Of a DNA stretch of 64,000 bases, positions 1 to 64,000 are shown in pieces. The translations under genes and the position numbers were made by a program. Source of the stretch: an uncultured delta proteobacterium (lineage in GTDB: Bacteria > Myxococcota_A > Polyangia > Fen-1088); contig CAWCMR010000005.1 in NCBI GenBank assembly GCA_963796685.1, forward strand, positions 1-64,000, read 5' to 3'. The notes beneath the pieces are model-generated. The model searched no databases and had not been told where the DNA came from. It saw only the letters and a list, made by a program, of their open reading frames with translations. The stretch's first letter is position 1; the number at the start of each line of letters is the position of its first letter.

Positions 1-812
1 ACCTGGCCAACGCCCTGCTCTGGCAGCTGGTCAATGACCATCTGAATGAATACTCGCGCGACGAGGTGCTGATGTACCTGCGCCACGGTCCGGCCACGCC
101 ATCAACTACGCCTTCGAGCTTTGGAAGCGCGAGATTGGGCGCAGACCTTTGGCGAGTCCGCCGCCCGTATCGGGACGTGTACAACCCGAATCCGTGGAGC
201 CGCGACTACGTTCGCTACCTTCACCGTGCGGGGATGTACCACTACGCGCAGAAACACCCCGACGAGGATTTCGCCGAGACCTTCGCGGTATGGCTCGATT
301 CTTCGTCGCGCTGGCGACGGCGTTACAAGGACTGGCAGGTCGCGCTGGCCAAGCTGGAATACATCGACCGCATCGTCGATGTCGAGGGCGCGTGCCGGGG
401 CGCACCGCCCAACCAGCGGCACGGGCAACGTGTGGGCTACGATACCATCAAAGAAACCGTCGCGGACTACTTCGACATCAACCACGCCGTGGATCATGAC
501 CTGGCCGAGTACCGCCGCGACCTGCTCGAAATCTTCCCCCGGCGCTCCGAGCCGGCGCGTCGGAGTCAGAGCGCCCTGTCGGCTGCCCGATTCATCCAGC
601 AACACCAGCGCATGCTGGTCGAAAAGATGGGTGGATGGATCGGAAAGTCGGACCGCCGGGTGATCAGCCGCTTTCTTCGCCAGCTGCAGGCGCTGTGTAC
701 CTACGAGCACTTGGTGGTGCCTGAAAACCAGCGCAACGACAAACTGGTCGACCTGACCATCGTGGCCACGTGGCACGTGCTTGACGGTATTCACCGGCTG
801 AGCGGCGAGTAG
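1..812 (+). CDS. Putative zinc-binding metallopeptidase, 5' end outside window, apparent frameshifts near 85-160
   Basis: Motif YAQKHPDEDFAETFAVWL; the expected HExGHAINYAFELW segment is split across frames around 85-125. Confidence 0.7.
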   Translation, partial: LANALLWQLVNDHLNEYSRDEVLMYLRHGPATPSTTPSSFGSARLGADLWRVRRPYRDVYNPNPWSRDYVRYLHRAGMYHYAQKHPDEDFAETFAVWLDSSSRWRRRYKDWQVALAKLEYIDRIVDVEGACRGAPPNQRHGQRVGYDTIKETVADYFDINHAVDHDLAEYRRDLLEIFPRRSEPARRSQSALSAARFIQQHQRMLVEKMGGWIGKSDRRVISRFLRQLQALCTYEHLVVPENQRNDKLVDLTIVATWHVLDGIHRLSGE

Positions 813-845
813 CTCGCCGCCCGGTGAGCAGGGAATCGGACCGAA

Positions 846-1094
846 TCAGTCCAGTGTCAATCCGACCTGGATGATCTTGCGAAGGACATCCGCGCCGATG
901 CGCGGAGTTTTCTTTTCCTCCTCGAAGATGATTTGGGCCAAGGTCTGCGCGGTGAGATCCGCGCTGGTGACGTAGTCGGTGACTTGTACATCATCACCCT
1001 TGCGAACGAAGCCGGCGACGTCAGCCAAGGTGACGTAGTGGCGTTCGGTGGTGTCGTAGAGTTTTCGGTTTGAATAGCGCTTGATGGTACGCAT
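846..1094 (-). CDS. PHA/PHB accumulation regulator DNA-binding domain protein (PhaR-like)
   Basis: MRTIKRYSNRKLYDTTERHYVTL...DLTAQTLAQII signature. Confidence 0.85.
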   Translation of the reverse strand: MRTIKRYSNRKLYDTTERHYVTLADVAGFVRKGDDVQVTDYVTSADLTAQTLAQIIFEEEKKTPRIGADVLRKIIQVGLTLD

Positions 1095-1284
1095 GGTGAA
1101 CCCAAGAATGACACGTATGGACGACTTGACAAGTCCATCGTGCAGGGTAAACCGCAAATGGCAAGCGCGGCGAAGCGTCGAAAAGCTAAACCCAATGGCC
1201 GCCCGTCATCATCCTAGGGATGGACCCTCAGGCCCCAACACTTTCATGGAGGACTCCTAAAGTCCTGTTTTCGGAGCGGCTCTC

Positions 1285-2732
1285 ATGGCGCAAGCATCCA
1301 TCGACCTTCACGGCTCACCCAGCGTGAGTACCCCTACGGTTTCACCACCGATCTCGACAGCGATGCCGCGCCCAAAGGGCTCAGCGAGGACGTCATTCGC
1401 CTCATCTCGGCCAAGAAGCAGGAGCCGGCCTTCCTGCTCGATTGGCGGCTGCGTGCCTACCGCCACTGGCTGACCATGACCGAGCCACGCTGGCAGAGCG
1501 TGCACTACGATCCCATCGACTACCAAGCGATCGTGTACTACTCGGCGCCCAAGCCCAAGACCGCCGGACCGAAAAGTCTCGACGAGGTCGATCCGGACGT
1601 GCGCGCCATGTTCGACAAGCTGGGCATTTCGCTGGCCGAGCAAGAGCGGCTCTCGGGCGTGGCGCTCGACGCGGTGGTGGACAGCGTCTCGGTGGCGACC
1701 AGCTTCAAGGCCAAGCTGGGCGAGCTGGGTATCATCTTCTGCTCGTTTTCCGAGGCGGCGCGCAACCACCCCGAGCTCGTACGCAAGTACCTCGGCTCGG
1801 TGGTTCCCTCTTCCGACAACTACTTCGCGGCGCTCAACTCGGCCGTGTTCTCCGACGGAAGTTTTTGCTACATCCCCAAGGGCGTGCGTTGCCCCATGGA
1901 GCTGTCGACCTACTTTCGCATCAACGCCGCCGACACCGGGCAATTCGAGCGCACGCTCATCATCGCCGAGCCGGACAGCTACGTCAGCTACCTCGAAGGC
2001 TGCACCGCGCCCCGGCGCGACAACAACCAGCTTCACGCGGCGGTGGTGGAGCTGGTGGCCCACGACGGTGCGGAGATCAAGTACTCCACGGTGCAGAACT
2101 GGTATCCCGGCGACAAGGACGGCAAGGGCGGCATCTACAATTTCGTCACCAAGCGCGGCAAGGCCGCGGGTCGCAATTCGAAGATCTCGTGGACGCAGGT
2201 TGAAACCGGGTCGGCCATCACCTGGAAATATCCCAGCGTGATGCTCATCGGCGACGGTTCGGTGGGCGAGTTCTACTCGGTCGCGGTCACCAACCACTTT
2301 CAGCAGGCGGATACCGGCACCAAGATGATCCACATCGGGAAGAACACCAAAAGCACCATCCTCTCCAAAGGCATTTCCGCCGGACATGGACAGAACACCT
2401 ACCGCGGCCTGGTGCGCGTGACCGACGGCGCGACCAATGCGCGCAACTATTCGCAGTGCGATTCGCTGCTCATCGGAGACCAGTGCGGCGCCCACACCGT
2501 GCCCTACCTCGACGTCCGGAATACCTCGTCGCAGGTCGAGCACGAGGCGTCCACCTCGCGCATCAGCGAGGATCAGCTTTTCTATTGCCGCCAGCGCGGC
2601 CTTGGCACCGAGGACGCGGTGAATCTGATCGTGAACGGGTACTGCAAGGAAGTTTTCCGGCACCTGCCCATGGAGTTCGCGGTCGAGGCGCAAAAACTGC
2701 TTGGTGTCAGCCTGGAAGGGAGCGTCGGTTAG
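1285..2732 (+). CDS. sufB: Fe-S cluster assembly protein SufB with an apparent 1-nt frameshift near 1309-1312
   Basis: ORF 1476-2732 is SufB ([27 protein letters not shown]). Its frame extends upstream as [12 protein letters not shown]...[10 protein letters not shown], while the ATG at 1285 is in another frame. Confidence 0.92.
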
Positions 2733-2734
2733 TC

Positions 2735-3508
2735 ATGGCATTGCTAGCGATCAAGAACCTGCACGTGGAAGCCGGTGGCAAGCCCATCTTGCGCGGCCTC
2801 AGTCTAGACGTGGAGGCAGGAGAGGTTTGCGCCATCATGGGCCCCAATGGCTCGGGCAAGAGCACGCTGGCCAACGTGCTGGCAGGCCGCGACGGTTACG
2901 TCGTGACCGCGGGCGAGATTCTGTACCAGGGCAAGGATCTGCGCGCGCTGCCGCCCGAGGAGAGGGCGCGCGAAGGCATCTTCCTCGGCTTCCAGCATCC
3001 GGTGGAAATTCCTGGCGTGGCCAACACCTACTTCCTGCGCGCGGCCCTCAACGCCATCCGCAAGCATCGGGGCGAAGAGGGACTGGACGCCATGGATTTT
3101 CTGGCCATGGTCAAGATGAAGGCCAAGAGCCTCGGGCTCAATCCTGACCTGCTCGGACGGCCCGTGAACGAAGGTTTCTCAGGCGGCGAAAAGAAGCGCA
3201 ACGAGATCTTGCAGATGTCCGTGCTGGAGCCGCGCCTGGCGGTGCTCGACGAGACCGATTCGGGGCTCGACATCGATGCCCTGCGCGAGGTGGCCGGCGC
3301 CGTGCAGGCGCTTCGCCACCCCCAGCGTGCCATCGTGGTCATCACCCACCATCAACGGTTGCTCGACTACCTGGTGCCCGACCGGGTTCATGTGCTGTCC
3401 GCCGGCACCATCGTCACCTCGGGCGACAAGAACCTGGCGGTCGAGCTCGAAAAGAACGGCTACAGCTGGGCGGCAAGCCGGGCCCAGGAACAGGGACAAG
3501 TCTTGTGA
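2735..3508 (+). CDS. sufC: Fe-S cluster assembly ATPase SufC
   Basis: GPNGSGKST Walker A, FSGGEKKRNE, LDETDSGLDID. Confidence 0.95.
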   Translation: MALLAIKNLHVEAGGKPILRGLSLDVEAGEVCAIMGPNGSGKSTLANVLAGRDGYVVTAGEILYQGKDLRALPPEERAREGIFLGFQHPVEIPGVANTYFLRAALNAIRKHRGEEGLDAMDFLAMVKMKAKSLGLNPDLLGRPVNEGFSGGEKKRNEILQMSVLEPRLAVLDETDSGLDIDALREVAGAVQALRHPQRAIVVITHHQRLLDYLVPDRVHVLSAGTIVTSGDKNLAVELEKNGYSWAASRAQEQGQVL

Positions 3509-4848
3509 GCGCCACGCTTTCGCTCAGCGACCGCACCGCCTACACGGCGGGGTTCGCGCATGCCATCGAGCAGGACACCGGCCTTCCCGCGTGGCTGACC
3601 TCGGTGAGGCGAAGCGCGTTCGACGCATTTCTGGAGCAAGGCTGGCCCACCACCAAGCAAGAGGACTGGCGTTTCACCGACGTCACCCCCATCACGAGGC
3701 TGGCGCTGCTGCCTCCACCCTTCGCCAAGCCACACTTGGCGAAGGACGATTTCGCCGCGGATGTGCTCGGCTTGGGCGGTCACCAGGTCCGGCGCCTGCT
3801 TTTCGTCGACGGCCGCTATCACTCGGGCGCCGCCAACGGACGGCCACTCCCCGACGATCTGTGGATGATTCCCATCTCTTCCGCCCTGGCCGAGGATTCG
3901 GGAACCGTGGGCCAGGTTCTGGGTCACCATCTGCGCGACCAGAACGCCTTCGTGGCCTTGAACATGGCGTTCATGACCGACGGCGCGTTCATTCGCATTC
4001 CAGCAGGATTTGCGTCCGAAGTGCCTATTTACGTCGTCTTCCTGGCTTCCGCCGAGGGCAGCGCCGGGTTCCCGCGCACCGTCATCTGGGCAGGGGAAAA
4101 TAGCCGGGCCACCGTCGTCGAGATCCATCTCGGTGCCGACTCCCGGTCCACATTGGCCAGCGCGGTCACCGAAATCGTGCTCGAACCCGGCGCGCACGTC
4201 GTCCATCACGGCATCCAGAAGGCGTCGCCCGGTGGCGGTCACGTCGGCCACCTCGCCGTGACCCAGAAGACCGGCAGCGTCTTTTCGGGCAGCAGTCTGG
4301 CCTTGGGCGGCCGCATGGTGCGCAACGATGTTCACGTGTTGCTTGCCGAGGAAGGTTGCACCTGCAACCTCGACGGCCTCTACCTCGCATCGGGCTCGGG
4401 CCACATCGACAATCACACGACCATCGATCATCGCGCTGCCCGGTCGACGAGCCGCGAGGTCTACAAGGGCGTGGTCGGAGACCGCAGCCGCGCGGTCTTC
4501 AACGGACGCATCGTGGTCAGGCCCGATGCCCAGCAGACCGACGCACGTCAAACCAATCGCAACATCGTGCTCGGCGAGGGCGCCCTGGTACACAGCAAGC
4601 CGCACCTCGAGATCTTCGCCAATGACGTCAAGTGCTCGCACGGCGCCACCACCGGGCGTCTGAATGCGGACGCCCTGTTCTATCTGCGCTCGCGCGGCAT
4701 CGGCGAGAGGGAAGCCAACCAGCTGCTCATCCGCGCCTTCATGCTGGAGGGTCTCGACTGCATCGCCCAGACCGAGCTGCGCGCGGAGCTGGAAGGCGTG
4801 CTCGTGAAAAAGATCGAGTCTCTCGCCAACCCGGGAGTCGTCGCGTGA
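3505..4848 (+). CDS. sufD: Fe-S cluster assembly protein SufD
   Basis: EDWRFTD, PHLEIFANDVKCSHGAT, LFYLRSRGI; operon position. Confidence 0.95.
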   Translation: MSATLSLSDRTAYTAGFAHAIEQDTGLPAWLTSVRRSAFDAFLEQGWPTTKQEDWRFTDVTPITRLALLPPPFAKPHLAKDDFAADVLGLGGHQVRRLLFVDGRYHSGAANGRPLPDDLWMIPISSALAEDSGTVGQVLGHHLRDQNAFVALNMAFMTDGAFIRIPAGFASEVPIYVVFLASAEGSAGFPRTVIWAGENSRATVVEIHLGADSRSTLASAVTEIVLEPGAHVVHHGIQKASPGGGHVGHLAVTQKTGSVFSGSSLALGGRMVRNDVHVLLAEEGCTCNLDGLYLASGSGHIDNHTTIDHRAARSTSREVYKGVVGDRSRAVFNGRIVVRPDAQQTDARQTNRNIVLGEGALVHSKPHLEIFANDVKCSHGATTGRLNADALFYLRSRGIGEREANQLLIRAFMLEGLDCIAQTELRAELEGVLVKKIESLANPGVVA

Positions 4849-6104
4849 TGGCGACCAAGCACAGAGGCTCCTCCTTGTCGAATAGCCTCGACGTGGAGAG
4901 CGTGCGGCGGGACTTCCCGGCCCTGGCGCAAAAGGTCCACGGCCACCCGCTCGTGTACCTCGACAACGCCGCCACCACGCAGAAACCGAGCGCGGTGCTC
5001 GATCGCATCCACAAGAGTTACATCGAGGAGTGCGCCAACATCCACCGCGGCGTCTACCAGCTGAGCGAGCGTGCGACCGCGGCCCACGAGTCGGCGCGCG
5101 AGACGGTTCGCCGCTTCCTCGGCGCCGAGCAGACCAGCGAGATCGTGTTCGTTCGCGGCGCCACCGAAGGCATCAATTTGGTCGCCCAGAGTTACGGCCG
5201 CAGTCGCATCAGCGCAGGAGACGAGATCCTCGTCACCGCCATGGAGCACCATTCGAACATCGTGCCATGGCAGATGCTGTGCCAGGAGCGCGGTGCGACC
5301 TTGAAGGTCGCGCCCATGGACGACAACGGCGATCTGATCGTCCCCGAGTACGAGAAGCTTCTCGGTGCCCGAACCAAGCTGGTGGCCTTCACCCTGGTCT
5401 CGAACGCGCTCGGCACGGTCAACCCGGCCAAGGCCATGATCGAAGCCGCGCATCGCGCGGGTGCCCAGGTCCTGGTCGACGCGGCCCAGTCCGTCCCCCA
5501 TCGCGCCATCGACGTGCGCGCTCTCGACTGCGATTTTCTCGTCTTTTCGGGCCACAAGCTCTACGGCCCCACCGGCATCGGCGTGCTCTATGGCAAGCAG
5601 CACCTCTTGGAGGCCATGCCGCCCTGGCAAGGCGGTGGCGACATGATCATATCCGTGACCTTCGAGCGGACCACCTACGCGCCACCGCCGGCCAAGTTCG
5701 AGGCCGGCACCCCCGCCATCAACGGCGCCATCGCCCTCGGCGCCGCCATCGAGTATGTCGAGTCGTTCGGCATGGCCGCCATCGAGCGCTACGAGGCCGA
5801 GCTCCTCGCCTACGCGGAAGCGGCCCTGAGCAAGCTCCCTGGGCTGCGACTCATCGGCAAGCCCAAGCACCGGGCCGGCGCTATCTCCTTCATGCTGGGC
5901 GACATCCATCCCCACGACGTGGGGACCGTGCTGGATCGCTATGGGGTCGCCATTCGCGCCGGACACCACTGCGCGCAGCCCACCATGAAGCGCATGGGCG
6001 TGCCGGGCACCGCGCGCGCCTCGTTCGCCTTCTACAACAAGCCCGAAGAAGTCGACACCTTGGTCGCCTGCCTCCTGGAGGCCCAGAAAGTGTTCCGCCA
6101 ATGA
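4848..6104 (+). CDS. sufS: Cysteine desulfurase SufS, the only full-length copy
   Basis: YLDNAATTQKP, FSGHK PLP lysine, RAGHHCAQP catalytic Cys. Confidence 0.95.
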   Translation: MATKHRGSSLSNSLDVESVRRDFPALAQKVHGHPLVYLDNAATTQKPSAVLDRIHKSYIEECANIHRGVYQLSERATAAHESARETVRRFLGAEQTSEIVFVRGATEGINLVAQSYGRSRISAGDEILVTAMEHHSNIVPWQMLCQERGATLKVAPMDDNGDLIVPEYEKLLGARTKLVAFTLVSNALGTVNPAKAMIEAAHRAGAQVLVDAAQSVPHRAIDVRALDCDFLVFSGHKLYGPTGIGVLYGKQHLLEAMPPWQGGGDMIISVTFERTTYAPPPAKFEAGTPAINGAIALGAAIEYVESFGMAAIERYEAELLAYAEAALSKLPGLRLIGKPKHRAGAISFMLGDIHPHDVGTVLDRYGVAIRAGHHCAQPTMKRMGVPGTARASFAFYNKPEEVDTLVACLLEAQKVFRQ

Positions 6105-6580
6105 ACGAGCTTGACGACCTCTATCAGGAAGTGATCCTCGATCACCAGCGCAACCCGCGCAACTACGCCAAGTTGCCCACGGCCAACCACCAGGCCGAGG
6201 GCGCCAATCCCCTGTGCGGCGATCACGTGACCGTGTACCTCGACGTCAAGGACGGCGTCATTCGCGATATCAGCTTCCAAGGCGAAGGCTGCGCCATCGC
6301 CAAGGCGTCGGCGTCCATGATGACGTCGGTGGTGAAGGGAAAGTCCTTGGCCGATGCCTCCGAGACCTTCAAGCGCTTCCACCAGATGATCACCGGCGGC
6401 CAGGATCCCTGTTTCGACCTCGAAGACCTGGGCAAGCTCGCCGCGTTCTCCGGCGTGAGCGCGTTCCCCGTGCGGGTGAAGTGCGCGAGCCTCGCCTGGC
6501 ACACCTTGAACGCCGCCATGCACGAGACCACGACCGCGCCCACCAGCGGCGGCGAGCCCAACAAGGAGCCCCAGAAGTGA
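6101..6580 (+). CDS. sufU: SufU sulfur-transfer/scaffold protein, copy 1
   Basis: LYQEVILDH, NPLCGD, GCAIAKASAS, RVKCASLAW. Confidence 0.93.
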   Translation: MNELDDLYQEVILDHQRNPRNYAKLPTANHQAEGANPLCGDHVTVYLDVKDGVIRDISFQGEGCAIAKASASMMTSVVKGKSLADASETFKRFHQMITGGQDPCFDLEDLGKLAAFSGVSAFPVRVKCASLAWHTLNAAMHETTTAPTSGGEPNKEPQK

Positions 6581-6984
6581 TGGCGACGCCCGAGCCCCAG
6601 CGCGCACCCGACCCGCCATCCGACCCGTCACCCGACCCACCCTCGGGCTCCACCGCCAACGATGCGGCCACCACCCAGTTGGAGCGCCTGGTGTGGCAGG
6701 AGCTGCGCGAGTGTTACGACCCTGAGATCCCCGTCAACATCGTGGAGCTGGGGCTCGTCTACGCCATGCGCTCCGAGCCTCTACCCGAGGGTGGCCACCG
6801 GGTCGAGGTCCTCATGACCGTGACCTCACCCGCCTGTGGCATGTCCGAGATCCTGCGCTCCGAGGCCGACGAACGCATCCGCAAGCTGCCCGGCGTCGCC
6901 CAGGTCGAGGTGGCCATCACCTTCGACCCGCCCTGGACCCCCGAGCTCATGAGCGACGACGCGCGGATGATGCTGAATTTGTGA
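6577..6984 (+). CDS. sufT: SufT/DUF59 Fe-S assembly protein, copy 1
   Basis: YDPEIPVNIVELGLVY, MTVTSPACGM, FDPPWT; start overlaps the sufU stop. Confidence 0.88.
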   Translation: MMATPEPQRAPDPPSDPSPDPPSGSTANDAATTQLERLVWQELRECYDPEIPVNIVELGLVYAMRSEPLPEGGHRVEVLMTVTSPACGMSEILRSEADERIRKLPGVAQVEVAITFDPPWTPELMSDDARMMLNL

Positions 6985-8820
6985 TCAGCCCCTCGGCCTG
7001 GAACGCGCGCACGCGCTCTTCGCGCTCGACCGCCGGTATGGAGCCGTTGAGAGTCAGGGTGCGCAGGCCCGCCCAGGCAAGCAGGGGCGGCAATCGCGCA
7101 ACTTTCATGACTCGCTGACCGACATCCCTCCTTTGTGGAGGCAGCGGCATGCGCACAGCCCGCGTCTGCGGGACCGGTCTATTCACGCCGGCAGCCGGAG
7201 AAGACTGCCTTGTACAGGGTCATGCAGGAACATCTGCTGACCTTCGAGCAGCAGTGGACCGACGAGGCCAATGGCCGGACACTGCCCGGCTTCGTGACCG
7301 ACGAGCTGCACGGATTCATGTCGTGCGGAATCTTGGGGCGAGGCTTCGCACACCTTTTCTGTAAGACCTGCCACGAACACCATGCTGTGGCCTTCAGCTG
7401 CAAGGCCAGAGCCGTATGTCCCAGTTGCTTGGGCAGGCGCATGAACGAGGGGGCGTTGAACCTCACGGATTATGTCCTGCCCGATGTACCTCTGAGGCAG
7501 TTTGTCTTGACCATGCCTTTCCCGCTGCGCTTCCCGCTCGCCTTCGACGGGAAACTGCTCGGTCAAGTGGTGCGCATCTTCACGGATACTGTCGCTGGAT
7601 GGTACCGCAAGCGGCACGTTGAACGCGGCTTGCCTCCTGGCGAAACCGGCGCCGTGACAGTCATCCAGCGCGCCAACAGTGATTTGCGACTCAATCCGCA
7701 TCTTCACACCCTTTTTCTCGACGGTGTGTACTCGCCGGACGGCGATGGCAAGGGCCAGATGTTCCACCCCGCGACAGCACCCACCCAACAGGAAGTCGAG
7801 CAGATCGTCGAGCGCGCCAGCAAACGCATCCTGCGCTTCCTCCAGCGTCGCGGCGTCATCTCCCTCGTCACCGCCCCAGGCGACGGCGAAGTAACCGTCG
7901 TCACCGACGAGACCATGGGCGAGAAAGATCCGCTGTTGGCCAAGCTCTTGGCCGCCGCCACCGCCGGTACACCACCCGCTGGCCCCACCAACAAACGCAG
8001 ACCTGTGCGCATCGTGCTTGACCCCGATGACCAGCCCGTCGCCAAGGGCAAGTTGTGCGCGCAAGAACACGGGTTCAACCTGCATGGAGCGACCAGGGTC
8101 GCTGCCAACGACAAGCAGGGCCGGTTAACCCTGTGCAAATACATCCTCCGCCCGCCTCTCGCCAACGACAGGCTCAAGATCCTCGACGATGGAACCGTGA
8201 GGCTGGAGCTGAAGAAGGCGTGGTCCGACGGCACTACGTCGGTGGAACTGGCTCCACTGGCCCTCATCGCGCGTCTCGCTGCGCTCGTCCCGCCCCCCAA
8301 GCGCCATACCGTTAGATATTTTGGTGTACTTTCGTCGCACGCCACCTCACGTAGCGAGGTGGTTCCCTCACCCGTCGAGCCGGCGTCCCCCGCGCAGGAC
8401 AAGCCCAAGAACACTTCGAGGTATATTTCTTGGTCCGAACTTTTGCGCCGCACCTTCGGGTTCGAAATCGCCTGCCAGAAATGTAAGGCCCCGCTCCGCC
8501 TGATCGCACTCATCAAGAGCGAGGACATCGCCAAGAAGATCCTGACCGCGATGCACCTGCCAACGGAGATCCCGGAGCTACGCCCAGCGCGCCCGCCGCC
8601 CCTGAAGGCGGGTGGCAGCGCTGACTGGCTGAACTGAACACGACCTCTCCGGGGCTGTGATGGGGTGGACTACGCCTTGTGATTGAGACAGCCTGTTCGG
8701 CACCCGAATCGCGCCATCAAACCCGCTCCGTAGGGCACTCCAGGCGCACGCGAGGGTGTGGTGGCACAGGGCGGCACGGGTTTTCGGACCGGAAATACCC
8801 CCTTCGATTCGCTTATGCAC
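6985..8820 (+). mobile_element. IS91-family/ISCR-like rolling-circle element, full-length copy; left boundary uncertain
   Basis: Contains the HUH transposase; the right end is defined by four copies that diverge exactly after TTCGATTCGCTTATGCAC. Confidence 0.85.
7135..8637 (+). CDS. IS91/ISCR-family HUH transposase (500 aa)
   Basis: Zn-binding CKTC...FSCKARAVCPSC, HUH motif NPHLH, single-Tyr LCKYILRPP, VRYFGVL, C-terminal CQKCKAPLRLIA. Confidence 0.93.
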   Translation: MEAAACAQPASAGPVYSRRQPEKTALYRVMQEHLLTFEQQWTDEANGRTLPGFVTDELHGFMSCGILGRGFAHLFCKTCHEHHAVAFSCKARAVCPSCLGRRMNEGALNLTDYVLPDVPLRQFVLTMPFPLRFPLAFDGKLLGQVVRIFTDTVAGWYRKRHVERGLPPGETGAVTVIQRANSDLRLNPHLHTLFLDGVYSPDGDGKGQMFHPATAPTQQEVEQIVERASKRILRFLQRRGVISLVTAPGDGEVTVVTDETMGEKDPLLAKLLAAATAGTPPAGPTNKRRPVRIVLDPDDQPVAKGKLCAQEHGFNLHGATRVAANDKQGRLTLCKYILRPPLANDRLKILDDGTVRLELKKAWSDGTTSVELAPLALIARLAALVPPPKRHTVRYFGVLSSHATSRSEVVPSPVEPASPAQDKPKNTSRYISWSELLRRTFGFEIACQKCKAPLRLIALIKSEDIAKKILTAMHLPTEIPELRPARPPPLKAGGSADWLN

Positions 8821-9096
8821 TGCCCAGATGTGTCCCCCATGGGGACCGGCGTCGTGCTGGCGTCCGCAGGCATAGCCCCAACCGGCCGAAACAGTGTTCG
8901 TTGGAACGAGTGCATCGGGGGAGGAAGCCCGGCTAGTCACCGAGCTCAATGGGAATCCCATCTTGGCGGATAGACCAACCCCCCAAACAACTACATGCGG
9001 CATGGGGGCCGGGGGCATTGGTGGAAGCGAATTATGAATATCAACCCCGACAATCGGTTGAATCGTATTCAAGCAAGGATACGGAATACCTGGCAT
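8821..9096 (-). pseudogene. 3'-truncated copy of the PAAR-like gene, cut at the ISCR right end
   Basis: Matches the 5' part of 31760-32587 and stops at the TATGCAC junction. Confidence 0.8.
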
Positions 9097-9112
9097 TTTG
9101 TGCCTTCCTTCT

Positions 9113-10087
9113 TCACGCCAATTCCCCAACCTCGGACAGCGTGGCTTGACGTGTCTGTTCCGATTGGAACTGATAGCTGAAGTTGGCCCGGTTTGTAATG
9201 ACGACCTTACGTACATCCGACCATATGTAGACACCGTCGATTCGGCTCTCGACATCGACCGTCTTCCCCGAAGTATTGACTTCAAGACCAAGACGGACGG
9301 ATGGAAGGGTAATGGCCAGTGGCTTTTCATCCAGTCCCTGAACGGCGATGGTCTCAGACGGTGCAACTTTGTCTACGACGAGCTTTGGATGGGCGTTGTT
9401 GAACAGAAGTGGTGAAACCGACTGGATCGACTTCCTGTCGGCGGCAATCTTGATCGCTTCCTGCGCTCGCAAGCCCCAAATCATCGGGTATGGAGCAAAC
9501 CCTGCGACAGGCTGGCGATCCGACCATTGGTAGTTTTCGGAGGAGGCGGCATCTTCTATGTTCGGAAGCTGGTGGTCTACCGCCTGCTCGGCTTCCAGAT
9601 AGAAGCCGATGCCCCATGGATTCTCAGGATGAGGGGCCTGATATCCAGCAAAGTCCGCCGAACCGCCATATGCACGCTTATAGGAAAGCGGCATTTCAGT
9701 GAATGGAGTGGGCGCCGTCGGTGACAATGCCGTCGCCGCGCGTCCCGTCTTCTTCCATGTACGGTCCCCGAGAACCCGCAATTCTCGGACAATCGATCCG
9801 ATCGTGATTGAGACACGCGCCCTGGTCACAGGACGCAGTCGACGGATGGTTCCTAAAACCGCGACATCGGCGCCTTTCTTGCGGATGAAATGATCCCCGT
9901 GGAAGATTCCATAGGGAGTCTCCAGAAAATCTGGAGAAAGGGGCAATGGCTCGTCTGCGGGCCTCAGATGGCCGTCCTCGACGATGTCATATGTCCTCTT
10001 GACAATAACAACAGCAGAGAGAGCCTCAGTTTGAAGGTTCGCGACCTGGAGGATCGCTGGCCATCTTGTTCTATTGACGAGGCGCAT
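9113..10087 (-). CDS. DUF2169 family T6SS effector adaptor
   Basis: VKRTYDI, KKGADV, LRVLGDRTW, MPLSYKRAYGG, NPWGIGF, LPNIED, FNNAHP. Confidence 0.85.
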   Translation of the reverse strand: MRLVNRTRWPAILQVANLQTEALSAVVIVKRTYDIVEDGHLRPADEPLPLSPDFLETPYGIFHGDHFIRKKGADVAVLGTIRRLRPVTRARVSITIGSIVRELRVLGDRTWKKTGRAATALSPTAPTPFTEMPLSYKRAYGGSADFAGYQAPHPENPWGIGFYLEAEQAVDHQLPNIEDAASSENYQWSDRQPVAGFAPYPMIWGLRAQEAIKIAADRKSIQSVSPLLFNNAHPKLVVDKVAPSETIAVQGLDEKPLAITLPSVRLGLEVNTSGKTVDVESRIDGVYIWSDVRKVVITNRANFSYQFQSEQTRQATLSEVGELA

Positions 10088-10093
10088 GGAGAG

Positions 10094-10735
10094 TCATGGC
10101 TTGAGGTTAATTTCATCAACCAGCGAAGCATCCCCCGAAACGGTTTCTGCGGGCAACAATCGCGGCACCACATCTAGGGAGGGAGGAAGACCATCGGTCA
10201 CCCAGGAAGGAATGGCGGACGGGCGATCGCAATTGAGCAGGATAGATTCGCCCAACAACTGCACATCGTCGTTGGCGCTAACCCGAATTCCGCCTAGTTT
10301 GGCATCGATCGCCAAACTCTTCGCCTCTATTCGTGCTGCTTCCGCAGAGCGTTGCACAAAGGTCCCGCCGGACACAAGCTCTACCTTCTCTCTCGCCTCC
10401 ACGAGGAATTCGTCACAGCGAATACCCACACGACGCGCGGCCTCGACCTCGATTGATGATCCCTTCACCGACACGACTGGTCCCGTGGCATCAAGCCGTA
10501 TTTCAAAGGATAGCTCCGTGGCGCCCGTGGCGGAAGATATTGTCACAACTGCCTGTTCCGACGTCGCCTGAACCGTCAAAGTACGCCCCTGCCTCATTGC
10601 CAGAACGGCCCTTCCGGGGTCGAGGCGTTGTTCAGGGATACATTCGACTGGTGGAGATGACATCGTTGACTCTTCACGGTACAAACCCATCCTGGGCGTG
10701 TCAAGGAGGGATATAGCGCCATCATCCCTCGACAA
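10094..10735 (-). CDS. Hypothetical T6SS-associated protein with beta-strand repeats resembling a spike C-terminus
   Basis: Alternating pattern SIEVEAARRVGIRCDEFLVEA...VQLLGESILLN; adjacent to DUF2169. Confidence 0.5.
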   Translation of the reverse strand: MSRDDGAISLLDTPRMGLYREESTMSSPPVECIPEQRLDPGRAVLAMRQGRTLTVQATSEQAVVTISSATGATELSFEIRLDATGPVVSVKGSSIEVEAARRVGIRCDEFLVEAREKVELVSGGTFVQRSAEAARIEAKSLAIDAKLGGIRVSANDDVQLLGESILLNCDRPSAIPSWVTDGLPPSLDVVPRLLPAETVSGDASLVDEINLKP

Positions 10736-10849
10736 GCGCAGCGACGTCGCGGGGCGCCGAGCCGAAGGCCGCGGTGGCGACCCGCTCTACGTACTCGACA
10801 AAGTTCCGGGGGTCTGGCATGAGGAGTGCCTGAAGAACCCGACGAAAGA

Positions 10850-11251
10850 GCCGGCACGCCCGCCATCAACGGCGCCATCGCCCTTGGCGCCGCCATCGAC
10901 TACGTCGAATCGTTCGGCATGGCGGCCATCGAGCGCTACGAGGCCGAGCTTCTCGCCTACGCGGAAGCGGCCTTGAGCAAGCTCCCCGGCCTGCGCCTCA
11001 TCGGCAAACCCAAGCACCGGGCCGGCGCCATCTCCTTCATGCTGGGCGACATCCATCCCCACGACCTCGGGACCGTGCTGGATCGCTATGGCGTCGCCAT
11101 TCGCGCCGGACACCACTGCGCGCAGCCCACCATGAAACGCATGGGCGTGCCGGGAACCGCGCGCGCCTCGTTCGCCTTCTACAACAAGCCCGAAGAGGTC
11201 GACACCTTGGTCGACTGCCTCACGGAGGCCCAGAAAGTGTTCCACCCATGA
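10850..11251 (+). pseudogene. sufS: 5'-truncated sufS, copy 2 (from native position 5703)
   Basis: Homology to native sufS starts abruptly at GCCGGCAC. Confidence 0.92.
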
Positions 11252-11727
11252 ACGAGCTCGACGAGCTCTACCAGGAAGTGATCCTCGATCACCAGCGCAA
11301 CCCGCGCAACTACGCCAAGTTGCCCACGGCCAACCACCAGGCCGAGGGCGCCAATCCCCTGTGCGGCGATCACGTCACCGTGTACCTCGACGTCAAGGAC
11401 GGGGTCATCCGCGACATCAGCTTCCAAGGCGAGGGCTGCGCCATCGCCAAGGCCTCGGCGTCCATGATGACCTCGGTGGTGAAGGGAAAGTCCCTGGCCG
11501 ACGCCTCCGAGACCTTCAAGCGCTTTCACCAAATGATCACCGGCGGCCAGGATCCCTGCTTCGATCTCGAAGACCTGGGCAAGCTCGCCGCCTTCTCCGG
11601 CGTGAGCGCGTTCCCCGTGCGGGTCAAGTGCGCGAGCCTCGCCTGGCACACCTTGAACGCCGCCATGCACGAGACCACGACCGCGCCCACCAGCGGCGGC
11701 GAGCCCAACAAGGAGCCCCAGAAGTGA
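11248..11727 (+). CDS. sufU: SufU copy 2
   Basis: Intact 159-aa ORF nearly identical to copy 1. Confidence 0.9.
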   Translation: MNELDELYQEVILDHQRNPRNYAKLPTANHQAEGANPLCGDHVTVYLDVKDGVIRDISFQGEGCAIAKASASMMTSVVKGKSLADASETFKRFHQMITGGQDPCFDLEDLGKLAAFSGVSAFPVRVKCASLAWHTLNAAMHETTTAPTSGGEPNKEPQK

Positions 11728-12131
11728 CGGCGACGCCCGATTCCCAGCGCGCACCCGACCCATCATCCGACCCGTCACCCGACCCACCCTCGGGCTCCAC
11801 CGCCAACGATGCGGCCACCGCCCAGTTGGAGCGCCTGGTGTGGCAGGAGCTGCGCGAGTGCTACGACCCGGAGATCCCCGTCAACATCGTGGAGCTGGGG
11901 CTCGTGTACGCCATGCGCTCCGAGCCCCTGCCCGAGGGCGGCCACCGGGTCGAGGTCCTCATGACCGTGACCTCACCCGCCTGTGGCATGTCCGAGATCC
12001 TGCGCTCGGAGGCCGACGCGCGCATCCGCAAGCTGCCCGGCGTCGCCCAGGTCGAGGTGGCCATCACCTTCGACCCGCCCTGGACCCCCGAGCTCATGAG
12101 CGACGACGCGCGGATGATGCTGAATTTGTGA
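11724..12131 (+). CDS. sufT: SufT copy 2
   Basis: Intact ORF with GTG start. Confidence 0.85.
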   Translation: MTATPDSQRAPDPSSDPSPDPPSGSTANDAATAQLERLVWQELRECYDPEIPVNIVELGLVYAMRSEPLPEGGHRVEVLMTVTSPACGMSEILRSEADARIRKLPGVAQVEVAITFDPPWTPELMSDDARMMLNL

Positions 12132-12995
12132 CCAGCCCCTCGGCCTGGAACGCGCGCACGCGCTCTTCGCGCTCGACCTCCGGTATGGAGCCGTTGAGAG
12201 TCAGGGTGCGCAGGCCCGCCCAGGCAAGCAGGGGGCGGCAATCGCGCAACTTTCATGACTCGCTGACCGACATCCCTCCTTTGTGGAGGCAGCGGCATGC
12301 GCACAGCCCGCGTCTGCGGGACCGGTCTATTCACGCCGGCAGCCGGAGAAGACTGCCTTGTACAGGGTCATGCAGGAACATCTGCTGACCTTCGAGCAGC
12401 AGTGGACCGACGAGGCCAATGGCCGGACACTGCCCGGCTTCGTGACCGACGAGCTGCACGGATTCATGTCGTGCGGAATCTTGGGGCGAGGCTTCGCACA
12501 CCTTTTCTGTAAGACCTGCCACGAACAGCGAGGTGGTTCCCTCACCCGTCGAGCCGGCGTCCCCCGCGCAGGACAAGCCCAAGAACACTTCGAGGTATAT
12601 TTCTTGGTCCGAACTTTTGCGCCGCACCTTCGGGTTCGAAATCGCCTGCCAGAAATGTAAGGCCCCGCTCCGCCTGATCGCACTCATCAAGAGCGAGGAC
12701 ATCGCCAAGAAGATCCTGACCGCGATGCACCTGCCAACGGAGATCCCGGAGCTACGCCCAGCGCGCCCGCCGCCCCTGAAGGCGGGTGGCAGCGCTGACT
12801 GGCTGAACTGAACACGACCTCTCCGGGGCTGTGATGGGGTGGACTACGCCTTGTGATTGAGACAGCCCGTTCGGCACCCGAATCGCGCCATCAAACCCGC
12901 TCCGTAGGGCACTCCAGGCGCACGCGAGGGTGCGGTGGCACAGGGCGGCACGGGTTTTCGGACCGGAAATCCCCCCCTTCGATTCGCTTATGCAC
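12132..12995 (+). mobile_element. Non-autonomous ISCR derivative lacking native 7379-8352 (974 bp)
   Basis: Junction CCACGAAC|AGCGAGG at about 12526; both flanks retained. Confidence 0.88.
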
Positions 12996-13003
12996 TTATG
13001 CAC

Positions 13004-13695
13004 CCACAGATCGAGAGCGAGAAGCATCGCCGGCAGCACGACCGCCGTCTCCTTGGAAGAGAGCGCCAGGGGTGGCTGGTGTACAGGCCCGCGACGAGCC
13101 ACACCCTGGACATGCCGGTGGGCGAGGGAGCGTTGTCGCCTATTCCTCGCAAGCGTTCCAGGCACCAAACCGCAAGCAGCGAGAAGAAACCGGCGAGCAG
13201 CGTCGCCCGCTTCCAAACCAGCAAGACCACCATGGAGTGAATCGGGTGAACGGCGAGAAACGCCGAACCAAGAAAAGCTGCCCAGCCGGCCTCGCGTTCG
13301 TCCAGCACGCGACCATTCCTGCCGATGGGGAAGGCCGTCAGGACCCGGCGAAGCACCAGCGCCGCCAGCAAGCAGTTCGCGACGTGAAGGACGAGGTTGG
13401 TGAACCGATAGGCCCACGGTGCGATGCCGCTCCAGTGGTAGTTGAGGGCGAGCGAAAACATGGGCAAGGGCCTGAACTGGCCGTACGCGAACCCTTCGCT
13501 GGTCGGCGCGCCCGCCACGAATACCCACGCGACCTGGAGCTTGCGAATGAGGAGGTTGCCCGAAATCGCCGAAAGGTCGTCATAAACGAACGGGTCGTCG
13601 AGGGCGCCCCAGTACGCAGCCGTCGCCAGCACAACCAGCAAGAAACCAAGCGCGACTTTTCGGCCCATCAGGTTCGAGGGTACCTTACCCCGCAT
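13004..13695 (-). pseudogene. Truncated multi-pass membrane protein (TMTC/GT-C-like)
   Basis: PFVYDD, FRPL, NLVLH, HPIH motifs; broken at the ISCR end. Confidence 0.65.
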
Positions 13696-13824
13696 CCCGG
13701 CTCATGTCATCGTCACCGCTCTGACCTGCCAAGCGGGAACGCGAAACGATCTCCCTGGCAAGTTGGTCAAGGCTTGGTGCCGAGATATCGGAGGCAGCCG
13801 GAATCGAAGATAGGTTCGTCGCCA

Positions 13825-14352
13825 CTACCATTGGACGAGCTCGCAACGATTCGGCGCAAAGAGAATGCCTGTGTTTAGGCCAGCAGCTCGACCAGCTTCG
13901 ACATCGGTGTACGTATCGCCAACCATCCAGGATCGCGTTCTATCCAGATTCAGGTCGCCCACGAGCGTGTCGATGAGCCCCGGCTTGGGCTTGCGGCAGT
14001 CGCACTTGCACACGAGCGACACATCTCCACCGGGGCCACCTTCCGGATGGTGCATGCAGCATTTCACGGCCGCGATGGCGATGCCATGTTCGCGCAGATT
14101 CGATACGAGCGCCGCATTCGTGCGCTCGACAGCGGCGGCGGAGAAATGCCCCTTCGCAGGGCCTGGCTGGTTGGTTGCTATGGCGAGCACGAAGCCCGCC
14201 CGCTCGAGCAGCGCTAGCCCTTCGATCACGCCGGGCAGAATTCGGATCTGGGAGGGATGGAAGGCTGACGTGATGAAGCCCGTTTCCTCGTCCCGCACGA
14301 AATCGACGAGCGTGCCGTCTCGATCAAGGATAATCGCCGGTCGCTCGCTCAC
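13825..14352 (-). CDS. gmhB: D,D-heptose bisphosphate phosphatase (HAD IIIA)
   Basis: LDRDGTL, ATNQPG, CMHHP...CDCRKPKPG, MVGD. Confidence 0.88.
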   Translation of the reverse strand: MSERPAIILDRDGTLVDFVRDEETGFITSAFHPSQIRILPGVIEGLALLERAGFVLAIATNQPGPAKGHFSAAAVERTNAALVSNLREHGIAIAAVKCCMHHPEGGPGGDVSLVCKCDCRKPKPGLIDTLVGDLNLDRTRSWMVGDTYTDVEAGRAAGLNTGILFAPNRCELVQW

Positions 14353-14948
14353 TTCACCGATTCCCACTTCGCCGAGCTCCTCTGCAGTTTCGGATGGCTG
14401 ACCAGCAGGTGCCAGACCACGGCACAGATCCCCTCGGTGTGGGGGGTGACCCGATCGGGCGCCAGAGGTGGAATGACCACACACGCGTCGGCCGATAACT
14501 TGGTGAAGCCGCCCTCCCGTCCCACGATGCCGAAGATCCGCGCTCCCACGGTTTGCGCGAGCTCCAGCGCCATCACGAGGTTCACCGACAAGTTCTGCCC
14601 GCGGTTACCTCCACCCACCGAGAAGACGAGCAACCCATCACTCGCCTTGAGGTGCGAAACCTTCAGCCACTCGGAGAAGCAGGTATCCCAGCCTTCGTCA
14701 TTCACGCGCGCCGTGAGCTCCGACACGTTGTCGGTGGGCGTATAGGCCTCGATCCCGCACAGCTTGCGGAAGTCGTTCACGGCGTGGCTGGCATGTCCGG
14801 CCGATCCCCCGACGCCTAGGAGGAAAAGTCGCCCACCTTCCTCGCGCACCCTGGCGATGCCATCGGCGACAGCCTCGATGGCGTCCAGGTCGAGACGCCG
14901 AATAATCTCCACACTCTCGGATAGAAAGGTTTGGCTGAAGCGATTCAC
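14349..14948 (-). CDS. gmhA: Phosphoheptose isomerase (SIS domain)
   Basis: GVGGSAGHASHAVNDF, TARVNDEGW; heptose cluster context. Confidence 0.85.
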   Translation of the reverse strand: MNRFSQTFLSESVEIIRRLDLDAIEAVADGIARVREEGGRLFLLGVGGSAGHASHAVNDFRKLCGIEAYTPTDNVSELTARVNDEGWDTCFSEWLKVSHLKASDGLLVFSVGGGNRGQNLSVNLVMALELAQTVGARIFGIVGREGGFTKLSADACVVIPPLAPDRVTPHTEGICAVVWHLLVSHPKLQRSSAKWESVK

Positions 14949-15667
14949 GATGGTCCTTGCGAGCGATGGACGTTGGAGCGCGACAAATACCGATCGAGCG
15001 CGACCAAGCCCTTGCTCGATCCAATTTCGTAAAATCTCTCGTGCGCGAGAATGGCGCGCAACCGTCCTTGCCCTGCTAGCGTGTGCTGAATCGTCGCAAG
15101 GTCACCCTGTGCGCCCTCCCGCAAAGACGCGACGACCGACCGCCTCAAGGCGATGGCGCCGTAGTCGATGTGGTCGAAATGTGGATCGTCCGTGCCCTTC
15201 TCGTAGGCGATGATCCAGGTACCGTCGGTGCGAACGTTCGAGGCATCCCAGCGGCCGACGTTCTTGAACACGCTCATGACACCGTCGCAGTCATGGTTCT
15301 CCACGAGCATCTTCAGGGGCGAGGCGTAGTCGAAAGGAAGATAGCTGTCCCCGTACGTGACCAAGAACTCGTCGGCGAGCAGGGGAAGTGCCCTTCGGAG
15401 AGCGCCGCACGTCCCCAGCAATGTGGCCCCTTCGTCGGAGTACAAAACGCGCAATCCGAATCGCTCGCCTGCGCCGACGTGTTTCTTGATCAACTCACCC
15501 AGGTACGCGACGCACAGGACGACCTCGTCGTACCCGGCCTCTTGCACCCGCGCCAGTTGCCAATCAATGAATGGACGGCCCGCGATCGCAAGCAGGCTCT
15601 TGGGCGCCGTCAAGGTGCGTGGTCGCATGCGCGTCGCAAGCCCGCCCGCAAGAATCACACACTGCAT
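14945..15667 (-). CDS. Sugar-1-phosphate nucleotidyltransferase (HddC-like)
   Basis: MQCVILAGGLATRMRP, PKSL, YGDSYL, FYEIGS. Confidence 0.85.
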   Translation of the reverse strand: MQCVILAGGLATRMRPRTLTAPKSLLAIAGRPFIDWQLARVQEAGYDEVVLCVAYLGELIKKHVGAGERFGLRVLYSDEGATLLGTCGALRRALPLLADEFLVTYGDSYLPFDYASPLKMLVENHDCDGVMSVFKNVGRWDASNVRTDGTWIIAYEKGTDDPHFDHIDYGAIALRRSVVASLREGAQGDLATIQHTLAGQGRLRAILAHERFYEIGSSKGLVALDRYLSRSNVHRSQGPS

Positions 15668-16629
15668 GATGTGTCTTCCACCTTCGCGGTACCCCAAACC
15701 TCGTAGGCCACCTCGCCCACGGCGCGCGCAACCGCTTCGTCCGACGTATAGCGCACGCGGAAGCCAAGCCCTGCAAGCTTGCGGGGAACCAGTCGTGATT
15801 TGGGTACGTCGCCGGGCCAGCCCTGAGACCCTCCCGAGTATTCGATACGCGCGGATGGGTTGGGCGAAGCTGCGACACACATCTCGGCTATCCGGCGAAC
15901 CGTCGTCCAGCCCTCCGGCGCAAGGTTGTACACGTTCAGAGGGTCCGGACTGTGGTCTACAACGTAGAGAATCCCAGCGAGGCAATCGGTCACGTGAAGG
16001 TAGGGCTTGGCCTGGGTTCCGTCCCCGAGGACATCGAGGTAGTCCGGGTGAGCTTTCAGCTTTTTGCAGAAATCAAGAATCGCACCGTGGGTGGCACGCG
16101 GGCCGACGACGTTGCCGAACCTGCAGATGTTTCCCTGCAACTTGAAACACTCGACATAGGACGCGACGAGCGCCTCGCCGGCGATCTTGCTTGCTCCGTA
16201 CAGGGAAAACGGCAGGTGTCCAAGATCCATCTCCCCGCAAGGTTCATCGGTGTTACCGTACACCGTACCGCTCGAAGAAAAGAAGAAGCGCGGAACCTTG
16301 CTCAGCCGGCACGCCTCCAGCGCGTTGAAGGTGGCAATCGTCCCCTGCTCGAGATCGAGACGTGGGCGTTCGAGGCCCCAACGCGCTTCGGGGTTGGCAG
16401 CGAGGTGAAAAACCAGGTCGTGTCCGCGAGCCGCGGCGGTCATGGCGTCCAGGTCGAGCGTGTTGCCTTCGACCACGCGCACGGCGCCGGAGGCGATATG
16501 CCCGGCGATGAGCTCCCGCTTGCCGACGGAGAAGTTCTCAAAGACCGTAACGGGGCCGCGCTTGACGAGCACGTCGACAAGCTGGCTACCGATGAACCCC
16601 GCCCCGCCAATGACGAGCGTTCGTTGCAT
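15655..16629 (-). CDS. NAD-dependent epimerase/dehydratase
   Basis: GGAGFIGS, YGASK, RFGNVVG, WPGDV. Confidence 0.9.
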   Translation of the reverse strand: MQRTLVIGGAGFIGSQLVDVLVKRGPVTVFENFSVGKRELIAGHIASGAVRVVEGNTLDLDAMTAAARGHDLVFHLAANPEARWGLERPRLDLEQGTIATFNALEACRLSKVPRFFFSSSGTVYGNTDEPCGEMDLGHLPFSLYGASKIAGEALVASYVECFKLQGNICRFGNVVGPRATHGAILDFCKKLKAHPDYLDVLGDGTQAKPYLHVTDCLAGILYVVDHSPDPLNVYNLAPEGWTTVRRIAEMCVAASPNPSARIEYSGGSQGWPGDVPKSRLVPRKLAGLGFRVRYTSDEAVARAVGEVAYEVWGTAKVEDTSCSV

Positions 16630-16631
16630 TG

Positions 16632-17291
16632 CTAGCCCTTCTTGCCGCGGTTTCGCCAAGCCGCGTTGAACTCTTGAATCGTCGCTTCCGTCCGCGGGTT
16701 CCAAACCATCTTGCGTAGGATGGGGGGCGGAACGGTGACAACGTGGGCACCAGCCTCCAGGGCCTCGTTGACGTCCATCATGTGGCGGACTGAACCGATC
16801 AGGATCTTGGCCGGCAAGCCCTCCCGGTCCAGGACTGCACGGGTCGATGCGATGACCTGGCGAACGTCGTAGCCCATGTCGCGGACACGGCCTGCGAAGA
16901 TGCTCACATACGTGGCGCCGGCCAGCGCGGCCAAGTAGGCCTGGTTCATGGCCATGAGGCAGGTTGCGTTGGTCTTCACGTCCTTCTTCGCCAGGTTATG
17001 AACGACGCGGATCCCCGCCTCGCTCATGGGCACCTTGATGCAAATGCGTGCCGGATCCCACGCGGCGTAGACTGCCGCCTCGCTCATCATCTCGGCCTCT
17101 GTCTCTGTCGTCAGCTCGACGCAGACATCACCGTGGCAACCCCGCAGAACGCCACGGATGCGCTCACCGAGGTCGGCGTGAGGGGCCTCCCTGGCGATGA
17201 TGAGAGGGTTCGTCGTCACACCAGAAAGAACCCCCCAGCCAAAGAGCTCTTCGACCTCCTTGGGGTCCGAGCTATCCAAAAACAGACTCAT
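16632..17291 (-). CDS. Transaldolase (short TalC/FSA type)
   Basis: LFLDSSD, GVTTNP, IKVP, FAGR. Confidence 0.9.
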   Translation of the reverse strand: MSLFLDSSDPKEVEELFGWGVLSGVTTNPLIIAREAPHADLGERIRGVLRGCHGDVCVELTTETEAEMMSEAAVYAAWDPARICIKVPMSEAGIRVVHNLAKKDVKTNATCLMAMNQAYLAALAGATYVSIFAGRVRDMGYDVRQVIASTRAVLDREGLPAKILIGSVRHMMDVNEALEAGAHVVTVPPPILRKMVWNPRTEATIQEFNAAWRNRGKKG

Positions 17292-17461
17292 GGTAGTTAA
17301 GATATCATCTTCCGGTCTCTTCCGATGCTCCTTCGAAGCGACTTGCCGCCTGATCTCTTGCTAACGACGTTCATCAGGCGGTTGCGGACTGTCCTCGCCC
17401 ATGCGACATTCATCTTGTCCCCATCGAGCGGTAGGTACCCCCGAACAACGTTTAACTGGCC

Positions 17462-18457
17462 ATGATTGTATCCCGCGCGCCCGTACGCTTCTCGCTCGGC
17501 GGAGGAGGGACAGATCTCCCAGGCTACTCGGCAGCCCATGGAGGTTTTCTCGTCGCAGCCGCGGTCGATAAGTACGTCTACGTCAACGCGAACCGGCGGT
17601 TCTACGATTCCATTCGTCTCGCGTACTCGAAAACCGAGATCGTCCAAACTGTGGCCGAAATCGAACATCGCATCTTCCGGGAGGCGCTTCAACTCATAGG
17701 CGTTATCGGTGGAATCGAGCTGGTGAGTGTGGCTGACGTTCCCGCAAACTCTGGGCTCGGCTCCTCCAGCACGTTCACCGTCGCCTTGCTCAACGCGCTT
17801 CATGCGTTCAGACAGGAGTTCGTATCGAGCGAACAGCTCGCGCGCGAAGCGTGTCGTATTGAGACCGATCTCCTGAAAGAGCCAGTCGGAAAGCAAGATC
17901 AGTACATTGCTGCGTACGGTGGTATTACGGCATTCACGTTCAATCGGGATGGTACCGTCGAAGTCGAGCGCCTTCGCATTCATCCCGAGGTCCTCGACGA
18001 GCTCGAGACCAACATCTTGGTCTTCTACTCGGGGGTGGAACGGGCCGCCTCGTCCGTTCTGTCGGAGCAGAACAAGGCGATCAAGGAGAATCGAGACAAT
18101 GAGGTCGAGCGCATGCACCGTATCAAGGCACTCGGCTACGAGACCCGACGCATCCTCCTGTCGGGACAGATCGACGAGTATGGAGATCTGCTACACGAGC
18201 ACTGGACCAACAAGCGTCGTCTGGCCCCGAACATGACCGATCCAGGGCTGGACGAGCACTACGAAGCCGCACGAACGGCCGGCGCGCTAGGTGGCAAGCT
18301 CATGGGCGCAGGAGGAGGAGGGTTCTTCATGTTCTATGTTCGCCCGTCGGAGCGTCGGAGAGTGTACGAGGTGATGACCGGAAGGGGACTTCGCCCGCTG
18401 CGTTTTCGCTATGACACCGATGGGGCGCGCATCGTCGCAAATTTCCACCGCTCGTGA
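17462..18457 (+). CDS. GHMP sugar kinase (HddA-like heptose-7-phosphate kinase)
   Basis: RAPVRFSLGGGGTD, SGLGSSS, GKQDQY, GGKLMGAGGGGF. Confidence 0.88.
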   Translation: MIVSRAPVRFSLGGGGTDLPGYSAAHGGFLVAAAVDKYVYVNANRRFYDSIRLAYSKTEIVQTVAEIEHRIFREALQLIGVIGGIELVSVADVPANSGLGSSSTFTVALLNALHAFRQEFVSSEQLAREACRIETDLLKEPVGKQDQYIAAYGGITAFTFNRDGTVEVERLRIHPEVLDELETNILVFYSGVERAASSVLSEQNKAIKENRDNEVERMHRIKALGYETRRILLSGQIDEYGDLLHEHWTNKRRLAPNMTDPGLDEHYEAARTAGALGGKLMGAGGGGFFMFYVRPSERRRVYEVMTGRGLRPLRFRYDTDGARIVANFHRS

Positions 18458-18479
18458 TGACTCGATCAGGTATCGATAG

Positions 18480-19793
18480 ATGACACAACCCATTGGGATC
18501 CTGGGAGCGGGAGTGACCGGCCTTGCCACAGCCTCACTTCTTGCGCGTCCTGCGGTCGTGCTCGAGGCTCGACCGCGGGTGGGTGGCCTCTTGCGGACGT
18601 TCGGGCGCAACGGCTTCTCCTCGGACGTAGGCGGACACATCATTTTTTCAAAAGATCAGGCGGTGCTTGACCAGATGCTGGGATGGCTCGATGGCCAGAC
18701 CGAGCAGCGTCGCCGTTCGAACGTGATTCTGTATGACGAGGCGCTGGTGAAGTACCCGTTCGAGAATGGGCTCGCCGATTTGCCCAACCAGCAGGACACC
18801 CTAGAGTGCGTCGAGGGGTTCGTGCGCGCCTGGGCGGAGGCCGATAGGGCCCCCGCGGCCAACAACCTCAAGGAGTGGTGCTATCGGCGTTTTGGGCCCG
18901 GCATCAGCGACAAGTATCTCATCCCCTACAACAGCAAAATCTGGAAGCTGCCCTTGGAGGAAATCAGCACGGAATGGGTTGATCGGGTTCCCAGTCCCAG
19001 TCTCACCGAAGTCCTCAAGAGCGCGATTGGAATTCCAAACGAAGGCTACACCCACCAGCTCTACTTCCACTATCCTCGCACCGGAGGCATCGAGCGCGTG
19101 GCGGAAGTCCTGCGTGATCGAGTGCTGTCGGCGGGACACCAGATTCGCACCGGCTTCGAGGTGCGCCAAGTTCGTCGAAGCCCTGACGGCTGGATGGTGT
19201 CCGATGGCTCAGAAACCGTCGCGTGCGAGAAACTGGTCTCGACCATCCCCGTGTTGCCGTTGTTGCGGGCACTCGAGGGCGTGCCGGCCGAGGTTATCGC
19301 CGCGGCCGAGCAACTTCGTTACAACTCCCTTCGCGTCGTGCTTCTGGGTATCAACCGACCGGACTTGAACAAGCACACCGCCGTGTATGTGCCCGACCCG
19401 CGATCCGTCTATCATCGAGTTTGTTGCAACAATTGCTTCTCGCCGTGGATGTCACCTGACGGCTGCTCATCGGCAAGCGTCGAGATTACGTGCAGCGAGG
19501 ACGACGACGTGGGGCGCCTGGATGACGCCGCTCTTGTCGAGCGCGTGGTTTGCGATCTCGAACGCGACGGGCTCCTGAAGCGATCCGATATCGTCGAGAG
19601 CGTCGTGCACCGCGAACGATATGCCTATGTGGTCTACGATCACGGCCATGCGCAACGGATGAAGCTGGTGGCAGACTACGCGCGCGCGATCGGCATCCAC
19701 CTCGCCGGCCGCTTTGCCGAGTACAGGTACATCAACATGGACGCCTGTGTCCGCAGGGCGATGGACGTGAAGGAAGAACTGGAGGGTCGATGA
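18480..19793 (+). CDS. FAD-dependent oxidoreductase (NDP-pyranose mutase-like)
   Basis: ILGAGVTGL, GGHIIFS, PYNSKIW, GRFAEYRYINMD. Confidence 0.8.
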   Translation: MTQPIGILGAGVTGLATASLLARPAVVLEARPRVGGLLRTFGRNGFSSDVGGHIIFSKDQAVLDQMLGWLDGQTEQRRRSNVILYDEALVKYPFENGLADLPNQQDTLECVEGFVRAWAEADRAPAANNLKEWCYRRFGPGISDKYLIPYNSKIWKLPLEEISTEWVDRVPSPSLTEVLKSAIGIPNEGYTHQLYFHYPRTGGIERVAEVLRDRVLSAGHQIRTGFEVRQVRRSPDGWMVSDGSETVACEKLVSTIPVLPLLRALEGVPAEVIAAAEQLRYNSLRVVLLGINRPDLNKHTAVYVPDPRSVYHRVCCNNCFSPWMSPDGCSSASVEITCSEDDDVGRLDDAALVERVVCDLERDGLLKRSDIVESVVHRERYAYVVYDHGHAQRMKLVADYARAIGIHLAGRFAEYRYINMDACVRRAMDVKEELEGR

Positions 19794-20509
19794 GCACGTC
19801 GGAGAACGATCGTACGGGCAAGCTGGTGGTTGCCATGATCTCCCGCAACGAGGAAAAGGCCATCGATGGCGTCGTCGACTCCATCCGGGCGGCGGCTCCC
19901 CGCGCCGAGATACTCATCGTCGATTCTTCGACCGACACCACAGCCGAGCGGGCTCGGGCCAGGGGAGTGACGGTCGTCAGTCAGCTTCCCCCGCGTGGTT
20001 ATGGGCCCGCGATGATGCGCGCGCTGCGGGAAGCCGCCCAGCGGGGCGAAGTCGTGGTGACACTGGATTGCGACGGGACCTACCCAGCCGCGGAGATCCC
20101 ACGCCTGGCCAAGATGGTCATCGAGGAAGGCTGGGACTTGGTGAATGCGACTCGTTTGGCACGTCGGCCGACGGCGATGCCTGTTGCCAATTGGGTGGCC
20201 AATGCGCTCTTCGCCGTAGTCACACGCGTGGCACATGGCCTGAAGGTTTCGGACGTACATTCGGGCATGCGAGCGTACCGGTCCGCCATGCTCGACAAGA
20301 TGGAATTTGTGGAAGACGCCCCAGCGCTCCCGGTGGAGCTTCTCATCAAGCCGGCTCGGCTAGGCTACAAGGTCACCGAGATCCCCATCGAGTACCGCGA
20401 GCGCGTCGGTGCCACCACCCTGAACCGATTCGCATCGACCTACTGGACATTTCGACGAATCTTGGTCCTGGTCGCGACGAAGCGCCAACCGCGTCAGACT
20501 TCGTGGTAG
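19790..20509 (+). CDS. GT2 glycosyltransferase (polyprenol-phosphate type)
   Basis: RNEE, VDSSTD, LDCDGTYP, DVHSGMRAY, IEYRERVG. Confidence 0.88.
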   Translation: MSTSENDRTGKLVVAMISRNEEKAIDGVVDSIRAAAPRAEILIVDSSTDTTAERARARGVTVVSQLPPRGYGPAMMRALREAAQRGEVVVTLDCDGTYPAAEIPRLAKMVIEEGWDLVNATRLARRPTAMPVANWVANALFAVVTRVAHGLKVSDVHSGMRAYRSAMLDKMEFVEDAPALPVELLIKPARLGYKVTEIPIEYRERVGATTLNRFASTYWTFRRILVLVATKRQPRQTSW

Positions 20510-20590
20510 CCGGAACGACGCCCAGTGTCGGTTTTGGCGAGCGTCGGAGCCCCGATGTCCTTGCGCACGACTGTGGTAGTCTAGCGGGAA

Positions 20591-20977
20591 GTGCGTGACC
20601 TCTTTCGGGCCATGAAGAAGGATAGGGATGGGCAGCCAGTGATTGAACGCTCTGCTCGCGGACTTGGCGTTCGCGTGGACGGCGGACGGCCCGACATCCG
20701 TCGCGGCTCAGACGGCAATGTCCGTCCCGAGTCCGGTGGGATGTCCGTCGTGCTCGATCACGCGGCGAACCTCCCAAGGCACCGCCTTCCGGCTGAGCTC
20801 GGGGGCGTTGGCCGGGATCCGGTATTCAGGATTTCGGAGGAGGCCATCCCGGCGACGCTATCGCTGCGGGTCGCCGGCCACCCCCACGCACTGGTCGAAC
20901 CGCGCGCGATTCGCATGCTTGCCGAGTACGAGAAGGACCTTGCCAGCACGCGCCCAGCATGGGAGTCCGTCTCATGA
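20591..20977 (+). CDS. Putative Tse2-like ADP-ribosyltransferase-fold toxin
   Basis: LFRAM...LGVR...GGMSV...LPRHRLP..GG.GRDPV...HALVEP...YE..LA.TR..W pattern recalled from Tse2-like proteins; not searched. Confidence 0.55.
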   Translation: MRDLFRAMKKDRDGQPVIERSARGLGVRVDGGRPDIRRGSDGNVRPESGGMSVVLDHAANLPRHRLPAELGGVGRDPVFRISEEAIPATLSLRVAGHPHALVEPRAIRMLAEYEKDLASTRPAWESVS

Positions 20978-21243
20978 GCGAACGGCCTGGACGGTATCGA
21001 GAATTCGAGATTCGCCTCCTGCACACGCGCTGGGTCCATGGCGGCCAAGAGTCGGCGGAAGAGGATGCCTTACTCGAAGAGATGGACGATCTCTGGTGGA
21101 AACTTACTGAGCAGGAGCGCGAGAGCCTCCGGAAGGATCCGTTGCCCGAAGGGCCCGTCGAGACTCAACCTGCGCGACTTGCAGATCGCGACGTATGGCA
21201 CGAGCACTCCGAGGCACCTCGAATTCCACGGGAGGCCGCCTGA
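20974..21243 (+). CDS. Small acidic protein, candidate antitoxin
   Basis: ATGA overlap with the upstream ORF; acidic helix EEDALLEEMDDLWWKL. Confidence 0.5.
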   Translation: MSERPGRYREFEIRLLHTRWVHGGQESAEEDALLEEMDDLWWKLTEQERESLRKDPLPEGPVETQPARLADRDVWHEHSEAPRIPREAA

Positions 21244-21995
21244 TGTATGCGACGGCTCAAAGGGTGCGCAAAACGAAGGGTGGCGAGGGCGCCATCAACG
21301 CGTTTCTGTACATCCATTCGCCCGGCGACCTTGCGATGACCGAAGCTGGTCCAGACATCGAAAAGATAACGAGCGCCAATACTGGGCGGCTAGCTCTGAG
21401 AATCGAAAACCTCCCGTCCGGCGGCAACGAGGTTCTGAGCTACCTCGACGTCGCCACGGATGAAAAGACGCCCAACGAACTCATCGTTGCGGCGCTGACG
21501 AAGTTGGCGCAGAGCCTCCCTCGGAGCCTCCCCGCCGCGAGCGTCCTCGGCGGAGTAGCCGTGAGATTCGGAGCCGTCCTCGGAACGCGTTGGCAACACG
21601 AGGAGTACGGGCACCTTCGTGATGGCATCCTTATAATGCTTCGCGCCATGGCGCCAGCCACGCCCAGTGAACCGCGTCCGGAACCGTTCCTCATCCGCAC
21701 CACAGTGGACGAGGAGGGAACGACCTATGCGCTAGACGAGGGCAGCTCTCGCCGGGTACAGGCGCTGCACCTTGGGATGTTCGCGTGCGCTCGTCTCGGA
21801 GTTACCCACGAAAGCAAGAGCGACTTCCAGCGGCTGGTTGGAGACCTACACGCCGAAGTCGCTCAGGCACTCACCGGTCTATCTCTGGACCAGATCGAAA
21901 CCCTTGGTGGCTTGCGCATCGTCAAGGATGCGACCGAAGAGGAAATTTGGTCGACGAGAGCTGGGCTCGCAACCTTGAGAGCAGACGACCCGTAG
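21243..21995 (+). CDS. Hypothetical protein
   Basis: 250-aa ORF coupled by a TGATG overlap. Confidence 0.55.
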   Translation: MYATAQRVRKTKGGEGAINAFLYIHSPGDLAMTEAGPDIEKITSANTGRLALRIENLPSGGNEVLSYLDVATDEKTPNELIVAALTKLAQSLPRSLPAASVLGGVAVRFGAVLGTRWQHEEYGHLRDGILIMLRAMAPATPSEPRPEPFLIRTTVDEEGTTYALDEGSSRRVQALHLGMFACARLGVTHESKSDFQRLVGDLHAEVAQALTGLSLDQIETLGGLRIVKDATEEEIWSTRAGLATLRADDP

Positions 21996-22001
21996 CGTAG
22001 G

Positions 22002-22913
22002 TCACACCTCGGGTGGGGCGGTATCCCGCCGGAATCCCTCGGTGAGCACCAGGATGCCTCCGAGGATTCCTTGGAAGATGAACGTCGAAAAGAACAGCAG
22101 TGAAGCCGCCACTGCGGCCACCTGGGGAACGCCAGCCATTCCGAAAAAGTAGGCAAACAGGGCCTCGCGTTGCCCGAGGGCACCAGGAGTCACGGGTATG
22201 TAGCTGAGCAGAATGACTGCGGGCCCGAACATGAGAGCCACGCTCACCGCATGGAGGAAGGGCAGTGGGTGCAGCATCAGGGCAACGCACAGGAGGGTTA
22301 GTAGCTGGGTCAGTACGGACATCCCAATGGCGATCGTCAACCCCGTCAGCGATGGCCTTGGAGGCAGCTTTTCGACCATGCGGCCCAGCGTCGGCAACCG
22401 CCGCGTGAGGCGCCGCAGCCCCTCGTTGCGCGCAAGTGCCCAGGGCAGCCCGAGCAGCGCGAACGCTGCGACCAGCGCCGCAACTGTGCCGATATTCATG
22501 GCTACCATGACCGGTCCTCGGTGAAGATCGCGGCTATGAAACACGGCAGTTGCCGCGACGAGGAGCAGACCCACCAGACCGCAGACACGTTCGACCATCA
22601 CGGCGGCGTATGAGGCGGCCTTGGAGGAGACCTCGTTCCGCAGCCGATAGCCGCGCAGAACATCTCCCCCGACCCCTCCCGGCAGCAGATTGTAGAAGCA
22701 TCCCACAAAGTTGTGGTGCAGAAGCTCGGTAAACGCGGGAACCTGCTTCGCGCCATATCCACGCAGCAATATCCGCCAGCGCCAGGTGGCTATGAGAGTC
22801 GCACAGAGCACGAGCGTGATCCCACCCGCGAGAGAAGCAAGACCTGCATGGCGGGCGCGTTCAAACACGTCTCCCAGGTTGACGTGGCCGAGGATCCAGG
22901 CGGCCGGCACCAC
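22002..22913 (-). CDS. Lysylphosphatidylglycerol synthase TM / flippase-like membrane protein; start uncertain
   Basis: WRWRILL, NLLPGGVGGDVLR, ERVCGL, PVTPGALGQRE. Confidence 0.82.
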   Translation of the reverse strand: MVPAAWILGHVNLGDVFERARHAGLASLAGGITLVLCATLIATWRWRILLRGYGAKQVPAFTELLHHNFVGCFYNLLPGGVGGDVLRGYRLRNEVSSKAASYAAVMVERVCGLVGLLLVAATAVFHSRDLHRGPVMVAMNIGTVAALVAAFALLGLPWALARNEGLRRLTRRLPTLGRMVEKLPPRPSLTGLTIAIGMSVLTQLLTLLCVALMLHPLPFLHAVSVALMFGPAVILLSYIPVTPGALGQREALFAYFFGMAGVPQVAAVAASLLFFSTFIFQGILGGILVLTEGFRRDTAPPEV

Positions 22914-23063
22914 GAAGAGGACAAGGCGAATCGCCAGGCCTCGCCAGCCCTTCCAAAGTTGCGCCCAGTGCCTCGGTTCCCTATCGGCTCGCTTGATCGC
23001 TTCCAGGATCCTCCTTCTCTTCTTCGAGCGGCGTCACTACGCCCGTTGCCGGGTCGTAGTCCT

Positions 23064-24824
23064 TCAGCCAGTAATCCCAATCCCATGCTCGAACGCAATT
23101 GGCAGCGTAGACCCTGCGCCCGGCACCATACCTCGCAACAACCGCAAGATCCTTCGCGAGCTCTCATGGCGCGGGAACAACACGTCGTCGTCGAATGTGG
23201 GCGAGGGCAAGGGTGGCCAGTAAGTCCAACTCGCCGCTGGAACTGAGCTCGGGTTGGAGCTGACGAACACGATGGCGTTGTGGATCTTGTAGGCGCGGGC
23301 CAGGTCATCGCACGCACCGGCGTCGCGGCCTGCGTGCGCCAATTCTCCCCACGCGGTTGGCCAGAAGACGATCAGTGCCGCGACCCATTGGCTCAGTATG
23401 AGCGCGGGAACCGCCCAGCGCAAACGCGGAAGCGCGGTGCGCAGCTCATCGTGTGCATGCACCGCGAGGAGGGCAATCCACCCCAACAGCAGGGGCATCA
23501 GCGCAAGGTAGTAGACGGGACCCGTCGTCTGGACGCTCGACCCGGCATAGAGAAAATAGCCGGCCGCGTATAGGCCGATGGGGATTGCCGGCGCCCATAG
23601 CCGCTTCTTGCCCTCACCTGTACCCAGAAGGAGTCCGAGGACTAGGCCGAACAAAAGGGGGCCGCCCATGGCGTAGAAGCCAATCCGCACCATCACCGTA
23701 AGAGTCTTCGACGCGGCGATTCCCGGCGTGTGTGGGAAGCCGAATGGCCCCTTGCCAAACCCCATCGTCGTGAAGCCATGGCCCTCGTTGACCAGCCAGT
23801 AGCCCGAATGTCGCCAGTCACCACTGACCGCATGATTGATCAACGGATGCAGGGCTAGCAGCGGTAATGCGACGAGAATGCCCGGCCATAGCCGTTTCAG
23901 GACGCGACCGAGCTGACCGCGTTCGCGGATGAGGAGGATCACCGCAGCACCCATCGACACTACGAAGATGTCAAGGGGACGGGTGTGGGTGGCCACACCA
24001 ACGCTCACCCCAAGCGCAATCTGGGCACGCCAGCTCTTGCGCTTTGTGAGCACTATCAACGACCAAAGCGCAACGCTGACACAGGCGGCGCTCAGGTTGG
24101 CGTTGTGCAGAGTCGCCCCGGTCAAAACGACCATGGGGCTTGTCGCCATCAAGGCCGCGGTCGCGAGGCCCACTCGGACGTCTCCTGAATACTCTCGCGC
24201 AGCTTCGGCTGTGACGTAGACCGTGACCGCCAACAAGAGAAGGGGCATGACCCAAGGACAGCCGATCAGCACGCCGGGAACCAGCATCACGGCAGGGGCC
24301 CAAAAGTACTGTCCGCTCCACTGTCCCGGCTTCCCGACGATAAAGGATTCCCAGAACGCTTGGGCTTCGGGGGAAACCTTGATCGATAGCTTTCCCATCG
24401 TCAGGAGCTTGGCTTGGAAGAGGTACGTCTTCTCGTCCTCGGTGAGGGCGTGGAGCCCTGTCGCGGTTCGCAGCACGATGGCTGCCGCAGCGACGCCAAG
24501 CAAGGCGAATGCGACCGCTGCCAGCCGTGGCCGAGCCATGAAGTCTCGAAGCTTGTCTTCCCATCTAGGCGGCCATTTCCGCGAGAGCGCGATTGTCAGC
24601 GAGATCAAGATGGCCAACTGAACCACAAAGGCTGTCGCGTAGAACCCTGCTTCGTACGGGCTGAAGTTAACGAGTGCGCTCGTGCTATATCCAAGCACCT
24701 GCTGACGACCGCCGATAAAGTGCCACCCGACGAACCAAAGCACGAGCAATACCGCGGGCACAGCCACCAACGCCGCGCTGCGCATACCAGTGAATCTAGG
24801 CAGCTCTTGAGGCATCTCTGCCAC
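23064..24824 (-). CDS. Multi-pass membrane protein, probable GT-C glycosyltransferase
   Basis: Many hydrophobic segments, EDEKTYLFQA loop motif, TRP motif. Confidence 0.65.
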   Translation of the reverse strand: MAEMPQELPRFTGMRSAALVAVPAVLLVLWFVGWHFIGGRQQVLGYSTSALVNFSPYEAGFYATAFVVQLAILISLTIALSRKWPPRWEDKLRDFMARPRLAAVAFALLGVAAAAIVLRTATGLHALTEDEKTYLFQAKLLTMGKLSIKVSPEAQAFWESFIVGKPGQWSGQYFWAPAVMLVPGVLIGCPWVMPLLLLAVTVYVTAEAAREYSGDVRVGLATAALMATSPMVVLTGATLHNANLSAACVSVALWSLIVLTKRKSWRAQIALGVSVGVATHTRPLDIFVVSMGAAVILLIRERGQLGRVLKRLWPGILVALPLLALHPLINHAVSGDWRHSGYWLVNEGHGFTTMGFGKGPFGFPHTPGIAASKTLTVMVRIGFYAMGGPLLFGLVLGLLLGTGEGKKRLWAPAIPIGLYAAGYFLYAGSSVQTTGPVYYLALMPLLLGWIALLAVHAHDELRTALPRLRWAVPALILSQWVAALIVFWPTAWGELAHAGRDAGACDDLARAYKIHNAIVFVSSNPSSVPAASWTYWPPLPSPTFDDDVLFPRHESSRRILRLLRGMVPGAGSTLPIAFEHGIGITG

Positions 24825-24870
24825 TTATATCAGTCCACAAATGTGAACTGAAGTTATAGTGAGTCGTGCT

Positions 24871-25815
24871 GCCACCGAAGGCATCAACCTGGTCGCGCAA
24901 AGCTACGGCGGCAGCCGCATCGGCGCGGGGGACGAGATCCTCATCACCGCCATGGAGCACCATTCGAACATCGTGCCGTGGCAGATGCTGTGTCAGGAGC
25001 GTGGCGCGACCTTGAAGGTCGCGCCCATGGACGACAACGGGGATCTGATCGTCCCCGAGTACGAAAAACTCCTCGGTGGCCGAACCAAGCTGGTGGCCTT
25101 CACCCTGGTCTCGAACGCGCTCGGCACGGTCAACCCGGCCAAGGCCATGATCGAAGCCGCGCATCGCGTGGGTGCCCAGGTCCTGGTCGACGCGGCTCAG
25201 TCCGTCCCCCATCGCGCCGTCGACGTGCGCGAGCTCGACTGCGATTTTCTCGTCTTTTCGGGCCACAAGATTTACGGCCCCACCGGCATCGGCGTGCTCT
25301 ATGGCAAGCAACACCTGCTGGAGGCGATGCCGCCCTGGCAAGGGGGCGGCGACATGATCATGTCCGTGACCTTCGAGCGGACCACCTACGCGCCGCCGCC
25401 GGCCAAGTTCGAGGCCGGCACACCCGCCATCAACGGCGCCATCGCCCTCGGCGCCGCCATCGAATACGTCGAGTCGTTCGGCATGGCGGCCATCGAGCGC
25501 TACGAGGCCGAGCTTCTCGCCTACGCGGAAGCGGCGTTGAGCAAGCTCCCCGGCCTGCGCCTCATCGGCAAGCCCAAGCACCGGGCCGGCGCCATCTCCT
25601 TCATGCTGGGCGACATCCATCCCCACGACCTCGGGACCGTGCTGGATCGCTATGGCGTCGCCATTCGCGCCGGACACCACTGCGCCCAGCCCACCATGAA
25701 ACGCATGGGCGTGCCGGGAACCGCGCGCGCCTCGTTCGCCTTCTACAACAAGCCCGAAGAGGTCGACACCTTGGTCGACTGCCTCACGGAGGCCCAGAAA
25801 GTGTTCCACCCATGA
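24871..25815 (+). pseudogene. sufS: 5'-truncated sufS, copy 3 (from native position 5160)
   Basis: Homology begins at GCCACCGAAGG; open frame from a cargo-derived GTG at 24859. Confidence 0.9.
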
Positions 25816-26288
25816 ACGAGCTCAACGACCTCTACCAGGAAGTGATCCTCGATCACCAGCGCAACCCGCGCAACTACGCCAAGTTGCCCACGGCCAACCA
25901 CCAGGCCGAGGGCGCCAATCCCCTGTGCGGCGATCACGTCACCGTGTACCTCGACGTCAAGGACGGGGTCATCCGCGACATCAGCTTCCAAGGCGAGGGC
26001 TGCGCCATCGCCAAGGCGTCGGCGTCCATGATGACGTCGGTGGTGAAGGGAAAGTCGCTGGCCGACGCCTCCGAGACCTTCAAGCGCTTCCACCAGATGA
26101 TCACCGGCGGCCAGGATCCCTGCTTCGATCTCGAAGACCTGGGCAAGCTCGCCGCCTTCTCCGGCGTGAGCGCGTTCCCCGTGCGGGTCAAGTGCGCGAG
26201 CCTCGCCTGGCACACCTTGAACGCGGCCATGCACGAAACCACGCCCCCGCCCGCCGGAGGCGAGCCCAACAAGGAGCCCCAGAAGTGA
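25812..26288 (+). CDS. sufU: SufU copy 3
   Basis: Intact ORF MNELNDLYQE..., variant C-terminal tail. Confidence 0.9.
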   Translation: MNELNDLYQEVILDHQRNPRNYAKLPTANHQAEGANPLCGDHVTVYLDVKDGVIRDISFQGEGCAIAKASASMMTSVVKGKSLADASETFKRFHQMITGGQDPCFDLEDLGKLAAFSGVSAFPVRVKCASLAWHTLNAAMHETTPPPAGGEPNKEPQK

Positions 26289-26680
26289 CGGCGACGCCCG
26301 ACCCCCAGCGCGCACCCGACCCACCACCTGACCCGCCATCGGGCTCCACCGACAACGATGCGGCCACCGTCCAGTTGGAGAGCCTGGTGTGGCAGGAGCT
26401 ACGCGAGTGCTACGACCCGGAGATCCCGGTCAACATCGTGGAGCTGGGGCTCGTCTACGCCATGCGCTCCGAGCCCCTGCCCGAAGGCGGCCACCGGGTC
26501 GAGGTCCTCATGACCGTGACCTCACCCGCCTGTGGCATGTCCGAGATCCTGCGCACCGAGGCCGACGAACGCATCCGCAAGCTGCCCGGCGTCGCCCAGG
26601 TCGAGGTGGCCATCACCTTCGACCCGCCCTGGACCCCCGAGCTGATGAGCGACGACGCGCGGATGATGCTGAATTTGTGA
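26285..26680 (+). CDS. sufT: SufT copy 3
   Basis: Intact ORF with a shorter Pro-rich leader. Confidence 0.85.
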   Translation: MTATPDPQRAPDPPPDPPSGSTDNDAATVQLESLVWQELRECYDPEIPVNIVELGLVYAMRSEPLPEGGHRVEVLMTVTSPACGMSEILRTEADERIRKLPGVAQVEVAITFDPPWTPELMSDDARMMLNL

Positions 26681-27101
26681 CCAGCCCCTCGGCCTGGAAC
26701 GCTATATTTCTTGGTCCGAACTTTTGCGCCGCACCTTCGGGTTCGAAATCGCCTGCCAGAAATGTAAGGCCCCGCTCCGCCTGATCGCACTCATCAAGAG
26801 CGAGGACATCGCCAAGAAGATCCTGACCGCGATGCACCTGCCAACGGAGATCCCGGAGCTACGCCCAGCGCGCCCGCCGCCCCTGAAGGCGGGTGGCAGC
26901 GCTGACTGGCTGAACTGAACACGACCTCTCCGGGGCTGTGATGGGGTGGACTACGCCTTGTGATTGAGACAGCCCGTTCGGCACCCGAATCGCGCCATCA
27001 AACCCGCTCCGTAGGGCACTCCAGGCGCACGCGAAGGTGTGGTGGCACAGGGCGGCACGGGTTTTCGGACCGGAAATACCCCCTTCGATTCGCTTATGCA
27101 C
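26681..27101 (+). mobile_element. Minimal non-autonomous ISCR derivative lacking native 7007-8421
   Basis: Junction GGAACGC|TATATTTC at about 26702; right end intact. Confidence 0.88.
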
Positions 27102-27385
27102 CCTGTACCCCAGCCCCAGCACCCACTTGTGCCGCAGGATCTCTCGTGTCTTTTGCATGGACAGTCTTTCCGTGGCCATTGGCTCTCCTCACGGAGGCCA
27201 GGTGGCCCGCAAAAACATCCAGCTTCACTTCGTTCCGACCCTCCCGGTCCGCCGTCACCCCTTCTCCCCTGATTCGCGCACGCCGTCACCGGCGTTCACG
27301 AGGGCCGATCTAGCCGTTCACGATGGTCCGATCTTCGCGTTCACGATGGTCCGATCCTCGCGTTCACGATGGCCCGAAATTCGCA
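27102..27385 (-). mobile_element. IS21-family left end with a truncated istA start
   Basis: Minus strand begins TGCGAATTTC, followed by four ~23-bp repeats and MATERLSMQKTREILR; cut at the ISCR end. Confidence 0.75.
27293..27385. repeat. Four tandem 22-23 bp repeats CGTTCACGATGGTCCGATC (IS21 end repeats)
   Basis: Units start at 27293, 27315, 27338 and 27361. Confidence 0.85.
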
Positions 27386-28265
27386 CCATCAGCAGCATCG
27401 TCACGATGCTGGTGCGCAGGCCGTAGAACGCTGGACCGATGTTGCCCCACACCTCGCGGGCCACATCCAGAACGCCGGTCGCCAGCAGGGCCGGAAGTGC
27501 CAGCAACACCCCGGCATGCGCCACTGCATCTCCGTCGCGGAACATCGGCGCGGCGTCGTCGATAAGGCCCAAGTACGCCAGCAAGCGATCCCAGCGCCGG
27601 TCTGCCGGGTCGTCGTCCATCGTGAATGGCAGGTCGGCGGGTGCAGACGCTGACGTAGAACCGGACAGGTTTGGGTCCGCACCTGACGTCATCTCGTCTC
27701 TCGGAGTCTCGACGGGAAGCGTTTGCAAACCGGACACATTTGGGTCCGCACCCGGCGTTTCCATCGCCACAAGCGGCAGCGAGATCTGCTCCGCCTCGGG
27801 CGTCTTCCACCCCAGCCGTCGCAGCCGTTTCCGCACCGCTTTCTCGTCGCACCCGAGTCGCCGTTCGATCTCGCGATTCGAGTAGCCACGCGTCTTCAGC
27901 CCTGCGACCTCTCGATCTCTGGCGCGACTGCGGTGCTTGCCCTTCGGGTACCCTGCCGCACGGCCAAGGGCCGCGAGGCCAGCTTCGTCGTAGCGCTGCT
28001 GAGCCCGCCGCACGGTGCGCACGTCACAGTCGAACGCCCGCGCTACCTCCACCTGCTGCGCCCACCCGTGCTCGACCAGCATCACCATGGCGTTGGCCGC
28101 TGCCGGCCGGTCGTCGTCGGTGAAATGCGCCACTGGAAGCCCCGACACCAGCACCACCAGAGCAGAACCTTCCCGTCGAACTTGGCATCGCCCATTGACG
28201 AACACCACGTCGGAGCCGCCGGGCTCCGGCGGAAATAGATCGCCTTGCACTGGGAATTTCCCCAT
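27386..28265 (-). pseudogene. N-terminal part of a putative transposase with HTH domains, interrupted by IS21
   Basis: HTH-like QVEVARAFDCDVRTVRR and GYSNREIERRLG; IGPAFYGLRT segment. Confidence 0.6.
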
Positions 28266-28397
28266 GCACCCACGCTCGCGCGTGCTGGCTCCTGATGCAC
28301 GTCAGAACGGAAAAACCGGACACATTTGGGTCCGCACCCACCACCTCCCGAATCCCAGCGATTACGCCGACTTTCCCCCCTCTATGTCAGGAGGTCT

Positions 28398-28491
28398 GGA
28401 CTCACAGGTCCTCGTTGATGGCGGAGGCAAGGTGCTCGCCAATCCCGGAGGTGTGTCAGTCACAGGAACCGAGGTCAAGCTCAACGCCTGA
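28398..28491 (+). pseudogene. Possible C-terminal remnant of a VgrG-like spike gene
   Basis: Ends ...GGVSVTGTEVKLNA*, next to T6SS accessory genes. Confidence 0.4.
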
Positions 28492-28510
28492 AATCTGAAG
28501 GCCTTGGAAA

Positions 28511-29122
28511 CTATCGGGGCTCTATGCTCAGAACTGTCTTGGTCCTTGGCAGATAGTAGAGGATGTATTCGCCATCATCTCGAAGTTGAGGCGCCTCAAA
28601 ACGCGGAAACCAAAAGTCCGTTTTTGCCAGGGTCACTGTGATCCCAGAGTTTGCATGGCCGCCGTAAGACCGCTCCTTTCGGCCGGTAATCGAAATGACT
28701 TGAGATCGATACAGATCACGCCCAAGTTGGAAAGCCAAAAATCCCTCGTAGACTGCAAACACTGCCACGGACAGCGAAACGACAAGCCACTTGGCTTCGC
28801 GTGGTGCCAGGAAAGTTCCAAGGAGAGCAAGGAGGAATACCAAGGTAAATATGCAGTCCTTCACCAATCGCCATCCAAGTCTGTCCCTCTGCGCTTTCGC
28901 GAGGTGCCCCGCTTGATTGGTTTTCAGGTCCTCCAGACTGAAGTGCATGACGGTCGCCAATGCAGCCAGCTCAGAATCCATCCCTTGAGTCATTGGAGTT
29001 CCAACAGTCGAATCCGATTTCGAGCAGCTCTTCGATTGAAGTCCAATTCCTATCAGCGCCAATACCCCAACGATTGGGAGCACGAAAACTAACCGCCGAT
29101 CAATGTTTCCAAACAATGACAT
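28511..29122 (-). CDS. Hypothetical membrane protein
   Basis: Three hydrophobic segments; C-terminus YYLPRTKTVLSIEP. Confidence 0.6.
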   Translation of the reverse strand: MSLFGNIDRRLVFVLPIVGVLALIGIGLQSKSCSKSDSTVGTPMTQGMDSELAALATVMHFSLEDLKTNQAGHLAKAQRDRLGWRLVKDCIFTLVFLLALLGTFLAPREAKWLVVSLSVAVFAVYEGFLAFQLGRDLYRSQVISITGRKERSYGGHANSGITVTLAKTDFWFPRFEAPQLRDDGEYILYYLPRTKTVLSIEPR

Positions 29123-29626
29123 GTTGAACTTCCTCCAGCAACCGTGGAGGAGGCGGCACATCGAGCAGCAGCTCGGCTCCCCATACGAGACACACGCGAT
29201 CTTGGTCCGGCTCTATTAGAAGCGTTCGCAGTTTCGGCTGCAATTCCTCAGCCTTCTTGCCTGGCAGACGAACGCCGATTTGAGGATGGGCGGCAGGTAG
29301 CGCAAACGTCCAGAGACGCTCATTCGGATGCAAGTTCAAGAGCTCAACTCTGGTCCGATCCATCATGTCATCGGCCCGCATTCCAATGGCGGATGACTGG
29401 CACATACGAACGTCGCGACGATCTGGCATTGTGGTTGGCTCCGCGACCGTGTCAACGCGAAGCCATTTCTCGCGAACCTCGACAAAGTCCTCCGGGGACA
29501 ACCGGGTGTAGTCGTAGAGAGGAAGGGGCAGGCCAATTTGTGCGCTACGCGGGAAGTAGTTGTACGGCAACCAACCGAAACTCGCGACTTTCGGTCCCGT
29601 GGGCCAACGAAGGAAGTCCCCCCTAG

Positions 29627-31090
29627 CACTACTGATTGAAACACGAGATTCTCCGTCGGTGTTCAGTGGCATGTGCACCAGACGGTGTGGTCCATCGTTT
29701 TCGGTGACAAAGGGGGCAGCGGGGTAACCACCTGGTCAGGACGCGCGCGACGGCCAGGCGCACGGTGATGAAGGAATCCGGGAAGTGCCGCTCCGGGCGA
29801 GTTGACGTTCGCACCGTCGTGACGATGCGGCGCTCTCCGCGTGGCGGCTTTTCCGGTCGAGGGGGGAAAAGCCCTGGAGCGCTCGGCAACGATAAACGCG
29901 AAGCAAACCAGCACGATGGAGACATGGTGGTTCCAGCCACGGAAGGAGCGCCCCTCGTAGTGGTCGAGTCCCAGCTCTCCCTTGGCGTCCTCATACACGC
30001 GCTCGGTGCGCCACCGCTGCTTGATCCGCCGGACGAGCTGCCGTCGGGTCATGGTCGCCGGCAACGTGGCCGCGGTGAAGTCGGTCGGCCCCTCTTCACC
30101 GTCGGGCCATTCCATGACCAGCCAGACCGCCTCGCGCTTTGACGGGTCGACCAAGTCGTCCTGTGCGAGCACGACACGCTCGACGGCGAAGCGCGACGAC
30201 ATCTTGCCCTTGGTTCCCTCCCGCCAGGTCACCCGCCGGAAGCCTTGCCGCCCGATGGCGATGGCGAGGTCGCCGACCGCCACGGGGCTACCGATACGCC
30301 GCCCGCGCGAGTCCAGGCGCCACACCGTCGTCGTACAGTGCAGGCCCACGGCGTAGTCCAGGCCCTCGCAACGCACGCGACGACGAAACTCGGCGTTGTC
30401 CCCATACGCGCTGTCGGCCAGCACCAGCCCCGTCGGTAACCCGTCCGCGACCGCACGGTCGATCATTTCCACTCCCAGCTCGGGCTTGGTCTTGAACGTC
30501 ACCTCCTCGGGGATGTGGGCCTCGGCCCGCCGCGAGGGATTCTCGGTCCAGCTCTCGGGCAGGTATAGCGCGAAGTCCACCGGCAGGTGTTCCGTTCGCG
30601 TGGCGATGGTCAAGCTGGCTGCCACCTGGCAATTCGCAATCTTGCCGAGGGTGCCGGAGTACTGTCGCTGCACGCCTACCGAGTGCGTGCCCTGCTTGGG
30701 GAAGCCGGTGTCGTCGATGATCCAGTCCGTGACCGGCCCCCGGGCCGTCATCGCCGCCAGCGCGTAGCGCGCGGCCTCCCGGCGTACATCACGGTCGGAC
30801 CACTCCGCGTCTCGGGTGAAGTAGGTCAGCCGCTGGTGTGCGGCATCCACCAGCTCCGGGTCCGGGCAAGCCCGCGCCGCCATCGGTTCCGCACTCTTCC
30901 GCTCTCCGTCGCCCATCAAGCCCAAGGCATAGGTGGCAAACGACGCCCGCGACGGCGCCGTCCGCAAAACACCGCCGATTCGGTCGAAATAGGCGGCCAA
31001 CCGACGCTCTCCCTTGCGATCAAGCTGGTATTCCATCCCCGATCTTTCGCCGATTTCTCGACGGACTGGCAAATTTCTCAATCAGTAGTG
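29627..31090 (-). mobile_element. IS701-family insertion sequence
   Basis: 13-bp terminal inverted repeats CACTACTGATTGA; CTAG duplication at 29623-29626 and 31091-31094. Confidence 0.93.
29663..31036 (-). CDS. IS701-family DDE transposase
   Basis: RKSAEPMA, IIDDTGFPKQGTHSVGVQRQYSGTLGK, ADSAYG, KGELGLDHYEGRS. Confidence 0.93.
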   Translation of the reverse strand: MEYQLDRKGERRLAAYFDRIGGVLRTAPSRASFATYALGLMGDGERKSAEPMAARACPDPELVDAAHQRLTYFTRDAEWSDRDVRREAARYALAAMTARGPVTDWIIDDTGFPKQGTHSVGVQRQYSGTLGKIANCQVAASLTIATRTEHLPVDFALYLPESWTENPSRRAEAHIPEEVTFKTKPELGVEMIDRAVADGLPTGLVLADSAYGDNAEFRRRVRCEGLDYAVGLHCTTTVWRLDSRGRRIGSPVAVGDLAIAIGRQGFRRVTWREGTKGKMSSRFAVERVVLAQDDLVDPSKREAVWLVMEWPDGEEGPTDFTAATLPATMTRRQLVRRIKQRWRTERVYEDAKGELGLDHYEGRSFRGWNHHVSIVLVCFAFIVAERSRAFPPSTGKAATRRAPHRHDGANVNSPGAALPGFLHHRAPGRRARPDQVVTPLPPLSPKTMDHTVWCTCH

Positions 31091-31759
31091 CTAGCCAAGT
31101 TCTGAGGCAAAAGAGCGTGCTCGGGATCCTCAAGATTGGGAAGGTGACAGGCGGCGACAGCCTCCAGAGACGGGTCGATGAGGTACCCTTTGCCTACAGG
31201 ATTGCGTGGATAACCAAATGGGCCAAACCTCGGATCGACATCGACACCGGCACTCTTCAGAGAATCCTCGTAAGCTCCTCCCAAGGTCCTTCGAGCGACT
31301 TCATCCACTCCTCCGTAGGCTGATTCCCATAGCAGGGGAATTCTTGTGATCGGTGCGGGCGCGGTGAAACGGATCGCGCCATTCAGCACCTCACATCGCC
31401 GATCCCCGAACACAAGAAGCCTTCTTTGGAACGCACCAGCGCCGATTGCCGCCGTAAACCAGTTCTTGCCCTCGTGATCGTAGGCGTGCCCTTGAATCAC
31501 AACGTCGACACCCGTCCGGTTCATGATGAGGTCGCTGTCATGGCGGAGCCCCCCCTCGTCATCGCAGAGGATGGGTTGTTCAACGAGTGGGATCTGGGAC
31601 GGGGCTTCCTGTAGAATGCCTCGAAATACTGTGTAGGTTCTCTTCCCGACGACGCCCAACACCGGTTGACCCAAAGGAGTGCTTGCCAGTACGACAGCGG
31701 AAATTCGCGTCGGCATCGCACCCAGTTCTGTTGAATCAGCGGTCATCTTGTCCAGCTAC

Positions 31760-32587
31760 CTACCTGAAAAGGGAGTCTGCCCATGCGTCCGCCGCTCCCG
31801 CTAGCTTCCCGCCTGGCGTGTAGCCAGCCGAATAGCCGAGTGGGCTTCCGACCGCAAACGCACCTACTGCCCAAGTCACAGCCGCGGTGACAAATTCACC
31901 GGTCTTGGGAAACGAGATAACGGCAGCTAGCACAGCTTGACCGCCTCTTGCCACAATTCCACTGCTCATTGCCGCCTTGATCACAATGCCGCCTACCACC
32001 TTTCCAATTCCTTTTACGATGGCACCTCCCAATAGCGAAGCAGCTGATGTTAGAGCCCAGTCAACCAACATGGATACCAAGCCACGGCAAACATCAGCCC
32101 AGGTCAAACCGGCATAGACCGTGTTCAGGAGGGTAATTGGATATCCTGTCGGCAGTGAGACCGGATCGCCACAATCAAGGCTCAAATCCATGGCATACAG
32201 GATGCCAACCGCCATGTCCGCTGGTCCGGCTTGGGTCTTCACCTTCACAGATCCTGAACCAAACTCATTCTTCGATCCGGCTCCAAGAGCGATAATAGGA
32301 AGCAGGGTGTTTGCCCAGATGTGTCCCCCATGGGGACCGGCGTCGTGCTGGCGTCCGCAGGCATAGCCCCAACCGGCCGAAACAGTGTTCGTTGGAACGA
32401 GTGCATCGGGGGAGGAAGCCCGGCTAGTCACCGAGCTCAATGGGAATCCCATCTTGGCGGATAGACCAACCCCCCAAACAACTACATGCGGCATGGGGGC
32501 CGGGGGCATTGGTGGAAGCGAATTATGAATATCAACCCCGACAATCGGTTGAATCGTATTCAAGCAAGGATACGGAATACCTGGCAT
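31760..32587 (-). CDS. PAAR-like domain protein with a hydrophobic C-terminus (T6SS-associated)
   Basis: PIVGVDIH...PMPH N-terminus; lies between two DUF2169 genes. Confidence 0.5.
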   Translation of the reverse strand: MPGIPYPCLNTIQPIVGVDIHNSLPPMPPAPMPHVVVWGVGLSAKMGFPLSSVTSRASSPDALVPTNTVSAGWGYACGRQHDAGPHGGHIWANTLLPIIALGAGSKNEFGSGSVKVKTQAGPADMAVGILYAMDLSLDCGDPVSLPTGYPITLLNTVYAGLTWADVCRGLVSMLVDWALTSAASLLGGAIVKGIGKVVGGIVIKAAMSSGIVARGGQAVLAAVISFPKTGEFVTAAVTWAVGAFAVGSPLGYSAGYTPGGKLAGAADAWADSLFR

Positions 32588-32603
32588 TTTGTGCCTTCCT
32601 TCT

Positions 32604-33917
32604 TCACGCCAATTCCCCAACCTCGGACAGCGTGGCTTGACGTGTCTGTTCCGATTGGAACTGATAGCTGAAGTTGGCCCGGTTTGTAATGACGACCTTA
32701 CGTACATCCGACCATATGTAGACACCGTCGATTCGGCTCTCGACATCGACCGTCTTCCCCGAAGTATTGACTTCAAGACCAAGACGGACGGATGGAAGGG
32801 TGATGGCCAGTGGCTTTTCATCCAGTCCCTGAACGGCGATGGTCTCAGACGGTGCAACTTTGTCTACGACGAGCTTTGGATGGGCGTTGTTGAACAGAAG
32901 TGGTGAAACCGACTGGATCGACTTCCTGTCGGCGGCAATCTTGATCGCTTCCTGCGCTCGCAAGCCCCAAATCATCGGGTATGGAGCAAACCCTGCGACA
33001 GGCTGGCGATCCGACCATTGGTAGTTTTCGGAGGAGGCGGCATCTTCTATGTTCGGAAGCTGGTGGTCTACCGCCTGCTCGGCTTCCAGATAGAAGCCGA
33101 TGCCCCATGGATTCTCAGGATGAGGGGCCTGATATCCAGCAAAGTCCGCCGAACCGCCATATGCACGCTTATAGGAAAGCGGCATTTCAGTGAATGGAGT
33201 GGGCGCCGTCGGTGACAATGCCGTCGCCGCGCGTCCCGTCTTCTTCCATGTACGGTCCCCGAGAACCCGCAATTCTCGGACAATCGATCCGATCGTGATT
33301 GAGACACGCGCCCTGGTCACAGGACGCAGTCGACGGATGGTTCCTAAAACCGCGACATCGGCGCCTTTCTTGCGGATGAAATGATCCCCGTGGAAGATTC
33401 CATAGGGAGTCTCCAGAAAATCTGGAGAAAGGGGCAATGGCTCGTCTGCGGGCCTCAGATGGCCGTCCTCGACGATGTCATATGTCCTCTTGACAATAAC
33501 AACAGCAGAGAGAGCCTCAGTTTGAAGGTTCGCGACCTGGAGGATCGCTGGCCATCTTGTCTCTACCTTCTCTCTCGCCTCCACGAGGAATTCGTCACAG
33601 CGAATACCCACACGACGCGCGGCCTCGACCTCGATTGATGATCCCTTCACCGACACGACTGGTCCCGTGGCATCAAGCCGTATTTCAAAGGATAGCTCCG
33701 TGGCGCCCGTGGCGGAAGATATTGTCACAACTGCCTGTTCCGACGTCGCCTGAACCGTCAAAGTACGCCCCTGCCTCATTGCCAGAACGGCCCTTCCGGG
33801 GTCGAGGCGTTGTTCAGGGATACATTCGACTGGTGGAGATGACATCGTTGACTCTTCACGGTACAAACCCATCCTGGGCGTGTCAAGGAGGGATATAGCG
33901 CCATCATCCCTCGACAA
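32604..33917 (-). CDS. In-frame fusion of the spike-like hypothetical gene and DUF2169, created by a 309-bp deletion
   Basis: Matches 9113-10735 without 10070-10378; junction at about 33560. Confidence 0.8.
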   Translation of the reverse strand: MSRDDGAISLLDTPRMGLYREESTMSSPPVECIPEQRLDPGRAVLAMRQGRTLTVQATSEQAVVTISSATGATELSFEIRLDATGPVVSVKGSSIEVEAARRVGIRCDEFLVEAREKVETRWPAILQVANLQTEALSAVVIVKRTYDIVEDGHLRPADEPLPLSPDFLETPYGIFHGDHFIRKKGADVAVLGTIRRLRPVTRARVSITIGSIVRELRVLGDRTWKKTGRAATALSPTAPTPFTEMPLSYKRAYGGSADFAGYQAPHPENPWGIGFYLEAEQAVDHQLPNIEDAASSENYQWSDRQPVAGFAPYPMIWGLRAQEAIKIAADRKSIQSVSPLLFNNAHPKLVVDKVAPSETIAVQGLDEKPLAITLPSVRLGLEVNTSGKTVDVESRIDGVYIWSDVRKVVITNRANFSYQFQSEQTRQATLSEVGELA

Positions 33918-34031
33918 GCGCAGCGACGTCGCGGGGCGCCGAGCCGAAGGCCGCGGTGGCGACCCGCTCTACGTACTCGACAAAGTTCCGGGGGTCTGGC
34001 ATGAGGAGTGCCTGAAGAACCCGACGAAAGA

Positions 34032-34433
34032 GCCGGCACGCCCGCCATCAACGGCGCCATCGCCCTTGGCGCCGCCATCGACTACGTCGAATCGTTCGGC
34101 ATGGCGGCCATCGAGCGCTACGAGGCCGAGCTTCTCGCCTACGCGGAAGCGGCCTTGAGCAAGCTCCCCGGCCTGCGCCTCATCGGCAAACCCAAGCACC
34201 GGGCCGGCGCCATCTCCTTCATGCTGGGCGACATCCATCCCCACGACCTCGGGACCGTGCTGGATCGCTATGGCGTCGCCATTCGCGCCGGACACCACTG
34301 CGCGCAGCCCACCATGAAACGCATGGGCGTGCCGGGAACCGCGCGCGCCTCGTTCGCCTTCTACAACAAGCCCGAAGAGGTCGACACCTTGGTCGACTGC
34401 CTCACGGAGGCCCAGAAAGTGTTCCACCCATGA
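34032..34433 (+). pseudogene. sufS: 5'-truncated sufS, copy 4 (same breakpoint as copy 2)
   Basis: Junction GACGAAAGA|GCCGGCAC identical to that at 10850. Confidence 0.92.
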
Positions 34434-34909
34434 ACGAGCTCGACCAGCTCTACCAGGAAGTGATCCTCGATCACCAGCGCAACCCGCGCAACTACGCCAA
34501 GTTGCCCACGGCCAACCACCAGGCCGAGGGCGCCAATCCCCTGTGCGGCGATCACGTCACCGTGTACCTCGACGTCAAGGACGGGGTCATCCGCGACATC
34601 AGCTTCCAAGGCGAGGGCTGCGCCATCGCCAAGGCCTCGGCGTCCATGATGACCTCGGTGGTGAAGGGAAAGTCCCTGGCCGACGCCTCCGAGACCTTCA
34701 AGCGCTTCCACCAGATGATCACCGGCGGCCAAGACCCCTGCTTCGACCTCGAAGACCTGGGCAAGCTCGCCGCCTTCTCCGGCGTGAGCGCGTTCCCCGT
34801 GCGGGTCAAGTGCGCAAGCCTGGCCTGGCACACCTTGAACGCGGCCATGCACGAAACCACGCCTCCCCCGCCCGCCGGAGGCGAGCCCAACAAGGAGCCC
34901 CAGAAGTGA
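34430..34909 (+). CDS. sufU: SufU copy 4
   Basis: Intact 159-aa ORF. Confidence 0.9.
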   Translation: MNELDQLYQEVILDHQRNPRNYAKLPTANHQAEGANPLCGDHVTVYLDVKDGVIRDISFQGEGCAIAKASASMMTSVVKGKSLADASETFKRFHQMITGGQDPCFDLEDLGKLAAFSGVSAFPVRVKCASLAWHTLNAAMHETTPPPPAGGEPNKEPQK

Positions 34910-35301
34910 CGGCGACGCCCAATCCCCAGCCCGCACCCGCCCCATCACCCGATCCGCCATCGGGCTCCACGGCCAACGATGCGGCCACCGCCCAGTTGGA
35001 GCGCCTGGTGTGGCAGGAGCTGCGCGAGTGCTACGACCCGGAGATCCCCGTCAACATCGTGGAGCTGGGGCTCGTGTATGCCATGCGCTCCGAGCCCCTG
35101 CCCGAGGGCGGCCACCGGGTCGAGGTCCTCATGACCGTGACCTCACCCGCCTGTGGCATGTCCGAGATCCTGCGCTCGGAGGCCGACGCGCGCATCCGCA
35201 AGCTGCCCGGCGTCGCCCAGGTCGAGGTGGCCATCACCTTCGACCCGCCCTGGACCCCCGAGCTCATGAGCGACGACGCGCGGATGATGCTGAATTTGTG
35301 A
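34906..35301 (+). CDS. sufT: SufT copy 4
   Basis: Intact ORF. Confidence 0.85.
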   Translation: MTATPNPQPAPAPSPDPPSGSTANDAATAQLERLVWQELRECYDPEIPVNIVELGLVYAMRSEPLPEGGHRVEVLMTVTSPACGMSEILRSEADARIRKLPGVAQVEVAITFDPPWTPELMSDDARMMLNL

Positions 35302-36165
35302 CCAGCCCCTCGGCCTGGAACGCGCGCACGCGCTCTTCGCGCTCGACCTCCGGTATGGAGCCGTTGAGAGTCAGGGTGCGCAGGCCCGCCCAGGCAAGCA
35401 GGGGGCGGCAATCGCGCAACTTTCATGACTCGCTGACCGACATCCCTCCTTTGTGGAGGCAGCGGCATGCGCACAGCCCGCGTCTGCGGGACCGGTCTAT
35501 TCACGCCGGCAGCCGGAGAAGACTGCCTTGTACAGGGTCATGCAGGAACATCTGCTGACCTTCGAGCAGCAGTGGACCGACGAGGCCAATGGCCGGACAC
35601 TGCCCGGCTTCGTGACCGACGAGCTGCACGGATTCATGTCGTGCGGAATCTTGGGGCGAGGCTTCGCACACCTTTTCTGTAAGACCTGCCACGAACAGCG
35701 AGGTGGTTCCCTCACCCGTCGAGCCGGCGTCCCCCGCGCAGGACAAGCCCAAGAACACTTCGAGGTATATTTCTTGGTCCGAACTTTTGCGCCGCACCTT
35801 CGGGTTCGAAATCGCCTGCCAGAAATGTAAGGCCCCGCTCCGCCTGATCGCACTCATCAAGAGCGAGGACATCGCCAAGAAGATCCTGACCGCGATGCAC
35901 CTGCCAACGGAGATCCCGGAGCTACGCCCAGCGCGCCCGCCGCCCCTGAAGGCGGGTGGCAGCGCTGACTGGCTGAACTGAACACGACCTCTCCGGGGCT
36001 GTGATGGGGTGGACTACGCCTTGTGATTGAGACAGCCCGTTCGGCACCCGAATCGCGCCATCAAACCCGCTCCGTAGGGCACTCCAGGCGCACGCGAGGG
36101 TGTGGTGGCACAGGGCGGCACGGGTTTTCGGACCGGAAATCCCCCCCTTCGATTCGCTTATGCAC
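35302..36165 (+). mobile_element. Non-autonomous ISCR derivative with the same 974-bp deletion as copy 2
   Basis: ACGAAC|AGCGAGG junction at about 35696; ends TATGCAC. Confidence 0.88.
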
Positions 36166-36524
36166 CGCCTGCCGACTTGTCCGCAAGCACCGCCCCCGCA
36201 CCTCCGCCCCCGAGCACCCCCACGCCACCTGCGTTCACCAAGCCATCCAAGCCGCCCCCTTCTGGCACAAGGTGTCGGTACATCAGATGGGCCCAGCTTC
36301 TACGTCTGACGTTCGGGTTGACGGTCGACGAGTGTCCTGCATGTGGGGGCCGGATGAAACTGCGCGCTCTCGTTCGCGACCCCGAAAGCATCGAGCACTT
36401 CTTGCGCCACCAAGGCATCTGGTCGCCACCACAAGACATTGCGCCAGCGCGTGCGCCGCCCTACCACCGCAAGGTGACCCGCCTTTCGCCGACACGCCAG
36501 CAAGATCTCTTCCCCGAGACATGA
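36166..36524 (+). pseudogene. C-terminal fragment of a different IS91-family transposase
   Basis: RYIRWAQLLRLTFG...CPACGGRMKLRA...PARAPP parallels the tail of 7135-8637. Confidence 0.8.
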
Positions 36525-36843
36525 GCTTGGCCCGGCCTGCACGACAAGCGGCGCCCGGCTACCGGGCGTAGCCTGCCCTGCCGACGCCAAAGGCAATCTG
36601 GCTTACACACACGTTCCACCCCAATCAGCCAAATCCGCCCAGCCGCTCTCCCGTGGCCCCGGCGAACCCAATGCCCACGACCGGCTGACCCGGCCACCAG
36701 ATCTTCATTAATGCGATGTGCAACGGCTCAAATCGATTACGGACAGCACAGTGACAATCGTCAGCATCGCTTGACTTTGATAGTGTTCTTTAGCCACGCT
36801 TGGCCTTCAAGCGACTACCCTTGAACCGACGATAGGAGAAGCT

Positions 36844-37308
36844 ATGCATCGACCTCAATTTACGCAAGCCTGGGCTTCGTTTCAGACCGTTCTCGGAAAT
36901 GGCACGGTGGCAGCTGTCGGGAATCTTATTGGTGGCAAGGTGAAGGCGAATATCGATGCGAAGATCTTCACCAACGCCTGCGCCCTGCGAATGAGCTACG
37001 TCTTAAATCGAACAGGTGTGCGCATTCATCCGCACGCGAACCAGACTGTTTCCGGCGGCGACCACGATCACTACTACTTTCGCGTAAAGGATCTGCTTGA
37101 GTTTCTGCGCCGCACCTTTGGCAAGCCCGACGCCATTCTTCCTGGTTCCAACACGACGGCCCTGACCAGGAAGAAGGGACTACTCGTTTTTGAAGTCGCA
37201 GTTTGGCGGGACGCTACCGGCCATGCAACCTTGTGGGATGGTGTCTCTTGCTCGGACCATTGTTACTTTCTTGAGGCAAAACATCTCCTGTTTTGGGCCT
37301 TGTCATGA
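36844..37308 (+). CDS. T6SS peptidoglycan amidase effector, Tae4 family
   Basis: NACALRMSYVLN catalytic Cys and WRDATGHATLWDG His motif; RBS GGAG. Confidence 0.88.
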   Translation: MHRPQFTQAWASFQTVLGNGTVAAVGNLIGGKVKANIDAKIFTNACALRMSYVLNRTGVRIHPHANQTVSGGDHDHYYFRVKDLLEFLRRTFGKPDAILPGSNTTALTRKKGLLVFEVAVWRDATGHATLWDGVSCSDHCYFLEAKHLLFWALS

Positions 37309-37679
37309 TGCGTGTTTTCGTCGGAACGATTGCTCTTCTGCTTGCCCGGCCAGCCGTGCCTGCCGATAGTTCCAAGCCTGAGGTGCCCAAGTATTCACAG
37401 GTGGAGCTGCTCAAGAATTACGCGACAGCGAGATGCCTAAGCCGAGCTTTTCCTGGCTCGGTCCTCGAACCTGATGCGGCCGCAAGTGCCGCCGGATACC
37501 TGGAACGAGGATCGGTAAGCGCCGATGCCTATGTCGAGATCGCAAAGCTTGCCGATACGTTCTTGGCGCGGAAATATCCCAGCCAGTCAGGCCAACCCTT
37601 GCAGACGATGAAATGCATCGATCTGTTTCAGAGCAAGGATCTGAACCTCGTCGTCAAACGGTTCGCGGGGAAGCGATAA
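37305..37679 (+). CDS. Amidase immunity protein, Tai4 family
   Basis: Signal peptide, LLKNYATARCL, DAAASAAGYLE, MKCIDLFQS; overlaps the tae4 stop. Confidence 0.85.
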   Translation: MMRVFVGTIALLLARPAVPADSSKPEVPKYSQVELLKNYATARCLSRAFPGSVLEPDAAASAAGYLERGSVSADAYVEIAKLADTFLARKYPSQSGQPLQTMKCIDLFQSKDLNLVVKRFAGKR

Positions 37680-38059
37680 CGAGACGATCTTCGGCCTCAG
37701 GACGTGTGATGGAGTCTCTTTCTGGCTGACGGTGGTGATTCCGGCGCATGCGGAGGTCGTCAATCGACGAGCCGGACCATGTGTCCGCCGCAAGAACTCG
37801 GTACAGGTCGAATCGACGCCAGCCTTCATCGGGATTGACCGGGTGGTTGCCCAAGATCGGGTTGCAGCGAGGGTTGGGCAGCGCCACCATGGGGTCAAGG
37901 TGCGCCTGGATCTTGTGTGCGAACGCGCGAGAGCCGGCTGGGGACACACGAATCGCGTGCTACATACCTTGCACGAGCTGTGCTGCTGCGGTCGTCTCAG
38001 GCGACCCGCGCGTAGTACTCGTGATGTAGCCCACCGAGGACTGGTCGAGAAACAACGTC

Positions 38060-38996
38060 CTTGGGTGGAACCCGTCGCACGGGCGGCAACCAACGCGCGC
38101 CCGCTGGGGGTTCGTCGGCGGGCTGGTCTTGCTCCTCGGCGGTGCCGCGTCGCTGGTGGCAGCCGGCACGGTCAAGGTCAAGATGTTGCCCTTCGACAAC
38201 AAGGCCGAGTTTCAGGTTCAACTGGACATGCCCGCGGGAACGCCCCGTGAAGATGCTTTCGTCGTGGGCCAGGCTCTGGCGCGCCGGGTGTTGGAAGAGC
38301 CCGAGGTGCTGGATGTCCAGGTCTACGCCGGCGTGGCCGCGCCCTTCACGTTCGTGGGCATGGTTCGCCACAGCTTCTTCAGGGACGCGCCCGAGCAGGT
38401 CGATCTGCAAGTCAACCTGGTGCCCAAGGGCAAGCGCAAGGCGCAAAGCCGCGCCATCGTCATGCGTCTGCGGCCGGCGCTGGAGGCGATTGCCGGCGCC
38501 AAGGGCGGCCGGCTCAAGCTGGTCGAGATTCCGCCCGGCCCGCCCGTGCTCGATACCCTGGTCGCCGAGATCTACGGACCGAGTGTGGCAGAGCGCGATC
38601 GCCTGGCGCGCGAGACGCTGGCGGCCTTTCGCTCCACCGCGGGTGTGGTCGACATCGATTCGACCTTGAACCCGACAACACCCAAAATTTCCATCGACAT
38701 CGATCACGAGAAGTCGGCCCTGCACGGGGTGGCACCGGCGGCGGTGGTGCAGACCCTGGCCGCGGCCGGGTACGGCGCGCAACACGGGCTCTTCCACGGC
38801 GGGCATGGCGCCAATCAGATCCCCATCATCCTGCAGCTTGCGCCGGCCCAGCGCAGCCGCATCGATCAATTGCTGCAACTGACGGTGCCCGGGGTTCGCG
38901 GTCCGGTCCCACTATCCGAGCTGGTGCACTCCACCACCGGATTCGCCGATCCCGACATCTTTCACAAGAACCTGATGCCCGTGTCGTATGTCTTCG
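38060..38996 (+). pseudogene. Internal fragment of an AcrB/RND permease
   Basis: VKMLPFDNKAEFQV, PPGPPVLDTLVAEIYGP, IFHKNLMPVSYV; both ends missing. Confidence 0.82.
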
Positions 38997-39038
38997 GCGG
39001 CCTGCGCCGCGGAAGCCAGCTCGGCGCCTCGCAGCTCC

Positions 39039-39121
39039 CTCCAGGCACGTGCGAGGGTGCGGTGGCGCCGGGAGGCATCGGTTCTCGGACCGGAATTGCC
39101 CCCTTCGATTTGGCCATGCTC
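39039..39121 (+). mobile_element. Diverged orphan ISCR right end
   Basis: CTCCAGGC...CGAGGGTGCGGTGGC...TCGGACCGGAA..CCCCTTCGATTTGGCCATGCTC aligns with 8738-8820. Confidence 0.75.
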
Positions 39122-39484
39122 ATGCGCTCAACCGACGAGGACGCCAGCGCGCGAAAGACCAAGCCAGATGGTTGCAGAACGCCGCGGTCAGAGCCTTTGA
39201 TGCCCTTGGAGCGCAGTCGTTCAAGCAGGCGATAGACGGTCCTAACTCACCGTCCAAGCGCCGTGGCCCCGGCCTCGACACCCAGTCGACGAGCCTCAAC
39301 CTGTCTGAGAATCCCGATGCGTTGCATTTCCTTCATGGTCAGTACCAACTTCTCGTCTGGTCCCATGGACCACGACAGTAGTGACATTTTTACTCGGCAG
39401 TTGGACTGACAGATTCATTCGGCTGCCATGGGGACCACGACGCTCACGCCAAAATATTGGAAACTGTGTATGCTACACACTGTC

Positions 39485-40201
39485 ATGCCTGTGTGCGGCA
39501 TCCTCTTCGACATCGGCGACACCCTCCTCGCCGCAACTCTCCTCCAAGAGCAAGCCTTGCGCGAGGCCAGCCACGCACTCGAGATGGCGGGGCTTGTCCC
39601 TGATAGCGAAAGCCTTCGCCTGGCGTATTCAAGTGCGGACCAGGAGGCCGGCTTTCAGGATCTCCCTGACCTCAACCACCTCTATGCCGACCCTCGCGTC
39701 TTCGAAAGAGCGTGCGGCTCACTCGGTTGGCAGAACAGTGACGCCCTGACCTGGGAATTCCTTACCATCCATCGAAACCAGGTACGGAAGTGCATCCGCC
39801 CCAATCCCGAGCATATCGAAAGCATTCAGCGACTTGCCTCGAGAGGCTTCCGCCTCGGAGTCGTTTCCAACGGCACAACGGTTGAGCAACAGGAGCAGCT
39901 TCGTCTTCTGGAGCTCGACCAGTTCTTCTCGCCGATAGTTGTTTCCCAACAAGCGGGCATCAGGAAGCCGACTCCGGCCATTTTCCACCTGGCGATACGA
40001 GATTGGGGGATCCCGGCTTCGCAGATCTTGATGGTGGGTGACCGTCCCGACATCGACATACTCGGCGCTAAGCGCGCCGGAATGAAAGCCGCATTAACTT
40101 GGGAATTCGTGTCCCACCCCACAGAGATGATCCCAGTTCTGCCCGACTGCCTGGTCGCCAGTATCGCCGAACTAGCCAGACGCCTGGAGGCTCTACCGTG
40201 A
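39485..40201 (+). CDS. HAD-superfamily hydrolase
   Basis: LFDIGDTL, VVSNG, RKP, MVGDRPDIDILGA. Confidence 0.88.
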   Translation: MPVCGILFDIGDTLLAATLLQEQALREASHALEMAGLVPDSESLRLAYSSADQEAGFQDLPDLNHLYADPRVFERACGSLGWQNSDALTWEFLTIHRNQVRKCIRPNPEHIESIQRLASRGFRLGVVSNGTTVEQQEQLRLLELDQFFSPIVVSQQAGIRKPTPAIFHLAIRDWGIPASQILMVGDRPDIDILGAKRAGMKAALTWEFVSHPTEMIPVLPDCLVASIAELARRLEALP

Positions 40202-41599
40202 GTGCACAGCATCACCTATGCCGAAGAGAATCTCCTCGAGTTTCTCCAGAATCACGACATACCCGCGACGGAAGCAGCAGCATACGCGGTTACCTTGTGC
40301 CGAGGATACGCCACGTCGCGCCAATCCCTGCGCGACATCCTAGATATCTTCCTTCCGGCGCGCGAGGACAATGACGAGTCGGAAATCGCGAAGCATCTTG
40401 ATCACCTGCTTCAAATCGGCTTGTTGCAGGCGAGACGGCTCCCGGATGGCGAAGTCATCTCGGCCGCACATCCATGGCAACAAGCGCTTCATAAGGCCCT
40501 ACACCTTACAGACGGCTTGGATCGCGTGCTGGTCAGGACAGTTGAAGACAGCCGCAGATCATTCCAAGCAAAGTCACCACGAGAACTTCGCCTAATCGAA
40601 CGACTTGGCTCCGCCTCGTCTCCCCCTTCAGAGAAAGCACTTCAGCGTGCCATCATGGATGCCAGAAGCAGGTTACGCCTTGGCGTCTACTCCTCTCAGG
40701 GCTTGTTCCATACTGTCAGTCCCATTGTTCGACGGTCGCTGATTGACAACAAGGCTTTCGACGTTCAAATACTGATGTTTTCACCCGAGCTCGCGGCATC
40801 TATAGAGAAGAACGGGAACCTTGCTCGCCACGTTGAGAATCGCACAGCCGCGTGGCTGCAGCTCTTCGAGGGCGCCCGAAAAGAAGCCGAAGGTCGCGGG
40901 AACAAGCCTAGAATGGAGATTCGTTGGATTGACAATCCGCGGTTGATCGCTTTTCACCGTACTGTTCTCATCGATGAAGACGTATGGTTCTATGCGATCC
41001 ACCGTGTCGGAAAGGAGAGAGGCATCGATGCTGTTCTCTATCGCGGAACAGAGGGTGAGAGCAATATCTATAAGATGCTCGACTTCTATTGGCAGACAGC
41101 ATGGGCCGCTGCTCGACCGACTGTTTCGAGTGGCCGGCCCAGGCTATTCATCGGCTCTTCTTCAGAAGCCCTTCCGACTGCCCGCGCCCTGTGCGAAGCT
41201 TTGGAACGAGATGCAGAGACGACACTTTGGGACGATGGCATCTTTGAGCCTTCACTGACGCCGCTCGAATCGTTGGTGAAGAAGCTCGATGACTTCGACT
41301 TTGCCGTCCTGGTGGCGAGCGGTGATGACTCAACGGTCTCACGGGGTATTGCTGCGCCTTCCCCACGCGACAATGTTCTCCTTGAGCTCGGTATGTTCAT
41401 CGCTAAACTCGGACGTCATCGCACCTTTGTTGTGTCGAAGCGTGAGCCACATGCGAAGTTCCCCTCCGATTTGGCTGGTGTCGAGATTGTCACCTTCGAA
41501 GAGCGACAATACCAGAACCCCAAGGCGCAAGTCGCAGCCGCTAGCAACCGAATCCGAACCGCAATGTCCACCCTGGGGCCCATCAGGTCAGGGCGATAA
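40202..41599 (+). CDS. Protein with an uncharacterised N-terminal region and a C-terminal CAP12/Pycsar-type TIR domain
   Basis: [30 protein letters not shown]...LG, PSDLAG. Confidence 0.82.
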
Positions 41600-41752
41600 T
41601 GCCTTCGCGCGAACGAACCTCGGAACCGAGGCGCATTCTGATTCTCGGTGGTGCGGGGTTTGTCGGGTCGCACCTCTGTGCGGATCTTCTCTCCGAAGGA
41701 CATAAGGTTGCGGTCTTTGACAACCTAAGCAGTGGCCGGCGAGACCGCCTGG
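41599..41752 (+). pseudogene. NAD-dependent epimerase 5' fragment cut by sufS copy 5
   Basis: [14 protein letters not shown]...FDNLSSG followed by an abrupt switch to sufS sequence. Confidence 0.85.
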
Positions 41753-42098
41753 CGAGTCGTTCGGCATGGCGGCCATCGAGCGCTACGAGGCCGAGCTTCT
41801 CGCCTACGCGGAAGCGGCCTTGACCAAGGTCCCCGGCCTGCGCCTCATCGGCAAACCCAAGCACCGGGCCGGCGCCATCTCCTTCATGCTGGGCGACATC
41901 CATCCCCACGACCTCGGGACCGTGCTGGATCGCTATGGCGTCGCCATTCGCGCCGGACACCACTGCGCCCAGCCCACCATGAAACGCATGGGCGTGCCGG
42001 GAACCGCGCGCGCCTCGTTCGCCTTCTACAACAAGCCCGAAGAGGTCGACACCTTGGTCGACTGCCTCGTCGAGGCCCAGAAAGTGTTCCGCCAATGA
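41753..42098 (+). pseudogene. sufS: 5'-truncated sufS, copy 5 (from native position 5759)
   Basis: Homology begins at CGAGTCGTTCGG. Confidence 0.92.
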
Positions 42099-42574
42099 GC
42101 GAGCTCGACGACCTCTATCAGGAAGTGATCCTCGATCACCAGCGCAACCCGCGCAACTACGCCAAGTTGCCCACGGCCAACCACCAGGCCGAGGGCGCCA
42201 ATCCCCTGTGCGGCGATCACGTCACCGTATACCTCGACGTCAAGGACGGGGTCATCCGCGACATCAGCTTCCAAGGCGAGGGCTGCGCCATCGCCAAGGC
42301 CTCGGCGTCCATGATGACGTCGGTGGTGAAGGGAAAGTCCTTGGCCGACGCCTCCGAGACCTTCAAGCGCTTTCACCAAATGATCACCGGCGGCCAGGAT
42401 CCCTGCTTCGATCTCGAAGACCTGGGCAAGCTCGCCGCCTTCTCCGGCGTGAGCGCGTTCCCCGTGCGGGTCAAGTGCGCGAGCCTCGCCTGGCACACCT
42501 TGAACGCCGCCATGCACGAGACCACGACCGCGCCCACCAGCAGCGGCGAGCCCAACAAGGAGCCCCAGAAGTGA
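42095..42574 (+). CDS. sufU: SufU copy 5
   Basis: Intact ORF MSELDDLYQE... Confidence 0.9.
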   Translation: MSELDDLYQEVILDHQRNPRNYAKLPTANHQAEGANPLCGDHVTVYLDVKDGVIRDISFQGEGCAIAKASASMMTSVVKGKSLADASETFKRFHQMITGGQDPCFDLEDLGKLAAFSGVSAFPVRVKCASLAWHTLNAAMHETTTAPTSSGEPNKEPQK

Positions 42575-42978
42575 CGGCGACGCCCGATCCCCAGCGCGCA
42601 CCCGACCCGCCATCCGACCCGTCACCCGACCCACCCTCGGGCTCCACCGCCAACGATGCGGCCACCACCCAGTTGGAGCGCCTGGTGTGGCAGGAGCTGC
42701 GCGAGTGTTACGACCCTGAGATCCCCGTCAACATCGTGGAGCTGGGGCTCGTGTACGCCATGCGCTCCGAGCCTCTGCCCGAGGGCGGCCACCGGGTCGA
42801 GGTCCTCATGACCGTGACCTCCCCTGCCTGTGGCATGTCCGAGATCCTGCGCTCCGAGGCCGACGAACGCATCCGCAAGCTGCCCGGCGTCGCCCAGGTC
42901 GAGGTGGCCATCACCTTCGACCCGCCCTGGCCCCCCGAGCTCATGAGCGACGACGCGCGCATGATGCTGAATTTGTGA
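42571..42978 (+). CDS. sufT: SufT copy 5
   Basis: Intact ORF; DPPWP replaces DPPWT. Confidence 0.85.
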   Translation: MTATPDPQRAPDPPSDPSPDPPSGSTANDAATTQLERLVWQELRECYDPEIPVNIVELGLVYAMRSEPLPEGGHRVEVLMTVTSPACGMSEILRSEADERIRKLPGVAQVEVAITFDPPWPPELMSDDARMMLNL

Positions 42979-43034
42979 TTGGGGAGAGCGCAGAGGGCGG
43001 AGGAGGACGCGGAGGGCGGAGAAGCTCGGGAGGG

Positions 43035-43323
43035 TCTGGCCGACTCCTCAAAGGGACATTCGAGACCGACACGATCTGCCCTCGCTGCAAGAGCCCTCTC
43101 CGCCTCATCGCCACGATCGAGACCGAGGACACCATCAAAAAGATTCTCTCTGCCATGGGGCTACCCAGTGAGGGGCCCAAACTTTGGCCCCCACGATCGG
43201 CCGCCTTCCGGGGCGCCTCCCGTTGCCATTTGGGCATCGCCTTGGAGTGCGGAGGTCGATCCGCCCATGTTCGAGGTGCCACATCCCGCGTCCCGCTTCA
43301 TCGGTCGAAAGCGGCCCATGCTC
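43035..43323 (+). pseudogene. Degenerate C-terminal remnant of a related IS91/ISCR transposase with a possible eroded right end
   Basis: RLLKGTFE...CPRCKSPLRLIATIETEDTIKKILSAMGLP; ends near GGCCCATGCTC. Confidence 0.75.
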
Positions 43324-43338
43324 GAAACTAGAAGATCA

Positions 43339-43719
43339 TCAGGCGTTCGCCGCTTTTCTGGCCCGTCGGGCGGCGATGAATGACCTTACAGTCAGCGCCA
43401 GAAAAGCCAAGCAAAGGACCGCCATGATGGATCGGGCCATGGCCGCTGGCGGACGCTTGATGGTTTCCCCGGCTGCCATTCTTACCAGTTGACCGATGCC
43501 GGTGACCGAACCCGCGAAGCCAATCAAAGCGGTCAACGCCGCTCCATGCATGGCATGCATGTGAATTTTAGGATTGCGCGCCAGAACACCGAGCACGACC
43601 AGCACGACGCCCACCGCCGCCGGAATCAACGACGTCGGGTGTTGCGCCCCCGTACTGAAGTATCCGGCGATGCCCAGCGCTACCAGTGCGACCCCGAATC
43701 CGATGGTTGTCCTTGTCAT
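43339..43719 (-). CDS. Small four-TM membrane protein
   Basis: LGIAGYF, TSLIPA, HAMHGAA, VRSFIAARR. Confidence 0.75.
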   Translation of the reverse strand: MTRTTIGFGVALVALGIAGYFSTGAQHPTSLIPAAVGVVLVVLGVLARNPKIHMHAMHGAALTALIGFAGSVTGIGQLVRMAAGETIKRPPAAMARSIMAVLCLAFLALTVRSFIAARRARKAANA

Positions 43720-44233
43720 GGCCAGAATCTAGCAGGCCAACCCCACCAACGCTGCCCAACTGGCGTGCTGCCAAGGACATCTGACCTGCTATGCCGGCAG
43801 ATGCAAAGTCGAGGCGCCGGCTTGCCCGGCCGATGGTGGCCTGAATTCGGCCGTCGATGCGGAAAGCGGCGACCTGGCGACCCTTTCCCCCACTAGGCGG
43901 AAATATCGTGAGCGTGTCGGGGAGCTTCGACCTGACTGACGAGAGTCGCACTCCGGCCGCCGGTTTGCGCCGACCGATGAGTGCGCAGGAAAGCACGAGC
44001 CGCCGCCGTAGGGCTTTTCCACGCCAAACAAGCCCCCGTGTCTTTCTTCTCCGCGCAGACCCCGGAGAAGGCGCGCGCGGCACTTGAGGGCTGGAGAACG
44101 TCGAGTTCGGACAGCCTCGACCTGCCCACTTGGCTGGGCAGGTCGGCGGAGCCCCATCCGTCCGTCCGTTTACCATCATAGGTCCGTAGGTTACAGGTGC
44201 AGATCCGTCCGCAGTGTTCAATACTGGCGGCAC

Positions 44234-44881
44234 ATGGCCCGAAAACCCGCCGATGCGTCCTCGAAGGGATCAGCCGATTTTGCGCACACCCCTTTCGCCC
44301 GTCTCGCAAATGAGCCGCAGCTCGCCCCCATGGCTCCTTCCCCACCACCGGCTCGCAACCCGGCGTCACCCCGTCGTGACCGGTCCGCGCCGCCACCCAG
44401 AATTGGCGTGCACCATGAATCCGTCGGGCGAAGCGGCAAGGTCGTCACGCGCATCGCCGGCCTGCCCCATGACCTGCTCGAGACCGTCGCCGACCGTCTG
44501 AGCAAGGCCCTGGGATGCGTTGCCCAGGTGAACGAGGCGGACGTGATCCTGGAGGGCGGCCTGAAGGAACGCGCCAGCGATTGGCTGCAAAAGATCGGAG
44601 ACGTCCGCAAACTTAACGATGAGAAGCCCGCACCCGCCAAGGCGGCCGCACCTGTACCCGCTGCCCCGCGCCTAGCCGCCACCACTGCCTCGGGCACCTA
44701 TCGCCGGAACATTCGTCCAGGAATGAAAGTCGCCATCGTCCTCAAGGACGACCAACCCACTGGCGAGCTGACCACCGGCGTAGTTCGAGATCTGCTGACC
44801 AGCAGCGACGAACATCCCCGCGGCATCAAGGTCCGCCTGCAATCCGGCCAGGTTGGTAGGGTGAAAGTCATCTACGCTTAG
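44234..44881 (+). CDS. SUI1/YciH-like domain fused to a YwbE-like domain
   Basis: GRSGKVVTRIAGL...LSKALGC; C-terminal IVLKDDQPTGELTTGVVRDLLT...HPRGIKVRL.SGQVGRV. Confidence 0.75.
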   Translation: MARKPADASSKGSADFAHTPFARLANEPQLAPMAPSPPPARNPASPRRDRSAPPPRIGVHHESVGRSGKVVTRIAGLPHDLLETVADRLSKALGCVAQVNEADVILEGGLKERASDWLQKIGDVRKLNDEKPAPAKAAAPVPAAPRLAATTASGTYRRNIRPGMKVAIVLKDDQPTGELTTGVVRDLLTSSDEHPRGIKVRLQSGQVGRVKVIYA

Positions 44882-45307
44882 AGGCCAATCGTCTAGAAGA
44901 GACCGTCCATCAGGCCGCGACAGCGGGTACGGGCCGACCCGGCCGTGCAGTCTGTCCGTTCACGCGCTCCGACTCGGAGAAGGCATTTCGAGTGTCTTCT
45001 CGATAAACCTGCATGCCGATGTCGGTCACTTGCTCCTGGGTAAACGCGGTCAGAGAACCAATGACATTGGCAACGTAGGCCGACCGAAGTTGCACCACCG
45101 CGGGCATCACGGGCGACTGCCAGACGCCATCGCCCGTGACCGCGTTGGGCAGCCACCCAACCAACGGCTCGGTACCGGCGTAGATCTCCACGACATTCGC
45201 TGTACGACGTCGCTGGTCATCCATTCTGGTAAAGCAGCTCTCGCAATCGCAATTAACTTTCGCCGCGAACTGCCGATGTGTGACGATGGTTCAGGTCGAG
45301 AGGCGAG

Positions 45308-46681
45308 TTGCAGGCGAGCAGTATCACATCCGCGACACGTCCTCTTCGACGTTCGCTTCGAGCATGTATGGCCGAGGGGCTGATGGCAGAGATCTTTGCT
45401 GCCTGCAGTGGCGGTGCCGTGCTCACTGGATGGGCGATTTACCTCGGCGCCGATCCCTTGCTGACCGGCGTCGTGATGGCGCTGCCGCAGATGGCGCAGC
45501 TCTTCCAGATCCCGGCGGCGTGGACGACGTCGCGGCTGGGGGCGCGGCGCGCAGCTATTGTGTTGGTCGCCCTCCAGCGGCAGGTCGCACTGCCACTTGC
45601 CGCCCTCCCGTGGTTGCCTCTGCCGGCCAGCGCATCCCGTGCCGTGCTGGTCGTGGTCACGGCCCTGGCCGCGATTCTCAGCGTGCTCGGCAACAACGCT
45701 TGGGTTTCGTGGATGGGCGACTTGGTCCCGCCCGGTATCCGCGGCCGCTACTTCGGACGACGCACGGCTCTATGCACTGCCGGCGGTTCGCTCGCATCGG
45801 CCGCTGCCGGTCTGCTGCTCGACGGGTCGCACCGGCACGGCCTTGGTGGAGAGGGTCTAGCGATCCTTCAAGTACTCGCCTGTATCAGTGGTGCGCTCAG
45901 TGCGATGTTGATGGCGCGGCAACACCAAGGGCAAAGCCCTGGGGGGCGAGAGGGTGGATTCACCCTCCGCCGTGCGCTGCAGCCGCTTCGTGATCGCAGC
46001 GTTCGCGGATTTTTCGGATATCTCATTGCCTGGAATATCGCCATCGGCATTGCAGGCAGCTTCTTCTCACTCTTCATGCTGCGCGATTTGCGCATGGGAT
46101 TCACCCTGGTCGCGGTCCAGAGCATGGGTACCGCCGTCGTGCGCATCGTGGTCGCTCCGACCTGGGGTAGTCTCGTCGACCGTCTGGGGGCTCGCCCGGT
46201 CATGGTGGCTTGTTCGTTTGGCATCAGTCTGGTGCCTATCATCTGGCTGTTTCCGACCCCCACGTGTCTGTGGCCGTTGGCGCTCGACTCGTTCCTCACG
46301 GGCGTACTTTGGTCGGGTCACAACCTGGCCTCGTTCAATTTGCCCCTGGCGGTCACGCCGCGGGCCAGCCGGCCGTTCTACCTGGCCCTTTTCGCTACTG
46401 TGGCGGGCGTGGCGTTCGCGTTGGCCACTGCGGCGGCAGGTTTGCTGATACCCGCACTGCCCGAGCACATCACCGTCGGCGGCCACCCGATGAACGGTCT
46501 CCAGCAACTCTTCGCGCTCTCCGCTCTGCTCCGCCTGCTTGCATCGTTCGTTGCGCTCCGCATGGAACATGCCTCGCCCCGAGACGTGCTCATCGTAATG
46601 CGCGCCGCGCGCTCGGCGCTGCCAGGCTGTTTGATGAGGCGCGTGTTTCGGCATACCAGCGGCGACACCGGTCCCGGCTAG
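45308..46681 (+). CDS. MFS transporter
   Basis: About 12 hydrophobic segments, WMGDLVP..RGRYFG, WGSLVDRLGARP. Confidence 0.85.
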   Translation: MQASSITSATRPLRRSLRACMAEGLMAEIFAACSGGAVLTGWAIYLGADPLLTGVVMALPQMAQLFQIPAAWTTSRLGARRAAIVLVALQRQVALPLAALPWLPLPASASRAVLVVVTALAAILSVLGNNAWVSWMGDLVPPGIRGRYFGRRTALCTAGGSLASAAAGLLLDGSHRHGLGGEGLAILQVLACISGALSAMLMARQHQGQSPGGREGGFTLRRALQPLRDRSVRGFFGYLIAWNIAIGIAGSFFSLFMLRDLRMGFTLVAVQSMGTAVVRIVVAPTWGSLVDRLGARPVMVACSFGISLVPIIWLFPTPTCLWPLALDSFLTGVLWSGHNLASFNLPLAVTPRASRPFYLALFATVAGVAFALATAAAGLLIPALPEHITVGGHPMNGLQQLFALSALLRLLASFVALRMEHASPRDVLIVMRAARSALPGCLMRRVFRHTSGDTGPG

Positions 46682-46949
46682 CCTGCCGGGTTTTGCCGAC
46701 GCTACGGCACCACCGAGCCCTACTTGACGATCGGATGGTCGAGCCGCGGGCCGTGCCCCATGGTCGGAGCAAGTAGACGCGACGCTGGCGCCCACGGCGA
46801 TGGCACAACCCTCACTGCCGCTTGCCTCCCACGGACCGCCCTGCTAGCTCACTGTCTACGTCGAGAATGCCGGGGACTTCCTCGTGCCGGTCGATGCCGT
46901 TGTCTCGGTGCAATCGGAAAAAGTGACGTTCGACTGCCGGAAGCTTGAG

Positions 46950-47743
46950 CCCGGGCTGCGGTCCGCCATCGGGCACGCGCACGACGCGGAACGACTTTGA
47001 GCCGCACCGCCCAGTTGCACGGCCGTTGACGGGGTGGTGGGTCTTAGAAGAACATCCATGCTGCATCGGAGTTCCTGACCCTGGCCTCGGCTGGCCAACT
47101 TCCCCAGCTCGTCTATGTGTGGAGCCCGGCCGGATTTGACGAGCACCCGCCTCAAAGGTCCGATCCCGAGTACATTGCCCGCGGACAGGACTTGGTATGG
47201 CAGCGCATCGACGCCGTCGTCAAGGCGGGGCTGTGGCAAGACACGATCTTCATTCTCACCTGGGACGATTGGGGCGGATAGGCCAATCACGTGGTGACCC
47301 CGGCATCCGAGATCGTTCCGGATGCGCTGCATCCCCAGGGGTTTCAGGTCGTCGGTGGCTCGCGCATTCCTCTCATCATGTTTGGTGGCAAGGTTCGTCA
47401 GGGTATCGACAACCGCTGGCATTCCCACGCCAGCATTCCCAAGACGGTAGTGGACATTCTGGGCCTCGGACCCACCGGGATTCCGAGAATCGATGGGGCG
47501 CCCTCGCTCGCCGGGTGGCTATCATCAAACCTCAGTCGCCCCACGCCCCCCGCCTACGGCACACAGATTGAACAACCCACACCGCCTAATCCGTCTCCCC
47601 GACCAGTTCCCCCCTCGAAGTGGGATGGGCCTATGCAGCAGCCGCTAGTGCCACTTGTGGTCAACGCCGGCGAGCCGATTCCAGCGCCCACCGACGGCGA
47701 GGTAAAGGTGAAACCACCCAAAGTGCCGGTCGCTGGTGCCTGA
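46950..47743 (+). pseudogene. Decayed phosphoesterase/phospholipase C-family gene
   Basis: ILTWDDWGG followed by a TAG at about 47279, then GSRIPLIMFG and SHASIPKT. Confidence 0.6.
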
Positions 47744-47849
47744 TTTGCATTGACTACCCGAGATCCCAATCGACACGCGCGTTCATGCTCGAGACCCACC
47801 TGTGCTCCGCCTTCTTCCTGCCTTCCTGCCTTCCTTAGAGGTTTCCGTA

Positions 47850-48300
47850 GGTTGACGATTCTTGGAGCTGGGTTTACGACTACCGGAAGAAGGTTTACGA
47901 TTTCTCGGCCTGTCGACAACACGATCGGCGACACCGCGGTGGGGACATCCCCCGTACGGCACGGAACCGTTGTTCGCGTCGAGGTCGCCCACAAGCCGCG
48001 CCGGACGCTGGTCAGGATTTTCGCCGAGTACACCGAGGACTTCGCATTCACCAAGACGCGCATCGTGGTCAAATTGTTCAGCATCGGCACGCGCTTCATC
48101 TCCCGCTCCGAAGCCCGGCGCGTGCTGTCCAACCTGGAAAAGTTTCGTAGCGGCGTCGCTCAGGCGTCGAAGAGATCGGCCAGGGCTTCGCCGACGAAGT
48201 CTTCCGCGTCTGGAAGGCCTCCCATCCAGGCATCAAGCTGGAGGCCGTGTCCATGTCTGCGCCCGTGGCGTTCCTGGTGCGGCGGGCGAAGGGCGCGTAG
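47850..48300 (+). pseudogene. Fragment of a STAS-like/DUF4325 protein
   Basis: FISRSEARRVLSNLEKF, then shifted GVEEIGQGFADEVFRVW. Confidence 0.6.
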
Positions 48301-48334
48301 AGCGCGGGCCGTTTGCCCATCTTGACCCGTGTAT

Positions 48335-49980
48335 TCACACCCCGACTTGGGAAGAACAGGTCTCCGCCAAAGCGGCGGGCGCGGTGGCCATGCTCTTGGC
48401 CGTACTTCGCAAGAGCGAGGGCCTCTCTTGCCACCACGCCTGCGCCCGCGCGCGCGTCCAATCCGCGCACGAGGAACATTGCTCCAGTCGATCGAGAAGC
48501 TCGCGCGCCGAGCCTGGCCGCCAGGCCGGCTCCTTGGCCAAGCACGAGAGGACCAGCCGTTCCAGTCCCGCATCGAGGCCAGGTACCCGCCCTGCGAGCG
48601 GCGGTGGATCGTCGTGCATGTGCTTCGCGCAGATCTCGATCACGCTCTCGGCTTCGAAGACGTGGCGGCCGAGCAGCAGGTAGTAGGCAACGGCACCAAG
48701 TGCGTACAGATCGCTCCGTGCGTCCACGCGTTCAGGGCTGCGGATCGCCTCGGGGGACATGGTCAGGGGCGTGCCCATGAGTACTCCGGCATTGGTCAGC
48801 TCGGCCTGGGCACGCACGGAACGGACCAAGCCAAAGTCCAGCACTTTGACCACGTCCGGATCGCCGCCGCGCGGCCCAAGCAGGATGTTGGCCGGTTTGA
48901 TATCCCGGTGGACCAGCCCGTGTTCGTGCGCCTCCGCCAGCGCGCCGGCCACCCCGCGCATGACGTGGATCACGCGCCCCGATGGCATGGGCCCGGTGGC
49001 GTGGATGATCTGCTCCAGGCTGGCGCCTTCGATCAGCTCCATGGCGTAGTAAAAGACGCCGTCGGGGGTGCGCCCGTAGTCGTAAATCACCACGGTGTTG
49101 GGGTGGCTGAGTTGGCTGGTGAGCTGCACTTCGCGCTCGAACCGGGCGATGGCGTCCTGACCCGCCTGCGCAGGCGGAAGCAACTTGATCGCCACCGGAC
49201 GCTTCATGAGTGCGTGGCGCGCGCGGTACACCACGCCCATCCCGCCCTCGCCCAATTTCTCCCCGAGCTCGTATTGTCCCAGTCGGCGCGCGACCACGAC
49301 CTCCTCTTCGAGCCGGTGCACGACGCGGGCGATCACCGCACACACCGCACTGGTGAAGAGCCACCAGACGGTGCCAAAGACGATGAGGAAGCTGTGCTCT
49401 CGCGGTACCAGAGCAAACTCGCCCGGCAGCATGGCGGGCCAGCCTAGCCCCGAGGAGATGGTCAGCGGCAGCCCCACCACGGTGACCAGCGCCAGCATGT
49501 GCCGCACGGAACTGGGGACCAACGCGGCTCTCAGTGCCAGGATCTGCGTGGCAGCGAGCAGCGCGGTCAACATGCCAGACAGCTCCAACACGAGCCGCAG
49601 CAAGCCAGGATCGCCGCCCGAGGCCAAGCCGTGCGTACGACAGAATTCCGCGACGCCAGTTGATCAACCCGGGGTTGGCCAACCGGATGGCGAAGCACGC
49701 CGCCAGCATGCTGATGGAAACGGCCACAAGCTCGACCCCACGGACCACCCGCAAAGGCCGGGCCTTCCCGCGGGAAAACCACCACAGCCCGACCATGACG
49801 AGGTTGGACAGGGCGAAAAGTAGGTACGCCTGCAAAAGAAAATGCGCCCTGGGCAAGTCGGACACCGCTTGTACGGCCATGCCAGCTGCGGAGCACCACG
49901 CCGCCACGCGCGCGAAGAGCGCCGTGCGTTGCTGGATGTAGTACGACGTCCCCGTGCTGGAACTGTGAAAGACACATCCA
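48335..49980 (-). CDS. Membrane Ser/Thr protein kinase; apparent frameshift near 49630, start uncertain
   Basis: LGEGGMGVVY, VAIK, HRDIKPAN, DFGL; upstream TM segments lie in another frame. Confidence 0.85.
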
Positions 49981-50740
49981 GCCGGAAGAGCGGGCGAGCT
50001 CGGAGGGATCACACGCTCAGGATAGCTCAAGAATGTCGCCACGTAGCCTTCAGCCGCAAGGCCATGGTCACCCGCACCGGCGAGGCACCCAGGATGGGGA
50101 CGACCCAGATCACGAGTCAAGCGGTGATGGGGCAGTATTCGATGGAGAACGGCTTCTTCGGCCGCGTGTCCACCGCCGGGACCGATGCCACGCTCTCCCG
50201 ATTCGGGGGCACGGTGTTCGACATGGCGACCTCGGTTGCTGCGACCGCCGACGGCGGTTTCCTGCTGGGCGGTTGGACCTCGGCCAGCGCGGGAATCGGC
50301 GGCAAGACGGTTTCCGCCAGCCAAGACGGGTCTGCCCTGGTCGCCCTGGTTAACTCGCAGGGACAGGCCAGCCTGGGCCAAGGTCATTCCAGGCAAGACC
50401 ATGGCCGACGACGTCGTGCTGGGGCCTGACGGCAAGGCTTACGTGGTCGGCCTGTTCGCCAACGACGAGATCCTGTACACCTACAATCCCACCGCCGACA
50501 CGCTCACCGCGCGCAAGACCGTGTCCGGCAACGCCACCGACAACGCCCTTCGCACCCACAGCGTTGCCGTGTCCACGTCGGGGACCATCTGGCTTACCGG
50601 CACGTTCCAAGGGACCATCGACCTGGGCACCGGGGCGATGTCCACCAGCACAGTGTCCGCGTTCTTGCTCAAGCTGAATTGACGGCCCCTCGGACTAGCC
50701 CCAAGCCGTAGCGCGTGCTTGGAGCCGTTGATGTTCTTGA

Positions 50741-52355
50741 TCAGGGAGCTGCGACTTGAGCGAGGGTGTAGTGGCTGGTGGCCGCGCGCGTGAGGCAATC
50801 CATGATGTCCTGGTATCGGACACTCGCCGGCGTGGTGGTGCGATTGAACAGCTCCTGGCCGGCATCCCACAAGAACGGAGCGATGCCGCGGTCGTGGGCC
50901 GCTTTGGTTACGTATTCGATCCAATATCGCCGGTAATTCTCGGCGCCGCTCGTGGCCAGTGTGGCCGTCGCGTCGTATTCCCCCATGATCACGGGAAGGC
51001 CGCTGTCGATGTAGGTTGTCTTCATCTTGTCGAATTCGCTCGTCACATACGACTCCTGCCCGTAGTTGTTCGAGCACGAATACGCGGCCCCCCAGCAGAG
51101 CGTCGAGCCGTTGATCGCGAATTCATAGGGCGTGTAGTAGTGATACGTCATGATCAAATGGTTTGCGATGGTGTCGGTCGGTAGCACGAACCCCGGCACG
51201 GTATCGTCGATGTTGGTATTGTAGCCCGGTACCACGAGGAATCGGCTCGCGTTGTTGCCCCCCGTCCCGCGAACCGTGGTCACGAAGTCCTGATCGAGGT
51301 TGTTGACGTCGGTGTACCAGGAGGCTTGCGCCGTTCCATAGCCGTCGTGAATCTCGTTCATCGCTTCGAAGACCAGTCGGTTGTCATAGCTCTTGAAGTG
51401 ATTCGCGATCTGGGTCCACACGGACTCGAATTCGTTGATCATCGTGGTGCCGTACATCTCGATGCCAAGCCACTGAATGTTCGCGACCGCGTCCGCGCCA
51501 TCGTGGTGCACGTTGATGATGACATTCAGTCCGGCAGTGAGCGCGTAGTTGACGACGGTATCGACGCGCGCCATCCAGGTGGCGTCGATGGTGTAGCTCG
51601 GTGCCGCGCCAAGGTGCTCGGACCACGTCACGGGGATGCGCACGGCTTTGAAGCCGTGGGCGGCGACCTGCGTGAGCAGGTCCTGCGTGACGAGCGGGTT
51701 CCCCCAGCAGGTTTCGTCGCTCGCTCCGCACCCGTCGGAATCCAGGCTGTTTCCCAGGTTCCATCCGAGCGTCCAGGTGGCGACGAGAATCCGCAGCCGT
51801 GGCGGGCGCCCCGGTCGACGTGGCTCCACCGGCTCCAGCACCCCCAGCCGCCGTTCCTCCTGTGGCCGTACCACCCGTGGCCGCGCCACCCGTGCCATGG
51901 GTCCCCCCGGTGCCGGCTCCGCCCGAGCCGGTGCTGCCACCGCTCGCCGCTCGGCCGCCGGAGCCACCGCTCGCCGTGCCTCCGGAACCTCCCCCGACCC
52001 CCGTCATCCCTCCACCTCCCGACGGTGTAGTGCCGCCGCCAGTCCCGCCGCTTGCGCCACCCGTACCGGGTGCCCCTCCCGACGCCCCCGTCCTGCCGCC
52101 GCTCCCGAGCGCGCCGCCCGAACCGGTCGCGCCGCCCGCGCTTCCCCCGGAGCCTTGTGCGCCGCCCGAGGATTGGCTGCCGCCGTTGCCTAGTGCTCCA
52201 CCGGACGACGGGCTGCCACCGCTTCCGCGTGTTCCGCCCGAGGATTGGCTCCCGCCAGCCGCCCCGCCCGCGCCTCCGCTGTGACCGGTGTTTCCGCACC
52301 CTCCGAGCAAGAGGGCGACGGAGGCAGTGACGATGGCAAACGGTAGCTTCTTCAT
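50741..52355 (-). CDS. GH5 endoglucanase lipoprotein with a Gly-rich linker; apparent frameshift near 51790
   Basis: Lipobox LLGGC; GWNLGNSLD, RIPVTW, NVHHD, FEAMNE, HYYTP, IMGEY. Confidence 0.85.
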
Positions 52356-52490
52356 GATGATTCCCTTCGGCAATGCAGTGGCTCGGCATGAACGAGACGG
52401 CTCGCCTCTTGGGCAACGGACACTCGGCTTGTGACTGCTTGCACTATCGCAGTGGCCGATCTTGGGCCTCGTGCGCCACCCGATCGCGAG

Positions 52491-53045
52491 TCAGAGGTTC
52501 GGTACCGCGTCGAGCGCCAGCGTCTTCTCGTCGACCTGGACGGTCGCGTCCGAGAACGGCGGGGACTGCCCGGCCGGGCCGTTGATGCTCACCGAGTAAG
52601 CCCAACAGCCCTTGAGGAAGTCGATCTCCGAACCGAGGGCCCCGATGCTGGTCGTCAGGTAGCAGGCGTCGTCGCCCACGCCGGAGACGGGGGCGACGGT
52701 ATAGGGATCACCGACGGGGTTTGCCGGGTGGCAGAAGTCCTCGAAGGTCGCGTAGTTCGAGTTGATGAGAAAGCTGACCTCGAACAACGGGTAGCCCTGA
52801 GCGTCGTCGTACTCCCACAGGCACGCGTCGCCGTCCCATTGCCCGACCGCGCTCGTTCCGATCACCGCGGCCACCTGCGCGTCGCTGAGCCGACTGCAGG
52901 GGTTGCACCCGTCCGTGCAAGCGTTGGGCGAAAACGTCGTGCACGCGCCGCCAGAGGTCCCGGGGCCGCTGCCGCTGCCGCCCCCGCATCCGCTCGCTGA
53001 TGCAGCCAGGAGCGTGGCTCCCGCGATCAACCTCATGAGCTTCAT
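52491..53045 (-). CDS. Hypothetical Cys-rich lipoprotein
   Basis: Lipobox ASGC; VSGVGDDA. Confidence 0.6.
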   Translation of the reverse strand: MKLMRLIAGATLLAASASGCGGGSGSGPGTSGGACTTFSPNACTDGCNPCSRLSDAQVAAVIGTSAVGQWDGDACLWEYDDAQGYPLFEVSFLINSNYATFEDFCHPANPVGDPYTVAPVSGVGDDACYLTTSIGALGSEIDFLKGCWAYSVSINGPAGQSPPFSDATVQVDEKTLALDAVPNL

Positions 53046-53342
53046 TTCGGCAAGCATGCTTAGCGCGCGCCGTCGGTTCAAGGCGCGGCGCATCCTGAGG
53101 GTCGGCAAGCGCTGGGGTTACCTGGACGAGCTCGGCAAAGCCCGTCCGCGCCGGCACGAAAAGTCGACCTCGCGGCCGCTGACTTGAGCGCAGGTGGCGC
53201 AATGGGGACTTTCCCGATTGACGCTTTCCCGATTGACGCTTGACAGATGGCGCTTCGGGGCGAAGCATGACGGGCGCGAGGTAGGACACTCAAGCTCTCC
53301 CCCAGGTCCACCGATCTCTCCTCTAAGGATTCGTCTAGCACC

Positions 53343-54515
53343 ATGGATTCTACGACGATTTGTGCAGGCACGGGTCTTAGCCAAGAAGCCGATTCCTATC
53401 AGGCAGGGCAGGCGGCCGCGACCATGGCGGTAGCTCGGCTTGCCGGCGAAAAGCCTGCGCTGGTACTCGTGTTCACGAGCCCGCGCTATGATCCGGAAGT
53501 TCTGCTGGCCGGTATCCGCTCTGTGACCGGCGAGGCGCCGCTCGTGGGCGCGACAGGCTCGGGCGAGATCGTGCACGGCGAGTACCTCGGATTCGGCCAG
53601 GGGGTAGGCGTGATGGCCCTGACTGCCGGGGCGTACCGTTTCGGCATCGCCTCGGGCAGCCATATTCGCGCAGATTTGGACCAGGCTGCTCAGACGATCA
53701 CGCGGGCAAGCCGAGAAGCGGCCGGCGAAAGCCCGCATGCCGCCGTCCTCTTGCTCACCGATTCGATGCTCGGCGATTTACAGCAGTTCGTACAGGGGGT
53801 GTATCGAATCGCCGGGCCGAAAGTGGCCCTTGTCGGCGCGGGCGCTGGCGACGAGCAGAAGTTCGTCCGTACCCTCGTCTTTCATGACGGTAGGGTCGTC
53901 GAGGAAGGCGCCGTCGTCGTCTGGATTGCGAGCGAGCACCCCATGCAGGTCGTGACCCAGCATGGCTGGCGACCGATAGGCGTTCCCCTGATCGTCACGC
54001 GCGTCGCCGGAACCGAGATCGTCGAGCTGAACGGTCGGCCGGCGGCGGAGGCCTACGAAGAGCAGCTTGGTCTTTCCCCGGGACAGCTCAGCCCCGAGGA
54101 GTTCTGGGGCACTTCCATCCGCCACCCGTTTGGTCTGATCCAGCCGGACAATTCGACCGTGATCCGGGTTGCTCGTGCGAAGACGCCGCAGGGCACGTTG
54201 CGCATTCAAGGCTGCGTGCCCCCCACGGGAAGTGCGGTGCAGGTCATGGACGGATCGGCAGACAGCTTGATGGCCATCTCCGACCGCGTGATTGCGGAGT
54301 CATTGCGTGTAAATCCGAAGGCCGCCGTTGTGCTCACCTTCAGCTGCGCGGCCCGCGCCATGATTTTCGGCTCGCGCGTCGCAGAAGAGGCCCGGCTCAT
54401 GCAGAACGCGGCTGGAAGAGCGCAAACCTTCGGATTTTACTGTTGCGCGGAATTTGCCCGCACAGCAGGGGTGCTCGGGACACACAACGCCACGCTGACC
54501 ACGCTGGCGCTCTAG
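53343..54515 (+). CDS. FIST N/C domain sensory protein
   Basis: LVGATGSGEI, GAGAGD, HGWRPIG, ELNGRPA, FSCAAR, GFY. Confidence 0.88.
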   Translation: MDSTTICAGTGLSQEADSYQAGQAAATMAVARLAGEKPALVLVFTSPRYDPEVLLAGIRSVTGEAPLVGATGSGEIVHGEYLGFGQGVGVMALTAGAYRFGIASGSHIRADLDQAAQTITRASREAAGESPHAAVLLLTDSMLGDLQQFVQGVYRIAGPKVALVGAGAGDEQKFVRTLVFHDGRVVEEGAVVVWIASEHPMQVVTQHGWRPIGVPLIVTRVAGTEIVELNGRPAAEAYEEQLGLSPGQLSPEEFWGTSIRHPFGLIQPDNSTVIRVARAKTPQGTLRIQGCVPPTGSAVQVMDGSADSLMAISDRVIAESLRVNPKAAVVLTFSCAARAMIFGSRVAEEARLMQNAAGRAQTFGFYCCAEFARTAGVLGTHNATLTTLAL

Positions 54516-54538
54516 TTGTACGAGGCAAACAGGAGCCC

Positions 54539-56329
54539 ATGTCCGATTCTCCCGAGGAGCATGGCCGGCCAGTTTCGTGCGCCAACGACGAGCTTGGACG
54601 ACTTCGCGCCCAGCACGCGGCCACGGTTCAAGCCTTGCAGGCCGCCATTCGGGACGTCACCAGGCTCACCCGGCTGTTTGCGATTCTGAACGAGCCCGCG
54701 CCGCTCGAAAGACTGCTCGACCGCGTGCTTGCAACGCTTTCGGAGCTTTTCCTTTGCGACGTGGTCGTGCTGCTCAAGGGAGGCGCCGAAGGGGGCCTGG
54801 TCCTTCTGGCCGCGATCGGGCTACCGGCCAACATGCAGAAGCGGGCGCTTTTCAGCTCGGACTCGAGTTACACGACGACGGCCTTGAAGGGCGGCCAGCC
54901 GACGACGGTGGCGCAGGCGCGCGTCGATCCGAAGGTCGACGCCTACCTCCGAGATCTGGATGTGGAGACGGCGGTTTGGCTTCCGGTAAGCGGAGACGAA
55001 GGCAGTAGCCGTGGTGTCCTCGTCTTGGCCCGCTGTCAGCCGGTCCCTTTCGTTCAGGCCGACGTCGATCTGCTCGCAGTCATGGCCTATCGGATCGGGC
55101 TCATGATCGAGCGCTCATTGGCCGAGGAGGAGCGGCGACGGCTCGAGCACCGGCTCAGGCAAGCACAAAAGACGGAGAGCCTCGGGCGTATGGCTGCGGC
55201 GATTGCACACCATTTCAACAATATGCTCGGCGCGGCCATTGGCAGCCTGGACCTCGCTCTCGAGGACTTGCCGTCCGACGATCGCGTTCGCGAGGATGTG
55301 CTGAACGCGCGCGAATCCGCCGGACGTGCGGCAAAGACGAGCGAGCTCATGCTGGCCTACCTCGGGCAAACGGTCGGGAATCGAGAAACGGTGGATTTGA
55401 CCCAGGTCCTGCGGGACGCGCTTCCCGCTCTCGAGGCCTCGATCCCTCGTAACGCCAGACTGATCCTGGACTTGCGCGAGTCGGGACTGATCGTGCTGGT
55501 AGGCCCTGCCCAGATCACGCAGATGTTCGGCAATCTCATCACCAACGCTTGGGAGTCGATGGGCGGCGCAAAGGGGGAGATCCGAGTCTCCGTCCGGGCC
55601 GTGTCGAGCGCGCGCATTCCCAAGACTCACCTTGCTTCGGCCGATTTCAAAGCGCGGGCCGCCAGTTACGTCTGCCTGGAAGTCCGCGACACGGGCTGCG
55701 GAATGGCTGCCGAGACCATCGAGAAGATCTTCGATCCATTCTTCACCACGAAATTCCTAGGCAGAGGGCTGGGATTGCCGGTCGTGCTCGGCACCGTCCG
55801 TGCCTACGATGGCGTGATCAGTGTCGAGAGCGTGATCGGGCAGGGATCGACCTTTCGCGTCTACCTGCCGCACGCACCTCTCGCGCTCCTGGAAGGGCGG
55901 TCCACGGCCTCCATGGCCCACCTGTCGGAAGGCGATGGCGCGAAGGCGGGCATCGTGCTCGTGGCAGAGGACGAGGAGAGCCTTCTCCGGGCGACGCAAC
56001 GTATGTTCGAGCGCATGGGCTACCTGGTCGTTTCTGCCACCGACGGGGCAACCGCCGTCGAAAGGTTTCGTGACCGGGCCAAGGATGTACGTCTCGTCCT
56101 TCTCGACCTCGCCATGCCGCAGATGGACGGCTGGGCGACGCTCGAGGCAGTTCGCTCGCTACGCCCCGACATCCCCGTCATTCTGACCAGTGGCTACGAT
56201 GAGGCCGATGCCTTCCGCGGCCAACCGTCGCATCACTCTCTGCACTTCCTGCACAAACCCTACAGCTTCGCCGAGCTCCGCTCCGCCGTTGCGAAGACGC
56301 TCGCGGCGGCCGAGGACCATGCGCGATAG
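54539..56329 (+). CDS. GAF hybrid histidine kinase with receiver domain
   Basis: H-box [25 protein letters not shown], receiver LLDLAMP. Confidence 0.92.
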
Positions 56330-56774
56330 CTGCCGAGTGCACGGCCGGGGTAGCCCCTCGGGCAACGAAGCATCCCGTAGGCGACGCCCATAGACCGCAA
56401 GAAGTCGTAGCCACCTTGTCGATGGCGAAAGCCGCCGGCACCGCCGACGGCGTTTCCGTCATCGATATGTCGGCGCTCTCGGCTGCCGTGTACACCAGCG
56501 CCGGCCTTTGTCCGAACAGCGGCGATTACACCTCGACCACCAGCAAGGATACATCGGGCTCCAAAGCCCGGGCGCGGCGATGTCGCGGGCCGCTCCACGG
56601 TGACCGTCGGCAGCCGTGCCCGCTCTACCTGCAGGAGGCGAAGGGGCTCGTCCTGCTGCTATGCTTGCACGTCCAGGAGGCCTCATGACACCCGATACGA
56701 TCAAGCTGCTGGCCCGGTACAACGCTCTGGCTTGGGGCGAGCTGTTTCCCGGCTATTGACTGGGGAGACCGCCT

Positions 56775-58922
56775 TTGAACGGCCCACCAAACCCGTCCGC
56801 CGGTCCGCTCCTGCTTCCGGGATACTCCTGCTGGAGGAGGGTGGTGGCTCGCCGTCTCTCCATGATCCAAGACGCCGGGCCGACTTTCGCGGCCATCGCG
56901 GAGGCGATGGAGGCCGCGACGCGCACCATCTTCGTGGTGGGCTGGGACCTCGACAGCCGGACCCGCCTTCGCCCGGACGCGGGTCACTTGGCGGACGAGC
57001 GGCTGCTGTCCTTGCTTCGTCGGTGCCTCGACCGTCGCTCCGAGCTGGAGGTCTTCCTTCTCATATGGGACTTTTCCATCATCTACGCCTGGGAACGGGA
57101 GCCTCTGCCGCGTAGCCAATTCGGCAGCGCGCATGCGCGACTGCATTTCGCCCTCGACGCTCCCGCGACCCCCGGCTCGTCCCATCATCAGAAGATCGTC
57201 GTGATCGACGACGAGGTCGCTTTCACCGGTGGTGTCGACCTCACGATCCGCCGCTGGGACACTCCCGAGCATGCGCCGACCGACCTCCGACGGGTCGATT
57301 GGGAGGACCGTCCCTATGGACCGTTCCACGACGTGCACGTCGCGGTTTCCGGTCCCGCGGCGTCCGCGTTTGGCGAGCTGGCGCGCGCGCGTTGGGCGGC
57401 CGGGCGCCATCGTCCCTCCCCGCCGCCGCTCGCTCCCCCGCGCGACAACCCACCCGCCCCCTGGCCGGCCGGGCTGGCGGTGGACGCCACCGATATCTCC
57501 GTCGGCCTCGCGCGAACCTTCGCCAGCCGCATGGGGCCCGCCATCAACGAGATCGAGATTCTCACGTCGAACGCCATCGCCGCCGCCCGGCGCTGGATCT
57601 ATGCCGAGAATCAGTACCTCACGTCATGGGTCGTGGCGCGGGCGCTCGGGGCGCAGTTGCTGCGCGCGACCGGCCCGGAGATCGTCGTGGTCTTGCCCAA
57701 GGAAGCGTCAGGCTGGAAGGAGCAGAGCTCCATGGACGTCCTACGCAACCAAGTTTTCAAGTCCTTGTCACGGCAAGATCGTTATGGACGACTGCGCTTG
57801 CTCACGCCACTCGTCGGGACGGGGGCCGACACCCGTGACGTGCAAGTCCACGCGAAGGTCCTGGTCGTGGACGATGTCCTCGCGAAGATCGGCTCCGCGA
57901 ACTTCACGGGTCGATCGATGAGGCTCGACAGCGAGTGCGATCTGGCGGTCGAGGCATACGACGATGCCAGCGCCTCCTTCGTGGCGTCCGTGCGCAACCG
58001 TCTGCTGGCCGAGCACCTCGGTTCGTCGGCATCGGAGATCGCGGTCCGCCTGGCGGCGCACGGTTCGTTGCTCCAACTGGTCGACGCTCAACCCCCGAAC
58101 GTGCACCGCCGCCTCGTACCCGCGCCGTCCGCGGTGGAGCCGCCCTTCGATTTCGTCGTGCTCGACGGCGCCGTGATCGATCCGGTCGAGCCATGGAACG
58201 CGACGGCGCTGCTGGAGCGGGCGGTCCCGGTTCCCCTGCGCAGGCGTCTCGCGCGCCGCTGGCTGCGTCCGCTGCTCCTCGCGTCCATCGCCATCGCCGG
58301 CTGGGCCCTGATTCGCTCCTGGCATCCCCTCGCCACGGGCGTGCGCGATCTGATCGCCGGCGCCGTGGTCGCCGCCGCCCAACGCCCCGGCGGCACGCTG
58401 TTCGCGGTGCTGTTCTACGCCGTCGCCGCCGTCCTCTGCGTGCCCGTCACGTTGCTGGCAACGGTCACCTTGGCGGTGTTCGGCGTCTGGCCCGGCGTGG
58501 CCATCGCCTGGGCCGGCGGCGTGCTGTCCGCCACGCTCTCGCACCTGATCGGAAGCATGCTCGGACCGCGGCTTCTCGGTTGGCTGCCCGACCGAATCGA
58601 ACGCGGCGTGCGGCGTTTCCTGCGCCGCCGAGGATTTTGGTCGGTCATCTTCATACGGCTCGTGCCGCTCGGGGACTTCGGCATCCTCAACCTGGTAGCC
58701 GGTGCCCTTCAGGTGCCAAGGACCTCGTTCATCCTCGGCAACATGGTCGGCCTCCTCCCCGGCCTGCTCGGTCTCGGAATGATCGTCGCCCGCTTGCGGG
58801 CCTTGCTGAGCCAACCCAGCCCGGCCAATGCGATTCTCGCGATCATCGTGGTGACCGCGGTCGTCGTCCTCGCCGTGTTGGCCAAGCGCCACTTCCGCCC
58901 GGAAACCGAGCCGGACGCATGA
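56775..58922 (+). CDS. Phospholipase D fused to a VTT/DedA membrane domain
   Basis: Two HKD motifs (HHQKIVVID, VHAKVLVVDD); C-terminal TM region with RLVPLG. Confidence 0.9.
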   Translation: MNGPPNPSAGPLLLPGYSCWRRVVARRLSMIQDAGPTFAAIAEAMEAATRTIFVVGWDLDSRTRLRPDAGHLADERLLSLLRRCLDRRSELEVFLLIWDFSIIYAWEREPLPRSQFGSAHARLHFALDAPATPGSSHHQKIVVIDDEVAFTGGVDLTIRRWDTPEHAPTDLRRVDWEDRPYGPFHDVHVAVSGPAASAFGELARARWAAGRHRPSPPPLAPPRDNPPAPWPAGLAVDATDISVGLARTFASRMGPAINEIEILTSNAIAAARRWIYAENQYLTSWVVARALGAQLLRATGPEIVVVLPKEASGWKEQSSMDVLRNQVFKSLSRQDRYGRLRLLTPLVGTGADTRDVQVHAKVLVVDDVLAKIGSANFTGRSMRLDSECDLAVEAYDDASASFVASVRNRLLAEHLGSSASEIAVRLAAHGSLLQLVDAQPPNVHRRLVPAPSAVEPPFDFVVLDGAVIDPVEPWNATALLERAVPVPLRRRLARRWLRPLLLASIAIAGWALIRSWHPLATGVRDLIAGAVVAAAQRPGGTLFAVLFYAVAAVLCVPVTLLATVTLAVFGVWPGVAIAWAGGVLSATLSHLIGSMLGPRLLGWLPDRIERGVRRFLRRRGFWSVIFIRLVPLGDFGILNLVAGALQVPRTSFILGNMVGLLPGLLGLGMIVARLRALLSQPSPANAILAIIVVTAVVVLAVLAKRHFRPETEPDA

Positions 58923-59665
58923 CGTCGTTGCTCGAATCCGAGACCTCCTTGCGCGTGGCGACCTGGAACATCCACGACGCCCGCGGAGCCGACGGCCAGC
59001 GCGATCTCGACCGCGTGGCCCGCGTGCTCGGGCAGCTCCGCGCGCCTCTCATCGGGTTGCAAGAGGTGCGCTGCGGGGCCAGCGAAGACGATGCCGCCGA
59101 CCTCGCCCGGCGACATGGATACGGCTGGTTCGCCATCGAGACGCGGCGACACGCCGACGCGCAACACGGAAACGCGCTGCTCACCTCGCTGCCCATCGAG
59201 GGCACGCGCGTGCATGATCTCTCGATCGCCCATCGCGAGCCACGAGCCGCGCTCGAGGCCAACATCCGATGGCAAGGACGGCACTTGCGGGTCGTGGTCA
59301 CGCACCTCGGACTGCGGGCTGGCGAGCGACGCAAGCAAGTCGAACGCCTGTTGGCGCAACTGCCGCCGGATGACGGCGCCATCACCATCTTGCTCGGAGA
59401 CATCAACGAGTGGTGGCTGTGGGGGCGGCCGTTGCGCTGGCTCCATCGCCGCTTCGGAACGAGCCCGTCTCTGCGCAGCTATCCCGCCCGGGCGCCGTTC
59501 TTCGCGCTCGATCGCGTCTGGGTCTCGCCGCCTTGGACGGTGTCCACGATCGACGTCCCCCATGGCCCGGGGGCGCGCACCGCCTCGGACCACCTGCCGG
59601 TCATCGCGACCCTCCGCTTGCCAGCCACGATCCCGGGACAGGCTCGAAACCTCGATCCACCGTAG
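58919..59665 (+). CDS. Endonuclease/exonuclease/phosphatase family protein
   Basis: ATWNIH, LQEV, THLGL, GDINEW, ASDHLP. Confidence 0.9.
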   Translation: MTSLLESETSLRVATWNIHDARGADGQRDLDRVARVLGQLRAPLIGLQEVRCGASEDDAADLARRHGYGWFAIETRRHADAQHGNALLTSLPIEGTRVHDLSIAHREPRAALEANIRWQGRHLRVVVTHLGLRAGERRKQVERLLAQLPPDDGAITILLGDINEWWLWGRPLRWLHRRFGTSPSLRSYPARAPFFALDRVWVSPPWTVSTIDVPHGPGARTASDHLPVIATLRLPATIPGQARNLDPP

Positions 59666-59694
59666 TCGCCAAGGAGTCCCATTTGCCTGGCGAA

Positions 59695-61527
59695 TCAAGC
59701 CGCTTCCCGGACGGCTTTCACGATGGCATCGCGCGAGATCGATTCGAACCGTAGCAGCTCCTCGGGCTTCCCACTCCGGGGTAGCTCTCGCACCGCGAGC
59801 GAGACGATCTTCGCGCCGGTCGATGCCAGGGCGCTCCTGACCGCTTCGCCGAGACCGCCTTCGGGGTAGTGGTCTTCGACCGTGATGATGGCCTGGGTCT
59901 CCTGCGCTGCTCGGCTCAGCGTCTCTTCGTCTATCGGCTTGATGCTGTAGAGATCAATCACACGGATCGGGATCCGCTCCCTCTCCAGTTGCTCGGAAGC
60001 GGCCAAGGCCTCGTGCACGGTGATGCCCGCCGCGACCACGGTCACCCGATCGCGATCGCTTTTGCGCACGACCTTGCAGCCGCCAAGAACGAATGCCTCC
60101 TCGGGACCGTAAATCACCGGCGTCTTCCCCCGCGTGGTCCGCAGGTAACAGATACCCTTATGCTCGGCACAAGCCTCGACCAGCTTCTCTGTCGACACCG
60201 CATCGCATGGGTACACGACCACGGCATCGCGAATGGTGCGGAAGATGGCAATGTCCTCGAGGCCCATCTGCGACGGACCGTCCTGCCCGATGGAAACGCC
60301 CGCGTGCGAGCCGACCACCTTTATGTTGGCAGACGAATACTGCGCCATTCGGATCTGGTCGGTCGCACGCGTCAGGAACGCCGCAAAGGACGACATGAAG
60401 GGAATCTTGCCCCGCGACGACAAGCCCAGGGCCACCCCGGCCATGTTCTGCTCGGCGATGTACATCTCGAAGAAGCGGCCGGGGTGTGCGTCCTCGAGCT
60501 TGTCCGCGCGGGTTGAGTTGCTCACCTCTCCGTCGAGCGCCACCAACCCCGGGAACCGCTTCGCGACACGCACCAACGCCGTGCCGTACGCGTCGCGCGT
60601 CGCCACCTCCTGAGCGCGCGCATAGCGGATCGGCCCGGCCGGCTCTACCTCCACGACCTTCGGTCTCGCGTTCTCTGGCATCGCGATCCTGGTACCGCGA
60701 ACCGTCTTGTCGACGGGACCCAACTTGCGAAGTGCTTGCTCGAGCTGCTCCTTGTCGAGCGTCTTGCCATGCCAACCGTCCTTGTCTTCGACGGCCTCGA
60801 CCCCCTTGCCCTTGATGGTTCGCGCGATGATCATCGCGGGCCGAGACACGTTCTGGCTCTTGCGGTAGGCTTGCAAGACCTGCTCGAACGAGTGGCCGTC
60901 TGCGACCATGATGGTCTCCCACCCGAACCCGGCGATACGCTGGCGGTAAGCTTCGAGGTCGTGGCCGTACATGGTCTCGCCCCGCTGCCCGAGGCGATTG
61001 ACGTCCAGGATGCCAATCAGGTTGTCGAGCTTGTAATGAGCCGCGATCTGGATCGCCTCGTACTGGCTCCCCTCCGCCATCTCGCTGTCCCCGAGCAGCA
61101 CGTAGGTCCGGTACGGCAGCTTGTCCAGGTACTTCGCGTTGAGCGCAATGCCAACTCCGATCGACAGCCCCTGCCCCAGCGAGCCGGTGGCCGCCTCCAC
61201 ATAGGGGAGCTTGGGCGTCGGGTGTCCTTCGAGGCGGCTTCCGAACGAACGATACGTCATGAGCTCGTCCTCGGCGATCTTCCCGGCCGCCGCCCACAGG
61301 GCATAGAAGAGCGGCGAGGCATGACCCTTGGAAAACACCAGCCGATCGTTGTTGGGATGACCGGGATCGTCGGCGTCGTAGCGGAAGAATCCCCCGAAGA
61401 GCAGCGCCGTCATGAGCTCCGTGGCGGACAGCGAGGAGGTGGGGTGTCCTGATCCGGCGCGGGTTGTGGAAACGAGAATGTAGTAACGGACCAGCCTCGC
61501 CAGTCTGTCCAGCGTGTCATCGTTCAT
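59695..61527 (-). CDS. tkt: Transketolase
   Basis: SGHPTSSLS, SKGHA, TGSLGQG, GDSE..EG, IAEQNM, GQDGPSQM; strong RBS. Confidence 0.93.
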   Translation of the reverse strand: MNDDTLDRLARLVRYYILVSTTRAGSGHPTSSLSATELMTALLFGGFFRYDADDPGHPNNDRLVFSKGHASPLFYALWAAAGKIAEDELMTYRSFGSRLEGHPTPKLPYVEAATGSLGQGLSIGVGIALNAKYLDKLPYRTYVLLGDSEMAEGSQYEAIQIAAHYKLDNLIGILDVNRLGQRGETMYGHDLEAYRQRIAGFGWETIMVADGHSFEQVLQAYRKSQNVSRPAMIIARTIKGKGVEAVEDKDGWHGKTLDKEQLEQALRKLGPVDKTVRGTRIAMPENARPKVVEVEPAGPIRYARAQEVATRDAYGTALVRVAKRFPGLVALDGEVSNSTRADKLEDAHPGRFFEMYIAEQNMAGVALGLSSRGKIPFMSSFAAFLTRATDQIRMAQYSSANIKVVGSHAGVSIGQDGPSQMGLEDIAIFRTIRDAVVVYPCDAVSTEKLVEACAEHKGICYLRTTRGKTPVIYGPEEAFVLGGCKVVRKSDRDRVTVVAAGITVHEALAASEQLERERIPIRVIDLYSIKPIDEETLSRAAQETQAIITVEDHYPEGGLGEAVRSALASTGAKIVSLAVRELPRSGKPEELLRFESISRDAIVKAVREAA

Positions 61528-61815
61528 GATCTCCTCCTCCTTGGTTTGCATCATGGGTTGCGAGCCCCCTTCTGCGCATCGCCTTGGCCTCTCTCCTCTG
61601 ATGAGCCTCAGGTGCCTTGTGTTCCGGATCTTTTGCCGGGTTTTGCTTGCCGCAGCTCGCTGCAGGGACTCAAGAGGTGTCCGGAAATCGGAACAGTGGT
61701 ACACGACGATCCAGATCCTGCTGACGATGGAGGCGTTCAGGAAGGCGACGCTGCCGATAGCAGCCGCGGCGTGGCCGTTCGGGCTCGTGGCGAGGCCGGC
61801 TCTCGACCGAGCCGC

Positions 61816-62619
61816 TCAGCCGCCGGCGATTCCGGTGGTGAAGAGCACGGGCACCGGCATGCGGATACCGTCCGGCTTTTGCAGCGCGGCCACCTCGGCC
61901 AGATGCTGCGCCCTGAACGCCGCCTGGTCGGCGGAGGCCACGCGGCCGATCAAACGACGAAAGCCGGCGTTCCAGATCACGCGCCACCATTCGTCAGGGC
62001 CGGCCAGATAGTAGCCCAGGTCTTTGCTCTCGACCTCGACCTGCGCGAGACCGGCCTGCTCGAAGAGCCTCCGACACCCCTCCGGGCTGCCGATGCGCAG
62101 CCAGGTCGGAGGCGGAGCCTGCACGCCGAACCGGCCAAGGCGCGCCATCATGAGCGAGCGCAACGGCTCCATGTAGTCGTGGCTGAAGTTGCTGAGCATC
62201 ACGCGTCCGCCCGGCTTGACCGTCTTGGCGATGAGCTGGAGCTGCGCCTCCATGTCCTCGACGAAGAAGATGCCGAAGGCACACACCGCGACGTCGAAGA
62301 CAGCCTGCGACGCCAGCGCCTGCATGTCGCGTTCGACGAAATCGACGTTGTGGAGCCCGGCCGCGTGGGTCTTGGCGCGCGCCTGGGCCAGCATGGCGGG
62401 CGAGAAGTCGACCGCGGTCAGCCGTCCGCGTGGCAAGCGGCGGGCGATGGCCAGCGACACGTGCCCGGTTCCGCAGGCCAGGTCGAGCACGTGCTCGTCA
62501 CCGCGCAGACCGAGGTGCTCCGCCATATGGGTGGCACTGGCGTGGAAGAAGCGCAGGGCCGGGTCGTCGTAGCCGTCGGCGACGGCGTCAAAGGTGTCCT
62601 TGATGAGGCGCTTTTGCAT
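61816..62619 (-). CDS. Class I SAM-dependent methyltransferase
   Basis: VLDLACGTG, VDFSPAML, KPGG. Confidence 0.88.
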   Translation of the reverse strand: MQKRLIKDTFDAVADGYDDPALRFFHASATHMAEHLGLRGDEHVLDLACGTGHVSLAIARRLPRGRLTAVDFSPAMLAQARAKTHAAGLHNVDFVERDMQALASQAVFDVAVCAFGIFFVEDMEAQLQLIAKTVKPGGRVMLSNFSHDYMEPLRSLMMARLGRFGVQAPPPTWLRIGSPEGCRRLFEQAGLAQVEVESKDLGYYLAGPDEWWRVIWNAGFRRLIGRVASADQAAFRAQHLAEVAALQKPDGIRMPVPVLFTTGIAGG

Positions 62620-62708
62620 GGGATGCGGACGGAAGTATCGCACGAATGTCGATTCATGAGCGCGACCTGAGCCGCCGGACGGTCCTGTCCGCACTGCCCT
62701 GGCGAAAC

Positions 62709-64000
62709 ATGAAAAAACTGGTCCTGACAATCGGCCTCATGGGAAGTCTCGTCGCTTGCGGTGGTCACGGCTCATCGAACCGGGTGGCTCCACGGGATGC
62801 ATCGCCGCCACCTGCGGATGCCGCTTCCGGCACCGGTGGCGTGATCGCGACCGGAGGCACTTTCGGGAGCGGCGGAGCTGGCGCTGGCGGGGCGACTGCC
62901 GTCGGCGGGGTCGGCGGGACCGGCGGCGCAACCATCGGGACTGGCGGCACGACGGCGACCGGTGGCACCACAGCGGCCGGCGGAGACTCCGGCAGCAGCG
63001 CGAGCGCGGCCGGTGGTGGCACCGGTGGTGTGAAGGCAACCGGTGGCACGACCGCCGTGGGAGGAAGCCCTGCGACGGGCGGGACCACGAGCACAGGTGG
63101 CACCACGGGCGCTGGCGGCACCACAGGGGCGGGGGCCACCACGGGCACAGGCGGGACCAGCCCGAAGTGGTCGACCGGTGCGCCCGAGACCAAGCCCTCG
63201 GGTTACGGTCAGGCGGCCACGGGATGCGGCTCGGGTACCGCGGTCACCGCCAGCACCCTCGCCGCTGCCCAGGCGGCCATCGACGGCTATTCCGGTAGCG
63301 GTGGCTTGTGCATTCGCTACACCGGGACCTTCGACTTCGCGACCATTCCCGATCCCTGCACGCAGCACACTCTCGCCGCGCAGATCCTCGAGATCAAGAA
63401 CACCGGCGACATCACGCTGCTGGGCGCGGACGGCTCGGCGGCCAACTTCGGCGTGCACATCGCATCGGCGGCCAGCAACATCATCGTCCGCAACATGCGC
63501 TTCGGTCTGTTGCCCGGCGGAAGCGACTCGGACGCCGTCAGCATCGAAGGCATGAGCGGCGGGGTGCCGACCAACATCTGGATCGATCACAACGAGCTGT
63601 GGAGCTCGATGGTCGAGTGCGCCGGCGCGGGCGACACATCGTTCGACGGCCTCATCGACATGAAGAAGGGCGCCGACAACGTCACCGTCTCGTACAACTA
63701 CATGCATGACCACCACAAGGTCAGCCTCAACGGCTACAGCGACAGCGACGCCGTGGTTCGCCACGCGACCTTCCACCACAACGTCTTCGAGAACGTCGGC
63801 TCGCGCACGCCGCTCCAGCGCGGCGGCTATACCCACATGCTCAACAACTACTTCCATCAAATCACCACTTCGGGCGCCAACATCCGCATGGGCGGCTATT
63901 CGCTCATCGAGGGCAATTACTTCGAAGACGTGGAGAACCCGGTCACTTCGCGCGACAGCTCGGCCATCGGCTACTGGGACCTGCGCAACAACAACGTCAC
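62709..64000 (+). CDS. Pectate lyase (PL1) lipoprotein with a Gly/Thr-rich linker; runs off the window
   Basis: MKKLVL...LVAC lipobox; NIIVRN, NIWIDHNEL, DGLID, RTPLQRGG all in one open frame. Confidence 0.9.
   Translation, partial: MKKLVLTIGLMGSLVACGGHGSSNRVAPRDASPPPADAASGTGGVIATGGTFGSGGAGAGGATAVGGVGGTGGATIGTGGTTATGGTTAAGGDSGSSASAAGGGTGGVKATGGTTAVGGSPATGGTTSTGGTTGAGGTTGAGATTGTGGTSPKWSTGAPETKPSGYGQAATGCGSGTAVTASTLAAAQAAIDGYSGSGGLCIRYTGTFDFATIPDPCTQHTLAAQILEIKNTGDITLLGADGSAANFGVHIASAASNIIVRNMRFGLLPGGSDSDAVSIEGMSGGVPTNIWIDHNELWSSMVECAGAGDTSFDGLIDMKKGADNVTVSYNYMHDHHKVSLNGYSDSDAVVRHATFHHNVFENVGSRTPLQRGGYTHMLNNYFHQITTSGANIRMGGYSLIEGNYFEDVENPVTSRDSSAIGYWDLRNNNV

Follow-up and report, generated by a model that had tools for sequence, protein, structure and literature searches.

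In complex class 1 integrons, as one account outlines (PMC3575428), an ISCR element comes after a conserved segment; unrelated genes lie past the oriIS of this element, and the conserved segment then recurs as a partial duplicate, every part having the same orientation. The same layout is also present in the three plasmid loci that we examined. A further account states that ISCR transposition is not proven experimentally (PMC13393415). IS91, IS801 and IS1294 are described as having unlike oriIS and terIS ends, no target duplication and circular intermediates, and a failure of termination in the IS91 family drags upstream DNA along (PMC13181058). In Sphingobium herbicidovorans MH, IS91-mediated catabolic gene clusters contain imperfect repeated segments, and an 11-kb circle has been observed (PMC5737581).

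The window analyzed here, i.e. the whole stretch of 64,000 nucleotides, comes from contig C5 of an uncultured soil Myxococcota and contains a suf-anchored array that is real, and for which the coordinates of a preliminary description proved nearly exact. Behind a complete sufBCDSUT operon there are four further sufS-U-T copies, all truncated at the 5' end and in direct orientation. ISCR-type transposase genes accompany the units, one of them intact and three with internal deletions, and the DNA between the units is unrelated. The array lies on a chromosome and can, by analogy, be regarded as a non-clinical counterpart of the ISCR1 arrays in antibiotic-resistance integrons, with which it shares an HUH transposase (36% identical to that of ISCR1) directly downstream of the conserved segment. 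In contrast to complex integrons, it repeats the 3' part of an operon for Fe-S assembly on the chromosome, not qacEdelta1/sul1; it has an uncultured soil host, contains five suf repeats and is complemented by a second array with 12 intact copies, and its cargo consists of ordinary accessory genes instead of resistance genes. An identification as a complex class 1 integron proper was rejected, given that no integron integrase, Sul1 or QacE domain was found in the 69 window and island proteins scanned. As in IS91, IS801 and IS1294, the elements appear to have unlike ends and to have carried upstream DNA along. Unlike in IS91 proper, no orf121-like gene was seen, the NCBIfam equivalog model of IS91 scores below its cutoff (98.6 versus 125 bits), and neither CTTG/GTTC nor any other conserved tetranucleotide follows the right ends, the last two of these being the reasons for which IS91 proper was also rejected; the missing tetranucleotide additionally counts against the accretion model proposed below. 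The clusters of S. herbicidovorans MH are, like the island, environmental and unrelated to resistance, and their oriIS is situated 167 bp downstream of the gene, as against 183 and 175 bp between stop codon and right terminus in the window-type and C9-type elements described here; unlike the island they are plasmid-borne, present in few copies and show no housekeeping-operon repeat (PMC5737581).

The suf operon, its copies and the limits of the island

The features of the window are as follows.

1476-2732, plus strand: sufB (Pfam SUFBD_core)
about 2729-3508, plus strand: sufC (ABC_tran)
3505-4848, plus strand: sufD (SUFBD_core)
4848-6984, plus strand: copy 1, with sufS 4848-6104 (Aminotran_5), sufU 6101-6580 (NifU_N) and sufT 6577-6984 (FeS_assembly_P)
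6985-8820, plus strand: full-length ISCR element, transposase gene 7135-8637 (500 aa; Y2_Tnp and Zn_Tnp_IS91)
8821-10849: segment A, DUF2169 gene fragment
10850-13003, plus strand: unit 2, sufU and sufT behind a 'sufS starting at the point equivalent to 5703, and an ISCR lacking 973 bp internally
13004-24870: segment B, sugar-nucleotide and glycosyltransferase cluster
24871-27101, plus strand: unit 3, sufU and sufT behind a 'sufS starting at the point equivalent to 5160, and an ISCR of which the terminal 399 bp are left
27102-34031: segment C, HTH transposase, DDE_5 insertion sequence (29663-31081) and DUF2169 gene pieces
34032-36165, plus strand: unit 4, with the architecture and deletion of unit 2; right end at 36165
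36166-36744, plus strand: 3' portion of another ISCR-family element (the third), with an oriIS-like terminus of its own at the end
36745-39121, plus strand: segment D1, Tae4 amidase gene (36844-37308) and acrB-like gene fragment (38099-39009)
39122-41749: segment D2, HAD hydrolase and TIR-domain (CAP12/Pycsar-type) protein
41750-43205, plus strand: unit 5, sufU and sufT behind a 'sufS starting at the point equivalent to about 5756 (up to 42979), and an ISCR remnant
43206-64000, continuing to C5:83,473 outside the window: segment E, accessory genes, ending at an 84-bp sufT tail

The sufB-sufC-sufD part of the operon (1476..4848) is single-copy and syntenic in four relatives. Self-BLAST, a repeat search and tblastn bear out the earlier observation of five direct sufS-U-T copies of which only the first has a complete sufS, the truncated ones being copy 2 (10850-12131, starting at the equivalent of 5703), copy 3 (24871-26702, from 5160), copy 4 (34032-35301, again from 5703) and copy 5 (about 41750-42979, from about 5756). 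In tblastn a full sufS was recovered in copy 1 alone and a full-length sufU in 5/5 copies; the alignment of sufT was complete in copies 1, 2 and 5 and began at residue 23 or 26 in the other two, copies 3 and 4. With pairwise identities of 93.9-97.6% the copies are easily told apart, and since the changes among them are mostly synonymous (17/1 and 22/5 in sufU, 13/3 in the truncated sufS) they must have diverged as working genes in different lineages. In a four-gamete test 246 of 1275 informative site pairs fail, and mismatches are unevenly spread over successive segments (13/11/9/1/2 between contig C4 and copy 5; 0/1/7/19/1 between copy 2 and copy 4), showing the suf copies to be recombination mosaics.

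The island begins directly behind the suf operon and extends past 43323, where the preliminary description had placed the end of the array, and past the window to its right limit at C5:83,473. It is followed by an 84-bp native sufT tail (C5:83,474-83,557) and native flank. In 4/4 relatives examined sufT directly adjoins the homologue of C5:83,565 onward, and the intervening DNA therefore amounts to about 76.5 kb, and represents an insertion relative to these relatives. The limits are in register, with a complete sufT on the left and the 84-bp sufT tail on the right, as Campbell-type homologous integration predicts. Against the accretion model it must be counted that this right-hand founding repeat is of only 84 bp and 91.7% identical to copy 1.

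Islands of tyrosine integrases also sit at the 3' ends of conserved genes and show tandem accretion at tRNA genes. The suf island is comparable in lying at the 3' end of a conserved gene that is left intact, with a displaced partial copy at the far end and tandem elements, but it differs in that its repeats range from 84 bp to 1.8 kb, have variable left ends and do not correspond to a short fixed att site. No tyrosine or serine recombinase domain was detected among the island ORFs scanned, a scan that small ORFs could escape, and together with the long repeats this led us to reject an integrase-mediated island. The absence of an integrase domain among the 48 island ORFs (part of the 69 proteins) agrees with the earlier proposal of growth in the absence of integrase or att sites as far as the integrase is concerned. 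Searches with segment B and with segments C-D in 12 genus relatives did not recover A-B-C-D as a contiguous block, the arrangement that the preliminary description had regarded as incompatible with its reading.

The order of the array rests on one assembly, a MAG of 88.6% completeness and 6.5% contamination with strain heterogeneity and near-duplicate contigs (e.g. C4 versus C5 at 98.6%). Units of different loci or strains might thus have been joined through the 1.2-2.6-kb repeats into an unreal tandem order. Near-duplicate contig ends (C4/C5, C19/C23, C24/C18), the termination of C4 exactly where full and deleted ISCR copies diverge and the lack of coverage of the cargo by public short-read contigs would fit such an artefact. 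Yet the repeats, which diverge by 3-6% and vary in truncation point and deletion, are not easily confused, unique junctions such as 8820|8821 occur, the outer limits agree with the synteny in four relatives, and the same element ends and the suf-ISCR linkage recur in other genomes and in short-read contigs; we accordingly hold an artefact to be highly improbable.

The ISCR-type element, its ends and the intervening segments

The transposase downstream of copy 1 was recovered by the Pfam models Y2_Tnp (100.2 bits, cutoff 20.9) and Zn_Tnp_IS91 (54.5 bits, cutoff 26.3), matches the NCBIfam model ISCR_clade_Ia end to end (E 6.7e-87) and aligns with ISCR1 over its whole length at 36% identity (E 4e-94), including an HUH-type motif and a single Tyr motif. 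This upholds its earlier designation as an HUH, ISCR-type enzyme and supports a placement in the ISCR group of the IS91 family. Its 292 bits remain below the curated cutoff of ISCR_clade_Ia (925 bits), an 'exception'-type model tuned to close relatives, and it is therefore a distant member of the group outside clade Ia. The gene has the same orientation as sufT at a spacing of 150 bp, in which no terminator-like site was found. It could thus share the expression of the stress-induced suf operon.

This element is the only full-length window-type ISCR of the genome. Its constant, oriIS-like right end (8798-8820) has an identical terminus in four copies, and its left end is located between 6985 and about 7093. 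The right ends agree base for base in 4 copies of the window type and 13 of the C9 type on C5 and on contig C9, which bears the second array, and a fifth window-type right end occurs at C9:49459; the terminal motif resembles the ISCR1 terminus obtained from two plasmid copies. In a test for subterminal hairpins, the terminal 95-120 nt of either strand folded no better than shuffled sequence (z -0.45 to +0.49), a point to be set against the accretion model. The left ends of window-type units fall at the equivalents of 5160, 5703, about 5756, 6289 and 6896, and those of the C9 array at no fewer than 10 different points. A fixed right end with variable left ends, seen in 17 copies, is the signature of one-ended rolling-circle processes, and supports one-ended transposition that carried variable upstream DNA. 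The right-end segment is repeated at 12527-12996, 26703-27101 and 35697-36165 with at least 99% identity (self-BLAST), and two kinds of internal deletion occur: units 2 and 4 lack 7380-8352, and unit 3, with its right end at 27101, lacks 7007-8421. In four soil runs of one study, short-read contigs continue from the terminus 12995/12996 into at least three different sequences, and one soil short-read contig spans the 3' part of sufT, the spacer and a full ISCR.

The cargo coordinates given previously are correct to within a few bases by self-BLAST, but the cargos are themselves layered. Segment A, formerly considered a separate cargo, duplicates the last 1.7 kb of segment C (8821-10073 equals 32312-33565 at 99.8%, followed by a 305-bp indel at 10074-10378), and segment A plus unit 2 constitute a 4.2-kb copy of the tail of C plus unit 4, joined to an oriIS end. 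Unit 2 ends on the right at 12995, and the next 8 bp (12996-13003) repeat the terminus in tandem. Segment B encodes HAD, SIS, NTP transferase, epimerase, transaldolase-like, amine oxidase, GT2, LPG_synthase_TM and PMT_2 domains; a partial homologue lies at another locus in genome G010, and a fragment in genome G002 starts exactly at 13004. This start and the junction of the 4.2-kb copy to an oriIS end indicate that segment boundaries behave as termini. The DDE_5 insertion sequence of segment C has a 99% copy on contig C22. What had been read as a single cargo D contains further ISCR ends at 36744 and 39121. The fragment 36166..36744, with a weak match to a transposase C-terminus, is 92.6% identical to G001:C6:469780-470358, the homology stopping at the same base in both, and segment D1, with a solo oriIS-like end at 39099-39121, probably represents what is left of a capture unit that has decayed and belonged to a fourth ISCR type. 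The layout as first read thus stands in its copies and coordinates and requires emendation at copy 5, which also has a deleted C9-type ISCR (42980-43205), comprising a spacer (42980-43044) and a 3' remnant (43044-43205); the right end of unit 5 is not preserved. The genes of segment E include MFS, Ser/Thr kinases, GH5, FIST, a hybrid kinase, PLD, a transketolase and a methyltransferase.

The second array, other genomes and the proposed growth of the island

Genome G004 contains a 'sufU-sufT-deleted-ISCR unit of 96-97% identity, against 76% for its own suf, and G002 has a sufT-tail/ISCR remnant. The presence of suf pieces beside ISCR remnants in these two other species shows that they travel between species with the element, in line with the co-mobilization of the suf 3' end proposed in the preliminary description. 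Its suggestion to survey related genomes for this linkage yielded these two cases, whereas suf was found at 0/78 loci of transposase relatives elsewhere (flanks of at most 6 kb on each side, less on short contigs), a result that counts against the accretion model. The view of suf as a required anchor did not hold: the C9 array of 12 intact ISCR paralogues has degenerate suf remnants and no working suf operon, which also counts against the accretion model, and in G001 four precise ISCR copies are clustered in one orientation with no suf, implying, likewise against the model, that clustering and orientation alone do not need suf homology.

We lean, with some reserve, to an accretion island built directly downstream of sufT by ISCR-type (IS91-family, HUH) rolling-circle elements. 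Replication would start at the fixed right (oriIS) end and proceed leftwards through the transposase gene; the stop at the left end would often fail, whereby the 3' part of suf, and later whatever DNA lies further left, would be copied. The resulting products of captured DNA, 'suf and ISCR would stack head to tail in a single orientation, entering at the chromosomal suf by a Campbell-type single crossover between the carried suf (or ISCR) segment and a resident copy, so that, with each addition, the operon would stay complete on the left side and the right side would receive a partial suf copy. The same logic has been proposed for ISCR1 and the duplicated 3'-CS of complex class 1 integrons, and the homologous-recombination rescue step of the ISCR1 model reportedly goes back to Toleman et al. 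in 2006. Read-through capture is well supported by the pattern of ends, and re-entry at suf by homologous recombination is supported indirectly by the in-register limits and the mosaics. We further infer circular intermediates and RecA dependence, an order of events in which the newest addition is the leftmost one, adjoining the sole intact transposase, and activity of the array at the present day.

Alternatively, in serial one-ended transposition devoid of homologous recombination the transposase might insert ['suf-ISCR] products, with or without upstream DNA, beside a resident oriIS end or at a local hotspot, the common orientation reflecting a strand or target preference. The G001 cluster, the 8-bp tandem repeat at the 12995 terminus and the suf-ISCR unit of G004, which abuts the oriIS end of another ISCR, are in keeping with this, as are insertion of IS91-family elements beside a tetranucleotide next to oriIS and one-ended products in 1-10% of events (PMC13181058). 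Nevertheless, it leaves unexplained both the in-register limits (on the left sufT is complete, on the right the 84-bp sufT tail and the flank are native) and the mosaics; moreover, the right ends are followed by no conserved tetranucleotide and no empty site was found for the minimal C9 unit. We consider this explanation unlikely. An assembly of the array elsewhere, e.g. on a plasmid or in a C9-like region of another strain, with one or a few large homologous-recombination entries at suf, would accommodate the larger C9 array with its suf remnants and suf copies from several lineages. The window-type oriIS end at C9:49459 and the C9-type remnant in the window, which indicate that material moved between the arrays, would also be accommodated. 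Still, the island ORFs scanned yielded no plasmid, conjugation or integrase genes, and the duplication of the C tail and unit 4 as A and unit 2 (99.8% in the cargo part), beside the only intact transposase, looks recent and local; this we judge quite unlikely.

Under the accretion reading, the carried suf fragment could possibly act as a portable homology arm, a suggestion that we advance tentatively and with more doubt than conviction: read-through circles might home by RecA-type recombination into the suf of related hosts, rebuilding the operon and adding their load beside one active transposase. If true, this would in effect make a housekeeping operon the seed of an integron-like platform for DNA acquisition that is recombinase-free.

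Organization and extent of the suf-ISCR island

The window comprises the first 64 kb of a 425-kb contig (C5) of a 7.3-Mb genome assembled into 26 contigs, with a completeness of 88.6% and a contamination of 6.5%. Pfam searches identified a complete suf operon followed by an ISCR-type transposase gene, and self-BLAST of the window recovered four more copies of the 3' part of suf in direct orientation, with 93.9-97.6% identity:

1476-2732, sufB
about 2729-3508, sufC
3505-4848, sufD
4848-6104, sufS
6101-6580, sufU
6577-6984, sufT
7135-8637, ISCR transposase of 500 aa with Y2_Tnp and Zn_Tnp_IS91 domains, downstream of sufT
10850-12131, suf copy 2, starting at the equivalent of 5703
24871-26702, suf copy 3, starting at the equivalent of 5160
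34032-35301, suf copy 4, starting at the equivalent of 5703
about 41750-42979, suf copy 5, starting at the equivalent of about 5756

The whole sufS is present only in copy 1 and full-length sufU in all five copies; the sufT alignment is complete for copies 1, 2 and 5 and begins at residue 23 or 26 for copies 3 and 4. Copies 2, 3 and 4 are each followed by the right-hand portion of the ISCR element, with at least 99% identity, and self-BLAST distinguishes two kinds of internal ISCR deletion in these units, namely 7380-8352 and 7007-8421. The array and its coordinates are thus as the preliminary description had them, with four further direct suf copies and a single whole sufS.

The extent given there was, however, too short. 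In four relatives of the genus (G010, G001, G004 and G007) sufT is directly followed by DNA homologous to C5:83,565-89,000, and the flank upstream of their suf genes matches contig C4 of the present genome together with the start of C5. At C5:83,474-83,557 an 84-bp sufT tail, 91.7% identical to 6896-6979, is followed by the native flank. Since sufT of the relatives adjoins the homologue of C5:83,565, where the present genome has the 84-bp tail, about 76.5 kb (C5:6985-83,473) have been inserted between sufT and the DNA that natively adjoins it; the array is real, and the window holds part of this island. Contig C4 (11.2 kb) runs from the native flank upstream of suf through sufBCDSUT into the start of the ISCR, with 98.6% identity to C5:1-7378; it ends at the exact point from which the full and the deleted ISCR copies differ, and its differences from the window are concentrated in 0-1750 and 5750-7000. 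It may represent another haplotype or an additional copy farther upstream; other near-duplicate contig pairs in this MAG are C19/C23 and C24/C18.

The ISCR element and its one-ended copies

From end to end, the transposase matches the NCBIfam model ISCR_clade_Ia with 292 bits (E 6.7e-87), the model cutoff of 925 bits lying far above, and scores 98.6 bits with the canonical IS91 model, under the cutoff of 125. In tblastn searches against plasmids it shows about 35% identity to ISCR1 over 95% of its length and about 34% to ISVsa3, and BLASTP against the ISCR1 protein (36% identity, E 4e-94) aligns the HUH-type motif and the single-Tyr motif. The terminus of ISCR1, placed empirically at the divergence point of two plasmid copies, lies 232 bp after the stop codon; those of the window element and of a paralogue arrayed on contig C9 lie at 183 and 175 bp and end in a short motif similar to that of ISCR1. 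These matches and the likeness of the termini mark the element as a new but distant ISCR-group member, in keeping with the ISCR-type transposase first proposed. Folding of the termini gave no structure better than those of shuffled sequences, which speaks neither for nor against hairpins, and no conserved target tetranucleotide was found after the right ends. A consensus scan of 6800-9000 found no promoter-like site and no plus-strand terminator between sufT and the transposase gene.

The end downstream of the transposase gene (the right end) falls on the same exact base in all four window copies (8820, 12995, 27101 and 36165), and a fifth such end is found at C9:49459. Outside the window, the region C9:6,000-131,000 bears, between 7 and 131 kb, 12 full-length copies of the 71%-identical paralogue, all on the same strand; the 13 right ends there are identical, and the left ends fall at ten or more different points. 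In front of most copies lies a suf remnant, rearranged and about 92% identical to the window suf; a working suf operon is absent from the C9 array. According to two reports on the IS91 family (PMC13181058, PMC5737581), constant right and variable left ends are a product of failed termination at terIS. No native anchor of the C9 array was identified, C9:130-170 kb still being patchy accessory DNA, and no empty site was recovered for the minimal C9 unit, the 4.5 kb to its left being syntenic in three relatives without resumption of synteny on the right; this negative result fits C9 units consisting of captured DNA plus an ISCR.

At the junction with the second segment of intervening DNA, the final 8 bases of the ISCR terminus are repeated in tandem at 12996-13003. 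A plasmid ISCR1 copy (L113) likewise carries a partial repeat of its own terminus just past its end. In short-read contigs from four soil runs of a single study, which may share their campaign with the MAG and are not fully independent of it, the terminus at 12995/12996 is followed by at least three different sequences, and one such contig covers the 3' part of sufT, the spacer and a full-length ISCR element. The best public runs contain 24-26% of the sampled words and cover 10.8-13.5 kb in patches; as they leave segments A and B uncovered, they offer no test of the array order.

Captured segments and mobile suf pieces

The DNA between and after the units falls into segments A (8821-10849), B (13004-24870), C (27102-34031), D (36166-41749) and E (from 43206 to C5:83,473). 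Segments A and C encode DUF2169 proteins, C also containing two insertion sequences. Segment B is a cluster of sugar-nucleotide and glycosyltransferase genes, segment D encodes Tae4, a HAD hydrolase and a TIR-domain protein, and segment E encodes kinases, a GH5 cellulase, FIST, a hybrid kinase, PLD, a transketolase, oxidoreductases and others. In self-BLAST the segments are mutually unrelated, except that segment A duplicates the last 1.7 kb of segment C with 99.8% identity. Further mobile elements or remnants are the following:

29663-31081 (segment C), DDE_5 insertion sequence, with a 99% copy at C22:125,772-127,243
36166-36744 (segment D), 3' end of an ISCR of a third type, with 92.6% identity to an element of relative G001, homology stopping at the same base in both
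39099-39121 (segment D), solo oriIS-like end after an acrB-like gene fragment
after a 65-bp spacer downstream of suf copy 5, 162-bp remnant of a C9-type ISCR

The DDE_5 element lies between pieces of DUF2169 genes and probably interrupts one. A 1.5-kb piece at 36324-37837 carrying the gene for Tae4, of a type VI amidase effector family, is 99.3% identical in the relative G002 (contig C15), and such identity across species points to a very recent transfer. The acrB-like fragment (38099-39121 region) is 94% identical to a gene at C6:131,337-133,175 that adjoins a transposase remnant, and has the appearance of another host gene, the second after suf, taken up through read-through. The stretch 40202-41599, beside the HAD hydrolase, encodes a protein of 465 aa whose TIR domain is of the CAP12/Pycsar type, possibly an anti-phage defence gene carried by the island. 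A 190-bp repeat at 46847-47037 has 91-93% identical copies on contigs C10 and C15. Pfam scans of 69 proteins, 48 of them island ORFs, detected no integrase, replication or conjugation domains, as expected from the proposal that no integrase takes part. A plasmid or ICE origin was considered for segment E and rejected, no replication, partition, conjugation or integrase domains being present among the ORFs scanned. The 12 genus relatives contain island segments only as scattered patches of 65-99% identity, so the cargos do not form in them the contiguous block by which the preliminary description had proposed to judge the array.

That the suf 3' end is co-mobilised, as had been suggested, is borne out by the relatives. 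The native suf of G004 is only 76% identical to the window suf, whereas its contig C12 bears a 1.56-kb unit with 96-97% identity, made up of 'sufU (beginning at the position equivalent to 6289), sufT and an ISCR with the deletion and terminus seen in the window; the left end of this unit abuts the terminus of another ISCR. In G002 (contig C38) a 135-bp sufT tail is joined to a C9-type ISCR remnant. The suf-ISCR linkage thus occurs in 3 of 13 genus genomes; no suf gene was found near relatives of the transposase at 78 loci in other genomes (flanks of up to 6 kb on each side, shorter on small contigs). The suf copies differ mostly at synonymous positions (synonymous/non-synonymous codons of 17/1 and 22/5 in sufU and 13/3 in the truncated sufS), which implies that they diverged as working genes in separate lineages prior to capture and are not local duplicates. 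Simple tandem duplication was accordingly rejected as the main process, given these mainly synonymous differences and the unrelatedness of all segments except for the shared tail of A and C.

Proposed homologous recombination and the relationship to known ISCR systems

The island borders are in register with suf: the left one is formed by a complete sufT, the right one by the native sufT tail and the native flank. Such borders can result when the resident operon undergoes a single crossover with a suf piece carried by a mobile unit, but not from the action of a transposase making no target duplication. Toleman et al. are said to have put forward a recombination-rescue model in 2006. In a four-gamete test on the suf copies 246 of 1275 informative site pairs fail. 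Over five successive segments C4 and copy 5 differ at 13, 11 and 9, then 1 and 2 sites, and copies 2 and 4 at 0, 1, 7, 19 and 1 sites; C4 and copy 1 are almost identical over 2000-5500 and differ over 5750-7000, which is the repeated part. Judged from their sequences, the suf copies are mosaics. Integration of a circle via ISCR or suf homology would give a 4.2-kb duplicate like that formed by segment A and the second unit at the terminus of the only intact element. The circles and the array order are proposed from the sequence of one MAG with near-duplicate contigs. Clustering and common orientation can also arise otherwise, for example through target or strand preference, since G001 (C7:66,409-119,935; L114-L117) has four related ISCR copies of 2,034 bp that share one orientation, lie within 55 kb of each other and have no suf with them. 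These four have common left and right ends, and about 3.3 kb of other sequence interrupts one of them.

ISCR elements are credited with assembling the resistance regions of clinical plasmids, yet according to PMC13393415 no experiment has demonstrated their transposition. In layout and likely mechanism the suf-ISCR island matches both ISCR1-linked class 1 integrons (PMC3575428, and plasmid loci) and the one-ended IS91-type capture described for environmental plasmids in PMC5737581. It is neither an integron nor an integrase-type island. What is new is the host lineage, the use of a housekeeping-operon fragment as the common region, the chromosomal site directly behind a working operon, and the scale. 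A full-text literature search, with supplements and subscription journals outside its scope and absence hence unproven, found no suf-linked ISCR array and no ISCR arrays in Myxococcota; within that scope, the earlier statement that no suf-anchored version had been described stands.

Together with the 12-copy C9 array, the window locus constitutes a natural record of ISCR action in a non-clinical soil lineage, with many copies sharing one exact end and differing at the other, and with host-gene fragments (suf and the acrB-like piece) carried between species. The 'common region' logic is thereby shown to extend beyond the 3'-CS of class 1 integrons, and the one intact and several deleted elements of this locus provide a tractable pair for the study of read-through, circle formation and homology-dependent re-entry.
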